From Eutreptiella sp. 'Long Island Sound 2002' (lineage: Eukaryota > Protista > Euglenida): 64,000 nucleotides of DNA. The notes under the pieces were generated by a model that saw nothing but the letters and a program-made list of their open reading frames with translations, was not told the origin of the DNA and made no database searches. How positions within the stretch are numbered: position 1 is the first letter of the stretch; each line of letters begins with the position of its first letter. The position numbers and the translations under genes are program-made. The stretch spans positions 38,068,001-38,132,000 of the forward strand of contig OZ038378.1 of NCBI GenBank assembly GCA_964036045.1. Direction: 5' to 3'. Below, piece after piece: positions 1-64,000 of this stretch.

Positions 1-155
1 CTTGGGATCCTGTATTCAATGACTTTCCCGGGCTGCAGCGCGGTCTGGACTCGGGCAATAGAAGGATGTTTGCCCACCGACTCCCGCATGTTGACGCAGA
101 AGGATCGGGTGTTGGATACCATGAATATTCGGCCCTCATGTGATTCACAAACTTC

Positions 156-1068
156 GTGCTCGGCTTGTTCAACAACACATGGAGTGGGGACCACAAGGCG
201 TACCAAGCGGCCGCAATAGGTGCGAAGGGGCGTGAAATGCAATCCTACCATCGCAGCATGATCAAGGTTCCCGATGGGAAGAGGGTGGTTTCCCTCTTTG
301 CGGCCCTAGACGAGGACTTGTATTCCGTTGATGGCACCAACACCGTCTTCTGGCGACATAGCCGTGAGGGTTTGCCCCGTCCATGGGACCCTACTCCCAT
401 TCCGCTGCGACGCGGTGACTTGTTCATCTTGTACAGCGACTTAGTCCATGCGGGCGCGGGCGGCTGTACACCTCTTTCCAAGCCGGAGTCATGGTGGAGA
501 CGAGTGCTTTCCTTGGGCATCGCCACTATTCCCGTCACGTACTTGTACACGGTCGGAGTTCGCGTTCCGTTTTCTCGTTTGGAGCAAAGCCACGACGTTG
601 ATGTGTCAGAGCGCTGTACTATCTTAGGTCGTCGGAAGAAAGCCACGAAAGATTGCTTCACTTGTGGGGTTCCGAGGCTCTGTGCCACTCACGAGGAGGA
701 GCTGTGCCCGGCGTGCTTGCCGATTAGTGTTGGTAGTAAGGCGAGTGCGGCGGCTAGTGCTCCTCAGGCGCTGGGGTTTCCAGTCGGGGTCACTTGTTTG
801 CTTCCCGTCCTTACCCAGTCTACACGTTCCCTTGCACCCTCTGCCGGCACCCCCTCCCAACCCTGTTTGACGAGATGATTATTGTAATGTCATGTGGGAT
901 GAGCGCCCGCTCGGGTCATGGGCACACGAGGCCGAGACATTGGAGTCAGCCAAGGACCAGAACATCACGGTGAGCAGGGTTCCTCCTGGGTACATCATGG
1001 CACTAAGGTGCCAGTTTGGTGGCTTCGGCATGGGCCGAGACGACGAGCGGGCCTCCATTGTGCGCTAG
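156..1068 (+). pseudogene. 2OG-Fe(II) dioxygenase-like (PhyH/DSBH-type) domain + Cys/His zinc-binding cluster + C-terminal domain (element A cargo)
   Basis: QSYHRS..VVSLFAALDED, PLRRGDLFILYSDLVHAG and RRVLSLG, then C..CFTC..LCATH..LCPAC. A fragment at 901-1068 (PLGSWAHE..PPGY..FGGFGMG) aligns with element B (PLGGHAHE..PPGS..FGGFALG). Confidence 0.55.
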
Positions 1069-1309
1069 GACATGGGACATCCGCAGCAGCTAATGCTGGA
1101 CTGCCCCGCATGGGGCTGACGTGTGGCTGGCTGACGGAGACATCGAAAGATGGAGCCTACTGGTGAAGATGCAGGCACGTATTAACTGTACTGGCCTGTT
1201 GTTCTAACATGTGCCTGACATGATATGCAGGAGGGTTTGGTGCCTGCAGAATGCTTCATTTTAGTGCTAAACATCGGTCTTGCATGTGGTCGGGTTGTCC
1301 GCGAGGAAG

Positions 1310-1455
1310 GTGCTTCGCGAAGGTGGTCCTGATCCGAATGTTGGCTGAAAAGTGCGTCCGGGAAGGGGTTGCTAATCAGAAAGCGGTTCCGGAAATGGGC
1401 TTCTCGGCAGGGTTCTTGATCAAGAAGGGGTTCTCAGTTTGGGTTCCTGATGCGG
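1310..1455. repeat. Internal cluster of element-A motif (GAAGGGGTTYCTRATCAGAAAG-like)
   Basis: ggaaggggttgctaatcagaaag, gggttcttgatcaagaaggggttc and variants; the same motif occurs at 3185-3292 and 5055-5180. Confidence 0.7.
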
Positions 1456-1756
1456 TTCCTTATCACATCCTAGATCCCGTGCATTCCCTGTTACGCCGGT
1501 TTGCCCCTGTAGGTCGCTGTGGACGTCTGGCCGACACTGGTGGTGGATCGGCAAGCACTCATGGGCGATGGGCCTGCAGGAGAGGTTGCGCGAGAAAGGC
1601 AGCAAGTGCCCAGGATGCAGATCACAGGGGTTGGACAAGGCCCCGATGTGTGTTAGGCGATCCTGCCGAAGGCCTCAGTGAAGATCCAGGCTGTGTCAGA
1701 GTGCATCATAGGACTGGGGAACACGGAGTGTACAAGTAGTACGCACTACATATCAA

Positions 1757-2636
1757 ATGGCGGATGGAGGGCAAGCGCACCTTATGGAGCTCAGCTGTGT
1801 GGTGTCTGTGGTATACGAGAGCACCGATGCCCCGAGGGCAGGTACTTGGCTCTTCACAACGTTTGTGTATGGCAAGTCTGGCAAGTATGAACACATTTCC
1901 TTTGAGGATGGGCGGCAGGTCCGCAAGGGGGCAAAGATTATCATCTCCCTGTCTTCAGTGGGTGATGCCGAGGTGTCCGCGTCGGCATTGCGACATGCAC
2001 ACGTCAAGGAGTTCGAGTATAAGCAGAAGCAGCTGTTGGGGTGTTTGGGCGGCCGCACGTATGTGAAGGTGGAGAATGAAGGGCACAATGAACCGCCGTG
2101 TGCAATGACGGGACCACGCAAACGGAGCAAACTTCAGTATGAGCAGAAGTTGGGCCTGGTTGGCCCTGGACTAGCGCACTGTTGATGACATGTGCGCACA
2201 GGTGTCCTTTGCTCCAAGGGCGGGTGCCCGGCACCGCGTTAAGCCCAAGCCAGGGTCTCAAGAGGCACAAATCGTGCGTCTCCGCAAGGAGAAGGACACC
2301 CTCTAGCAACGGGCTGACCACTTGCAGAGCAATGTGGACATAATGCAAGAAGCAGCAGATCAAGCAACGGCAGAGACAGCGGGCCTTTGGACCGATGTGG
2401 TGCGGCTCACGGAGGAAAACACACGGCTGCGATTGGAACGTGACAATGCCGCGCAGGTGCGAGAGCGGGCGCTAGCAGACGCGACCCGGCGATGGCAACT
2501 GGTGGACCGACTTGGTGGTGACAGGCCCATGAGGGGCAGCCACGGCATGGGCAACGGCAATCTTTGCATGGGCAGCCCCCGCGAGACGCAGGACGTGATT
2601 CCCTCACCAACGTCCAAGGGTCACCGAAAGAATTAG
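1757..2636 (+). pseudogene. Second accessory ORF of element A, fragmented, with C-terminal coiled coil
   Basis: ORFs 1757-2185 and 2322-2636 (RLTEENTRLRLERDNAAQVRERALAD); positional equivalent of the coiled-coil ORF of element B. Confidence 0.4.
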
Positions 2637-3184
2637 CGGTATAACGTGCATGAAGTCTCAACCCCCCCCCCCCCCGCAGTGCGAACCCGAAAGCGGTTGT
2701 GCGCAGTGTAGAAGCGGTATATGCGTATGCATGTCATGATGCATGGGCAGGGGGTTGCGGGGGTTACACGTTTTGGTGACGGGAATTGCGCCAGTGCGTT
2801 ATTTGGTAGCCGTTAAGCACACGGTGCGCGGCACCTAAGTGCGCGCACAAGTACGCCCATATATATACCTCTATGGACATTGTGCGCAACGTTGCCTGCC
2901 TTGCAGCAAGTTTGCTGCGACTGGCCTTCACTGTCTGTGTGTTTGGTACACATCACCCTTTTGGCAAAGCATTTCTGAACCGGGACCATCGTCAAGCAAA
3001 GAGTCAAGGACGGTTGTGCCAGTTTGTTCTGGGGTGTCTGTATGGGGGGGGGGACACCCCCCCCCCTGGGCGGGTGGGAACCCCCCCCCCTGGGTGCACG
3101 TGTCTCATGCACAGCGGTAACATATCTAGAACATGAAACAATTGTTCCAAAAATAGCGCATGGCCTCAAATGTGCAAATTATCC

Positions 3185-3292
3185 GAGAAGTCAATCTAAG
3201 AAGGGGTTCCTAATCAGAAAGTTGCCCGAGAAGTGAGTTTGGGAAGGGGTTCGTGATCAGAAAGGGGTTCCTGAAACGCGGTTCCCGGGTAC
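3185..3292. repeat. Internal cluster of element-A motif upstream of transposase
   Basis: aaggggttcctaatcagaaag, gaaggggttcgtgatcagaaaggggttcc. Confidence 0.75.
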
Positions 3293-3327
3293 TTCCTGTT
3301 TAGACACCATGTGCCTGTTTTTCCTAG

Positions 3328-5001
3328 ATGAACCGCATGGTGGCCTCCCTTGAGGCTGAGGCTGGCAAAATACTGCGCAAGCCCTACTTTGAAGTTCGGC
3401 CAGACCACCAACATGAGCGGCTGGCATTGGCACAGCGCGTGGTGCGGGCAATCCTCCAGGATCCGGAGGTGTATTTTCGGCGTGATGCCACCGGTGTGGT
3501 TTCTTTGGTGGGTGGTAGCATCAACAATGCAGAGGAGGTGATGGCAGGGGCTCCAGACATCACCGGATATGCCGTTGATGTGTTGCGCCGTGCTCGCGCA
3601 ATGCAACTGTCTATGCGACAGACATGACGGTTGCCTTGTTGGTTCGCTGGTAATGAGTTGTATGAGGGAAGGCGTGCGATAACGCCGTACGATGCCGTGG
3701 CGTTGAGTGTGCGGCAACACAGGGGCAAGCAACGGACGGCGGCTGCGGTGTTTTAGGCGGTCTACGTGATCGAATGCGGCTTGCACAATAACAAGGGGTG
3801 TTCCCCCCCCCAAGGGGCACGAACAAGATCCCCGTGTTGGTATGCACAGACGCCACGACGCTGTGGCGGGCCGCTGCCACCCGCTGCGATGTGTTTGCTG
3901 GGTTTTGGCCTGGTGGCCCAGCCAGTGCGGGGAACCCAGACGATTCAGCAACGTGATGGGTCATCGATGGAAGTGATGACCGTGGTCGTCCATGTGAAAT
4001 GGATGCCGAAGCAGGGCTCAACGCCAAAATTGAACATTTGCGGTCGAACTGCAATGTGCCCTTGCAAGAGGGCACGGTTTTGGGGTATGAGGTGGGCATG
4101 ACGGGCGACCGCAAGGGCATGGAGGTCGCCAACTACTCCCCGGATGGAAAGTGTTGGTCGTGTGACGACCATGACAACTTGGAACCGGTAGAGGGGGTTA
4201 ATCAAGAAATGCGGTAGGGGGCGTTCCTCTGGGGCATCCCCCCCGCCCCCGGCATGTTAGTGACTATGCCCATGCAACCGCCCGTCTTTGCAATGCAACC
4301 TAAAAGAGGTTGCAACAAGATGTCTCCTCTTGGGTGCAAGAAGGAGCCGGTTAGGGAGTGATTGGGCGCCTAAAGGATGTGTGGGGTTACTTGATGCAAG
4401 CCTCACAAAACATCCCTCAAGCGGACCGTGTGGCCTTGTGTCCCACAAACAAGGACGCCTTTGACCTAACTTCCGCGCATGTCTTTCCAGATGACACGCA
4501 ACACCAACAAAGAGTAGTTGACCTACTCAAGGAATACTACCCCAGTCGTAAGGCCCCGAGTGGGGCAACAAAGGTGTACACCGTAGTGCACACCATGTTG
4601 CTTGCCCTAACCCACCTTCACACCTTGTGGAGGAAAAAGGTCTACCTTTCGGATGTTGAGGTTGAGGAAGCCAAAAGATGGGCCAAAAACTTGTGGCAAC
4701 GTTGTAAGTTGATGGGGTGGAAGGCAACGGTATGGCTGCATTGCATGGTGTGCCATAGTGGTTTGTGCGGAAGTACCGCACAATGTACTTCTTTGGTTCG
4801 GTGCCGACCGAGAGGAGGAAGTCGGCCTATCAAGTGCACATGCAAAATAGTTTTCGTGGGTGGTTGGTGAAGAATCCACGTGTCTCCGTGAGGGGCATGC
4901 GGCATTTGCTCAACATGTATGGATTGGATGTTGGGCTAAAACGTGTTGGGAGCCCATGCACCGGGACAAGGAGAGGGCAAAAGAGGAACAGGAGTGAATA
5001 A
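3328..5001 (+). pseudogene. Transib/RAG1/CMC-like DDE transposase, frameshifted (element A)
   Basis: VCTDATTLW (D at 3849), MTGDRKGM..KCWSC, VSDYAHATARLCN, TVWLHCMVCH (H-x4-H) and MYFFGSVPTERR..QNSFRGW; all align with the element B transposase. In-frame TGA at 3625. Confidence 0.75.
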
Positions 5002-5054
5002 CATGGCCTTGGGGAAGTGTCTTTTGTTGCGCCACTTGTGCATGTTCAATTTCA

Positions 5055-5180
5055 AGAAGGGGGTCCGAGAAGTCGGTTTGAGAAGGGGTTCTTGATCAGA
5101 AAGTAGGCTGAGAAGTCATTTGCAGAAGGGGTTCCCAATCAGAAAGTGCCTCTAGGAACACCCCAGGGAATTCCGAGAAG
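5055..5180. repeat. Subterminal cluster of element-A motif
   Basis: agaaggggttcttgatcagaaag, agaaggggttcccaatcagaaag. Confidence 0.75.
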
Positions 5181-6606
5181 CCAAATACAAAAACGGCCCA
5201 TGTGGGCCATTTGGACTTAGACCCAAAATTTTCCACATGTAGGCACCCAAGAGGCTATGAAAACACCCTCCGTCCCATTGGGCCACCTACATGTGTTTGG
5301 TTTGGAGTTGGGGTCAACCCAATCCGAGAAGGGGGGGGGGGTTCCCGCTACCCCCCTTCTCGATTTCACCACATAATACAGTTTCCCTTCACTGATCCTT
5401 TGGGATTGAACAACACACAAGCATCATCGAGCACATAGAAAGGTATTCAGGCAAAGTGTGATTTTTTGCGTGTTTTTGTATCAACCTGATGAGTTCTTCT
5501 ATTTTGTTATCATGAGCTGACTTATTGTGGGTTGTTTGATTCTCCTCTTATGTGACTTATTTTGTGTTGGTTTGGTAGTGGACAGTGTTCTAGGGTTAGC
5601 CCGGTTTTTATGTAGCCACGGGCCTTTCTTGTTTGTGGTTATCGGTATGGTTGGGGCCCGTAGTGTCGAATTCACCACGTTGATTACTTTAGACTGGAAC
5701 CAATTTACAGCTTTGCAGCTTTCGCGTTTTCCTAACTTCATTCCCCAGGAGATACATGGGAACAGGCTTTGAATGCAAAACAGTAAGCGGACCTGCGAAA
5801 ACTTCGGCACGTCACAATATTTCCACCGCAGGAGGTTGGGACCATACGTCTTATATTACCTCAAAGTAGTGGTGAAAGAATGACAGCGCGGCCCCTTATT
5901 GTCATTCAAACACTACGCCGACGGACATCATTTTCAGACGGTTTGCGCACAAGTTACATTTATACGTTGATGCTAACTTAGGTTTTTGTACACCCACTTT
6001 CATGGAAACCCCTTTTCCGCACAGCGAGAAGGGACAAATGGTTGTTTGGACCCGTCTATGCAACATCCCTGTCACACCCAAAAAGCTACGACCGGAAAAC
6101 TTGGGGAAAAACTGCATGTCGGGTATTCACATCTCACCACAATTGATCAATTCACGGTACTTTCTCTTTCTGTAGTCCCTCTCACCCCATAGTCAGAGCA
6201 TGGTCCAAGGCATGGGGTTCATTAAGTAAGGACGTTGACTGATGGAGACAAAGGGCAAAGGAAGAGGGAAAATTCGTCTTTCCTTATACTCCCTTCCCAC
6301 CTTGTGAATGATTAGTCTATAGGGAATTTGCATTGTATCATCAATTTGAGTTCATTGGGGTTACCGAAGCGGAATGTATGCCGATAACTCATTTTGTGAG
6401 GGGTTGTTCGGAGTGCAAATATTGGCTCCAAGTGCATTACATGCTTGTCTATGTATTTCACGTCCATTTTAGAGTCTCACTGCTTTTGAGGTATTGGGAA
6501 ACATGTTTATCATTCTCTATATTGTATCTAAATTCCGACACGGTACTAACTTACAGATGTGAGCTGAGCCGGGGCCTCTGCGTTGCATGAAATGCAGGGT
6601 TGCTTC

Positions 6607-8172
6607 CTATGTCTGAGGAAGCAACACTATGACAGTCAATATGGCATTGTATAAATCATGTTGTATGCTCTTTAGTACTTCCCATTTGGGGGGGAAGGGT
6701 AGGTACACTAGTTTGGGTAGAATCACTGCCTTAATGGTATTGGTTCTTAGTCGGTAAGTTAAAGGTTGATTGTGTAGGCAATTCACGGTTGCTCTTGCTT
6801 TGGTATAAAACTCTTTGTATGTTGTGTGTGGGCTCATATCACTCGGAACAATGTGACCTAAGCGTGTGATTGTGGGGTACTTTTGAGATGTGATTGTTGT
6901 GATGCCTTCAACTGGTTGATTCTAGGGAACCAATGTGTTGAGGGTGCCCATTTGGTTACCCGGATCGATTACAAGCCAGCCAGCGGAAATGCTTGATGTC
7001 ATAGGCATAGTGATATCTATGCTAGGGGGATTATGGGAATGTGTGTGGTGGAAACCATAGAGTTTAATTTTGTTGTTCACCGCCATGCCCATTCGTTGCA
7101 AGGTAGTACAAGAGATGTCGAGGGCATTTTGAGCCTCGTCTTCATAATCGATGACTCGCGTAGCATCATCCACAAACGAAACCGTATCAATTTCATTCTT
7201 TTCGAGCACAGTCACTATTATCCGGTACAAGAGGATGAAGCACAGTGCTGCAACAGGGCAGCCTTGTTTGACACCAAGGAGAGGAGAGTAATATTTGTTG
7301 TCACCCATTTTGACCCTGAATTCCGAGTCCAAGATCGTATTCCCAATGAATTATAGTACTTTTTCATCGATTCCTATTTTTCTAAGCGAGGAGAGCACTA
7401 AGTGCACATGGAAGGACGAGAAGGTATTGGTGATGTCTAACAATCAAACGTAGTCGTGGTCAATGTTGCTCAACTTTTTGGGGGAGTAGTTTTGGAAGAC
7501 CAAGGGTAGCCATGACAGTGGGTCTTCCTCTTCCCCCACCGACCTGTTGGCCCAGCCGCACCTCTCAATCACCTCTTGTAATTTGTCTCTAACCGCTGTC
7601 ATAACGATCTGACAGCAGGCTTGTGTAACACTAACTAGTCTCCACCTTGATGCAGTTCTCCAATCGACCGATCTTTTGTAAAGTGCTACGGTGGATGTTT
7701 GTGGTGTGCAATTGGGCAACATACCTGTGGCTAAGGTATGTCTTACACTATTTCATACTATGTGGAATGTACTCTATGGTAAAACATAAAGGGCATATGG
7801 TGGAACTCCATTGGGCCCTGCCGCTTTCCTCCGTGGGACTATAGCTAATTTTCTAATGCATTCATAACTAAGTTCTTCATGTTGAGCAGTCTCATTTTCT
7901 TCCTTCGTGAACAATTCTTCCACCCCCGTTGGGCCCCAGGGATTCCTTCCTCCCACAAGTTCGGCTTCTCCATGGGAAGGCAATGGTAAGGATGGGTAGA
8001 AAACGGGAGCAAACATATCTTGCTTTACTTGCCGAACAAATACTTTCGGGTTCCGTGCGGCACGTCTAGAAATGTTCTTGACCATTGCTTCCCAACCTTG
8101 TGGTGTTTTCTTTGGAACAGTCTTTTTGGTTTCATTTACTTGTTCCACTACCTCTGGTATGTTATCACGCAA
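6607..8172 (-). pseudogene. Non-LTR reverse transcriptase, multiple stops and frameshifts
   Basis: RKAAGPNGVPP (domain 0), GVKQGCPVAALCFILLY, VSFVDDAT (YxDD-like), VILPKLVY. Confidence 0.85.
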
Positions 8173-8298
8173 GACATTTATGATGCTTGGAGTTTAAATG
8201 GGATCTAGGGAGTCTACGAACTCACTGCTGAGGTCTCGAACTATGTCACTCATCAAAGCTTCAATCTTCTTTTGGAAGCTTTTGGTGTGTTTCTTGGT

Positions 8299-8505
8299 CT
8301 ATGATTTGCACCCAACCGGATGCGTAGTCCGTGGAGACCACACTAGGAGATAGACAAGGAGGAAATCTTGGTCACTAAAGTGTGCTTTATCCTTGGTACT
8401 GGTCGCTTGTTTATCACTATCTCTTTGGTAGGTGTTCTTTTGAGATTCCTTGAAAAGTTGTATAGCTGCTGCGGAAACGTATATTTTATCTATGTAGGTT
8501 GTACC
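8299..8505 (-). pseudogene. C-terminal part of the APE endonuclease of the minus-strand LINE
   Basis: GTTYIDKIYVS...HFSDQDFLLV corresponds to the IDxIxVS and SDH-like APE motifs. Confidence 0.8.
8490..8505. repeat. Left target-site duplication of the LHC-carrying insertion
   Basis: ctatgtaggttgtacc vs ctacgtaggttgtgcc at 14446-14461 (14/16 identical). Confidence 0.85.
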
Positions 8506-8699
8506 CCCCCCGGCGACCAGGCGCCGCGGGGGGTACAGTGAAACCCTGGCCGGGGGGCAGCCGGGGCCTGCCAGGGCCGCGCCCCCCGCGACCTTTGGAA
8601 TGGCCACCTGCGGCAGCGGCTCCTGCAGGGGCTGTGACAGCAGCGGGCGGCCGCAGCGTACTGCCCCCAAGAAGCAGCAGGTCACACGGCACGACAACA

Positions 8700-9110
8700 C
8701 GTGCAGTTCGTGAGGCCGCGCAAAGGTGACAAAGGCGAAACGGGTGGGCGAGGTGTGTGTCATGCACAAAGCTAGCAGATTGTCGTGCATCTTGCTTTGC
8801 GTAGTGCGCGTGAACCGCCAGAGGGGGCAGTGGCAGGGTGACCGGAGGGAGGAGGAGAAACAAACAACAAACAAGCCCACAGAACGAGGGGAAGGGGAGA
8901 AGGAGCAGTGAGGACGGGTTGCCTCGCAAAATGCTCTGCACAGTGCGCGCACGGATAGAGAGGGTAGGAGGAGGACGGGGGGCTGGGGTTAGGGCGGCAC
9001 GAGGCGGGACCCCGAGCAGCCAGGCACAGTAGTAGAAAGGTGAAGGGTGGGGCAGGGCAGAGTATGCCTCGTATGGTGTTGCGCACAGTGTCCTTGCATA
9101 GTGTTGTGCA
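8700..9110 (+). repeat. Non-coding spacer repeat, copy 1 (related to 11021-11235 and 11545-11930)
   Basis: Shared blocks gcgtgaa..c..gagggggcag, gagaagg and ggcagggcag.gt.tgcctcgtat.gtg. Confidence 0.65.
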
Positions 9111-11020
9111 TCTTGCGCGTTTGGAACTGCTGCACCCTGGTGAAGCCTTCGACCCTCTGGTTTTGGCTGACGACCCAAACACGTCCGCTCAGCTGAAGGT
9201 GAAGGAGATGAAGAACGGCCGCTTGCCTATATCTATGTTCGCCTACTACGTGCAGGCGCTCGCAACTGGAGAGGGTCCCGTAAAGAGCTGGGTCACCCAC
9301 ATTGCCAACCCATTCGCCGTGAAAGGTATGACTAGCGCCAATGTTACCCTGTTCGCTCCTTCCCCTGTGGCCATGCTAGCCACCGCTGCCTGGTATAGCC
9401 CTGAGCGCAACAAGTGGTTGGGCCCATTCTCTGATGCCTTCTCCCCTGGCTACCTCACTGGTGACTACCCTGGTGTCTGCGGTTGGGACGCTGCCGGTTT
9501 GGCTGCTGACCCTACCACCCTCGCCGCGTACCGTGAGGCCGAGTTGACCCACGCTCGTTGGGCTATGTTGGGCACTTTGGGCTGCTTGACCCCTGAGTTG
9601 TTGGCCAAGTACGCTGGTGTGGGGATCGATGAGGCTGTGTGGTTCAAGGTAGGTGCTCATATCTTCCCTGAGGGCGCTCTGGGCTACCTTGGCAGCTCCA
9701 ACCTGGTTTACGCCGATACCATCCTTGCTTTCGCGGCCTGCCAGTTTGTCTTGATTGGTGCCTTTGAGGCCTACCGTGTGACGGGTAGTCATGTACGCGT
9801 GATTCTCCATCTCCTCCGCCCTGGTGAAGCCTTCGACCCTCCCGTTTTGGTTGACGACCTTGACACTTTCGCTGAGCTGAAGGTGAAGGAGATCAAGACC
9901 GGCCGTTTGGCTATGTTTTCTATTTTTGGCTACTACGCGCAAGCCATCGCGACTGGAGAGGGTGCCGTTGAGAGCTGGGCCTCCCACATCGCTCACCCAT
10001 TCGCCGTGAAAGGTATGACTAGCGCCCGTGTTACCCTGTTCGCTCCTTCCCCTGTGGCCACGTTCGCCACCGCTGCCTGGTATGGCATTGAGCGGAACAA
10101 GTTGTTGGGCCCATTCTGTGATGCCTCCTCCCCTGAGTACCTCACTGGTGAGTACCCTGTTGATTACGGTTGGGACGCCGCCGGTTTTGTTGCTGAACCT
10201 ACCACCTTCGCCGCATACCGCGAGGCCGAGTTGACCCACACTCGTTGGGCTATGTTGGGCACTTTGGGCTGCTTGACCCCTGAGTGGTTGGCCAAGTACG
10301 CTGGTGTGGGGATCGATGAGCCTGTGTGGTTCAAGGCAGGTGCTCATATCTTCCCTGAGGGCGGTCTGGGCTACCTTGGCAGCTCCAACCTGGTGCACGC
10401 CCAGTCTATCCCTGCTATCGCGGCCTGCCAGTTTGTCCTGATGGGTGCCTTTGAGGCCTACCGCGTGAAGGGTGGTCCTCTGCGCGTGAATCTGTATCTG
10501 CTCCACCCTGGTGAAGCCTTCGACCCTCTGGTTTTGGGTGGCGACCGTGACACTTTCGCTGAGCTGAAGGTGAAGAAGATCAAGAACGGCCGTTTGGCTA
10601 TGTTCTCTCTTTTCGGCTACTGCGTGCAAGCCATCGCGGCTGGTGAGGGTCCTGTTGAGAGCCTCCCACATCGCCTACCCATTCGCCGTGAAAGGTATGA
10701 CCAGCGCCCATGTTACCATGTTTGCTCCTGCCCCTATGGCCACGTTCGCCACCGCTGCTATATGGCCGTGAGCACAACAACTGGGCGAGCCCATTCTCTG
10801 ATGCCTCCACCCCTGCCTACCTCACTGGTGAGTACCCTGGTGACTACGGTTGGGACGCCGCTGGTTTGGCCGCTGACCCTACCGCCTTCGCCGCATACCG
10901 TGAGGCCGAGTTGATCCACGCTCGCTGGGCTATGTAGGGCACTTTGGGCTGCTTGACCCCTGGGTAGTTGGCCAAGTACGCTGGTTTGGGGATCGATGCG
11001 TCTGTGTGGTTCCAAGCTTT
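9110..11020 (+). pseudogene. lhcb: Chlorophyll a/b-binding (LHCII) polyprotein units, type 1: partial + 2 near-complete + partial unit, ~685-bp period
   Basis: [61 protein letters not shown]; linkers SPVAMLA/SPVATFA. Frameshift near 10670, stop at 10935, substitutions at conserved sites. Confidence 0.9.
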
Positions 11021-11235
11021 GTGAGTGTCTAACAGGTGGCCAAGGTGCGTGTTGTGCAACCTGCTTCGCAACTTGTCATGCATAGTGCTACGCATATTGC
11101 GTGAAAACCACTGGAGGGGGCAGAAGCAGGACAATCAGAAGGCAGGAGAAGGTGAGGGCAACAGCAACAAAGGTGCCCAAACAACAGTGTGCCTCGTATA
11201 GTGTCACGCGTAGTACCTGCAGCAATGAACTGGCC
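11021..11235 (+). repeat. Non-coding spacer repeat, copy 2 (internally deleted)
   Basis: gtgagtgtctaacaggtggccaaggtgcgtgttgtgcaac... is near-identical to the sequence from 11545 onward. Confidence 0.8.
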
Positions 11236-11548
11236 TTATGTGCAGCACGGTGCCTGACCTCCGAGCTGCTGCAAAAGTACTGCTATCGGCAATGGTGCCA
11301 CCAAAGGTGTGTGGTTCAAGGCTGGTGCCTCCACCCCTCAGTACCTCAGTGGTGGGTACCCTGGCGACAACGGTTGGGACGCCGCTGGCTTGGCCGCTGA
11401 CCCTACCGCCTTCGCCGCATACCGTGCGGCCGAGTTGATCCACGCTCGTTGGGCTTTGTCGGGCACCTTGGGGTGCTTGACCCCTGGGTTGTTGGCCAAA
11501 TACGCTGCTTTGCGGTTTGATGCGTCTGTGTGGTTCCAGGCTTTCTGA
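11236..11548 (+). pseudogene. lhcb: Chimeric LHC fragment (type-2 piece fused to type-1 N-terminal half)
   Basis: [13 protein letters not shown] joined to [33 protein letters not shown]. Confidence 0.75.
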
Positions 11549-11930
11549 GTGTCTAACAGGTGGCCAAGGTGCGTGTTGTGCAACGTGCTTCGCAACTTGT
11601 CATGCATAGTGCTACGCATAGTGCGTGAAAACCACCGGAGGGGGCAGAAGCAGGACAACCAGAAGGTAGGAGAAGGTGAGGGCAACAACAACACACGTGC
11701 CCAAACAATGGGCGCGGACAGGGAGAGGGAGAGGCGAGGGGACGGGTTTTGCTTCGCACATTGCTGGCACAGTGCATGCAAAGACGGAGGGGAAGGACGG
11801 AGGGGTGCGGATAGAGCGCCATGAGGTAGGACGCCGCACGGCCAGGTGCACGGGTGAAGGGGCTGGCAGGGCAGGGTGTGCCTCGTATAGTGTCACGTGT
11901 AGTGCCTGTAGCAATGAACTGGCCTGCGGT
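11545..11930 (+). repeat. Non-coding spacer repeat, copy 3
   Basis: ctgagtgtctaacagg...gcaatgaactggcc; contains the blocks seen in copies 1 and 2. Confidence 0.8.
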
Positions 11931-14100
11931 GCTGCACGGCCGCTGGGCTATGTTGGGGACACACTGGTGCCTAACCCCCGAGGTGCTACAGAAGTACAGT
12001 GCTACCGACAATGGTGCCAGCAAAGGTGTGTGGTTCAAGGTTGTTGCCATGATCTTCGAGTCTGATGGCTTGAACTACATGGGTGCCCCCGTGGTGGTGC
12101 GCGCCCAGTCCATCCTAGCCGTGTTGGCCTGCCAAGTTGTCCTAATGGGTGCCATCGAGGCTTACCGTGTGAACGGTGGTCCATTCGTTGGACGTGACCT
12201 TCATCTTGGGTACCCTAGTGGCAAGCGATTTAACCCTTTGGGTTTGGCTGATGAACCTGATGTGGCTGCCGAGTTGAAGATGAAGGAGATCAGGAACGCC
12301 CGTTTGGCTATGCTCTCCATGTTCGGCTACTACGTGCAGGCTGCTATCACCGGCCAGGGCCCTGTTGAGAAGTGGGCCTCCCACATTGCTAATCCGTTTG
12401 TGGTGAACAAGTAAACCCTTGAGATTGCCACCCAGCCAACGCCATCTGTTGCCATGTTCACAGCTGGTGGGACGAAGAAGGCCGCCGCCCCCAAGGTAGA
12501 TTTGTTGGGCTCGTATGGCCTTGACTGCAAGAAGTGGTTGGGCCCTAACACTGCGGGCAGCAGCGTCCCAGACTACTTGACCAGTGAGTACCCTGGTGAC
12601 TACGTTTGGACAGCGCTGGCCCTGCAACAGACCCCAAGACCATCGAGCACCTCCGCGACGCTGAGGTGCTGCACGATCGTTGGCCTATGTTGGGTACTCT
12701 TTGGTCCCTAACCCCCGAGCTCTGCAGAAGTACAAAGCCATCAACAATGGTGCCACCAAAGGTGTGTGGTTCAAGGCTGGTGCCATGATCTTCGAGTCTT
12801 TTGGCTTGAACTGCATGGGTGCCCCCGTGTTGGTGCGCGCCCAGTCCATCCTTGCTGTGTTGGCCTGCCCAGTTCTCCTGATGGGTGCCATCGAGGCTTA
12901 CCGTGTGAACGGTGGTCCATTCCGTGGACATGATCTTCATCTGGTGTACCCTAGTGGCAAGCGATTTAACCCTTTGGGTTTGGCTGACGAACCTGATGTG
13001 GCTGCCGAGTTGAAATTGAAGGTCATCAGGAACGGCCGTTTGGCGATGCTCTCCGTGTTCGGCTACTGCGTGCAGGCTGCCGTAACCGGCCAGGGCCCTG
13101 TTGAGAACTGGGCCTCCCGCATTGCTGATGCAGTTGCGATGAACAGGTTGACCATTGAGATTGCCACCCAGTACACGCCATGTGTTGCCATGTTCGCAGC
13201 TCTTGGGAAGAAGAAGGCTGCCGCCCCCAAGGTGGATTTGTCGGGCTGGTATGGCCCTGCCTGCAGGAAGTGGTTGGGCCCTACCATTGCGGGCCGCTAC
13301 GTCCCTTACTGCTTGACCGGTGAGCACCCTAGTGACTACGGTTGGGACAACGCTGGGCTTGCAGCAGACCCCTAAAGCCTCGAGCGCCTCAGCGAGGCTG
13401 AGGTGCTGCACGATCGCTTGGCTATGTTGGGTACTCTCTGATGCATGACCCCTGAGCGGCTGCAGACGTACACTGCCGTCAACAATGGTGCCACCAAAGG
13501 TGTGTGGTTCAAAGTTGGTGCCATGATCTTCGATTCTGATGGCTTGAACTACATGGGTGCCCCCGTGTTGGTGCGCGCCCAGTCCATCCTTGCCGTGTTG
13601 GCCTGCCCAGTTCTTCTGATGGGTGCCATGGAGGCTTACCGTGTGAACGGTGGTCTATTCCGTGGACGTGACCTTGGTCTGGTGTACCCTAGTGGCAAGT
13701 GGTTTGACCCTCTAGGTTTGGCCGACGACCCTGATATGGATGCCGAGCTGAAGCTGAAGGAAATCGGGAACGGCCGTTTGGCAATGTTCTTTGTGTTCGG
13801 CTACTGCGTGCAGGCTGCCGTAACTGGCTAGGGCCCTGTTGAGAACTGGGCCTCCCACATTGCTGATGCAGTTGCGATGAACAGGTTGACCCTAGAGATT
13901 GCCACCCAGTACACACCATTTGTTGCCATGTTCGCAGCCGCTTGGAACAAGAAGAAGGAGGCCGCCCCCAAGGTGGATTTGTCGGGCCGGTATAGTCCTG
14001 ACCGCAAGAAGTGGTTGGGCCCCAACACAGCGGACAGCTACGTCTCAGACTACTTGACCGGTGACTACCCTGGTGACTACGGTTGGGATAGCGCTGGGCC
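11925..14100 (+). pseudogene. lhcb: LHCII polyprotein units, type 2: ~3 units + partial, ~737-bp period
   Basis: [43 protein letters not shown]; linker TP(S/C/F)VAMFAA..KKAAAPK at 12448, 13184 and 13922; stops at 12412, 13373, 13439 and 13829. Confidence 0.9.
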
Positions 14101-14445
14101 AGCATCACCATCTTCAATCTCGTCTTGTGCTTATGCTTGCTGCTTTGTTTCTTGGTTGCTACAGTGCTGCCCCCCTAGGAGTTGTGCTTGCTTGTTGCAT
14201 TGCCGCTGCTTTGCCATGCCTTGCCCCTTACCCCGGCGGTACAACGGGCCAGCACTACAGTTGCCACTGCCCCCGAAGCATGGTTGGCCGGTATCCCCGG
14301 TCCTCTGGGTCCTCCGTCATGCTGTGGGCCACCTGAGGCAGCCCCGGGACCCACGAGATGGAGCAAGGCAGGAACCACCTGTCGGTGCAAGGTGCCCGGT
14401 AACTCCAGTGGACGGCATGATAAGTGGTTATGACTATGACTATGA

Positions 14446-14461
14446 CTACGTAGGTTGTGCC
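14446..14461. repeat. Right target-site duplication, preceded by (TATGAC)3 tail
   Basis: tatgactatgactatgac then tacgtaggttgtgcc. Confidence 0.85.
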
Positions 14462-15070
14462 AGGGTATATACGTGTTCTTGTGTATGTGGGGCGGGTGTT
14501 ACATACCTAGCAATAGGGGTACCAAAAGTATCGATTTTCTTTTGTTGTTTGTAGCCATTTCTATACATTCTTTGCTCAGGTTGTGGCATCGCTATTTCGT
14601 GTACTGACATTCCAATCACCCATGAATTGGGCTAACTTACTTCGAAAATTGGGTTTCCTAATAGACGCGCTTGATGAACCATAAAGGCCAAATACTTGGG
14701 CGGGCAGAAAGTTGGGATCACCATGAAGGGGATTTTCGAAACTTATCATTCTACCGGGCATATGGACGGAGAGCTTTGGTTTCTTGGGTCCTTCTAGATT
14801 AACATGTACAAGCATAGCCACCCCGCCGATAGGATCCTGTGGAAATGATACTAAATGATATCCATGTTCCATGGATGCTCTTTGATACAATCTTTCCAAT
14901 CGTGTGTTTTGCCTATGTTCTGAGATGCATATAACTATGTCATGTGGTAATGCATATAACATTTCCACCAACCCATCCAGGGGGAAGGAAGGACCTCTTG
15001 CAATGAAGGTGGCAAAGGAGATCATTCTTCCTAGCGCAAGGTGTTGGCCGCTCTGCATTTGGGCGGGAAT
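14462..15070 (-). pseudogene. N-terminal/central APE endonuclease of the minus-strand LINE
   Basis: DIVICISEH, GGVAMLV, FGLYGS, FMGDWNV, RPTYTRTRIYPG. Confidence 0.85.
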
Positions 15071-16119
15071 GCATTTATACCGTTGTTTTGGGAAGCCAGT
15101 TTATGTTGTCTGGTTGTTGTATGCTCGTATTTTTACTATGTGTATTGTGCTCCTCAGGCAGGTTAATCAAGGGCTGAAGTGACGTTTGCTTTGATGTTGT
15201 TGTGTCTCGCGTTGGCTGAGTTTCTTGTTGTTTTGCTTTGTGCTTTGCCTCTTTTGTGTCGTGGTGGTTTTCTTTCAATGTATTGTGTGCCCATTGGTCG
15301 TGTTTTTCGTCCCCTGCATCTATAACCACTACCAAGTTGAACTCACCGTCAAAGATGCACGCTTCATTGTCCTCGTCCGTTGTTTGGTTTTGTATTTTGC
15401 GCATTGTTTCCCTAAAATGGTACGGTATTACTGGTTGCGTAACTTCTGTTGGGCTTTATGTTCGTCTCCGTCTTTTTTCGTCTGTAGCTTTTGTGTCTAG
15501 TTGGTGGTTGTTGCTTTTCGTTGTTAGGAAGGATTTAACTTGTGGCAGTTGTTCTGTGTTGCTTACGTTCGGGTGGTTGTTTGGGATACTTGATGGAGGG
15601 ACATCAGTCCGGGGACCCGTTGCTGATTTTCTTCGCGTTCCGTTATTGTGGTGAGTATTTTTGAGGTGGGATCTCTCTTGTGTTTGGGTTTGTTGTTTTG
15701 CTAGAATCTAGTCTCGGCCAATTTTGGATTCTTTCAGCATATGAGTTAGGGAGCAAGGGGTCGTTCAACAGCTCAAGGATGTACACCATCCCACCTAAAT
15801 CTTTTGACCTTGTTTCCTCACATGTCCTTGTGTTTGGTGCCGTAGTCCCAAGTTGTGTGGTTATATCCATGTTGTCTGGTATTTTCTCTTTGGGCAGTGG
15901 GGTTGTTTGGTAAGACTGGCATGAAGAAGTTGCATTGGGATTCTTTCCCTAGCTACAATTTATACTACGTGTGTAAGCAACACCTTTACCTTCATAGATC
16001 TCATGGTTGGCGGTGCGTTTGGTCTTAGGCGGCCAATATCTTTCACCTGGTGTTTTTCTTTTTCTTTTACCCCAGGAGTCGCCAAAAGTGAGCACATCGT
16101 TCGCCCTCAAACTACCACC

Positions 16120-16560
16120 ATTTATCGTTGGACGGATAGATCATCGAAGCGACCACAAATGGGAGGTGACTAGCTGGGCGGGTATGGAGTATGTTTCCCT
16201 GATCGTCCAGAGTGCAATGTTTCGGAATTCATACCAGTGTCGTAGTCATAGACCATAGGCAGCAGAGAACTCCAGCAGTGTTGAAGGGATTGTACGAGGT
16301 AACAGTGTACCGACGGACCTGTGTGATGTGCGATTCTGAGTATATTGTCGATTGTTGTAATTTGTGGGCAAAGCAATGGCACTACAATACTTGGTGCACT
16401 GCGGCTGGGCCATTGGCCCATGCAAAGCTACGGAAATTTTTTTTCATTTTGGTGGAGTCTTATGGAACACTCGTGACAATGTATCATGTGCCTTCACATG
16501 CGGAACGGACAGAAAATGAACGCGTTGATGATATGGCGAGGCAACGTAGGCTGAGAAGTT
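16120..16560 (+). pseudogene. RNase H (RNase HI-like) domain of a retroelement, disrupted
   Basis: WTD(R)S (16129), GYGVCF..NVSEFIP..T..REL, CDSEYIVDC.N.W..QW..N.W, HVPSHAERTENERVDDMA. Confidence 0.85.
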
Positions 16561-17145
16561 CCTTGTGGACTGCCAACAAGCTCTTGCTCACAGTGCATGA
16601 GCAGAGGGAGAGGGAGGAGGCAGGGCTGCACCTTCACATTGTTGCGGTCAGGGAGAGCAGGCCGCTGCCGGAACCCGATGATTTTGTACCATGCACACCG
16701 GAGTCAGTTCAAAGCAAGGCCGGCTGCAGCGTGATAGTGTGTCCACCAGATGTAACGCGGCCCTCAAACAGAGTTTTGAGCAATTTGGATACACCATTGC
16801 CACATCGCTCACAAGCCTTTACGGACTTTGAAGTGTTGTGGGTAGCATGTGCAACATGTGTGTACCAGCTAAACGCGTTGTACATACACGAGCACCAATG
16901 ATGTACCAAGCCAATAAATGACCAAAAGGCATCCAGGGACTTCAGCAACATTGGACAATATGAATTTTCGGACCACATTGGAGGGGTTGGTACCTTGGTT
17001 GATGAAAACCAGGTGAAGGCCAAGTGGTTGCTACCCTGGATCGGTTCCAAGGTGTGCTAGCCCGAGTCACATGCGGAACTGACAGAAAATAAACGGGTTG
17101 ATGAATTGGCCAGTCAAGGTAGAATGAGAAGTCCACTCCCAACAA
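16495..17145 (+). repeat. First ~1.1 units of the 572-bp RNase H-derived satellite
   Basis: tcacatgcgg..gacagaaaatgaacg.gttgatga at 16495 recurs at ~17068; the unit is contiguous with the RNase H ORF. Confidence 0.85.
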
Positions 17146-17172
17146 TGGGGTGCAGCCAAGGAAGGGTGGCCT
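17146..17172 (+). repeat. Left TIR of element B (outer 27 bp; its last 15 bp form the LINE TSD)
   Basis: 26/27 match to the reverse complement of 37589-37615. Confidence 0.9.
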
Positions 17173-18549
17173 CCTTTCTGAGTGTCTATTTTTTTTCGTG
17201 TCTATTTTTTTTCGGTGCTATTTCTTCGTCCATGGAAGACCCCAACGTGGGGCAGAATGCAATGCCGCACCTCCCGGAGGTGGCAGAGATCTACCCGACC
17301 GTCCCGGCCGACATACCTGCCGCCCTCGGGATCGGATGGACGCACCTCTGTCGAAGGAGTTACTGGTACGACCACCGCTCCACTTCCGACCCCTTCGACT
17401 CCAATGAGAGCAGCAACTGTCGCCACGCTGGAAAACTACGTGCAGGCCTGGGCCACTACTGAGGACCCCAGCGATATCAACGACCAAGCACCTCACAACC
17501 TGGCCAACTGTTTCAACCCCCTGGACCTCTCTGACGATCCCGGGACCATCACTGCGCAGAAGGGGAACGAGACCAAGTACACCTGCTTTAACCCAGCGAA
17601 AGACGAAGTCATCGACAAGTCGGGCGTCCCGAGGACAGAGATTGACGATGCCGAACAACGACAGGCAATCATGGAGACGGCCACCAGCCAGGATATCAAG
17701 TATGCCCCCGATACATCTGCCCTGCGCAACGCTATGGAAGTCGGCGAAGTGATGGACACGGCTGAGACCACAGAGGTCAACGAGAACGCATCTGACGAAT
17801 TACCCGGAGCCTACAATACTATGGAGATCCACTGTGAGGATGATCCGCCAGCCATCGAGTTCAACTCCGCCGCAGTCGCCCGCCACTCAGGCCCGAGGAT
17901 AGAACGAGACCGGATGCCGGAAGATGCACCGCTGCGAGCCAGGTTTGCCTCTCTCCCAAACGGGTCCCAAACGGCGGTGCAGAGCACAGCTCCCCGCCAC
18001 GACGACGACAACCAGCCACCAGACACAACCGACAGGACAAAGAACAACATGACGGCGGTGCGGAGCCCTGCTCCCCGCCCTTGGCACACCACCGTACGGC
18101 ACAACAAAACAAATTCACGGAGGCCACGACCCCTATGCGTTATAGGATTGATGACACACATCATCCTGTTCCTGCTACACAACGGAGACAGCGGAGCGGA
18201 GCCCTGCTCCTCGCCAACCAACACCACCAACCTGACAATGTACCAAAACACAACGACACATCACGGAATGGCCAACGGCGGAGCGGAGCGATGCTCCCCG
18301 CCAACAACGCCAACCGCAGTGACGGTGAGGAGCCCTGCTCCCCGTCCGCGCCATGACCCAAACCACACCATACACGCTGTGCATGACACCGTAACAGTGC
18401 TACACCAACGACTGGGCATACACCCTGTGTTGCATATAACACCGCTGCCATTGCATATACCGCCATGCTCGCACACTAGGAATAGCCGCAAAACGGCGTT
18501 CTCGCATCGATCCACCCCCCCCTCCCAACCCCACCCTGCGTGGCGTTGT

Positions 18550-18777
18550 AGGTCGGTGATCGTGAGCGGCGCCGGAACCCTGGTTTGCCTTCCGGCAGCC
18601 AGGTCAGTCAAAGGCATCAAACATGCCCTCCATCACCTCACGCCACACCTACCCCCACCACAACACCAGCGGCTGTTCTACCAAGGACAGCCGCTCGGAG
18701 ACCACGACCCGACCCCGACCACGACCACAACCGGACCCATCCACCTGACGCTGCGACTGGTGGGTCTGAAGGGAGGA
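18550..18777 (+). other. Ubiquitin-like domain ending in di-Gly
   Basis: 76 codons: ..SVKGIKHAL..LPPPQHQRLFYQGQPLGD..IHLTLRLVGLKGG, compared with ubiquitin IPPDQQRLIFAGKQLED..LHLVLRLRGG. Confidence 0.7.
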
Positions 18778-18799
18778 GGCAGACGGTCGCAGAGAGACA

Positions 18800-18878
18800 C
18801 AGACAGCGACAGCACCAGCGACAGCACCAGCGATAGCGACAGCGACAGCACCAGCGACAACGACAGCGACAGCTACAG
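18800..18878 (+). repeat. (ACAGCG/ACCAGC) low-complexity repeat encoding a Ser/Asp/Thr tract
   Basis: gacagcgacagcaccagcgacagcaccagcgatagcgac... Confidence 0.8.
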
Positions 18879-20958
18879 CCGACGGAAAAAGTCTCGGAAG
18901 CGCAGCTCCAAGGGCGAACTCACCCAGGCTCTGAGGGCCATGACGTCCCTTGCGGACTCTGTGGCAGGAATCTGCCGGTCGATCCAGCAACCACAGCAAA
19001 CTGTGACGCATGAGGCCCTAGCGCCACAGCACAGCGCTGACAGACACAATGACCAGGCCCGCACCCAGGCAGAACCGTCACAAGGCGAGGCGGCACCACA
19101 GGCACGACGACGCTAGTGCGTGAGCATCGACACGCGCCACGGGGAACGACAAGTCTCCCTGCATGAACCCGGACAGCAGCCTCAACACCCACCCCTCTGC
19201 CCCCCAACTCCTGTGGCGGAACCGCTGCGTTTCTACCACAATCCTCACAGCCCGGAGGTGCCATGTGCGGTCCCTGCCCTCCAACACGGACACAGGGACG
19301 TAAACCGACGGCCCCTCGCACAGCAGGCGGCCACACGCATGGAATGCACGGCGGCGCAGCCGGTGTACCACAGTGAACCACTGTATGTACCACAGACACA
19401 GCACGAAACACAGGTGCAGTATCGAGCAGTCGTCGACCACCATGGACAGCACATACTGCCAGAGGACAGTTCAGGAACCTGGGCCAGGTTCAGCGAGCAG
19501 AATGCAGCTGCGCTCGAGATCCTGCGAACCGAGCCACCGATGCAGCGACGCACAGATGCCGAACCGGCAACGGGATATCCGGAACATGTGGCTCTCAAGG
19601 GATCGCACACGACCACCGGCGGACCCGCATGCCCCCCGCCAACAACCAACGGACAGTGTTGTCTATCCGATTCCCGAACCGGCGCCGGCAGCGGGGCACC
19701 CACAACAGCACCAGCAAGTGTACTACACACCGGACGCACCAGACCAGCACCCCGTGCACCAGCCCGGACCCCCTCAGATCCACGGGGAAAGGGCACCGTG
19801 GCACGGTGCACACGCAGAGCAGGCACCAGAACAGGGACCGGAACCATCCGGCTGGGGACAGGCTGGGGTTTTCCCCTTCACTGGAGGCTGGGACGTGGTG
19901 GCCGCGCAACAAGAACAGCAGGCACCCCCCCGGCAGCCGCGAGGAAGGAGGCGCCGACCCAGGACCCACAAGGGGGAACTGGGGACGGTCATCCCCAACA
20001 TCCCCACCATTCCACACCCTGACCAACGAGATACCGTGTCACCTGATGTGCTGGTATGTGCATACATAAGCATGAGGGGAACAGCGGGAGAATGTGGCTA
20101 CCTTCCCAACACCTGCCTTGCGCCATTCTCCACAGTGAACAGCCGGAACGGACAACCTGGAACGGACCGCGTCGACCGCACGGTGACCGCACGGTGGCAA
20201 GTCGGCCGTAAGGATTTTGCTCCTCAGACATGCACGCTAATGACTGGTGCCGCAGGCACCCACTCGGCCGGGACCTTGGCCACTGCCTACCAAGCCGCAG
20301 TTTATTTGCCCGGGTACACTTGCGTGGGCGCTTTCTTTGCCCCCGGTGATGCTCGGCGTGCTGACCAGCAACGGACAGCACAGGACAGCCAGACAGGAAT
20401 GTCATATATGGCCCCAACCCGGCCATCAACAGCACGGGACCAGACAGACAGGCAACGGGCTGCGAAGGCGACAAGCCGTGTGAACGTGCCCACCTGCCGA
20501 CCATGCGTGTGGATGGCAGGCGCTACTGGCACCCACACGGTTGGGCCCTTGGCCACCGCCTATTCTCCCGCTCTACACACCGGTGTGGGCGCGCCCGACG
20601 CCCCCGGTGATGCCCAGTCTGCTGACCAGCGACAGGCAGTACACGATAACCAGACAGGAATGTCATATATGGCCCCAAACCGGCCATCAGCGCGCGGGGA
20701 CGCCGCGCAGGCCCCGACTGACGGGCATCGGACTAGACAGGCACCTGCGACAATGGCCAGAATACACGCATTTCCTGGATCAGATCCCTTCGTGCTTTTG
20801 CCACAGTATCGTGAGGTACCCCCCTACCCCTCGGGACACCCCCCCCCCTCATGGGAGAGGAACTGCCTTGCGACCCACCATCTAGGCAGGCACCCCCCAA
20901 CAATCGACAACACCCCCCCGCCCTCATTGGGTTGTTGCGGGACCGCACGGTCGACGGT

Positions 20959-20982
20959 GATATCGAAAAGAACCCGGGGCCT
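20959..20982 (+). other. 2A-like StopGo motif 1 (LLRDRTVDGDIEKNPGP)
   Basis: Matches D(V/I)ExNPGP. Confidence 0.85.
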
Positions 20983-21645
20983 GAAGATGCGCGGACCACA
21001 GGGAACGACATCCCCCCCCAGCACAGAGAGATGGTCACCCGGCTGGCTAGCGAGATCGAAACGGCCTCCAACCCCCACTACCCCGCTAAACTGTACAAAT
21101 ACGCGACACAGGCACTCACGGAGGCACTGCAAAGAAAGCGACGCGCATCCACCCCTCCCCTAGGACACAACACACCCGCACCACGTGCAGAATCGTCTTC
21201 CACACATGGCACGTTGGAGGTGCCATCACCAGAGGCACCCCCGGTGCACGGGATACATGACCCAGGCACACCACGACCCGCCCCCTTGGAAACTTCCGAG
21301 TTGACTGTAAAAACACAAAAACACCACTTACCGGTAGGATTAAACATGACCACAGCCATCGATGTAGTTTGCCCCCGATGCAACATGGCCGACTTTGTGT
21401 ACTTCCGCTGCACCGGATTCAAGTATTTTGCCATACACCAACCCGATACCCCAGACTTGGTACCACGGCGACTCTACAACGTGATGTCCCCAGACCCCTT
21501 ATACCCACGACAAGAATCCTGGCAAGAGGCCATACCAGCCACCACCTCGTAAACCTACCACACGCCAGTACCACACGAGACGGGCCCCCAACCGACCGTG
21601 GAGGACACCCCGGACGGATGGTTACGGGACGTCACAAGTGACGGG

Positions 21646-21669
21646 GATGTCGAACCTAACCCCGGTCCC
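21646..21669 (+). other. 2A-like StopGo motif 2 (WLRDVTSDGDVEPNPGP)
   Basis: Matches D(V/I)ExNPGP. Confidence 0.9.
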
Positions 21670-22104
21670 AGCCCATCAACCCCCTCAGCGAAACGCACGC
21701 GATACAACCAAGACACGCTGCATATGTACCAAACACCTAGGATGCTACGCAAACACACCACGGACAACACTCCCCCCCGACAAAAACGGAGGCGCGCAGA
21801 CCACGTACCCATGGCGAACCAGGAACATCAAACGTCAACACTGGTATACAACCACCGCAAACGGAAGGCGGACGGGGAACCTACCCACCAACCGACACCC
21901 AAAAGGCACCAGAGCACGACCCACTGGGACGAGCAGCACCCCCCCGGGAACCAAGGAAACCTACGCATGAAACGGACATATGGAGACCCCACTGACCAAG
22001 TCAGGGGTGACTCACCACGCAGGAAGATCCGCCGAACACAACGCCTACGCAATCACCCTTACCCGAGACCAACGAGCTGGGTCCACGACCCGACTCAAGA
22101 CGGA

Positions 22105-22128
22105 GACACAGAGCCCAACCCCGGACCA
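22105..22128 (+). other. 2A-like motif 3 (WVHDPTQDGDTEPNPGP; V>T variant)
   Basis: Same W..D.T.DGD.EPNPGP pattern as motifs 2 and 4. Confidence 0.75.
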
Positions 22129-22302
22129 ACCACACCCGCAGTGGAACGCACAGCCCAGACCACACCGCCGGGGGACATGGGGACTGAGGTGCACAACGCT
22201 CTGCCGGCGCTCTTGCTGGCGGCACTACCACCCCGCCAGCCCAACGATGACGTGCACAAACACGCGTGGAACACGGATGACGGTGGACGGGCCCTAGAGG
22301 AC

Positions 22303-22413
22303 TGCCCCGTATGCTTGGACAGCCCCGCGGATACACGCCTGAGCTGCGACCCCAGGCACAGGCTGTGCCAAGATTGCGCCAACGACCCACGACTGCTACG
22401 ATGCCCACTGTGC
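22303..22413 (+). other. C3HC4 RING finger
   Basis: CPVC-x10-C-x3-H-x2-C-x2-C-x8-CPLC. Confidence 0.85.
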
Positions 22414-22881
22414 CGCGGCACTCTGCAACCAAAGATACCCCCCCCACCCCCGGATGACCCAACATATGCGTATTTCCACATACAAATCTACAACAACAGA
22501 CTCCTCACATACACGGATCACTGCGCAACTCCCAACCCGCCAGTGCATTTGGCATACAACTTGTGGAAGAGGCTTACTAGCACAACAGGCCAACTGTGGG
22601 AGGTACACCTCAGGACTGACCTCCCATACTACCACATCGCAAGACACAGAATGCATGTCCTCACGGGCACGAGGGAGGATTTCCAAATGGCCATGTCCAT
22701 ACGATACTGGCTCTTTCTGGCCCAACCCTTGCAACACGACCTGCTCCTGGAGTATGACATCACCGACTCGGTGCCACCCGACCACCCATCGGACGTACGC
22801 TATGACAGGATCACATCCGTTACCGCAGACGTGGTCTACCCACAACACACCCAATGGGTGCCGGATGCCACGCAGGATGGT

Positions 22882-22905
22882 GATGTGGAACCAAACCCAG
22901 GCCCG
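22882..22905 (+). other. 2A-like StopGo motif 4 (WVPDATQDGDVEPNPGP)
   Basis: Matches D(V/I)ExNPGP. Confidence 0.9.
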
Positions 22906-25523
22906 GATAGCAACGCCCCGCCCCATGGCATGGTGCGCACCCTGACAGAAAACTACGAAAGACACACGTCCGGGCTGCACACTAGTGTGCAAGACCAAGG
23001 GGACGAAATGGAAAACCCGGACATCCTGGAGTCAACCTCAAACCCCCCATCAGAGGATACCACTGAGCGGGAGCCCCCCCAGAATGGGGAACCTAGCACA
23101 CCACCTGACCAACGCACCGAAGGGCTTAGTTACGTCCCCCCTCCACCCCAAGAGGATACACAGGCGTACACATTCCACGAAGACGGCAACAAGCCACTGG
23201 ACAAACTACCCATACACACACCTACAGAGTACCAGCTCATAGAAGAACTCGTAAAGCTCAACACAGGCGCGTCACAACAACCACTGACAACAGCAGAACA
23301 AGACACATTGAAAGCATCAGTTGTGTACGACGCACAAACCAGGCTAAAAACGTACTTAACAAAGCACCCAAACCGTGCAGTGACCACAGAGCACATCTGG
23401 AGGCAAACACAGGAAGGGGTATGGTATGACAGGAACACCTACCAACTCCCTCTGTTTGCGCAACACAAACTGCGCGACGTCATGGCGGTGAGGCACGAGG
23501 CAGACTCTGACGGTATACACACGGTATCCGAGATGGCTGAGGCACACCAATACACAGTACACACGGAAGCCGACCATCAAGGGAACCCCGACATCCGGAA
23601 CAAGACATACTTACTACTGCCACATGCAACCGGGACCCGCCGCAACCATGAACGACGCATGCAGCGCGCCGCCATACAAACGGAATGGGGCGGAAGCGAG
23701 GACGAACGGGTTGACCAAGTCCTACGGGCACTCGGCGACCCGGGGGCCAAGGAGCTGATCCTGGCTTACGAGGCGGACCGCCAAGGAATAACAGCACTAC
23801 AAACCTACCGCATGGACTGCCTCCACCGCGCCCCCCTGCACAAACTGGCCCGCTATGTGAGGGGCGTATACCAATTCGACAAGATCCCCGTACGCAAGTG
23901 GTCCCCGGAACACGAAACAATGGTCGACCACCTACAACCCAAACCCATCATGGCCCTCCACCTAGACAACACCATAAAGATGGGACACGAGCCCACGCAC
24001 AAAACATACGCACTCACGAAGGGCACACCCATACAAGTGGGACTGGAAGACCGCACAGACACACTACAACCAGAACCGGCCAAGACTACAATCGTAGTGG
24101 AGTGCCCACCAAAAACGGGCATTAGGACACGAGACGCATTTATGAAACGGATCAACGGCCACCAGTCTGACGTCGCATCCACCATAGCAAGCAAAGACCC
24201 CCACAACACTTTTTGGTGGAAGTGCGCATCCGAACACACCGCGGGGCAAAGTGGGTCGCACGCCTGGAGACTACACCTGCCCATGCAATTGCTGCCTCGC
24301 TTGGCACAAGCACTGCAGACCATAAAACAAGAGAAGGAAAACGCCGGCAACCCTGGGCCCTACTGGCTCACCGAAACGGACTATGAGAGTCTGTATATAC
24401 TGAGACAACAATACACGGAACACACAGAAGACAGAATAACGTCCGTACAGGAGATACTGGACGACCTAGACAGAGAACAACTCGAGCTAGGAAGGAGCGT
24501 TGCATCCTTCCTCAAGGGGTTCCGACCAGTGGACTCATACCGTCTACTGGTACAGTTCCACCCAGACGCAGACCGACGCTTGATTGCCCAACTACTAAAG
24601 GGCATGAAAAGCTACGACGTGGTCCACGTGATGACCAACGTCATCCTCAACCGCAACAACTGGACACAGTCCACGAGCCGCTCTAGGGACATCAAGCGGC
24701 CACCAAAACCGACTAGGCGCGACACCACGACGGTGTTCGTAGGGTGGACACAGGGCGCAGGAGACGACACGGCGAAAGTTGTGGCATCATTCTTTGGATG
24801 CTGGACCAGCTGGAAGCCGGAACCCGACATGTGGAGCGACGCGGGCTGCACCTACGCCTCCCTACAATACCAGCACGCCACAGCAGTGGCCCTCAGTGCC
24901 GGACAATACATCGGAGTGGCACCCGGTGAATACGTCCACATCACGCTAGAAGACGACAACACGGATACACAGGCGGCAGAGCGCATCGACCGGATGCTCG
25001 CACACAAAATGCCGCAGGAAACGGGCGACGACGCGGCCTTCAGGAGACGAATGAAGGCAGGGAAACAACTGGGCTCAGACATGATGACTGAACGCGTCAT
25101 CAAGGAAATCAACAGGGAAAAACAGCTGTTCGCAGAGCCGGAACCCATCAACGTGGCAGACTGGGACGAGGCCATCCTGAACGAACTCGGCCATACCACT
25201 AACGACGACATCCCATCAGACACCCACCCAAAGACGGCCACCATGGACACGGATGTAACCCCCGTCTAGCAACCAGACAACCCGGCAAAATTAACCAAAA
25301 CACACGCACGGCAGCCAAACCCAGCACAGAAAACCAAGGCCCACAACAAGACACCACAGAAAACACCCACAAAAACAACGCCACCACCAAAAAAGAAGAA
25401 GGCAGCACCTGCATCGCCGCAATCCACACAACAAGCAGACAGTGCGCCTGCCTTCACCGTGGACAACAGACACAAGGGGAAAGGAAAGGGGCTGCCAAAA
25501 AACCCGCAGGGCAAAGGGAAAAA

Positions 25524-28500
25524 GTGAGGTGCCTGTTCCTCATGCCCTCCCTCGCCATTATGGCCCTCCTCCTACTCGTGGCCCCCACGCATACTGAGGG
25601 GCCGGTATATCTACTCCCCGTGAACCGGAGAGTCCGCAGACGATATACCCCGCCATTACGCCACGGGCACGGTTACGCACGGGGCCCCGACCCCCATAGT
25701 TACCGTATATGGCAGCCAGGCATACTCCTCCTCTATATCATCTGTTTCTTCCACACCCCGACCGCCCCTATCACGGCAGCGCCATGCCGCTACCATGCAC
25801 CTGTCACGATCACCAAGGTAACCAGCCCATATAACACGCGGTATAACACCAACTGGGTCCTCCAATGCGGAGACGTGCACCCCAACCCCGGGCACCGTAC
25901 GATACATCAGCTCCGGCGGGGATGCCGGGATGTGCGGGGACCCCCCATACCGTTACTTGACATTGAGGAGTATGCTCAACACTTGGTGGTGAACACCAAT
26001 CGACGGTATGACAGTCTAGACGACGCAACCACCGCAAAGGACCACGACATGAAACTGGCCTCCTGGAACATACAAGGAGCACAGGGATCCGTCAGTCCAC
26101 AACGCTGGGCCAATACCCTCCACCTAATCAGCCAGTGCCGTATCGACCTATGCGGCATCCAGGAGTATAACCCCGGTTTCCCTAAACCAGGGGCAGCCAC
26201 AACAGCACTCAACAACGACTACAAGTGCTACGCTGCGCCAGGGACCGAACCACGGATAGCTTTCATTGTCCGCAACGCTGTGGTCCCCCACATACTCGAA
26301 ACGTTATACTCACCTAACGGTTTGGCAGGGGCCATCAGGATACAGCTCCCAAACAGCCCCCCGCACCGTTGCGTGTGTATACTCCAAATTCAACCAACAG
26401 GACAAACAAGAGGTAGACCTATTTCTGCAGTCCCTGAGACCATACAACATCATTATGGGGGACTACAACGATGACATTTGGTCACCCAACCCGACACGCC
26501 CGTGGCAGGAAGACCTGGCCAGCGGAGTGTTCCTGGACCCTTTGCATGCTAGCAGCCAACCCCCGGACCCCCGGCAATACTATACCCGCAAACCTAGGCA
26601 CGGACGCCCACGTCGACTAGACGCCATCTTGATTAGGCAACAAATACCGAACATACCCTGGACCTACTATGACACCATACAGATGCCCATATCGGATCAC
26701 GCTTTGGTCCTGCTTGGGGTCCGATGGAGGATAGGGGCCCCCGACCCACCACGCAGAAAACCACAGCCCACAGTCGCGAAGTGGTATACTAAACAATTTC
26801 AACGGTCTACTAACACCATATCCACCCTACCCGTAACAAACAACGACCCACCTCTACGCACGGCACGACGGATACTATCGGCAATAGCGTACGCGGCGCG
26901 ACCACGACAACCCACACGCGCAAAGACAGCAACAACCGCAAGCTAGTCTGAAACCACGGACCCCAAAGCACGGTTACGAGAGTACGGGGAAATACAAGAG
27001 CAACACATACGGAGACAAGTCGGCAAACTGCGCCGAGCAGCAGTGCACAAATCGGGCTATTTTTATAAAATGGTCAAGAGATGGCGCACAGGACTCATAG
27101 CCCAAGACACACCGCGGCCCCCAATAGGAGGAACACAGTACGTACTCAACCACTTTGCGGGCGACCCAACATACGACGAAGACGCGTGCCGGCAACTCAT
27201 ACGGAAACATGTACGGCACCGCACGTGGAACACAACGACCCCCACATACGAGGAGTACATGCGGTGCCTTCGGGCACCAAAGAACAAATCTGCCGGACCT
27301 GACGGTGTCCCCCCACACCTGCTCCGGCACCTACCGGACCACGTGCAGCGGGAACTATACCAGGCAATCGTTGCAGTCTGGAACGGACAGCACATCCCAG
27401 TGGCTTGGCTGCAGTCCAGGGTAGTGCTCATCTATAAAAAGAAAGATCCTCAGGACCCACGAAACTACCGGCCAATCTACGTATCCACGGCCACATATAG
27501 TATACTCACACGCCTCCTCCTAACGCGTATATCGGGGGCCTTGCCCCCGTGATTATTGGACATACAACACGGCGCCACACAGGGCCGAAACACCACAACG
27601 TTAGCCACGAAACTATTAAACGACCTGCACGTTGAGGATGGATACGTGGCCCTACTTGATGTGGCCAAAGCTTTTCCTTCAGTCCCCCGGCCCATGCTGA
27701 CTGGGATCGTCAAGGAGGCAGGGGCTCCAGAAAACATCATACGGATGTTGGGGGAAATCTACCAGCATACACCGGCCGTACTAACCCTACACGGAAAGGA
27801 CCTACCCATGCAACCCACCAGGGGTATGAAGGAGGGGTGCCCCCTCTCCCCAACACTATTTCTCCTATACTACGACATACTGTTACGTGAAACCATGGAA
27901 CGGTGCCCGGGAGCCCGACTTTACGTGTTCGTTGACGACATAGCTGTGCGTGCGCCCACGAAGGAAGCATTGCTGCACACCCTGGATACCCTCCATGACG
28001 TGGCCTACACAATGGGGTTACGCTTCAACAAAGACAAAACTGAAGTGTGCCACTGGGCTAAGGACTACGACCTAACGCCCATCACGTGGCGGCATTAGCT
28101 CATCCCCGTGCGGCCACCTATAATGACTTACCTGGGGCATGTGCTTGCCCACCCCACACAAGAAGACACAGCATGGGACATGGTCACCACACAACTACAC
28201 CACGACGTAGCGGCGTACAGGACCCTGCCGCTCAACGCTTACGAAAAGGTGGCTATCATAAACGCCGTCCTTATCCCCCGTTGGACGTACAGGGGACTGT
28301 TCCTCGGAAATAGGACACGAATGGCGCACTGGGACGACATGCTGCTGCAGTTCATCAGGGATACACCCGGGGTAGAACCACAAATGAACAAACACCGGCT
28401 GACTACCAACCTCAGTCACGGGGGACTAGGCCTACGCCAGCTGTGGTGGTCCTACATCACCCGGTGGGTCACAATAGGCCAACAGGAACTGCAGCACACC

Positions 28501-30678
28501 GGCCCTACACAACAACTCACCGCAACCCAATATAAATACATAGACGCCGTCCGAGCCCTAGGGGGCACGGTGGGTCAGCGTATATCCCAACCCCGACAAC
28601 ACCGACCCTTGTCCGCGGGACTCTACGACTCGGAGAGCTCAGAGGAGGACCAGGAGACGCATGCAGGGAGGACACGGCCAGCAACCAACCGCTTAGACTA
28701 CAACTGGATGAACCCCCCTGAGGAACCAACCCCTGAGGAAACCCACGAGGTATGTCAGGCACTCCCCCACCGGCAAAAACTCCACGGAATCACCATACAC
28801 TACACAGGAGAACCCACCACCACCCGGTGGTACACAGACGGGTCAAAACGACACGGACGAGCGGGAGGGGGTATCTACAACTGAACATACCGGGCGGCCT
28901 TCCGGGTGCACGGGCCACAACAGGTTTATCGGGCCGAAACGATCGCTTGCGCCTTAGCTTCAGAGCTGGCCAAGCCAGGAGACGACATAATACTAGACAA
29001 CCGGAGTGTGGTGAAAGCCACACCTATAAAACGCAAAGGAGTGGTCAAGGACCAGGACTACCGCGACATAGGGTACCTCAACTCCACCACGAAACGACTG
29101 ACGATCCAATGGACACCAGGGCACCGCAATCTAGAACAAGCCACCACGTATAAAGACTACCAGGACATACAGGGGAACAACCACTCTGACGTCCTCGCCA
29201 ATATGGGCGACAACCTGCCCATGGATTCCCAACAACCACAACCCCATGATATTGTCATCACAGGACAGATCATGCCCACGCCTGCCAAGGCATGGATCAT
29301 GCAAGTGCGTAGACAAAAACAGACACCAGACGTACACTGGGTGAGCTGGCTCCCCATGAAGCACTACAGACGGAACGCGTGGACACCCTGGCTGTGGGGG
29401 CAAGTGCGCTGGTGGGGAATGGGCGCCCCCTGGGAACGGACACCCCGCCTCCGCTCCCAGTGTGGCCACCAACACGGAGCATCAGTACAATCAAAATTGG
29501 CTTACTCTCCTGCCTGGAGCGACTTCTGGGACCTGTGGCGCAAGAGCTGGACTGATTGGGCCCCATACACGCACCAATGGCTGCAAGCGGCCGACAACCA
29601 AGAGCTATGGCTCTGTGTCAGGCTGCTCATACCACTATCGCTCGTCGACGCCATACCCACTGCGGAACGACACAAACTGCGAACGGAGGTGGGCCTGTTC
29701 CAGTTTCGCATGATACAGTCCGTCCAAACACTAAGACGAAAGTACGCCGATCCAACACCACAACAACCACCGTAGGCCCTGTGGCTCACCAAATACATGG
29801 CACAGGCACTTCCGCCGCGAGAAACGCCCCAAAACCTACGGAACCACGTCGGGGCGCCCACGTGGTGCGGCGCGAAACGCAACCTTAAGGCCGAGGTCGC
29901 GACGGCTGACCCAATCGATCCCGGCCAATGGTTACAAGATGCACGCAACGCGGGCGATAGTGAGGCAGTGGCATGGTTCGTCGCACGAGCAACTAACACA
30001 GGGGAAGACGACCGCATCAATAAACGTCAGCGCCTCAACGGTGACACACAGCGGTGGGAACAGTACAAGACGACCACAGACAGGCTGGCACATGAACACG
30101 CTCAGCAAGCACGGGACATATACCACAAAGCACACATGGAGGCGGTGGCGAGACAACACCTGCACACCCTACACATGGGCTACACCAATGCACTGACGGC
30201 TAAAACAGACTACTACAGGCTTGTCATCAGACTAGTCGACCAACAGAGACAAGCACAACGACTGCATGACACACATGCACACCTATACCAAATACGTATG
30301 CAATGGTACGAACAAGCGAAGGACGACACACGGATGTGGTACGCCGACGCAAAACTGCTACTGATGGTCAACGACCGATACTGGAGGCTGAGCGCAGGCA
30401 CTGACAAGCTACTTGACCTGCACCATCAACAAGCGACCTACATGTGGTAGCAGCAGACACACCTTGCTGCCATGGCGCACTGCTACCAAGACGCCTGCAA
30501 ACACAAGACAACACAATACTGGCAAACAACCCGATCAGCCCGACGGACAATATACCTGATACGGAAGCGGCCGCGGGAGCACTGGGACCCCACCTTGTGG
30601 GAAGTCCCGTTACAACCGCTACCGAAACGCCACAAAACGCACTGGGACCCAAATGAGTGGGAAGTACCAGTGACATGA
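25524..30678 (+). pseudogene. LINE ORF2: 2A-like motif, APE endonuclease, reverse transcriptase, RNase H, long C-terminal extension
   Basis: VLQCGDVHPNPG(H) at 25872; LASWNIQG, CGIQE, IMGDYND, RLDAILI, SDHALV; KSAGPDG, NYRPI, LLDVAKAFPSV, GMKEGCPLSP, YVFVDDI; WYTDGS, RAET, ILDN, WTPGH, GNNHSD. One frameshift near 26360; in-frame stops at 26944, 27550, 28096, 28882, 29773 and 30448. Confidence 0.92.
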
Positions 30679-30831
30679 CTACACCAACCTCAATGGGAAG
30701 CCATGGGGGCACAGCCACGAGCTGCAGCCCGTATGCATACCCTGGCTTCGCCGAAATCTGTATCTTATCTAGTCTTGTTCGAACTTGGTCCACTTTGGCC
30801 CCGGGCACTTATGAACTGGCCTATTTGATCC

Positions 30832-30845
30832 AAAAAAAAAAAAAA
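30832..30845 (+). other. Poly(A) tail of the LINE
   Basis: A14 whose last two A's overlap the start of the right TSD (30844-30858). Confidence 0.85.
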
Positions 30846-30999
30846 GGAAGGGTCGCCTAGGAACCTGCCTCCAAATGACATGGTAGTGCACCGCTAAAGT
30901 GACGGACCACACTTATGGGGGGTGTTTTGGGGCTCAAAATAAGCGTATAGGAACTATCACGACCCCGGTGTGGGACCAAGGGAGTCAACTTTTTTCGGG

Positions 31000-31145
31000 C
31001 AGGAACCCCCCTAGGAACCCCTTCCTAGACCGTTCCTGCACCCTTCCTGGACCCCTTCCTGGTAGGAACCCTCCTTCCTAGACCCTTCCTAGACCCCTTA
31101 CTGGCCAGGAACCCCCCCCTTCCTGGCCAGGAACCCTCCTTCCTA
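31000..31145. repeat. Element B subterminal cluster (AGGAACCCCCCTTCCT variants, forward)
   Basis: aggaacccccctaggaacccc, aggaaccccccct tcctggccaggaacc and variants. Confidence 0.85.
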
Positions 31146-33350
31146 TGGCCCTTCCTGCCCCTCAAAGGCAGCCGGTTCTCGCAATGTCTGCCTGTCCTTT
31201 TGCTTGGGATTGGATGATGGCCGTCACAAGCCCGGCCGGCACACGTGGTTGCTCCCTTCCGGAGGGGCAGACGTTCCACGACACGGCCATCGCAACCAAC
31301 TCCGCCGTGACTTGGCCGCCGGGCACGAGCATCGGCCGGGTGCGCATCACCAAGTCCATCCTCCGTGACAGGGACCCCTGTGCCCTCTCAGACCTCATTG
31401 CAGAGACAGGGCGCCGGAACCCCGACATCACCGCTTTCCATGTGCGGCCCAGCGGAGCGGACTACTCCTCCTTGCTGGAGTCCCTGTCGACCCGCTTTCC
31501 CAGCGACCACGCGCGGATCCACAGCCATTACATGGCTGCGCACCTTGTCGATGCCGAGCCGCCCACCACCCTCCGCTTCACTTCTACGAAGCTCAAGCCT
31601 GCGACTTTCGCCAAGGAGGGGTGGCACAAGGAGGCGGCAAAGCGGAAGCTCTTCCTCTTCGATCCGCGGCAGTCCGGTGAGGCGACGCTGCCCATCTACT
31701 CGCTCTCCAGTCGCTTGGCGTGGGAATAGGACGGCGACGGTCCCGGGCTCACCTTCCCGAGTGCGTATGCGGCTAGCGGGCTCCTTGCCCTCCCCGTCAC
31801 CTCCAGGCCGCTGTTTGTCGCGCACGAGGATCCGCTGTTGGAGCTGCCGAGTGACTTCCCCACTGCCGTGAACAGCGACCCCAGTCAGCTTGCCGGCCTG
31901 CAGCACTTGTTCATCCGGAGTCTTTTTGCGGAGTACGAGGTGGAGGAGGCGCACAAGGAGGCACTGGCGATCGCCGAGGAGCGTTGGGCCCGGATCTTCA
32001 ACCACAACCGCCCAGTTGCCGGCCGAGCTCACGACCCACCGCAACCGCAAGATGGTGTGGGGGAAGCCGGAGGATATGGCGAAGCATCCAGACGGTGAGG
32101 AGCACATCCGCCTCTGGGACCCGCCGCGCCTGTGGGCCATTGTGACGCGGGTGAAGGCCAAGTTTGAGGCGATCTTGGGCAAGACGCTGCACGTCATGAC
32201 GCAAGGCTACATCGACTCCATCACCCACGTCCGCCAACTGCCGCACCGAGAATTCCCAGCAGCGTCACTGCCTGTGGATGGCATCGCCCTCTCCGTGTTC
32301 TGTGCTCTGTCGATGGACATCCCTGATGATGAGGTTTGCGCGCAGTTCGTCGCGATGTCTGCACGTGCGTTCCCTCGGCCTTGGATCATCCACCGCATGC
32401 CGATGAGAAGGGGTTCCCTCTGGGTGATCTGCTGGACGGTGGTGCATGAAGGTGGCGGCCTGCCATTGGCTGCGGAACCGGGGTCCCGCCGAATTATTGG
32501 GTTCTGTGGATTGTCGACGCACACCTTCTCTTACGCCACCACGCACGCGATCACGCCCCCGTTCTGGGCGCACAAGGCCGCTATCACTTGTGGGGTCCAC
32601 GGATGCCGCCGGAAGCCGCCAAGTGAGAAGTGCTTTGGGTGTGGAGTCCAAGTCCTTTGCCGCAATCACACGGGGATGGAGTGCAGCAAGTGCGACACTA
32701 AAGCAGTAGCAGCAGCAGCATCTGATCCGGGGAGTGCCGAGGCCGCTGATCCGAGTCGTGTCCCTGCCCTGCAGCACATGGTGACCTGTTTGATTCCATC
32801 GGATGGGACAACGCTTTACACGGGGCATTACGAGGCAACGCCCGCACCACATGTGATTCCCGCTGACACAACCCCCCAGCCGGAGGACTGCCCGCTGGGG
32901 GGGCATGCACACGAGAGCGAGTGGCTGCCCTGGCCGAGATCGGAACACCACGCCCTGTTGGTTACGCCGCCTGGGAGCATTCTGGTGGTGGTGAACGGCC
33001 GCTTTGGAGGATTCGCCCTGGGTGCCGAGGAGAGCAGTCACGTTTTGGTGTACCGGATGGAGATGGCACCACCCGAGCCCAGACCCGTGGACCCGAGCTT
33101 GTTGATGGCCGCCGGGGCGATCGTTCGGAACACCAAGGCGGCACAGGAGCAGGCCTTTTGGTGTGCATGCCCGCAGGTTGACACTATGTCCCCTTTGATT
33201 CGCAGGGCCTTTGGTTGGAGGGGTTCACAATGCAATGGGGCAAATATACGGTCAGTACTGCGTGCCAAGGGTCAGCAGCAGTGGCAATGCAAGGGGAGGG
33301 CCGTTGGAGGGCTTCAATTGGGCAACGTGTGTGGGCTGTGGCATGTGCAT
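31145..33350 (+). pseudogene. Element B cargo gene 1: unknown N-terminal domain + 2OG-Fe(II) dioxygenase-like domain + zinc-binding cluster
   Basis: 31145-31729 and 31838-onward share a frame across TAG 31727; frameshift near 32020; RQLPHRE (32244), LSVFCALS, MRRGSLWVICWTVVHEGG (H at 32445), SRRIIGF, then CGVHGC..CFGC..LCRNH..CSKC. Homologous to element A ORF 156-878. Confidence 0.6.
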
Positions 33351-33354
33351 GTCA

Positions 33355-33495
33355 CTCAGGAACCTCCCCCCCTTCCTGCACAGGAACTGTCCCAGGAACC
33401 CCTAGGAACCCCCTTCCTGCACAGGAACCCCCCCCCCCTTCCTGCACAGGAACCCCCCGCCCCCTTCCTGCGCAGGAACCCCCCTTCCTGGACCA
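33355..33495. repeat. Element B internal cluster (forward orientation)
   Basis: Several copies of aggaacccccccttcctg. Confidence 0.85.
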
Positions 33496-33499
33496 CTTC

Positions 33500-34681
33500 C
33501 TGTCCCGTTTTGTCGATGACACTTCCCGCACTTCTCTTCAGGCGGATGTCGACGTGTACCCGCGGCTGGTCCTGAAGTCCGTCAATGAGGAGGAGTGGGC
33601 GGCCCCACTGCCAGTGGCACCATCGGAGGCTGCATGGACCGTGGATGGGCGAGCACCAAGTCTTCAAGATCCTCCGAGATGGGTGTTGCAATCGGCGCTG
33701 ACCATCACTGACATGCACAGTCCTGTGACCAGGCAGGGGGGCACGTTCTGGTATCGCGACTGCACACTGACCGTCCGGAAGGGGAAGGCAGCCACTGCCC
33801 TGCAATTGCGGTTGCCAGTGGCATGTACGGACAGTCTGGCGGAGCTGCCCCAGGGGCATGCAAGACATGGCAAGACGTACGTGGTTGCGGAGTACTTGTG
33901 CCATGTTGGCCATGCCAAGGCCAGCAACACATGGTCGTTCTTGGTGTACAGCGAGCAGACCAGCTTCAAGACGCTGAAGAGTCTACCACGGCTGACGGGT
34001 TTGGATGCCGGTGTCCCCATTGAGGTGCACAACGCGGTTGACGATTGGCTGGAGAAGTACCGCAAGCGGCAAGAACAGGGTCAATCGGGTGGACGGTCAC
34101 ACGTGAAGAAGGACCCCGGCACGGAGGAACGTACACAGCCACTGTGGCAGCAACCTGGGGCCGAGGTCAAGCCGGAGCAATCAGACAGGGCAGCGCGGGG
34201 ATCCGTGAAGCGTCCTGCCCAGAGGACCATCATCCCCGACTCCCCCTGCAAGCGGCGCGTACCTGGCAGTCCGGGACGGGCAAGCCCAATGGCGATGGAC
34301 ACGGGGACAGTGATCACGCAGCTGGCACCTGGGTTGCAGGAGGTCGTGCGCACGGCGTTGAAGGAGGTGTTGCCTAATGCCGTTGAGAAGGCGATCGCAA
34401 GTGGCGGCAAGACCCGGGCAGAGCGGGCCACGGAGCAGGCAACCAAGAAGGAGCGCGAAGCACGGGAACAGGTGGTCAGGCAGGAGGCAACCATTGCAAG
34501 TATGCAGGCACGACTGAATGCCCTGGAAGACCGGTTGGAGGCTGCTGAGGACGCGGCGCGCGAGGCGCAGGCAGGCAGGGTCAAGGCCGAGTCTGTGCTG
34601 CTGGAGAAAGCTGCGGAATCTGACGGGGCGTTGAGCATCCTCAACCGGACGTACGGCCAGGGCCCCAGCCCCAGCAAGTGA
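33500..34681 (+). CDS. Element B cargo gene 2: unknown protein with C-terminal coiled coil (start uncertain)
   Basis: Open frame 33215-34681; EQATKKEREAREQVVRQEATIASMQARLNALEDRLEAAEDAARE. Confidence 0.5.
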   Translation: MSRFVDDTSRTSLQADVDVYPRLVLKSVNEEEWAAPLPVAPSEAAWTVDGRAPSLQDPPRWVLQSALTITDMHSPVTRQGGTFWYRDCTLTVRKGKAATALQLRLPVACTDSLAELPQGHARHGKTYVVAEYLCHVGHAKASNTWSFLVYSEQTSFKTLKSLPRLTGLDAGVPIEVHNAVDDWLEKYRKRQEQGQSGGRSHVKKDPGTEERTQPLWQQPGAEVKPEQSDRAARGSVKRPAQRTIIPDSPCKRRVPGSPGRASPMAMDTGTVITQLAPGLQEVVRTALKEVLPNAVEKAIASGGKTRAERATEQATKKEREAREQVVRQEATIASMQARLNALEDRLEAAEDAAREAQAGRVKAESVLLEKAAESDGALSILNRTYGQGPSPSK

Positions 34682-34961
34682 TGAGGAGTGGCGAGGCACG
34701 GCGGCGATGAGAGCGCAAGGATCCCAAGTGTCCCTCTGGCCTGGTGGCTGTTAAGGGGTGCTCGGGTTCTGCCAACCTGTGTGGGCATGCATGAGACGTG
34801 GAGAGACAACCCTTGGTGGCAGACTGCAAGGCAGTTGCGTCCCGTTGGTTGCAGTGCACGTGTGCTGTGACCAGGCCACTCCCAAGATTGCACGCATGCA
34901 TGCATGGCTGTGCGAACGCGCCAAGGGTTGTGCAACGCGGTGCGCACAAAAAAATCCACAC

Positions 34962-35008
34962 CTTAACCCATAACCCTTATAACCCATGATTCATAACCCT
35001 AACCCTAA
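34962..35008 (+). repeat. Degenerate telomere-like (TAACCC)n tract
   Basis: ttaacccataacccttataacccatgattcataaccctaaccctaa. Confidence 0.55.
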
Positions 35009-35264
35009 TTTTGTGCGCGACAGTCGCGTAGGATACTAGTCACGTCGTGCGCAGGGGGCGTAAGGTGGTGCCACGAGCGGGGAGCTTCACATAGCTTCAC
35101 CCTTGGGGGCACCACCGAGATTCCCAAGCTCTCCAAGCATGGACGCAGTTGCATCGCATGTGTGGTTGCAATGCCCCAATGTGACAGCAGTGTTTGAGAG
35201 GACCAGACTGTCTGAGAAGGCAACCGATGGGGCAGTACACCGAAACACCAGGTAAAGGAAGGGG

Positions 35265-35490
35265 TGGGGTTCCTGTGCAGAAAGTGTCTAGGAAGGGGTA
35301 CAGGAAGGGGGTTCTTGTGCAGGAAGGGGGGGGGTTCCTGTGCAGGAAGGGGTTCAGGAAGGGTCCAGGAAGGGTCTTCCTGTACAAGAAGGGGGGTTCC
35401 TGTGGGGTTCCTGCGACCCTTCCTGGCCAAGAAGGGGGGGGGTTCCTGTGCACGAAGGGGGTTCCTGTGGGGTTCCTATGGCACTTCCTG
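35265..35490. repeat. Element B internal cluster (reverse orientation, AGGAAGGGGGGTTCCT)
   Basis: Several copies of aggaaggggggggttcctgtg. Confidence 0.85.
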
Positions 35491-35538
35491 TGCACATCCT
35501 GCCCTCACAATTCTTGGCAGGCTTCCATTTTAAATGTA

Positions 35539-37216
35539 ATGCAAAAGGCCGTCACAAATTTCCTTGGCAGTGTCGTTCGAGTGACCCCGTATTGGGATCT
35601 GGAGGTTGATGCGCGGCGACAGAGACGGAAAAACATTCGCGACGTTGTCGGCGCCGTGCTTGGAGATGCCGACATCGTTGTGCGCGCAACGGGTAACGGT
35701 ATAGTGATTGAGTCCAACAACCACGAGGTGCACGATGACGAAGAACAGCATGTCTCCGACGAAGTGATCCAAGTTTTGCAAACGGCACACCAAATGAGCC
35801 TCTCCACGCGCAACATGTGAAAATTGGAGCGCAATTGTACACGAAGGGAATTAATGGAGGGGCGCAGCAAAATGCTGCCATATGTCGCGACGGCCCTCGA
35901 GGTTTCATCGGGGGTGGTATCGCGCCGATCTGCCGATGTATGTCCAGTCCTTGAAGTGGTGCAAAGCCAGCTGACGTTGAGTAGGGCCTGCGGTACCTTT
36001 AACATCCCTCGTCAAGACCGGCTTTTGATTATCATTTGCGCAGATGCCACTCCACTGTGGCAGACCTCGGCCACCAAGTGCCACATCCACGTGACCGTTT
36101 GGTCAAAGGGTGTAGCAGCTGCAGGCGACGTGCGACGCTGGGCGACGTGGTGGGCGCTGGACGGACCGGATGACACGCACTGTCTCCGGGCCATTGACAG
36201 TAAGGCAAACCTTAATGAGGATGTTTTGGATGTTTTGTCCACTGTGGATGTTTGGCACTTGGGGAATCACATCCCCAGTGTATGTGCCTTGACAGGTGAT
36301 GGCAAGGCCATGCTTTCGGCCAATTATCACAAGGGGAAATGTTGGGTAGGCTGCCATTGCATTGATTCCTTGGCACGTGCCAATTCTGTACCGGCCCAAT
36401 GCAGGTGGGGCTCATTTTTGAGGGCAATTGGTCCATGCAACCGCGTTGGTGACGTGGAGCATGGCTCATGTCGTATTGCGAACGCAGTTGTTAAGCGAGT
36501 CAACGAAATATTGAAAGATTTGATTGAAAACGGGGAACCCGACGTTGCCCGTGCCGCAAGGGACGCAGGGAAACCTTTGGTTTTTGAGCTTCACAAGCTT
36601 TTGGATGAAGTGAAAAACGTTCCGCATGCTGAGCGGTTGGCTCTCCGGCCAACCAAGGCCGGAAAATTTGATATAATAGGTGGCAAAATGTTTTTTGAAG
36701 ACAGTGCATTACGTGCCCGAGTTGTGGCCGTATTGCGGGACAACCTACCCGACGTGGCCTTTGGTGGCGTTAAATTTTTCCTATTGATGAAGCATGTGTT
36801 ATTATCAATGCATCGAATGCACGCGCTCTGGCGCAAAAGGGATTGGCTAACACAGGCCAAACTCAAGGAATTGGAGTCCGCGAGTGACCGTTTAGGGGAG
36901 TGTTGGGGTAAATTGCAATGGGGTGTGACCCCTTGGGTACATTGGGCATGTGTTCACAGCGCATATTTTGCCCGTCGCTTTGGCAGTTTGTACATTTTTT
37001 CGCAGTATTCCGACAGAATACAGAAACCAACCGTTCAAACGGCATCTCAAAAACTCGATGCGCGGTTGGTGCCTTCGGCGACCCCGCATCACACGCCTCG
37101 GAATGAGGCACGTGGTGCACACCGATGCGTTGAGTGTCGGTTTGCAATTGTACGAGGCGCGGCAAGGCCGCGGTGCAGCCGTTGTCAAGCGACGCAAGCG
37201 GCATGTGGACCAGTGA
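35539..37216 (+). pseudogene. Transib/RAG1/CMC-like DDE transposase (element B)
   Basis: ICADATP (D at 36043), TGDGKAM (D at 36298), KCWVGC, GDVEH..RIAN, TPWVHWACVH (H-x4-H) and GSLYIF.SIPTEYRNQPFK (E at 37016). In-frame TGA at 35818; +1 frameshift in the T run at 36995-37000. Confidence 0.8.
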
Positions 37217-37269
37217 CAACATCAATGCGGTGGCACAATGCGATTCAAGCCCCAGCGAACGGATTTGTG

Positions 37270-37420
37270 TGCTATTGCCTCGGGACAGGAAGGGTCATAG
37301 GAAGGGTCTTGGAAGGGGGGTTCCTGCCCAGGAAGGGGTCTAGGAAGGGGGGGGTTCCTGCCTAGGAACCCCCCTAGGAACCCCCCTTCCTGGCCAGGAA
37401 GGGGGGTTCCTAGGGGGGTT
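37270..37420. repeat. Element B right subterminal cluster
   Basis: aggaaggggggggttcctgcctaggaacc; inverted relative to 31000-31145. Confidence 0.85.
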
Positions 37421-37581
37421 CTTGCCCAAAACGGGGTTTCCAAAAACACCCCAAAATTGGGCATCACCGACCCGGGACCCAATGTCCCCCAAAGTAGGTG
37501 CATTGAAGGTGTGGTGTTTGTGTTCAAAGTCTTCGGGTGCGGTCGTAACGTGTAGGAGTAGAAAAACCCTAGGAAGGGGGG

Positions 37582-37615
37582 GGTTCCTAGGCCATCCTTC
37601 CTTGGCTGCACCCCA
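37582..37615 (-). repeat. Right TIR of element B (34 bp)
   Basis: ggttcctaggccatccttccttggctgcacccca. Confidence 0.9.
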
Positions 37616-38758
37616 AAGCTTCTGCTAACAGTGCATAAGGAGAGAGAGAGGGGGGGGACCCCGCGCTGGACCTGCACATTGTTCGGGTCAAGGAGAGCAC
37701 ACCACCACCACAGCCGGATGAATTTGTACTCTGAGCACCGGAATTGGTTCCAAGTAGGGCGAGCTCCAGCCCGATAGTTTGTACACTATATTCGACGCGA
37801 CCCTCAGACAAAGTTTTCATCAATTTGGATACACCATCGCAACATCACTCACAGGACTCTACGGATTTTGAAGTGTAGTGGGCAGCATGTGCAACAGGTG
37901 TTTATTGGCTGAGCACATGGTACATACACGAGAACGAATGATGTACTTAGCCAATACATGACCAAAAGGCATTCCGGCACTTCCGCAACATTGGACGGTA
38001 TGCAATTCCGGACCACATTGGTGGGTGTGGTACCTTGGTTGATGAAAAGCACCGGATGCCGGGTGGTTGCTACCCTGGATCGTTTCCAAGGGCTGCTAGC
38101 GCAAGTCACATGCGGGACTAACGAAAAATTAACGGGTTGATAAATTTGCCAATGAAGGCAGACTGAGAAGTCACGTGTGGACTGCCAACAACTTTCTGCT
38201 CACAAAGCATAAGCAGAGAGAGAGGGAGTAGGTCAGGGAGATCAAGCCACCTCCACAGCCGGATGCTTTTGTACCATGGAAACCGGAATTACTTCCAAGT
38301 AGGGCGAGCTTTAGCGTGATACTTTGTACACCAGATGCAACTCGATCCTCGGACAGAGTTTTCATCAATTTGGATCCACCATCGCCACAGCACTCATGGG
38401 ACTCTACATACTTTGAAGTGTAGTGGGTAGCATGTGCAATATGTGGGTATTGACTGAACACATTGTACATACACGAGCACGAATCATGTACGTAGACAAT
38501 AAGTGACGAAAAGGCATTCAAGAACTTCAGCAACATTGGATATTATTTATCTACGGACTACATTAGTGGATGTCGTACGTTGGTAGACGAAAACCACCCG
38601 ATACTTGGTGGTTGCTACCCTTGAGCGGTTCCAATGTTTGCCAGTCCAAGTCACATGCGGGACTGACAGAAAATGTAGGTCAATGAACTGGCCATTAGAG
38701 GTAGACCGAGATGTCCCCTATGGAATGCCAACAACCTTCTGTGCACAGTGCATAAGGA
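37616..38758 (+). repeat. Two units of the 572-bp satellite between elements B and C
   Basis: Anchor caacattgga at ~37991 and ~38536; flanks join in register with 17145 and 42624. Confidence 0.9.
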
Positions 38759-39079
38759 CCCTAGAGACCTACGTTAAAACCAATATGGTCACTTTTGATT
38801 TTTGCTATATGAAAGGTGGTAGAAATTAACCTGCCAAATAATGATAATAATCACACCTTAACCCAATTTTGGGTCATTTGCACCGCTTTGCTTGTGCGCA
38901 TACCATGCCCACTTGAAGTGTTTGCATGATCAAAGGGTGGCCAACAGGATGCTATAGGGGTCGCATATTCCTATAGGTGGTCATGTGGCCCCACACATCC
39001 CTCTTCGGTTCCCCCACTCACCCCACTCCCAACCTCTCTTTTCCCTTATGTAGCTCTTGTTATGCCTTTCTCTCGGGGC

Positions 39080-39760
39080 ACCCTTCTGGAGCTTAGTCCG
39101 ACGCTCACGCGTTTGAGTGGGACAAAGACTTTGCGGGACCCTTTGGTCTCCCAATTCCTTGATGAGTGGGTGCCCTCATCCCCTTTGGCCAAGGTCCAGT
39201 AGTACGAGGCCACCGAGGTTGCCCAACCCCCGCTCCTCCGCAACAAGCCGTTAGAGGCCATGACGCAATATGCCTCCGTCTTCTTCCTAGAGCCCGAGTT
39301 GATTGGGTTACTCATGGACTTGAATGTTCCCAAGGGCGGCTTCCGGCATGTGTCGGCTCGCATGGGCCTGGAGGGTGCTTACACCGGCGCGATGGGCCTA
39401 CCGTTCCCCCGCCCCACTTCTTCGCGTGACCCGTTTATGGACACATGGAAGGAGTTGGTGAAACCACTTGCGCTCGATCGACTCGTGTCCGTGGCGGATC
39501 CCCCCACAAGCGGCTGGCCCGCTGCATCCACTCCCGTCCACCCCTTGTGGACCATCGATTAGAAGCGGCCCCTCACTTTACTCCTCGGTGGGGATGCTGA
39601 CCCGTGCACTGGTGGAAGCTGGACCCAACCATCCATTGGGCTCCTCAACCACGGCGCAAAGGGCCGAACACCCGCCTACCTATGGGTGATTGGGATGGCC
39701 GTATGCGGGGATAAGGATATAGCCGCGAAAGCGACAATATGGTCCACAAAACTTGCAGGT
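39080..39760 (+). pseudogene. Possible N-terminal fragment of a transposase inside element C
   Basis: DLNVPKGGFRHVS..LPFPRP..LLLGGDAD..WVIGMAVCGDKD loosely resembles the first-Asp region of the A/B transposases; no C-terminal motifs. Confidence 0.3.
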
Positions 39761-40099
39761 ATATGGCCGTTTCGTTACGCTTTCGTTTTTGTGTCAATTT
39801 CTCGACGGTTAAAATTTAATACTTCGCAGATAGTAACAGGGACTGAACAAGTAATCTAATATTAATCTGGAATAATTAATGGAAAAATGAGTTCCTCGGT
39901 TTTTTTGTAGGTTTTGCAGCACATTGATGACCGCAAGGGGTTCTAGTGGGCATTACGGTCGTTACGCGTTGCGCTAGCCATTTCGGGTGACCACCTCTTT
40001 GTGGTCCGCGCCATTGTCGCTTGTACCTCCCCCATAGTGTGCTCTACATACAAAATATACAGCATCAATGCACTTTTTCTTATGTGGCATGGGAACAAA

Positions 40100-42169
40100 C
40101 ACACTCGCACATGCACACACACACACACGCACACACACAAACACAATGATATTGGCACCCCCACAAACCCGTCCCCTCCCACACACATCCTTCCTACCTC
40201 CCCCCTTTGTCCTCCACCTGACCTTGTGGTTAATGTTTGGGAGGGTATGGCCCTTTCTTTTTGCCGGTCTTTTGGAGATGCACGTACAATATTTTGATGA
40301 TTGGACCAATCAAAAAACCTCGTAGATATGTGTGTCTTAGTGTGTGTGTCTCCATTGTGGCCAAATTGTAGGTCACAGATTGCCCCAAAGGCGACAAAGG
40401 GGCTAGTTCATGCTTTGTCTGCCCCTCCCCCTTGGGATTGTTCTGTGTGTGGGATGTGATGTGTGGGGGTGTGGTTTTTAGGGGTGTGCCATGTGGGGTT
40501 GTGGTGTGTGGGGCTGTGATATGTGGGGTTGGGGTGCGTGGGAGTGTAGTTTCTTGGGATTCGGGTCACAAGGTCGTGCAACCCCCCAGAATAACTCCCA
40601 CCACACACCACAGGCCCACTCTCGACTGCCCCACACACCACAGCCCCACTCGCCACCGCCCCACGTTCCACAGGCCCACATGCGACAGTCCCACACCACA
40701 CAGCCCCACTCCCCACTGCCCGAAACACCACAGCCCCACTCCCCACTGCCCCACACACCACAGCCCCACACACCACCGCCCCACATTCCACACCCAACAC
40801 ACCACAGCCCTTCACACGTGACGCCCACACCCCACACACCCACACTCCACAAGCTCAACCGCCCACTGCCCCATACACCACAGCCCCAAACACCACCACC
40901 CCACATCCCACAACCCCACACCATGCGGCCCTACACCCCACAGCCCCACACCCCACACGCGAGGCACCACAGCCCCAAACACCACACGCCAGCACGCCAC
41001 ACCTCCACATCCCGCAGCCCAAGACACCACAGGGCCAACCCCCACTACTCCACACCCCACAGCCCCACACCCCATAGCCCCACACACCATAGCCGCACTA
41101 ACCACAACCGCATACACCACCGCTCCACACACCCTCACCCTATACACTGCACCACCACACCCACAACCCCACACACCCTAGGCTAACAGTCCAAAGGCCC
41201 ACACACCACAAGCGAACACAAAAGCCCCTGATTGTCCCCATTGCTTCCAGTTAATTTTTCGGCCGCCACCGTTAATGTCGGCAGGTTAATATTTAATTTT
41301 TACACCGGCTTTCGAAATATGAAAATTAACGCTTAATATTAACGTTCAAGAAATTAAAAACTTGTCGCAAGATTACATTATGGCCCTCAGTCCCTCGTGC
41401 ACTGTTTTTTTGCAGCTACAATGCAGTACAACACATCCCAGTGCCACAATGCACCCCCACAGCATGCCCAGTCACGCATGCAACAACCCCACAGACCACA
41501 ACACCAAACACCAATCCCACCGAGTATGGTCCGGTACACCGCAGCCCCACACAGCACAGTCCCACACACCGGGGCCTGGGAGTCCACATGCCCACACACC
41601 ACAGCCCCGCACAACATAGCTCCACACACCACAACCCCGCAAACCACAGTCGCACACACCAAACCCCTGGAAACCACACCCCTGCACCCCACAGCCCCAC
41701 ACACCACCCCACACACGACAACCCCACACATCACAGCCCCACACGCCACAGCCCTAGAAACCACGTTCCCACGGACGAGAGACCCACACACCACAGCCCC
41801 GGACGCCGCATCCCCACACAACACACAACCACGGGCGGGGCTAGGCATTGTAAACAAAGACTAAACTAGCCCCTTTATCTGCTTTGGGGCGATGTACACC
41901 CTACAACCCGGCCACAATGCACATGTATACACCCACAGACGCACAAACACACACACACACACACACACACTAAGACACACATACCTCCAAGGTTTTTTGA
42001 TTGGTGCTGCTTGCAAAAATGTTTTGACAAACATCTCCAAAAAACCTGCAAAAAGAAAGGGGCATACTCTCCCGAACCCAAACCCCAAGGCCAAGGGGAG
42101 GAAAGAAGAAGGATCAAGGAGGGATGTGTGTGGGAGGGGACGGGTGTGTGAGGGTGGCAATATCATTGG

Positions 42170-42200
<31 letters not shown>
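40100..42200. repeat. Long imperfect inverted repeat (arms ~40100-40560 / ~41700-42200) around CCCCACA-rich minisatellite tracts
   Basis: caatgatattggcacccccacaaacccgtcccctcccacacacatcc (40144) vs reverse complement of 42122-42168; aaaggggctagtt (40396) vs aactagccccttt (41864). Confidence 0.75.
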
Positions 42201-42203
<3 letters not shown>

Positions 42204-42623
42204 AAAAGGGGGGGGGGCATCCACTTTAGTAAGGCACAAGAATCATGCATCCCCACTAGTGTGTGTGGCTTATTGTTGTGCAATTGTAGGGCAGGTTGAT
42301 ATTTGCGGCAATGTATTAATTTTTCACAGGTTAATATTAATGCCGGCGACCCATAAATTTTAATCTTTCACAATTGAATTGAAAAATTAAAATCAAAAAT
42401 TGATCCTCGGGGCCATTTTAATATTTTTTCACAAGGAAACTCGTGACAGCCCCCCCCCCAACCCCCGGGTGACAATGACACCCGATCCCGTGAGGCCTTC
42501 ATGGGGGTACAATTTTTCCCATCTAAACCCCTCAACCCCCCCCTTCCCAACAGGGTCAACTTTGGGTTAACGCCTTCCTTTTTAACCAAATATTGTTATT
42601 GGTTTTAACATAGGTCTGTAGGG

Positions 42624-44922
42624 CAGAGGGAGAGGGACGAGCCAGGGCTTGACGTCCACATTGTTGGGGTCGGGGATGGCACGCCACCAGCACAGCCGGA
42701 TGATTTTGTACCATGGATACCGGAATAGGTTCCAAGTGCGGCGAGCTGCAATGCGATAGTTTGTCCACCAGATTTAACGCGATTCTCGGACAAAGTTTTC
42801 ATCGATTTGGATACACCAGCACTACAAAGCTCACAAGACTCTACAGACTTTCAACTGTAGTGGGCAGAATATGCAACATGTGTGTTCTGGCTGAACACAT
42901 TGTAGATGTACGGGCACGAATGATATAGTTAGCCAATAAATGACCAAAAGAAATTGAGGCACTTCAGCAACATTGGACAATATGAATTTGCGGACCACAT
43001 TGGTGGATGTGGTACCTTGGTTGATCAAAACCACCGGGTGCCGGTTGCTTGCTACCCTGGAGCGGTTCCTAGGGCTGCCAGCCAAAGTCACATGCTGGAG
43101 TGACGGAAAATGAACAGGTTGAATAATTGGCCTGTAAAGGTAGACGGAGAAGTCCCCTGTGGACTGCCACCAACCTTCTGTTCACAGTGGATAAGTAGAG
43201 AGAGAGGGGGGAACCAGGGCTGGACCTGCAGGTTGTTGGCGTCAAGGAGGGCACGCCACCAGCACGGCTGCATGATTGTGTACCTTGTACACCGCAATTG
43301 GTTCCGAGAAGGGCAAGCTCCAACGTGATATTTGGTCCGTCCACCAGATTTAACACGACCCCCAAACAGTGTTTTCATGAATTTGAATACACCATCGCCA
43401 CAGCACTCATAGGCCTCTGCAGCCGTTGAAGTGTAGTGGGCACTATGTGCAACATGTGTGTACTGGCTGAACACATTGTACATACACTAGCACGAATGAT
43501 TTATTTACCCAATAAATGACCAAAAGGCATTGAGGCACTTCAACAACATTGAACAATATGCATATGCGGACCACATTGGTGGGTGTGGTACCTTGGTTAA
43601 TGAAAACCACCGGATGCTACGCGGGTGCTATCGTGGATCGGTTTCAAGGGTTGCCATCCCAAGTCGCATGCAGGACTGACAGAAAATGAACGGGTTGATG
43701 AATTGCCTAGTCAAGGTACATTGAGACGTCCACTGTGGACTGCCAACAAGCTTCTGCTCACAATGCATAAGGAGAAACAGAAGGAGAATCACGGCTTGGA
43801 CCTGCACATTTTTTGGGGTTAGGGTGAGCACGCCACCACCACAGCCGGATGATTTTGTTCCGTGGACAACAGAATCGGTTCCAAGTGGCGCGAGCTCCAG
43901 CGTGACAATTTGTACATCAGATTTATCATCATCCTCAGACAGAGTTTTCATCGATTTGGATACACCATCGCCACAACACTCAAATGATTCTACAAATTTT
44001 GAAGTGTAGTGGGCACTATGTGCAACATGTGTGTATTGGGTGAACGCGTTGTACATACATGAGCCGGAATAATGTAATTAGCCAATACGTGACCAAAAGG
44101 CATTGAGGCACTTCGAAAACATTGGACAATATGAATCTCCGAACCACATTGGTGGGTGTGGTATCTTGGTTGATAAAAACCACCGGATGCGAGCGGGTTG
44201 CTAACCTGGAGCGGTTCCAAGGGCTTCCAGCCTAAGTCACATGCGGGCTTGATAAAGAATGAACGGATTGATGAATTGGCCAGTCAAGGCAGACTGAGAA
44301 GTCCTGTGTGGACTGCCAACAAGCTTGTGCTCACAGTGCACAAGGCGAGAGATAGAGAGGGGGGAGCTAGGGCCGGACCTGCACATTGTTGGTGTCACGG
44401 AGAGCACGCCACCACCACAGCCGGATGATTTTGTACCATGAGCATTGGAATTGGTTCCAATTGGGGCGAGCTGCAGCGTGATAGTTTGTACACCAGATTC
44501 GATCGACCCGCAAACAGGGGTTTCATCAATTTGGATAAACCATCACCACAAAACTCACAGTACTCTACAGACTTTGCAGTGTAGTGGGCAGTATCTGCAA
44601 CAGGTGTGTGCCGACTGAACACATTGTACATGCACGAGCACGAATGATGTACTTAGTCCATGAATGACCAAAAGGCAATCAAACATTTTAGCAACATTGG
44701 ACAATATGAATATGCGGACCACATTGGTAGGTGTGGTACCTTGGTTGAGGAAACCCACTTGATGCTAGGTGGGTGCTACCGTGGATCTGTTCCAAGGGCT
44801 GCAAGCCCAAGTTGCATGCGGGATCGACAGGAAATAAACAGATTGATGAATTCCCCACTCAAGGTAGACTGAGAACAATTTCCCTGTGCACTGCCATCAA
44901 GCTTCTGTCCACGGTGCATAAG

Positions 44923-44974
<52 letters not shown>

Positions 44975-46131
44975 CAGAAACCCGGCATTGGATCTACACA
45001 TTATTTGGGTGTGGGACATTGTTGGGGTCAAGAAGAGCATGCCACCACCACAGCCGGATGATTTTGTACCATGGACACCGGAATTGGTTCCAAGTAGGGC
45101 GAGCTTGAGCGTGATAGTTTGTACACCAGAAGTACTGCGACCTTCAGACACAATTTTCATCAATTTGGATACGCCATCGACACATCACTCACAGGATTCT
45201 ACAAACTTTCAAGAGTAGTGAGCAGTATTGGCAACATGTGTGTACTGGTTCAACACATTGCACATACACGAGCACGAATGATGTATTTAGCCAATAATTG
45301 ACCAAAAGGCATTCAGGCCCTTCTGCAACATTGGATAATATGAATCCGCGAACCACATTGGTGGATGTGGTACCTTGGTTGATGAAGAACACCGGATGCC
45401 AGGTGGTTGTTGGCCTGTGTCAGTTCCAAGGGCTGCCAGCCCCAGTCGCATGCGGGACTGACGGAAAATGAACGGGTTGATGAACTCGCCGGTCAAAGTA
45501 CATTGAGAAGGGCCATGTGGACTGCCAACAAGATTTTGCGGACAGTGCATAAGGACAAAGAGAGCGAGGAGCCACGGCTCGACCTGCACATTGTTGGGGT
45601 CAAGAAGAGCATGCCACCACCACGGCCAGATGATTTTGTACCATGAACACCGGAATTGGTTCCAAGTAGGGCGAGCTCAAGCGTGATAGTTTGTACAGCA
45701 GAGTCAACGGGCCGCTCAGACAGAGTTTTCATCAATTTGGATGCACCATGGCGACATCATTCAGAGCACCCTACAAACTTTTAAGTGTAGTGCGCAGTAT
45801 GTGCAAGAGGTGTGTACTGGCTAAACACATTGTACATACACAAGCACGAATGATGTATTTAGCCAATAAATGACCAAAACGCATTCGCAAAGTTCATCAA
45901 CAACGGACAATATGAATGTGCAGACCACATTGGTAGGTGTGGTACCTTGTTTGACGAAACCTACTGAATGCTAGCTGGTTGCTACCCTGGATCCGTTCCA
46001 AGGGCTGCAAGCCCAAGTTGCATGCGGGACTGACACAAAATAAACCGATTAATGACCGGGCCAGCCAAGGTAGACTAAGAAGAAGTGCCCTGTGGACTGC
46101 CATCAAGCTTCTGCTCACGGTGCATAAGGAC

Positions 46132-46167
<36 letters not shown>

Positions 46168-47867
46168 GAGCCCATCCTGGACCTACACATTTTTTGGGCA
46201 GGGGAGAGCACGCCACACCACAGCCGGACGATTTTGTAACGTGGACACCGAAATTGGTTCCAAGTAGGGCGAGGTCCAGCTTGATAGTTTGTACACGAGA
46301 TTCGACGGGCCACTGAGGCAGAGCTTTCATCAATTTGGATACACCATGGCTACAACATTCACACGACTCTACCGACTTTCACGTGTAGTGGGCAGTATGT
46401 GCAAGAGGTGTGTGCCGGCTAAACACATTGTACATACAGGAGCACGAATCTTTTATTCAGCCAATAAATGACCAAAAAGCATTTAGGCACTTCAGCAACA
46501 TTGGACAATATGAATCTGCGGACTACATTGGTAGGTGTGGTATCTTGGTTGATGAAACCACCGTATGCCAGGTGGTTGCTGTCGTGGAGCGGTTCCAAGG
46601 GCTTCCCACCCAAGTCACATGCGGGACTGACAGAAACCAACGGGTTGATGAATTGGGCAGTCAAGGTAAACTCAGAAGTCCCCTGCGGACCGCCAACAAG
46701 TTTCTGCTCATAGTACATAAGGAGAGAGAGAGGGACGAGGCAGGGCTGGACCCGCACATTGTTGCGGTCAGCGAGAGAACGCCGCCACCATAGCCGGATG
46801 ATTTTGTACCATGGACACCGCAATTCATTCCAAGTAGGGCGATCTCCAATGTGATAGTTTGTCCATGAGATTCAACGCAACCCTGAGATAGAGATTTCAT
46901 CAATTTGGATACACCATTGCCACAGCACTTATAGGCCTCTACATATTTTGAGGTGTAGTGGGCAGCATGTGCAATATGTGTGTGCTGGTTGAACGCATTG
47001 TACATCCACGAGCAGGAATGATGTACTTATCCAAAAAATGACCAAAAGGCATTGAGGCACTTCAGCAACATTGGACAATATGAATCCGCGAACCACATTG
47101 GTGGATGTGGTACCTTGGTTGATGAAGAACACCGGATGCCAGGTGGTTGTTGGCCTGTGTCAGGTCCAAGGGCTGCCAGCCCCAGTCGCATGCGGGACTG
47201 ACGGAAAATGAACGGGTTGATGAACTCGCCGGTCAAGGTACATTGAGAAGGGCCATGTGGACTGCCAACAAGATTTTGCTCACAGTGCATAAGGACAAAG
47301 AGAGGGAGGAGCCATGGCTCGACCTGCACATCGCTGGGGTCAAGAAGAGCATGCCACCACCACAGGCAGATGATTTTGTACCATGGACACCGGAATTGGT
47401 TCCAAGTAGGGCGAGCTCAAGCGTGATAGTTTGTACACCAGAGTCAACGGGCCGCTCAGACAGAGTTTTCATCAATTTGGATACACCATGGCGACATCAT
47501 TCAGAGCACCCTACAAACTTTTAAGTGTAGTGGGCAGCATGTGCAAGAGGTGTGTACTGGCTAAACACATTGTACATACACAAGCACGAATGATGTATTT
47601 AGCCAATAAATGACCAAAACGCATTCGCACAGTTCATCAACATTGGACAATATGAATGTGCAGACCACATTGGTAGGTGTGGTACCTTGTTTGATGAAAC
47701 CTACTGAATGCTAGCTGGTTGCTACCCTGGATCCGTTCCAAGGGCTGCAAGCCCAAGTTGCATGCGGGACTGACACAAAATAAACCGATTAATGACTGGG
47801 CCAGCCAAGGTAGACTAAGAAGAAGTGCCCTGTGGACTGCCATCAAGCTTCTGCTCACGGTGCATAA

Positions 47868-47903
<36 letters not shown>

Positions 47904-50900
47904 GAGCCCGGCCTGGACCTACACATTTTTTGGGTAGGGGAGAGCACGCCACACCACAGCCGGACGATTTTGTAACGTGGACACCAAAATTGGTTCCAAG
48001 TAGGGCGAGGTCCAGCTTGATAGTTTGTACACGAGATTCGACGGGCCACTGAGGCAGAGCTTTCATCAATTTAGATACACCATGGCTACAACATTCACAC
48101 GACTCTACCGACTTTCACGTGTAGTGGGCAGTATGTGCAAGAGGTGTGTGCTGGCTAAACACATTGTACATACAGGAGCACGAATCTTTTATTCAGCCAA
48201 TAAATGACCAAAAAGCATTTAGGCACTTCAGCAACATTGGACAATATGAATCTGCGGACTACATTGGTAGGTGTGGTATCTTGGTTGATGAAACCACCGT
48301 ATGCCAGGTGGTTGCTGTCGTGGAGCGGTTCCAAGGGCTTCCCACCCAAGTCACATGCGGGACTGACAGAAACCAACGGGTTGCTGAATTGGGCAGTCAA
48401 GGTAAACTCAGAAGTCCCCTGCGGACCGCCAACAAGTTTCTGCTCATAGTACATAAGGAGAGAGAGAGGGACGAGGCAGGGCTGGACCTGCACATTGTTG
48501 CGGTCAGCGAGAGAACGCCGCCACCATAGCCGGATGATTTTGTACCATGGACACCGCAATTCATTCCAAGTAGGGCGATCTCCAATGTGATAGTTTGTCC
48601 ACAAGATTCAACGCAACCCTGAGATAGAGTTTTCATCAATTTGGATACACCATTGCCACAACACTTATAGGCCTCTACATATTTTGAGGTGTAGTGGGCA
48701 GAATGTGCAATATGTGTGTGCTGGTTGAACGCATTGTACATCCACGAGCAGGAATGATGTACTTATCCAATAAATGACCAAAAGGCATTGAGGCACTTCA
48801 GCAACATTGGACAATATGAATCCGCGAACCACATTGGTGGATGTGGTACCTTGGTTGATGAAGAACACCGGATGCCAGGTGGTTGTTGGCCTGTGTCAGG
48901 TCCAAGGGCTGCCAGCCCCAGTCGCATGCGGGACTGACGGAAAATGAACGGGTTGATGAACTCGCCGGTCAAGGTACATTGAGAAGGGCCATGTGGACTG
49001 CCAACAAGATTTTGCTCACAGTGCATAAGGACAAAGAGAGGGAGGAGCCATGGCTCGACCTGCACATTGCTGGGGTCAAGAAGAGCATGCCACCACCACG
49101 GCCAGATGATTTTGTACCATGAACACCGGAATTGGTTCCAAGTAGAGCGAGCTCCAGCGTGATAGTTTGTACAGCAGAGTCAACGGGCCGCTCAGACAGA
49201 GTTTTCATCAATTTGGATACACCATGGCGACATCATTCAGAGCACCCTACAAACTTTTAAGTGTAGTGCGCAGTATGTGCAATAGGTGTGTACTGGCTAA
49301 ACACATTGTACATACTCAAGCACGAATGATGTATTTAGCCAATAAATGACCAAAACCCATTCACACAGTTCATCAACATTGGACAATATGAATGTGCAGA
49401 CCACATTGGTAGGTGTGGTACCTTGTTTGATGAAACCTACTGAATGCTAGCTGGTTGCTACCCTGGATCCGTTCCAAGGGCTGCAAGCCCAAGTTGCATG
49501 CGGGGCTGACACAAAATAAACCGATTAATGAATGGGCCAGCCAAGGTAGACTGAGAAGAAGTGCCCTGTGGACTGCCATCAAGCTTCTGCTCACGGTGCA
49601 TAAGGAGAGAGAGAGACAGACACACAGAGAGAGAGAGAGAGGAGCCCGGCCTGGACCTACACATTTTTTGGGTCGGGGAGAGCACGCCACACCACAGCCG
49701 GATGATTTTGTAACGTGGACACCAAAATTGGTTCCAAGTAGGGCGAGGTCCAGCTTGATAGTTTGTACACGAGATTCGACGGGCCACTGAGGCAGAGTTT
49801 TCATCAATTTGGATACACCATGGCTACAACATTCACACGACTCTACCGACTTTCACGTGTAGTGGGCAGTATGTGCAAGAGGTGTGTACTGGCTAAACAC
49901 ATTGTACATACAGGAGCACGAATCTTTTATTCAGCCAATAAATGACCAAAAAGCATTTAGGCACTTCAGCAACATTGGACAATATGAATCTGCGGACTAC
50001 ATTGGTAGGTGTGGTATCTTGGTTGATGAAACCACCGTATGCCAGGTGGTTGCTGTCGTGGAGCGGTTCCAAGGGCCTCCCACCCAAGTCACATGCGGGA
50101 CTGACAGAAACCAACGGGTTGATGAATTGGGCAGTCAAGGTAAACTCAGAAGTCCCCTGTGGACCGCCAACAAGTTTCTGCTCATAGTACATAAGGAGAG
50201 AGAGAGGGACGAGGCAGGGCTGGACCTGCACATTGTTGCGGTCAGCGAGAGAACGCCGCCACCATAGCCGGATGATTTTGTACCATGGACACCGCAATTC
50301 ATTCCAAGTAGGGCGATCTCCAATGTGATAGTTTATCCACGAGATTCAACGCAACCCTGAGATAGAGATTTCATCAATTTGGATACACCATTGCCACAGC
50401 ACTTATAGGCCTCTACATATTTTGAGGTGTAGTGGGCAGCATGTGCAATATGTGTGTGCTGGTTGAACGCATTGTACATCCACGAGCAGGAATGATGTAC
50501 TTATCCAATAAATGACCAAAAGGCATTGAGGCACTTCAGCAACATTGGACAATATGAATCTGTCGACCACATTGGTGGATGTTGTACCTTGGTTGATGAA
50601 AACCACCGGATGTCAAGTGGTTGTCAGGCTGGACCAGTTCCAAGGGCCGCCAGCCCCAGTCGCATGCGCGGCTGACACAAAATGAACGGGTTGATGAATT
50701 GGCCAATCAAGGTCGATTGAGGAGTCCCGTGTGGACTGCCCGCAAGATTTTGCTCGGGGTGCATATCGACAGAGAGAGGGAGGCGCCACGGCTGGACCTG
50801 CACATTGTTGCTCGGGTCAGGGTGAGCACGCCACCACCACAGCTGGATGATTTCCTACCATGGACACCGGAATTGGTTCCAAGCAGGGCGACCTCTAGCG

Positions 50901-53900
50901 TGATGGTTTGTACACCAGATTCGACGGGCCACTAAGACAGAGTTTTAATCAATTTTGATACACCATGGCTACAGCATTCACAAGATTTTACACACTTTTA
51001 AGTGTAGTGGGCAGTATGTGCAAGAGGTGTGAACTGGCTAAACACATTGTACATACAGGAGCACGAATGATGTATTTAGCCCACAAACGACCAAAAGGCA
51101 TTTAGGCACTTCACCAACATTGGACAATATGAATCTACAGACCACAGTGGTAGGTGTGGTACCTTGGTTGATGAAACCACCGGATGCCATGTGGTTGCTG
51201 CCCTGCAGCGCTTCCAAGGGCTTCCAGCCCAAGTCACATGCCCGATGGATAGTAAATGAACGAGTTGTTCAGTTAGCCAGTCAAGGTGGACTGAGAAGTC
51301 CCATGTGGACCGCCAACAAGTTTCTGCTCACGGTGCATAAGGAGAGAGAGGGAGGGAGGAGCCACGGCGGGACCTGCACATTGTTGCAGACGGGGATAGC
51401 ACGCCGCCACCACAGCCGGATGATTTTGTACCATGGACACCTGAATTCGTTACAAGTAGGGCGATCTCCAATGTGATAGTTTGTCCACGCGATTCAACGC
51501 AACCCTCAGATAGAGTTTTCATCAATTTGGATACACCATTGCCACATCACTTATAGGCCTCTACATACTTTGAAGCGTAGTGGGCAGCATGTGCAACATG
51601 TGTGTACTGGCTGAACACATTGTACGTACACGAGTAGAAATGACGTACTTAGCCAATAAATGACCGAAAGGCATTCACACACTTCATCAACTTTGGACAA
51701 TAGGACTCTGCAGACCACAGTGGTAGGTGTGGTACTTTGGTTGATGAAACCAGTGGATGCCAAGTGGTTGCTAGCCTGGACCGGTTCCAAGGGCTTCGAG
51801 CCCAAGTCATATGCGGGACTGACAGTAAATAAACAGGTTGATGAATTGGCCAGGCAAGGTAGGCTCGGAAGTCCCCTGTGGACTGCCAACAAGGTTCTGC
51901 TCATAGTGCATAAGAAGAGAGAGAGGGAGTAGGCAGGGCCGGACTTGCACATTGTTGGGGTTAGGGAGAATGCACCACCACCACAGCCGGATGATTGAAT
52001 ACAATGGACACCGGAACGGGTTCCAAGTGGGGCGAGCTCCAGTGTGATAGTTTGTGCACCAGATTCAACGCAACACCCAGACAGAGTTTTCATCAATTTT
52101 GATACACCATCGCCTCAGCACTCACAGGACTCTACAAACTTTCAAGTGTGCTGGGCAGTATGTGCAACATGTGTGTGCTATTCGAACGCATTGTACATAC
52201 ACGAACACGAATTATGTACTTAGCCAATAAATGACCAAAAGGCATTCAGGCACTTCAGCGACATTCGACAAGACGAATGGGCGGACCGCATTGGTTGGTA
52301 CAGTACCTTGTTTGATGACAAATACCGGATGTCAAGTGGTCGCTACCCCGGATCGGTTCCAAGGGCTGCAAGCCCAAGTCACGTGCGGGACTGACAAAAA
52401 ATGAACGTGTTGATGAATTTGCTAGTCAAGGTAGATTGAGAAGTCACCAACGGAGTGCCAACAAGCTTCTCCTCAGAGTGCATAAGGAGAAAAAGAGGGA
52501 GGACCTAGGGCTGGACCAGCACATTGTTGGGGTCGGGGAGAGCACACCACCACCACAGCCAAGTGATTTTGTACCATGGACACCGAAATGGGTTCCAAGT
52601 AGCGCCAGCTCCAGCGTGATACTTTGTACACCAGATTCAACCCGACCCTTGGACAGAGTTTTCATCGATTTGGATACACCATCGGCACAACACTCACAAC
52701 ACTCTACATACTTTCAAGTGTAGGGGGCAGCATGTGCAAGAGGTGTGTACTGGCTGAACACATTGTACATACACGATCACCAATGATGTACTTAGCCAAT
52801 GAATGACCAAAAGGCATTCAGGCACTTCAATGACATCAGACAATATGAATCTGCGGACCACATTGGTCGGTGTGGTACCTTGGTTGAAGAAACCCACCGG
52901 ATGCTAAGTGGTTGCAAGCCTCGATAGGATCCAAGAGCTGCCAGCCCCAGTCGCATGCGGGATCGATAGACAATGAACGGGTTGACGAATTGGCTAGTCA
53001 AGGTAGATTGAGAAGTCCCGTATGCACCGCCAACAAGCTTCCTCTCACAATGCGTAAGGACAGAGAGAGGGAGGAGCCAAGGCCGGACTTACACATTGTT
53101 GGGGTCAGGGAGAGCACGCCACCACCACAGCCGGATGATTTTGTACCATGGACACCGCAATTAGTTCCAAGTAGGGTGAGCTCCAGTATGATAGTTTGTA
53201 CACCAGATTCAAGGCGACCCTTGGACAGAGTTTTCATCGGTTTTGATACACCATCGCCACAGCACTCACAGCACTCTACAGACTTTCTATTGTAGTCGGA
53301 AGCATTTCCAACAGGTACGTACTGGCTAGACACATTGTGCATACAAGAGCACAAATGATGCAGTTAGCCAATGAATGACCAAAAGGCATCTAGGCACTTC
53401 AGCGGCATTGGACAATATGAACTTGCGGGCCGCACTGGTTGGTGTGGTACCTTGGTTGATGAAAACCACCGGATGCCACGCGGTTGCTACCCTGGATCAG
53501 TTCCAAGGGCTGCAAGCCCAAGTCACATGCGGGACTGGCAAAAAATGAACGGGTTGATGAGTTGGCCAGTCACGGTAGGCCGAGAAGTCCCCTCCGGCAT
53601 GCCAACAAACTTCTGCTCACAGTGCATAAGGAGACAAAGAGGGAGGAGGCAAGGCTGGACCTGCACATTGTTGGGCCTAGGGAGAGCACACCATCGGCAC
53701 AGCCGGATGGTTCTGTACCATGGACACCAGAATTGGCTCCAAGTAGGGCGAGCTCAGGCGTGATAGTTTGTACACCCGATTCAACGGGCCGCTCAGACAG
53801 AGTTTTCATCAATTTGGATACACCATCGCCACAACACTCACAGCACTCTACAAACTTTGAAGTATAGTGGGTAGTATGTGCAACATGTGTGTAGTGGCTG

Positions 53901-55030
53901 AACACATTGTACATACACGACGATGAACGACGCACTTACCCAATTAATGACCAACGGGCATGGACGCACTTCACCAACATTGGACAACATGAGTCTGCGG
54001 ACCACATTGCTAGGTGTGGTACCTTGGTTGATGAACGCCACCGGATGCCAGGTGGTTGCCTCCGTGGATCAGTTCGAAGGGCTGCCAGCCAAGTTGCATG
54101 AGGGAGTGACAGAAAATGAACGGGTTGATAAATTTGCCAGTCAAGGTAGATTGAGCAGTCCCGTGTGGACTGCGAACAAGCTTTGGCTCACACTGCATAA
54201 GAACAGAGAGAGGGAGGGGCCACGGCTCGATCTGCACGTTGTTGGACTCATGGAGAGAACACCACCATCGCAGCCGGATGATTTTGTACTATGGACACCT
54301 GAATTGGTTCCAAGTAGGGCAAGCTCTAGCGTGATAGTTTGTACACCAGAATTACCGCGACCCTCGGACAGAGCTTTCATCAATTTGGATGCAACATCGC
54401 CATGACACTCACAGAACTCTACAAACTTTCAAGTGTAGTCAGCAGTATGTGCAACATGTGTGTACTGGCTGAACACATTGTACATACACGTGCACAAATG
54501 ATGTACGTAGCCAATAATTGACCAAAAGACATTCCGGCACTGCAGCAACATGGACAATATGAATCTGCAGACCACATTGGTGGATTTGGTACCTTGGTTG
54601 ATGAAAACCACCAGATGCTAGGTGCTTGCTAGCCTGGAGCGGTTCCAAGGACTGCGTGCCCAAGTCACATGCGGGATTGACAGTAAATAAACGGGTTGAT
54701 GAATGGGCCAATCAAGGTAGACTTGGAAGTCCCCTTTGGGCTGCCAACAAGCTTTTGCTCACAGTGCATAAGGCGAGAGAGAGGGGGAGGAGGCAGGGCC
54801 GGACCTGCACATTGTTGGATTGAGGGAGAGCACACCCCCACCACAGCCGGACGACTTTGTACTATGGGCCGGAATGAGTTCCAAATAGGAGGAGCTCCAG
54901 CAGGATAGTTCGTACACCACATTGAACGCGACCCTCGGACAGAGTTTGGATACCAATTTGGATACACCATCACCACATCACTTAGAGGACTCTACAGAGT
55001 TTCAAGTGTAGTGGGCATCATGTGCAACAC
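42624..55030 (+). repeat. Main array of the ~572-bp RNase H-derived satellite (~21.5 units)
   Basis: Anchor caacattggacaatatg at 42973, 43549, 44122, 44697, 45331, 45903, 46501, 47071, 47643, 48237, 48807, 49379, 49975, 50545, 51120, 51693, 52264, 52836, 53408, 53980 and 54550. Confidence 0.95.
45331..50545 (+). repeat. Three-monomer higher-order repeat (~1738 bp x3)
   Basis: Spacings 572/598/570, 572/594/570 and 572/596/570; near-identical ORF-track peptides recur at 45407/47147/48883. Confidence 0.9.
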
Positions 55031-55039
55031 AGTGTGACA

Positions 55040-56545
55040 GTCTCCACAAGGGCTGCTGTGTTTCACCAAAGGGAGCGCACCCTTCGATGGATCTCCACAC
55101 GGGGTTTGTTTCATTGTACAGGGGGTGCACTGATTTATTGAAGGGACTAGACCCTTCAATGAATCACCGCAAGGGGTGTATTCTCCTATTCAAGGGTTCT
55201 GATTATCCATTGAAGGGACTCGACGCTTCAATGAATCAATGCACGGAGTGTAATGCCCCTATAGAAGGTCCCCGGTCATTCGCTGAAGGGTGTAGACGCT
55301 ACAATAAATCAACGGAAGCGGTCTACTTCAATGAATCACCGCAAGGCCTGCAGTGAATCATTTGAACCAACTAGACGCTTCAATGTATCACCGCAGGCGC
55401 GGCACCGCCATGTACAAGGGTTGCAATCATTACTTGAAGGGAGCAGACCCCTAGATGAATCACCACAGAGGATGCCTTTCAGTGTACACGGGTCGCGGTG
55501 CTTTACTTAAGGCACTAGAGCTTGCAATGAATCACCGCAAGGGGGGTAAACCCCTATACAAGACGTGCAGTTTCTGAGTGAGGGGATTAGACCATTCATG
55601 AGTCATCGCTTGGGGTCCACTCCCATGTGCAAGGGCCGCGGTCCCCCATCGAAGGGACTAGAGACTTGCAAGAAACACACAAGGGGTGTCATCCCCTGTA
55701 CAACCGACTAGAACCTTCAATGAATCACCGTACTTCACTATACAAGGGTCGCGGTGATTAATTGAAGGGACTAAACCCTTCAATGAATCACCGCAAGGGT
55801 GGTAATCCCCAATTCAAGGGCTCTGGTTATTCATTGAAGGGACTGAACCCTTTAATGAATCAATGCACAGAGTGTAATGCCCTATAGAAGGACTGCGGTC
55901 ATTCGCTGAAGGGACTGGGCCCTACAATAAACCAACGCAAGCGGTCTCTGGGAATGACCCACCACAAGGGCTGCGGTTAATCGTTTGAAGGGACTAGACC
56001 CTACAATGAGTCACTGCGGGCGCACCACTTACAATTGCTACATTTGCCATTTACAAGGGCTACAATCATTCATTGACGGGAGCGGACCACTAGATGAATC
56101 ACCACAGAGGGTGTCTTTCAGTGTACAAGTGGTGCAATGGTTTACTTGAGGGACTACAACGTGCAATGAATCACCGCAAGTGAGGTCACCCCATATAAAA
56201 GACGTGCAGTGATGGAGTGAGGGGATTAGACCATTGAATGAGTGACCGCATGGCGACCACTTCCATGTACAAGGGCTCCGGTGCCCCATCTTAGGGACTA
56301 GAGGCTTGCATGACTCACACAAGGGGTGCCATCCCCTGCACAACCGACTAGAGCCTTCAATGAATCACCGTGCTTCACTGTTTAAGGGTCGCAGTGATTA
56401 ATTCAAGGGGTAGACGCTTCAATGAATCACCGTAGGGCTGTCTAATTGCCTTTCCAAGGGGCATGGTGATTCCCTTCCATGAATCAACGCAAGGGGTATG
56501 ATCCCTTGCACAAGGGCTGCCGTGATTCCTTGAAGGGACTACACC
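55040..56545. repeat. ~72-bp palindromic satellite (~21 units) with ~630-bp higher-order duplication
   Basis: aagggactagacccttcaatgaatcaccgc at 55141, 55213 and 55286; block 55141-onward recurs at 55765 and block 55442-onward at 56081. Confidence 0.85.
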
Positions 56546-59379
56546 CGGCTTTGCCATGCTTGGCTTCCTTGGGCGGGGGCGGGGGGGGTGGGGGGGTGCC
56601 TCCCCCCTCCCTTTGCTCCTTCACCTCCCTTTCCTCCTCACCTCCCATCTTCCGCCAAATCCTCACATCCTTACACCCCAACCACCCCTCCTCCGCCATT
56701 TGTGCCCATTGGGTGGGCTTGTAGGGCCGTGATGGGCCCCACAACTCGGAGCACATGCGGCCGTTCTCCCAATCCTTTGGGCCGCGCACAGCGGCCTAAC
56801 CAAGCGCGGGGTGTTGGGCGAGGCGCTTGTGCAAGCCCCCCGACCCACGATCTTGTCCCCATCCTTGTCGTTCCACATGACACGGACGGGGCGAATGTGG
56901 TCCCCGCACACCATGACGTTCTTCGCGTGCAAAAAAAACAGGTGGAGGCCGTGGTGTGCGGGAGAACTCGAATTTTTTGCACAACTTTTTTCAAATTTTT
57001 TCGTTTATTACTTGAAGTTAAGTTTGACCTTTTGCAACGCCAATAGAAAAAATTTTAAAAAACCCAAAGCTTTAAACGAGGCGTCCGAAGAATTAGACAC
57101 ACGCAAGCAATCAAGGATACACACACCCTTTTTAAAAAATTTCACCCCCCTGGGCATACAACACCCCCACGGCCAACCGGAAGTTGGAAGCCATGGTGGG
57201 CGCCTCCACAAGATGCTGCAGCGGTAGGAACGTGCTTCGTGCTGGCCGCAGCGGTTGCTCTCCGAGTGTCGGCGGCAAGCCCTCTTGTTGTCCGGGAGCC
57301 AGCCAGCAGCCCCTCGTAGGTGTGCTGGACCCCGGCGTCGTACGAGAGGGTGGGCTAGGCCAGCAACACAAGGCAGACCGGTGCAAATTGCACCAATTTG
57401 TCATGTCGCCACTGTTCGCACCACCTAAGCGCTACCTAGTGCTGCAAGCACACTAGGTATAGGCTGGTGCCAAACCTCACGCCTCGTCGGTCGCTCATGA
57501 GCTTTAGGGTGCCCAATGTCCCCGAACAGACCGTTTCTCCCTACGGACACAGGGGACTCCCAGGCACATGCTGCCAGTGCCAGGCGCACCCTCTTCGCGG
57601 GATTTTTGCGCCATTACCCCTTGCCCTCTCCATTTTTCCTAATTAAGTACGGGAAAGGCGGCGGATGACCCACCGCAAGGTGTATTGGGCCTTGCTGGGG
57701 TCACAAAAAATGGTGTTGTCTGGCCCACAGCCCCGCTCTAGACAGACCAAGAGGTAACGGCTGCTTTCCGACAGACCGATGTGTCTTTCCCCAAGGCCTT
57801 TTGCAGCCACTAGGGGAGGGGTAAAACAGGCGGGCGTTGGCGGATGGGGGGGCATGTCCCAATGCGTCATCCCTATAGACTCCTCATCCCCATCCCCGTC
57901 CTCATTTTGTGGCAGCAGCACCTCCCTCTCCTCCTCCGTCATGTGGACCCCCTCCCGTGTCCTTGGCTGGCCCTCCTCTCCTCATTTGCCCTCCTCCCTT
58001 GCTCCCTCTCCTTGCGCCGCTCCTCCGTGTCACGCCGCCCATCCTCCTTCTCCTTGCGGGGCCGTCAAAGGAGCAGTGGCCGACAACGCCCTAGAAGGGG
58101 GGGGGGGGCGCTGGCTACCGCAGCTCTCGGAGATATTGGTGGTGGTGTAGCTCCCAGAGCTGCTGTTGCCCTTGCTGCTCCCCTAGGGCGTGTTGTAGCG
58201 GGCGTCAGGCTGTCCTCAACACATTGCTGATGTTTTAAGGTGCATTGAAGAGGCCCTCCACATCGCGGATGTCCGTTGAGGCTCACTCTGCCTAGTGTGT
58301 GTGATTCTTCGGCATTTCATTGCTATATCAGTTGTTTGTTATCAGAGTGTAGGAGCCAGCACACGAAAAGCGGGGGCTACGGTGGCGGTTGTACCGGGAA
58401 CACGGGTCAAGGAGCGCTGTCATGATTATAGTTTACTTTTGTACCCTTGTGGTGTGGGTGCAAGGGCGCAGGTGTTGGTTGAGTGACTGCATGCGAGTGG
58501 ATGTTTAGACATTTGTAAATTCATCGCACACTAGGTTGAGCGCTCCGCTTTTACCACATCTTTGTATCCAACTAGTTCACCAAACTAGGGGTCACAGAGT
58601 AAGCAATGTGGTGACCCCTTTCCACACCACTTCGGTGTTTGCACTCAGCTTCTCATGAGGAATTGTTATTGACTGAAGGGTTTGTGATGGTGCTGAGCGT
58701 GCTCATGTAAGTTGGTGGGTGGAGCTTTGACATCGGGGAATAGCTGCCACTGGGTTAATGTCATTGGTTTGGGGCATCCTATCACTGAGCCATGAGGGAA
58801 TTGACCGGAGCCCTAGTGGTATGAATGGTATATGGCTGCCATGTGCCCTGTTATGACCCCATTGCCTTCGCTTTGCTACACCCTGTGTTGTTATGTGCAC
58901 ATGAACCTCAACCCATTTGTAGATATTTTCCCTGCATTGTGACTGCTAGGAGCGTGGCAAGGATCGTGAGATGGCAAGGACAACTCAAGGTTCGTGGCCC
59001 GTGGGCCCTTGGGGCGTGGCCTTTAATGCATTGTGTGTGCTTGCACATTCTTGGCGCCCTAGGGAAGCCCTCCCGAGCAGTGCGCCTTTTGTTGTTCTCT
59101 TCGGTGGCGATTAGCTACCCTAATGAGTATTGGATCTACTGTGGGTCACTTTGATGCTCTCCGGTGTTCTTTTCCAACGTTGTGTGGCATTTCTTTTCCA
59201 ATTTCATTCGTGAAGTGCTTGATTGGCGTCTCTCCCACTTCGTAAAAATTCCAAATGACTTACTTGCGCATTTTTGGAAAATGAGGGTGCATGTTGCTTA
59301 AGGCGAACACGGCACAAGCCCGCCAAGTAGTGAATGAAATACCCGCGGTGTTTGCATGTGTTGCGGCACCTGCAATCCC

Positions 59380-60200
59380 TTGGCTATTGTTCACTCCATG
59401 GGGAGGTGGGAAAAAAGTTTCCGGGGCGCGGGGGGGTCGTTCAAGCCCCCCCACTGGGCGGGGTTGAGAAGGGGGCTCTCGTGACAAAACTGTTTCCAAG
59501 TCACAAATTTGTTGATATTTTCCAAACGCACGGGCAGGGCCCAGGGTGGCAGTTCCCCTAGTGCGCTCAAGCATGAGGTCAATGAAAGCCATGTGCGGCG
59601 GGTGTTGCACCCTTTTTCGGAGGATCCAAAGAGGGGAGGCGCAGCAACAGCACATGTTGCCCCCTCCTCCACTACAGCCTCAAGCTTGAGCTCGAGCTCT
59701 AGCTCCAGCTCAAGTTCAAACTGCAGCACGAGCTCAAGCAACAGCTCGAACTTCGACTTTGGCTCAGACTCTGATTCCAGGAACTCCACTTGTGATTTTG
59801 TTTCCAATTCTAATATCTCCCCTTCCTCAGACGATGAGCTATAACTGCCAACATGAGGCAAGGGTGGGGCTTTGTATGAAAAATTTTCGAGATGAAATGC
59901 AGCGGAAATGACCGCACATAAATACCGCCGTTGTTGGCACAGGGGGCGGCGCGGGGGGGGGGGGGGGCTTAGTTCTAAGGTGTGTCACGGGAGCACACAC
60001 CCCTACCCTGGGCGGTGTTCGGGACCTGTTTGGAGGCTCCCGTCACAACGGCTAGGTGGGGAGGGGTGGGGAGGCTTGGCTTGTTTTTAGTGGCTCGTCA
60101 CAGGAGCCACCTCAGAGGGGGGGTCCAGAAAATGGGCTTGAATCCCCCCCCCCCCCCCGCAAACCTTTTTCCCACTCGCCCATGCCTCTGTGCTATGCAA
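59380..60200. repeat. Degenerate inverted repeat (~130-bp arms) enclosing an (AGCTCN)n tract
   Basis: gtgggaaaaaagtttccgggg..ttcaagccc (~59407) vs gggcttgaat(c)n gcaaacctttttcccac (~60135). Confidence 0.45.
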
Positions 60201-63200
60201 GAAGAGTCTCATCTTCTTTTGCCCCATGGCTCCCGGCTATCCGTGTAGGCTCTCTTCTCGTATGAGTTGTCCGAAGCGAGTTGGCAGCCCTTTGTAGAGG
60301 TGGCCCCAAGCCTCACAATTTCCAAAATAGCCCCAAAATTTGCACACGGTATGCAAACCGCGGAGCCTCCCCTCGGCCAGAAGGATGTTTTTCGGTCGTA
60401 GGGCAACAAGGGGGGTATTGAACGTAACCGCATGCACCAGGGGTCTCCCTCGACCTTCACACCCCGATCTACCCGCTGTGCGGGCAAGTGGTGCGAGACA
60501 TGGACTCATTGCCGTACCATGGAGCGAGGACGGGTTCGCTGAGGAATGACAGCCCAGTGTGTGGGCCCCGAACACATGCTTGGTCCTCCCATAGCTGCAG
60601 AGGCATAGTCCCTTTTTCACGCCGAGGGGTGTGCCGACTCCCCCGGCAAGGGCTATTGCAACGGCTACCATTACTACCAAGACAATGACGGACAAGATTG
60701 TTGCCACCCGAGCCGTGGGGACACGTGGCGGAGCTCACATTAGTGGTTCCCCCGGGCCAAAGATTGGTGCGTGTTGCTAATGTTGACACTGTGAGGCGGC
60801 AGAGGGGCGGCAGGAACCGCCCCTCCCATGCCCATTGTGTCCCGGGCATCCATTGCCGTACTTGGCGTGTGGGTAGCCACCTGAGACGACTCAGAATGCT
60901 GCCCATAAGCCACGCCTTGGCTTGGTGTTGGGCACCTGTTGTACATGGGCCGGTCCCACCTCCCTCCTTCATCCTCCGCAGTGCGACCTCGCAAGAAAGG
61001 GCACAAAAAGTTTCCCCCCTCAAGGGTTTTGTTGCAAATGTTGTGCATGCCGTACCTGTTAGTGGTGTCGACGAGACATCCTCATCATTATACACCGAGT
61101 GCACGTTCCTCACTTTGTCTACGATCTCACATGCACCATATCTTTCACCGTCCACTCACCAAGCAGTGTGCCGTTGTTGTCAGCGCTTGGGCCACAAATC
61201 ATGGCGTTCTAGTACCCCGCATCAGCTAGTTGATGTGTCATCAAGGTTCGCTTACACGACAAATATTTTTGCAATTTATGTCACCAATCATGTGTGTTCC
61301 AATGGTAGCGCCATTAATAGGCACCTCTCGTCGGCAAGCCTTTGTTTGCATGGTTCAAGGCTCGGTGCCTCGTCCATTGCAGGGTCTAGCGATGACACAT
61401 ACAATGTCATGACATTCTACGCAAGTTGGTAATTTTGACCATCCCTTTTTGTACGTTGACACAACTTCCGACGGTTTGTAGGCCAGTTATTCACAACAGT
61501 CCGCTCAATCCCCCCACTCACCGGTGGATTGGGATGTAGTCTTAGGTACATTGGAGTCTTTTCATATTCCATGTCAACACCCCCGCACCGGTTGGGGCCA
61601 CAGAAATAGGTTTTCAATGGCCCTGAAGCACAGCACAATAGAAGGATATATGGTCCCATGGCACTTGGACCGGGATAGAAAACCTTGCGTTTGTGTCTGT
61701 GGTAAGTAATGGCCACCAACAACAAAATTGATGAACACATTTGCGCCTTTTGGCTATGAGGTTTTTCCTTTTTAGGATTGTGGTTGTATAGCCGGTTTTC
61801 AATTGTCGCCAGCATCGCACATTGGTTACACACCTGGCGTTGAGACTTAGAGGGGTCCGGTTGGAGTCCAAGCTCGGGGCGGGTGAAGTAGCCATGAGAC
61901 ACCGTTTTTCAAGCAGTGTTGTTGCTTTTTTACTCCTAAATGGTGTGGCCTCCTTTGAGCTACACAGTTCTTTGTCGACACGCACCATTCAAATGCCACC
62001 AGCTGCAATACTGCGAATTTTGCCGATACTTCATCTACCTTCCGTGTACCATAATGGGCACAAGGCCGTGGTTCGGGCCTAGAGGAGCAGGTTCAAGCCT
62101 TGGCTCATGGGGGGGGGTTGTTGTGATGCGATCGATGTGGATTTTCTGCCGTCGACGGTAGTAGGGCATAATTTGCTGCAGTGTAGTCTGTGGTGCACAA
62201 ATAGGCTCACATTGTCCAAAAGAAGATGTACCTTAGCACTCTTCGAACACGATTTCACGTGGCCACGGGGCGGTGGCCAACCACTAGTTGCAAAATGAGG
62301 CCATGAAAAAGCCGTAGGATTTGCCCCCCGGATGAGACACACCCTGCTGAGGGGCGATTTCCCCTTCCCCATGTACTCTTGCACTCCATGTCAGCGAACA
62401 TGCAAGGTATGCCACTAGAGAGCTAGCCCTCGGGGGCCCTAGCCTGCAATGTTTTATTGTGGCAGATGCAGTTGTATGCATAGTATGCATAGTACTACGC
62501 AGTACAAGAGAGGTTCCTCACAGGTTAGAAAACCAAGAAGAGCTACACCCTCACACTTGTGCGGCTTTGATCCCATCTCCAGGGGTGGTGGAGAGCCTTG
62601 AAAACCTCATGATATGGCCATATTGGGGCATCTTTGACGCATATTCGACCGTGCAAGTTTCCTCCAAAACCTTGAAATCGGCAATCTTAGGACGAGCAGT
62701 GCAGTGCAGTGGGGTTCGGGGAGCAGGGATAAGGGGGGCGTGTCTCACGAACTGGCTAAGTGAGCGAGGAAAGGTTTTTTTGGGGGGGGGGGGGGTATCG
62801 AGGAGGATTTTGGGGCGAGTTGTTTAGAGGCATGGACTATCGGGGAGGGATGCGGGGGGCGCTTGGGGGCATGTTTGTAGAGCAAACGAAGCAAGTGAGG
62901 AAGGGTTTCTGAGGGCGGGGGGGTTATTGGGGAATGCGGGGGAGTATGTTTCTCAAATGCGAAGTGAGTGAGGAAATGTTTTGAGCCCCCCCCCTTCCTT
63001 GGAACCGCCCCCAGGGGCTTGGCGGGGTATGGTAATCGCCCCAACTGCAAGGGGGCCTCGTGAAATGAGCTTCAAGGGGTGCGCATTTCGACTTGATGGG
63101 AGTGTCGCAGAGAGAGCTGTTTCGAATTTTGGGGCTGATGGTAGGTCGGGCCTGCTGACTGTGGGCGTGCCCTATCCATGAGCTGACCTCAACCTGCTCG

Positions 63201-64000
63201 TGACACATTCGGCAGCCATTGATGAGTGGCAAACTCAAGGCAAATTTGGTACTTGTTGAAGTCGAACTGATTGAGTCTGGCATGAGGTCAGGATCATGCT
63301 AGTTACTTCAAAACCTGACGTCATGGCCCTATGCTGCCCCCTTGGACCCCCTCCCCCCTTGCCTCCCCCCTCCATTGAAACCTGGGATTTTCCTGGGTTG
63401 GTTTGTGGGGTGCTGTCACATGAGCGCTTTTTGGGGGGGAGTCCAGCGACCCCTGCCCCCCCCTCAAGTGAAAGTCCGCGCACCCCCACTATTGTTGCAT
63501 TATGGCTATGTATGGGATCCCTGTCAGACTATCATTTGGCATGAGCTTGGGCTAGGGGGGTACTTCAGCGTTGTGATCCACATGAAGGATGTGTCAGAAC
63601 ATGTATTCCCCGGAGTTGCTGAGGCTAGTGCGGAGCTGATCCCCATGTTAGGATATGTAAGCCCTGCACCTTTGACATGGTGGGCATGTGATCAGTTTGT
63701 AACCCCAGTCTGGGAGGATCCGACATGGGTTTGCGCACTTGTTTGATTGCGGAGCACCAAGCTACCTTTCTTCCGTGATTGGAAACACAGGATGTGTGGC
63801 ATCTTGTGGCCAGTTAAAGGTGCCCCTTTGCCAGATCATGTGCTGCACACTGAGACTTTGGTGCTGACAACAATTGCCTAAAATTGCTTTTGCTGGAATG
63901 TGCAGGGCGCCAGTGGTTGACAGCATGACATGGCTACATCCCAGTAGCTGAAAGCGCTAAGATAGGTGACGGTTCCACATTCATATTGCAGAGGCGCTGG

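What the first reader, a model, noticed from the sequence alone, without database searches (positions are those of the whole stretch)
16120..55030. A satellite caught at its birthplace: tandem amplification of the 3' end of an RNase H gene
Seen: the RNase H frame (WTD..REL..CDSEY..HVPSHA..NERVDD) runs directly into the first 572-bp unit, and every unit begins with the RNase H C-terminal motif SHAGLTENERVDELA. After removing elements B and C the array is continuous and in register (194+375 and 222+349 bp across the two insertions): ~14.2 kb, ~25 units. Known: satellites can derive from retroelement segments. Inference: progenitor and array remain physically linked, giving a datable chronology (retroelement, then array, then B and C, then the LINE).
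Basis: partly seen in the sequence, partly recalled or inferred. Interest (0 to 1): 0.7.

Follow-up and report, generated by a model that had tools for sequence, protein, structure and literature searches.

The report
Fossil tandem array from retrotransposon tail
Twenty-five decayed head-to-tail copies of a 572-base piece sit directly behind the broken RNase H gene they begin in, likely the tail of a dead LINE retrotransposon amplified once in an algal genome; this is a clean example of a known way in which tandem repeats arise, not a new one.

Summary
A broken RNase H frame runs into unit 1 of a 25-unit, 572-bp array. The array is 14,201 bp and in register once insertions B and C are removed. 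One sequencing-run contig spans head, unit 1, the start of unit 2 and B's end with no difference. The RNase H belongs to a dispersed, decayed family found on nine other contigs, and its nearest intact relatives are C-terminal domains of LINE ORF2 proteins. The monomer is the last 114 codons, the stop and 227 non-coding bases. Units form a star about 11-12% from their consensus and decay almost neutrally. That consensus is closer than unit 1 to the family (25 sites to 3), so amplification was likely one early burst. Two claims are weakened. This is a small fossil array, not a shown satellite. 'Birthplace' is unproven, because junction-bearing units absent from the window exist elsewhere in the genome and the array's right end is cut off. 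Precedents exist in maize, Chenopodium, Lathyrus, chicken and cetaceans.

The parts
16084..16493 (+). Head: broken RNase H domain (WTD..., DSEY, HVP) of a beheaded probable LINE ORF2; 3 stops, 1 frame change
   Evidence: PF00075; tblastn of P0003/P0009/P0145-8; stops; 5' limit approximate, from where relatives of the upstream element stop matching
16494..17066 (+). Unit 1 (573 bp), in frame with the head; most divergent unit (86% to consensus); stop codon 115 reads TTG
17067..17145 (+). Unit 2, first 79 bp, up to element B
17146..37615 (.). Element B: 20.5-kb DNA-transposon-like insertion with 34-bp terminal inverted repeats (1 mismatch once the LINE is removed), flanked by AA; family not identified
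   Evidence: related protein pieces at 285-4941; no Pfam, NCBIfam or PDB match
17173..30843 (+). 13.7-kb LINE inserted in B's left terminal repeat; endonuclease-like, RT and weak RNase H matches, poly(A), 15-bp target duplication with 1 mismatch, five 2A-like motifs; not the array's parent
37616..38758 (+). Rest of unit 2, unit 3 (545 bp), first 108 bp of unit 4
38759..42623 (.). Element C: 3.9-kb insertion with 27-bp terminal inverted repeats (2 mismatches), internal inverted arms and minisatellites; no Pfam match in the frames scanned
42624..55029 (+). Rest of unit 4 and units 5-25; ends in mid-unit, 18 bp after the stop codon
45446..50659 (+). Higher-order repeat: three units (about 1738 bp) in three copies, 2.0-3.3% apart; its phase begins in the 3' part of unit 8
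   Evidence: contig depth about 3x single copy
55030..56540 (.). Unrelated 72-bp / about 624-bp repeat that cuts off the array's right end
   Evidence: no partner terminal repeat and no further unit in the window

Best explanation
A 572-bp segment that begins inside a broken RNase H frame is repeated 25 times directly behind it; the frame is likely the C-terminal end of a beheaded LINE, and the segment was likely duplicated at this spot and amplified in one early burst, then left to decay. Shown: the monomer is the last 114 codons of the frame (last RNase H motif plus an acidic, proline-rich tail), a TAG stop and 227 non-coding bases; all units share one junction; the monomer tree is a star with end branches of about 0.10-0.15; decay is near neutral; B sits in unit 2, C in unit 4, a LINE in B; a three-unit block was later triplicated. 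Inferred: the parent is an APE-RT-zinc finger-RNase H LINE (only a sister family was found joined to RT); the burst came soon after insertion, because the array consensus is nearly the family sequence; the first duplication was an illegitimate recombination, followed by quick unequal exchanges or one rolling-circle event, which these data cannot tell apart. The array probably has no function.
For: Frame continuity and PF00075. One contig covers 14421-17168 with 0 differences at single-copy depth in run X1; three contigs with 0 differences cover most of it in X4; 15900-16700 lies in one piece in 4 of 4 runs. 9 of 9 looked-up close relatives lie on contigs of nine other lengths; 5 of 5 array-type peptides lie on a contig of the same length as the window's own. 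A profile search found 4 longer proteins, 3 with RT plus C-terminal RNase H; P0003 is 48% identical to P0145 over 132 residues; in a quick tree of 61 domains the close family and these LINE domains are split from 35 other RNases H by a branch of support 98. The family ORF ends at the same place in P0007 and P0018, and 23 of 24 other units keep TAG at codon 115. Outside copies side with the array consensus at 25 sites, with unit 1 at 3 (one a tie artefact), neither at 4. Pooled pN/pS 0.75; 24 premature stops in 2035 codons. Star tree.
Against: At least three junction-bearing sequences from the runs are absent from the window: a 648-bp tandem contig matching none of the units tested, a junction with a 26-base insert, and a variant junction in 2 contigs. 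The 648-bp contig is closer to unit 1 than any window unit in one segment (28 mismatches against 43 +/- 3, minimum 38). The array's right end and the parent's 5' part are missing, so neither boundary of the event is seen. No member of the close family was found joined to RT; the profile that found the RT fusions contained sister-family rows. The runs are one study and may be the window's own source data, and they are contigs, not long reads.
Confidence: 0.62

Rival explanations
1. The parent LINE subfamily already carried a short tandem duplication of its 3' end and spread it; this locus is one copy in which it expanded (as Ogre 3' UTR arrays do).
For: Junction-bearing units outside the window; about 5-6 other copies of the sequence just before the junction by depth (267 against 39.7 at 16467-16493); units 2-25 share two amino-acid changes against unit 1 plus outside copies; unit 1 has a mild excess of silent changes (12 of 56 fourfold sites against 13.4%, p=0.065).
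Against: No contig shown links another head to a junction (the listed head-bearing contigs end too early); the outside junctions may be the displaced distal part of this same array beyond 55029; the silent excess is not significant; all 5 array-type peptides looked up come from the window-length contig.
Confidence: 0.23
2. The RNase H is part of a decayed cellular gene or a non-LINE mobile unit, not a LINE, and the array is an exon-scale tandem duplication.
For: No RT, endonuclease or zinc finger lies upstream on this strand; the domain resembles RNase HI; a pyrimidine tract ending in CAG precedes it.
Against: The family is multi-copy and decayed; the best full-length relatives are LINE ORF2 proteins with the same layout of RNase H plus a low-complexity tail.
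Confidence: 0.1
3. The array is an assembly artefact.
For: The three-copy block is 97-98% identical; no long reads could be examined.
Against: Other units differ by 14-24%; the left junction lies in one exact contig; a contig reproduces unit 23's mismatch pattern exactly; the block's contig has 2.6, 3.1 and 2.7 times single-copy depth in X1, X2, X4.
Confidence: 0.02

Closest known systems
CficCl-61-40 satellite from tnp2B of CACTA elements, Chenopodium (PMC7320549; abstract and first part of Results read)
   Same: A fragment of a transposon's coding domain is the start monomer of an attached array of 8-94 copies.
   Different: There a 40-bp monomer from a DNA transposon and an abundant satellite; here a 572-bp monomer from a probable LINE, low copy and decayed.
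CRM1TR / CRM4TR tandem repeats, maize (PMC3648361; abstract and Discussion read)
   Same: Local arrays wholly derived from a retrotransposon segment, dated by later nested insertions, one array possibly split into two loci.
   Different: LTR/UTR source, gene-conversion homogenisation, centromeric; here coding 3' end of a non-LTR element, star-like decay, chromosomal position unknown.
Ogre 3' UTR-derived satellites, Lathyrus sativus (PMC7004042; abstract and Discussion read)
   Same: Retrotransposon 3' region as source of tandem arrays; this is the rival model.
   Different: Short arrays are built into the parent there; not shown here.
LINE-derived satellites: chicken HinfI (CR1 3' UTR and partial ORF2), common cetacean satellite (L1 3' end), PROsat (as listed in review PMC9659126; passages only, originals not read)
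   Same: Monomer overlaps the end of a LINE ORF2 and its 3' UTR.
   Different: Established high-copy satellites; no RNase H domain mentioned in the passages seen.
APE-RT-zf-RVT-RNase H LINE ORF2 proteins P0145-P0148 (unnamed ENA records)
   Same: RNase H at the C-terminus followed by a low-complexity tail; P0146 aligns across the head into unit 1.
   Different: Sister family (30-48% identity), not the direct parent.

Membership tests
Satellite DNA | Head-to-tail monomers of fixed length | tested here: met
   25 units, 545-634 bp, consensus 572
Satellite DNA | Long arrays / high genomic copy number | tested here: not met
   14.2 kb here; summed contig depth at most about 70 times single copy at one place, an unreliable and probably inflated figure
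Satellite DNA | Concerted evolution (homogenised monomers) | tested here: not met
   Star tree, mean identity 79.5%, weak distance trend rho -0.20; only one late three-unit triplication
Satellite DNA | Heterochromatic or centromeric location | not testable with these tools
   No genome, FISH or ChIP data
TE-derived tandem repeat attached to its parent | First monomer is a continuous part of the parent sequence | tested here: met
   Frame runs from head into unit 1; exact contig
TE-derived tandem repeat attached to its parent | Parent copies elsewhere lack the tandem | tested here: inconclusive
   Other heads exist but so do outside junctions; no contig long enough
APE-type LINE with RNase H (parent) | RNase H domain in ORF2 | tested here: met
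   PF00075
APE-type LINE with RNase H (parent) | RT and endonuclease upstream in the same element | tested here: inconclusive
   Absent in this copy; present in sister family P0145, P0147, P0148
APE-type LINE with RNase H (parent) | Dispersed, decayed, multi-copy | tested here: met
   9 of 9 relatives on other contigs; same assembly inferred, not shown
APE-type LINE with RNase H (parent) | 3' tail and target-site duplication | tested here: inconclusive
   No poly(A) at unit ends; both ends of the parent copy are lost

The most novel reading that the evidence does not exclude
The array was laid down in a single rolling-circle event from a 572-base circle of the LINE's own 3' end, at or just after retrotransposition, and this RNase H LINE family seeds such coding-tail arrays at several loci, making it a recurrent generator of proto-satellites in a euglenid genome.
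Probability: 0.15. Interest if true: 0.6.

Novelty: new member of a known kind. Interest (0 to 1): 0.3.

Why it matters
It is a well-preserved case of a tandem array still attached to its source, with a reading frame that tells ancestor from copy and nested insertions that give a relative order. It shows an array that arose in a burst and then stalled instead of becoming a satellite, in a lineage (likely a euglenid) whose repeats are little described. The process itself is documented in several plants and animals, so the gain is an example, not a mechanism. It would matter more if the family proved to make such arrays repeatedly.

Tried and rejected
No whole genome is held, so other arrays could not be mapped. 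Single-sequence protein searches found only the window's own protein or nothing among longer proteins; the Atlas gave no usable hit for the unit's peptide. Metagenome scans: no relative; one 20-base match that is chance. No RNA holder was listed, and nothing was laid from the one guessed RNA run; no conclusion drawn. The inserted LINE was rejected as parent: tblastn shows no match to the head or units and its RNase H is a long, separate branch. A coding or protein-repeat function of the array was rejected (pN/pS 0.75, stops, frameshifts). A two-source origin (unit 1 from a different element copy) was tested and is inconclusive (p=0.065). No microhomology beyond a shared T was seen at the junction; the parent's sequence past the unit end is unknown. 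Element B's family was not identified. The endonuclease reading of 14576-15100 (-) is by eye only; Pfam and BLAST did not confirm it. Run X5 (organism B label) holds identical pieces at depth 2-4 and was not counted as independent. Earlier-findings look-ups returned nothing. Literature searches for Euglena + non-LTR + RNase H and satellite + RNase H domain + monomer + retrotransposon + tandem array returned 0 papers; the library lacks most subscription journals, and no supplements were read. The careful tree did not finish; the quick tree is cited, built from the 60 best-scoring of 123 domains.

Full report
Setting. The window holds decayed tandem chlorophyll a/b-binding repeats at about 9-14 kb (PF00504; self-matches). 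Polyprotein light-harvesting genes of this kind are, from my own knowledge, typical of euglenids, so the host is likely a euglenid; this was not tested. No whole genome is held. The region is a nest of mobile-element remains.

The array. Unit 1 (16494-17066) finds 24 further copies up to 55029 and none elsewhere in the window. With B (17146-37615) and C (38759-42623) removed the array is 14,201 bp, 25 units, the last 365 bp; consensus 572 bp. Units 2 and 4 rebuild to 569 and 572 bp across the insertions. Pairwise identity is 76-86% except for units 9-17, where a three-unit block occurs three times at 2.0, 2.8 and 3.3% divergence. The tree is a star with end branches near 0.10-0.15 plus that block; with six block copies dropped, mean identity is 79.5% and falls only weakly with distance (rho -0.20, permutation p 0.012).

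The head. ORF 16203-16898 matches RNase H (E 1.5e-8) and crosses the unit start in frame at HVP|SHA. The head has three stops and one frame change near 16272-16275, so it is dead. Nothing upstream on this strand matches RT, endonuclease or zinc finger. The sequence upstream has its own one or two relatives at 80-85% that stop near 16041 and is probably part of a minus-strand LINE whose RT lies at 6700-7896.

What the monomer is. The consensus reads 114 codons and then TAG, kept in 23 of the 24 other units; unit 1 has TTG. Two outside relatives end one codon later (P0007, P0018). So the monomer is the last RNase H motif, an acidic proline-rich tail, the stop and 227 non-coding bases. The units decay almost neutrally: pooled pN/pS 0.75 and 24 premature stops in 2035 codons over 18 units. 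The stop counts printed include the natural stop; one search corrects this.

The parent. A search of 1.84 billion representatives gave 142 hits; the best are decayed copies of the same head and tail. Nine of nine looked up lie on contigs of nine other lengths (seven show the head, two only the tail); five of five array-type peptides lie on a contig as long as the window's own. That they come from one assembly is inferred. A profile of 22 family and sister-family rows found four longer proteins; three carry RT, all four carry a C-terminal RNase H with a weak zinc-finger match before it, and one has a faint endonuclease match. P0003 is 48% identical to P0145 over 132 residues, and P0146 aligns from the head into unit 1. 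In a quick tree the close family and these LINE domains each form a supported group and are split from 35 other RNases H. The parent is thus likely a LINE, but only a sister family was seen joined to RT. The LINE inside B is not the parent.

Direction and timing. Where unit 1 and the array consensus differ in protein, outside copies side with the consensus at 25 sites, with unit 1 at 3 and with neither at 4. The consensus is therefore nearly the family sequence, and each unit, including unit 1, has decayed from it by about 11-14%. This points to one burst soon after insertion. B lies in unit 2; a 13.7-kb LINE with poly(A) and a 15-bp target duplication lies in B's left terminal repeat; C lies in unit 4. 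B and C cannot be ordered. The LINE has 4 stops in 1172 codons against 1.2 per 100 in the array, very roughly 3% decay; the triplication at 1-1.6% per copy is as young or younger. No absolute dates are possible without a mutation rate.

Is it real DNA? In run X1 one 2748-base contig covers 14421-17168 with no difference at depth 39.7, and 15900-16700 lies in one piece in four of four runs. A contig reproduces unit 23's mismatch counts exactly (17/2 and 26/2). The contig from the triplicated block has 2.6-3.1 times single-copy depth in three runs (motif located). These runs are one study, may be the window's source, and are contigs rather than long reads.

Against a unique birthplace. A 648-base contig that holds a unit end, the junction and most of the next unit matches none of the window units tested and is unusually close to unit 1 in one segment. 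A junction with a 26-base insert and another variant junction are also absent from the window; five of the seven loose-end motifs tested are absent. Other heads joined to unit sequence exist too (records 2, 7, 18). These outside junctions may be the rest of this array, pushed beyond the window by the repeat that starts at 55030, or arrays at other loci, or a tandem built into the parent. I could not decide.

Comparison. Arrays whose first monomer is a piece of a transposon's coding domain are described in Chenopodium (PMC7320549); local retrotransposon-derived arrays dated by nested insertions in maize (PMC3648361); arrays built into Ogre 3' UTRs in Lathyrus (PMC7004042); and satellites from LINE ORF2 ends and 3' UTRs are listed in a review (PMC9659126). 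Two searches for an RNase H-derived or euglenid case returned no paper. It works like these; it does not meet the copy-number or homogenisation marks of a satellite.

Verdict. Real, well preserved, a new member of a known kind. Best reading 0.62, built-in tandem 0.23, non-LINE parent 0.10, artefact 0.02. Interest 0.3.

Noticed in passing
window 17173-30843 (+); motifs at 20959, 21646, 22105, 22882, 25872: The 13.7-kb LINE inside B has five 2A-like ribosome-skipping motifs (three fit D(V/I)ExNPGP, two are variants), in front of the endonuclease, with ubiquitin-like and RING-like weak Pfam matches in the upstream frames. Passages read describe one 2A at the ORF2 N-terminus of non-LTR elements (PMC3708506) and up to three per eukaryotic gene (PMC12338488). 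Activity untested; possibly more novel than the array.
   Followed up: partly
window 8970-14100 (+): Decayed, apparently intron-less tandem light-harvesting polyprotein repeats (periods about 685 and 737 bp), with very high summed contig depth at the right edge, lying between two pieces of a probable minus-strand LINE; may be a captured or retrocopied gene carried by a mobile element.
   Followed up: no
window 6700-7896 (-) and 14576-15100 (-): RT (PF00078 E 3.5e-11) and an endonuclease-like frame seen by eye only; probably one split LINE, head-to-head with the RNase H copy.
   Followed up: partly
window 14200-14530: Very high-copy short repeat (summed depth over 1000 times single copy).
   Followed up: no
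window 285-4941 and 30859-37615: Two related DNA-transposon-like elements (27-45% protein identity) with GGAAGGGG/CCCCTTCC-rich subterminal repeats; no family match found.
   Followed up: partly
window 55030-56540: 72-bp palindrome-containing tandem repeat with a higher period near 624 bp that truncates the array.
   Followed up: partly
window 44920-44980, 46132-46167, 47869-47903: A GA microsatellite, from the ERERE codons of the old reading frame, has expanded in units 8, 10, 13 and 16.
   Followed up: no
window 38106-55029: CpG sites in the units diverge faster than others (18.3% against 11.3%), which may hint at past methylation.
   Followed up: no

Follow-up and report, generated by a model that had tools for sequence, protein, structure and literature searches.

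Four conserved 2A-type motifs predicted to split the giant ORF1 product of a decayed, leader-bearing LINE into five proteins

The window analysed here, a stretch of 64,000 nucleotides, harbours a 13.7-kb LINE, a dead member of a family that probably belongs to a euglenid alga. The element extends on the plus strand from about 17173 to 30843 and is bounded by a target-site duplication, whose left copy (17158..17172) shares 14 of 15 bases with the right one (30844-30858); the latter follows the poly(A) tail, the two together occupying 30832..30858. Self-BLAST found no LTRs or terminal repeats in the element, and ORF2 encodes an APE endonuclease followed by a non-LTR reverse transcriptase (RT), the order that defines APE-type LINEs. 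The sister protein P0086 matches the Pfam families Exo_endo_phos (3e-10) and RVT_1 (4e-25), and the PDB matches of ORF2 are R2 and LINE-1 ORF2p. Copies of the family were examined as predicted proteins and as run contigs. The family is large, with 25 of 28 RT matches at 67-95% identity and one cluster of 236 members, most members coming from runs of two organisms and from estuary metagenomes; the closest RT proteins outside the family are 37-42% identical. Scanning metagenomes for relatives of ORF1 and of ORF2 yielded 16 and 17 pattern matches, respectively, none of them confirmed, and an Rfam search of the element gave two matches, both at chance level. RNA contigs from four metatranscriptomes cover 30, 25, 23 and 24 of 30 bins with a 3' bias, which, without a silent or DNA control, is not proof of expression. 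A decayed, intronless light-harvesting polyprotein frame adjoins the element; together with the spliced leader described next, it suggests that the host is a photosynthetic euglenid.

The 5' end of the element carries the last 25 of the 28 nt of the euglenid spliced leader (17174..17198, plus strand), identical to the corresponding part of the leader published for Eutreptiella/Euglena (PMC3621762; this and the other papers cited are represented by excerpts). It is followed at 17199..17228 by a relic leader, consisting of the exact 16-nt tail and starting after the leader's own AG, and then by a degenerate third leader-like tail, judged by eye. Both leader and relic had been overlooked in the original prediction for this locus. 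One leader and a degenerate tail are found in the sister P0145, and the leader is read through in 4 of 304 proteins, ahead of three different ORF1 starts. Loose contig ends before 17174 occur in 26 and 10 contigs, numbers that do not count full-length LINE copies because the leader-plus-relic is also present in unrelated sequence (run X17). Because the leader is enclosed by the target-site duplication, it belonged to the RNA that was copied. We considered and rejected an insertion of the element into a leader gene, the leader being internal to the duplication and absent from the 3' flank. The element thus likely cycles through a trans-spliced mRNA, and the cycle would probably consist of read-through transcription, trans-splicing at the AG of the old leader, and re-insertion.

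ORF1 (17232..25527, plus strand) had been described as a single reading frame of about 8.3 kb. Overlapping sister proteins support such a frame for the family, of about 2,760 codons, but the window copy is decayed by frameshifts at about 17327, 19583 and 20838 and by stops at 19114, 21550 and 25267. Compared with this copy, the run contigs X1, X6 and X2 have one base fewer at 17327 and at 19583 and two extra bases at 26356, and X1 and X2 have one extra base at 20838; with the contig indels at 17327, 19583 and 20838, a single frame, 2,764 codons long, takes in the first AUG, all ORF1 motifs described below and the stop at 25525. Among the sister proteins that match the flanks, the three stops are read as a residue in 15 of 15, 11 of 11 and 12 of 12, counts that are biased because called genes are stop-free by construction. 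The protein P0042 (2,194 aa), which corresponds to 18562-25290, contains all four 2A octamers in one called ORF, and P0037, P0040 and P0052 likewise cover all four motifs, some of them damaged.

A shorter ORF1 has to be weighed at this point, in which the first 1,249 codons would be in part 5' cargo that was captured, or else a frame of their own, with translation of the 2A-containing part starting further down. Indeed, the first 120-350 aa are mosaic and vary among the 22 copies compared, no single sister protein spans the whole of ORF1, and frame changes recur at a poly-C tract near 20838, a junction across which five of seven proteins reach motif 1 and two leave the frame, P0042 passing it through two compensating shifts. 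Against this, P0145, P0139/P0141 and P0042 overlap and tile 17232-25290 in one frame, coding-frame stops in three long ORF1 segments number 1, 0 and 3 against 7-46 in the other frames, a frame-specific depletion seen throughout, and the first AUG stands 17 nt past the relic leader, which fits the short 5' UTRs of euglenids. We regard the shorter ORF1 as the least probable of the readings weighed here. The sequences support the proposed architecture, in which the family's ORF1, about 2,760 codons long, is a single frame and contains four 2A-type motifs under selection.

The four motifs lie in one frame, with their octamers exactly where they had been placed: DIEKNPGP at 20959, DVEPNPGP at 21646, DTEPNPGP at 22105 and DVEPNPGP at 22882. 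To count intact octamers, 46 close ORF1 proteins were aligned and two out-of-frame rows dropped. Motif 1 (20932..20982, plus strand, as are all four) reads LLRDRTVDG-DIEKNPGP, and its octamer is intact in 6 of 7 in-frame sister rows, E being changed to Q in the seventh. Motif 2 (21619..21669; WLRDVTSDG-DVEPNPGP) is nearest to the viral class and is intact in 8 of 11 rows; P0183 and P0215 keep it too, each with a single change. Motif 3 (22078..22128; WVHDPTQDG-DTEPNPGP) is intact in 9 of 13 rows, and its non-canonical T is present in 13 of 13 as well as in P0183 and P0215. Motif 4 (22855..22905; WVPDATQDG-DVEPNPGP) is intact in 20 of 23 rows and is kept in relatives at 29-45% flank identity. 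The losses of octamers in sister rows are as expected for decaying copies.

These motifs are real and far beyond chance. The pattern D[VIT]ExNPGP has four matches in the six frames of the window, the four motifs only, and none in 2,000 codon shuffles of 17232-25527, the expectation based on composition being 3e-5 per ORF. A profile built from 23 viral motifs gives the four motifs scores of 29-46 and the next best of 127,894 window positions a score of -2, scores that are not independent because the pattern used to retrieve the viral motifs was itself derived from this element; this profile detects no further 2A in the window. An NPGP at 24337 (ENAGNPGP) was rejected as a 2A, since distant relatives keep only GP and an aromatic residue. 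The class A core (D/G/C/N)(V/I)ExNPGP is exact in motifs 1, 2 and 4, and motif 3 departs from it by T at p13 in place of the published V/I. As for the shared upstream pattern (W/L)..D.T.DG that had been proposed, W, D, T and DG are in register with the DLTxDG class, but the L of DLT is replaced by R, V, P and A.

The pattern of divergence points to selection on the motifs. Among the four, 10-14 of 17 residues are common but only 29-35 of 51 bases, and motifs 3 and 4 have 14 of 17 residues in common, 12 of these on different codons. Moreover, nine diverged relatives that cover a motif, from 134 representatives, were aligned, some of the short ones possibly having been retrieved through the motif itself. 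The motif is better kept than its flanks in seven of the nine (p 1e-5 to 7e-3; flanks 29-52%), for example with 12 of 17 motif residues against 29% of the flanks in P0269, and 29 of 34 against 52% in P0183. P0229 is below significance (p 0.08), and P0182, with 4 of 17 motif residues, looks out of frame. Motif 1 was seen in close copies only. P0280, a member of a distant family, has a different 2A immediately ahead of the core domain. The mostly silent divergence between the motifs, together with their persistence in relatives with 29-52% flanks, argues that they are under selection.

Selection might also have kept the motifs for another reason, for instance as protease sites or binding motifs, or they might be inactive relics of tandem duplication, and ORF1 would then yield one large protein. 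Duplication is indeed visible in P0213, where two motifs stand 29 aa apart. Yet the residues are conserved despite the divergence of silent sites, W, D, T, DG and NPGP are spaced as in viral StopGo elements, and the motifs are located in inter-domain linkers, so that we consider this explanation highly improbable.

Published activity data bear on whether the motifs would cause skipping at G|P, as we predict from their sequences for all four. The excerpt of Li et al. (PMC12846837) gives the 2A core cited above and an upstream class WV(R/K)DLTxDG that is near 100% active in vitro; it also reports that changes in the upstream DLT region can abolish activity. Motif 2 almost belongs to this class, motifs 1 and 4 combine exact cores with altered upstream residues, and motifs 1, 3 and 4 deviate from the upstream DLT. 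We infer that the efficiencies would be unequal, motif 2 being the best and motif 3 the most doubtful. The same register is found in 22 viral loci, fetched with the pattern from this element, for example WVPDLTVDGDVESNPGP compared with motif 4, WVPDATQDGDVEPNPGP. Among the region's six matches from 7,992 candidates, the only one outside the family is a totivirus coat polyprotein, which has three such 2As. In another euglenozoan, Trypanosoma cruzi, T2A separation is reported at 80-90% (PMC10830525), and F2A has been used in Euglena (PMC8230907), in both cases according to excerpts.

The motifs could instead act as attenuators, with ribosomes stalling or dropping off at each of them, giving a falling gradient along ORF1, little ORF2 and a mix of fused and split products. 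The excerpted retrotransposon studies lean this way: most of the 2As tested were partly active or mainly reduced output (10.64898/2026.09.24.754024, 10.64898/2026.06.17.732966), with 43 of 580 contigs highly active in the former's screen of retroelement 2As, and 70% of ORF1p-linked 2As mainly lowering protein in the latter. The fixed non-canonical residues in motifs 1, 3 and 4 would also suggest a tuned efficiency. However, the motif class is highly active in viruses, and strong drop-off would presumably be costly because all four motifs precede the RNA-binding core, a product required in many copies. Attenuation as the main role of the motifs therefore seems unlikely to us.

Separation at the four motifs would give five pieces of 1,249, 229, 153, 259 and 874 aa, and not the six or so ORF1 proteins first proposed, although the inter-motif spacings of 229, 153, 259 and 874 aa had been given correctly. 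All are encoded on the plus strand. Predicted piece 1 (17232..20979), which was absent from the earlier description, comprises the mosaic variable start, a decayed fragment of light-harvesting complex, a ubiquitin-like domain, a Ser/Asp tract and a low-complexity region, with motif 1 at its end. A Pfam chlorophyll a/b-binding match lies in frame in 3 of 33 matches; in the window copy this domain is present in decayed form. A hairpin-forming 26-nt repeat in five copies (17973..18350) is read in two frames and has no Rfam match. The ubiquitin-like domain (18520..18800), which ends in LRLVGLKGG, is weakly matched (Pfam ubiquitin E 0.008, NEDD8 E 0.018) and is retained in sister copies. Predicted piece 2 (20980..21666) has no family match and contains CPRC...CxxC, a possible zinc site; the stop noted within it is present, at 21550, in the window copy only. 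Predicted piece 3 (21667..22125) is basic, as had been proposed, with 29 K+R against 15 D+E and four basic, NLS-like clusters. In predicted piece 4 (22126..22902), the expected RING finger was recovered as a Pfam match (E 1.7e-4, under the curated cut-off), and the second domain is without a fold match, the model of the piece (pLDDT 58.5) having none at E 0.001 in PDB or BFVD.

Predicted piece 5 (22903..25527) is the most widely conserved piece, down to 27% identity, and consists of a conserved core, a predicted tandem RRM and a basic tail. It has no Pfam match. Its model is weak overall, with a mean pLDDT of 50.5 and an unfolded N-terminal half, but the C-terminal 250 aa have a confident fold, whose best Foldseek match is the tandem RRM of U2AF65 (E 6e-5, low TM-score). 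On the basis of this model, piece 5 is likely the true RNA-binding ORF1p; contrary to the idea that all pieces are accessory, the last is probably an ordinary ORF1p.

ORF2 (25524..30678, plus strand; about 1,720 aa) has two possible starts, a GTG overlapping the stop of ORF1 and, 18 bases downstream, an ATG at 25542. It encodes a hydrophobic leader, a 2A-like motif, the APE endonuclease, the RT and a region without a Pfam match that we take, from its motif, to be RNase H-like; the window copy has one frameshift and six stops. The DVHPNPG-H that had been noticed near the start of ORF2 was found at 25872 in the ORF2 frame. The whole motif (25845..25895, plus strand; WVLQCG-DVHPNPG-H) follows the hydrophobic leader, 123 aa after the start, and has a viral-profile score of -6. 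It makes two departures from the class A core, H at p14 and H at p19, and 11 of the 13 rows, with one out-of-frame row among them, end in PGH. The motif may be partly active, because H at p14 is a functional rare 2A variant according to the excerpt of PMC12846837 and P2A with H at p19 retains over 80% in vitro.

Taken together, we think it fairly probable that this dead LINE copy belongs to a family with one ORF1 of about 2,760 codons whose four conserved 2A motifs are predicted to yield five proteins per mRNA. The element RNA would be trans-spliced to the host leader and ORF1 translated from the first AUG; at each G|P the ribosome would release the chain and continue, separating the products co-translationally with unequal efficiency. 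The last piece, with its predicted tandem RRM, would coat the RNA as ORF1p, and pieces 1-4 (ubiquitin-like, Cys-rich, basic and RING) would each work on their own, with host ubiquitin or silencing pathways as the most likely targets. Translation of ORF2 would be started through the stop-start overlap, its hydrophobic leader perhaps being shed at the fifth, weaker 2A-like site. A broader reading, which we offer tentatively and hold to be somewhat less likely than not, is that of a promoter-independent giant LINE with virus-like expression, leader-capped in each round and shuffling captured host light-harvesting fragments at the ORF1 start; four StopGo sites, a possible ubiquitin-like cleavage and the ORF2 StopGo would then bring the number of proteins to at least six, among them a RING ligase and other accessory factors against host control.

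LINEs are usually taught as making one or two proteins per RNA. If the motifs work, a cellular retrotransposon would employ the polyprotein strategy of viruses and encode accessory proteins, and four selected StopGo sites in ORF1 would rival the highest viral 2A counts (five). The family would also supply four natural 2A paralogues, in which non-canonical residues are fixed, for testing StopGo rules, and native 2As for euglenid engineering. Furthermore, the leader would document directly that a LINE cycles through spliced-leader trans-splicing, a route that may explain the formation of euglenid retrogenes too.

SLACS/CZAR CRE elements target the leader sequence for insertion and are flanked by it. 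Here the leader is internal, none is present in the 3' flank and ORF2 encodes an APE, which sets this element apart from those that target leader genes. The genomic leader and its relics mark passage through trans-spliced mRNA, as in the excerpted account of dinoflagellate retrogenes (PMC5585692), but what bears these marks here is an autonomous retrotransposon, in a probable euglenid. L1Tc transcripts, according to the excerpt of PMC1874656, are unspliced and come from an internal promoter, whereas the present element starts with a spliced leader.

Regarding the 2As, the original prediction had held the architecture to be undescribed. We found no published LINE with four 2As, but the prior art is closer than had been thought. 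The excerpts of PMC3708506 (Odon 2013) and PMC3894237 (Luke 2013) report single 2As that precede APE, as well as an ORF1 with one inactive 2A, and that of 10.64898/2026.06.17.732966 reports single 2As ahead of ORF1p cores in tick and limpet LINEs; further 2A literature was compared in excerpts of PMC8623073 (de Lima and Lanza 2021). In the article text that such excerpts cover, no LINE with several ORF1 2As and no leader-capped euglenid LINE was found; nor does the term euglen occur in the excerpted text of four recent 2A surveys, including PMC12338488 (Rao 2025).

L1Tc, Ingi, CR1, L2, Crack and Rex1 resemble the present element in a 2A-like motif ahead of the APE of ORF2, sometimes 90-115 aa from it (PMC3708506, in excerpt); theirs is one motif, mostly without an ORF1, whereas here four more lie in a giant ORF1. 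This large ORF1 also places the element outside the Ingi/L1Tc clade, for which the same excerpt gives a single ORF as a trait. The tick, limpet and Nematostella (L2A-1_NVe) ORF1p, again as excerpted, have a 2A ahead of the RNA-binding core, as motif 4 is here, but theirs is one N-terminal motif, inactive in L2A-1_NVe, in contrast to four between domain-sized pieces. A parallel in layout is viral: in multi-2A viruses (the coat ORF of Totiviridae such as P0034, iflaviruses and Avihepatovirus) the 2As are of the same WxxDxTxDG class, and a non-polymerase ORF is split serially upstream of a structural protein. The element differs from these viruses, for which a maximum of five 2As per genome is reported, in having no capsid and no other homology that we found.

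The 5′ end of the 13.7-kb LINE, a decayed non-LTR retrotransposon, carries a spliced leader followed by relic leaders (17174-17228). The same arrangement of leader plus relic was also seen on unrelated sequence in sequencing run X17, which suggests that retroposition of trans-spliced mRNAs is widespread in the host. The 5′ region of the LINE is a shuffled mosaic, and the start of ORF1 contains in-frame, decayed pieces of a host light-harvesting complex protein (17400-17600); such fragments are listed also for P0143, P0154, P0166 and P0168, predicted proteins of sister copies or relatives, and form tandem repeats in some copies.

Further into ORF1, a 26-nt repeat is present in five copies (17973-18350), translated in two frames. 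Each unit forms a hairpin that has a bulge and a 3-nt loop of variable sequence, possibly an RNA signal. ORF1 also harbours an internal duplication (20255-20438 versus 20528-20698, 74% DNA identity). The start of ORF2 (25524-25895) encodes a hydrophobic, signal-peptide-like stretch upstream of its 2A-like motif.

Directly upstream of the LINE lies an RNase H fragment (16203-16898, Pfam 1.5e-8); an older element may thus have been the insertion site of the LINE. Decayed, intronless light-harvesting polyprotein frames at 8968-14550 are possibly retrocopies, and a second, decayed non-LTR reverse transcriptase occupies the minus strand at 6700-8100, with about 21% identity to that of the LINE family. 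A unit coding for the peptide PDLHIVGxxESTPPP recurs at 44367, 53077 and 54793, suggesting that it is part of another repeat family.

Among the relatives, P0213 has two predicted 2A ribosome-skipping motifs 29 aa apart, and P0280, from a distant family, has a different 2A immediately upstream of its core, the conserved ORF1 domain that contains a predicted tandem RRM in this family. This suggests that the number of 2As differs among subfamilies.
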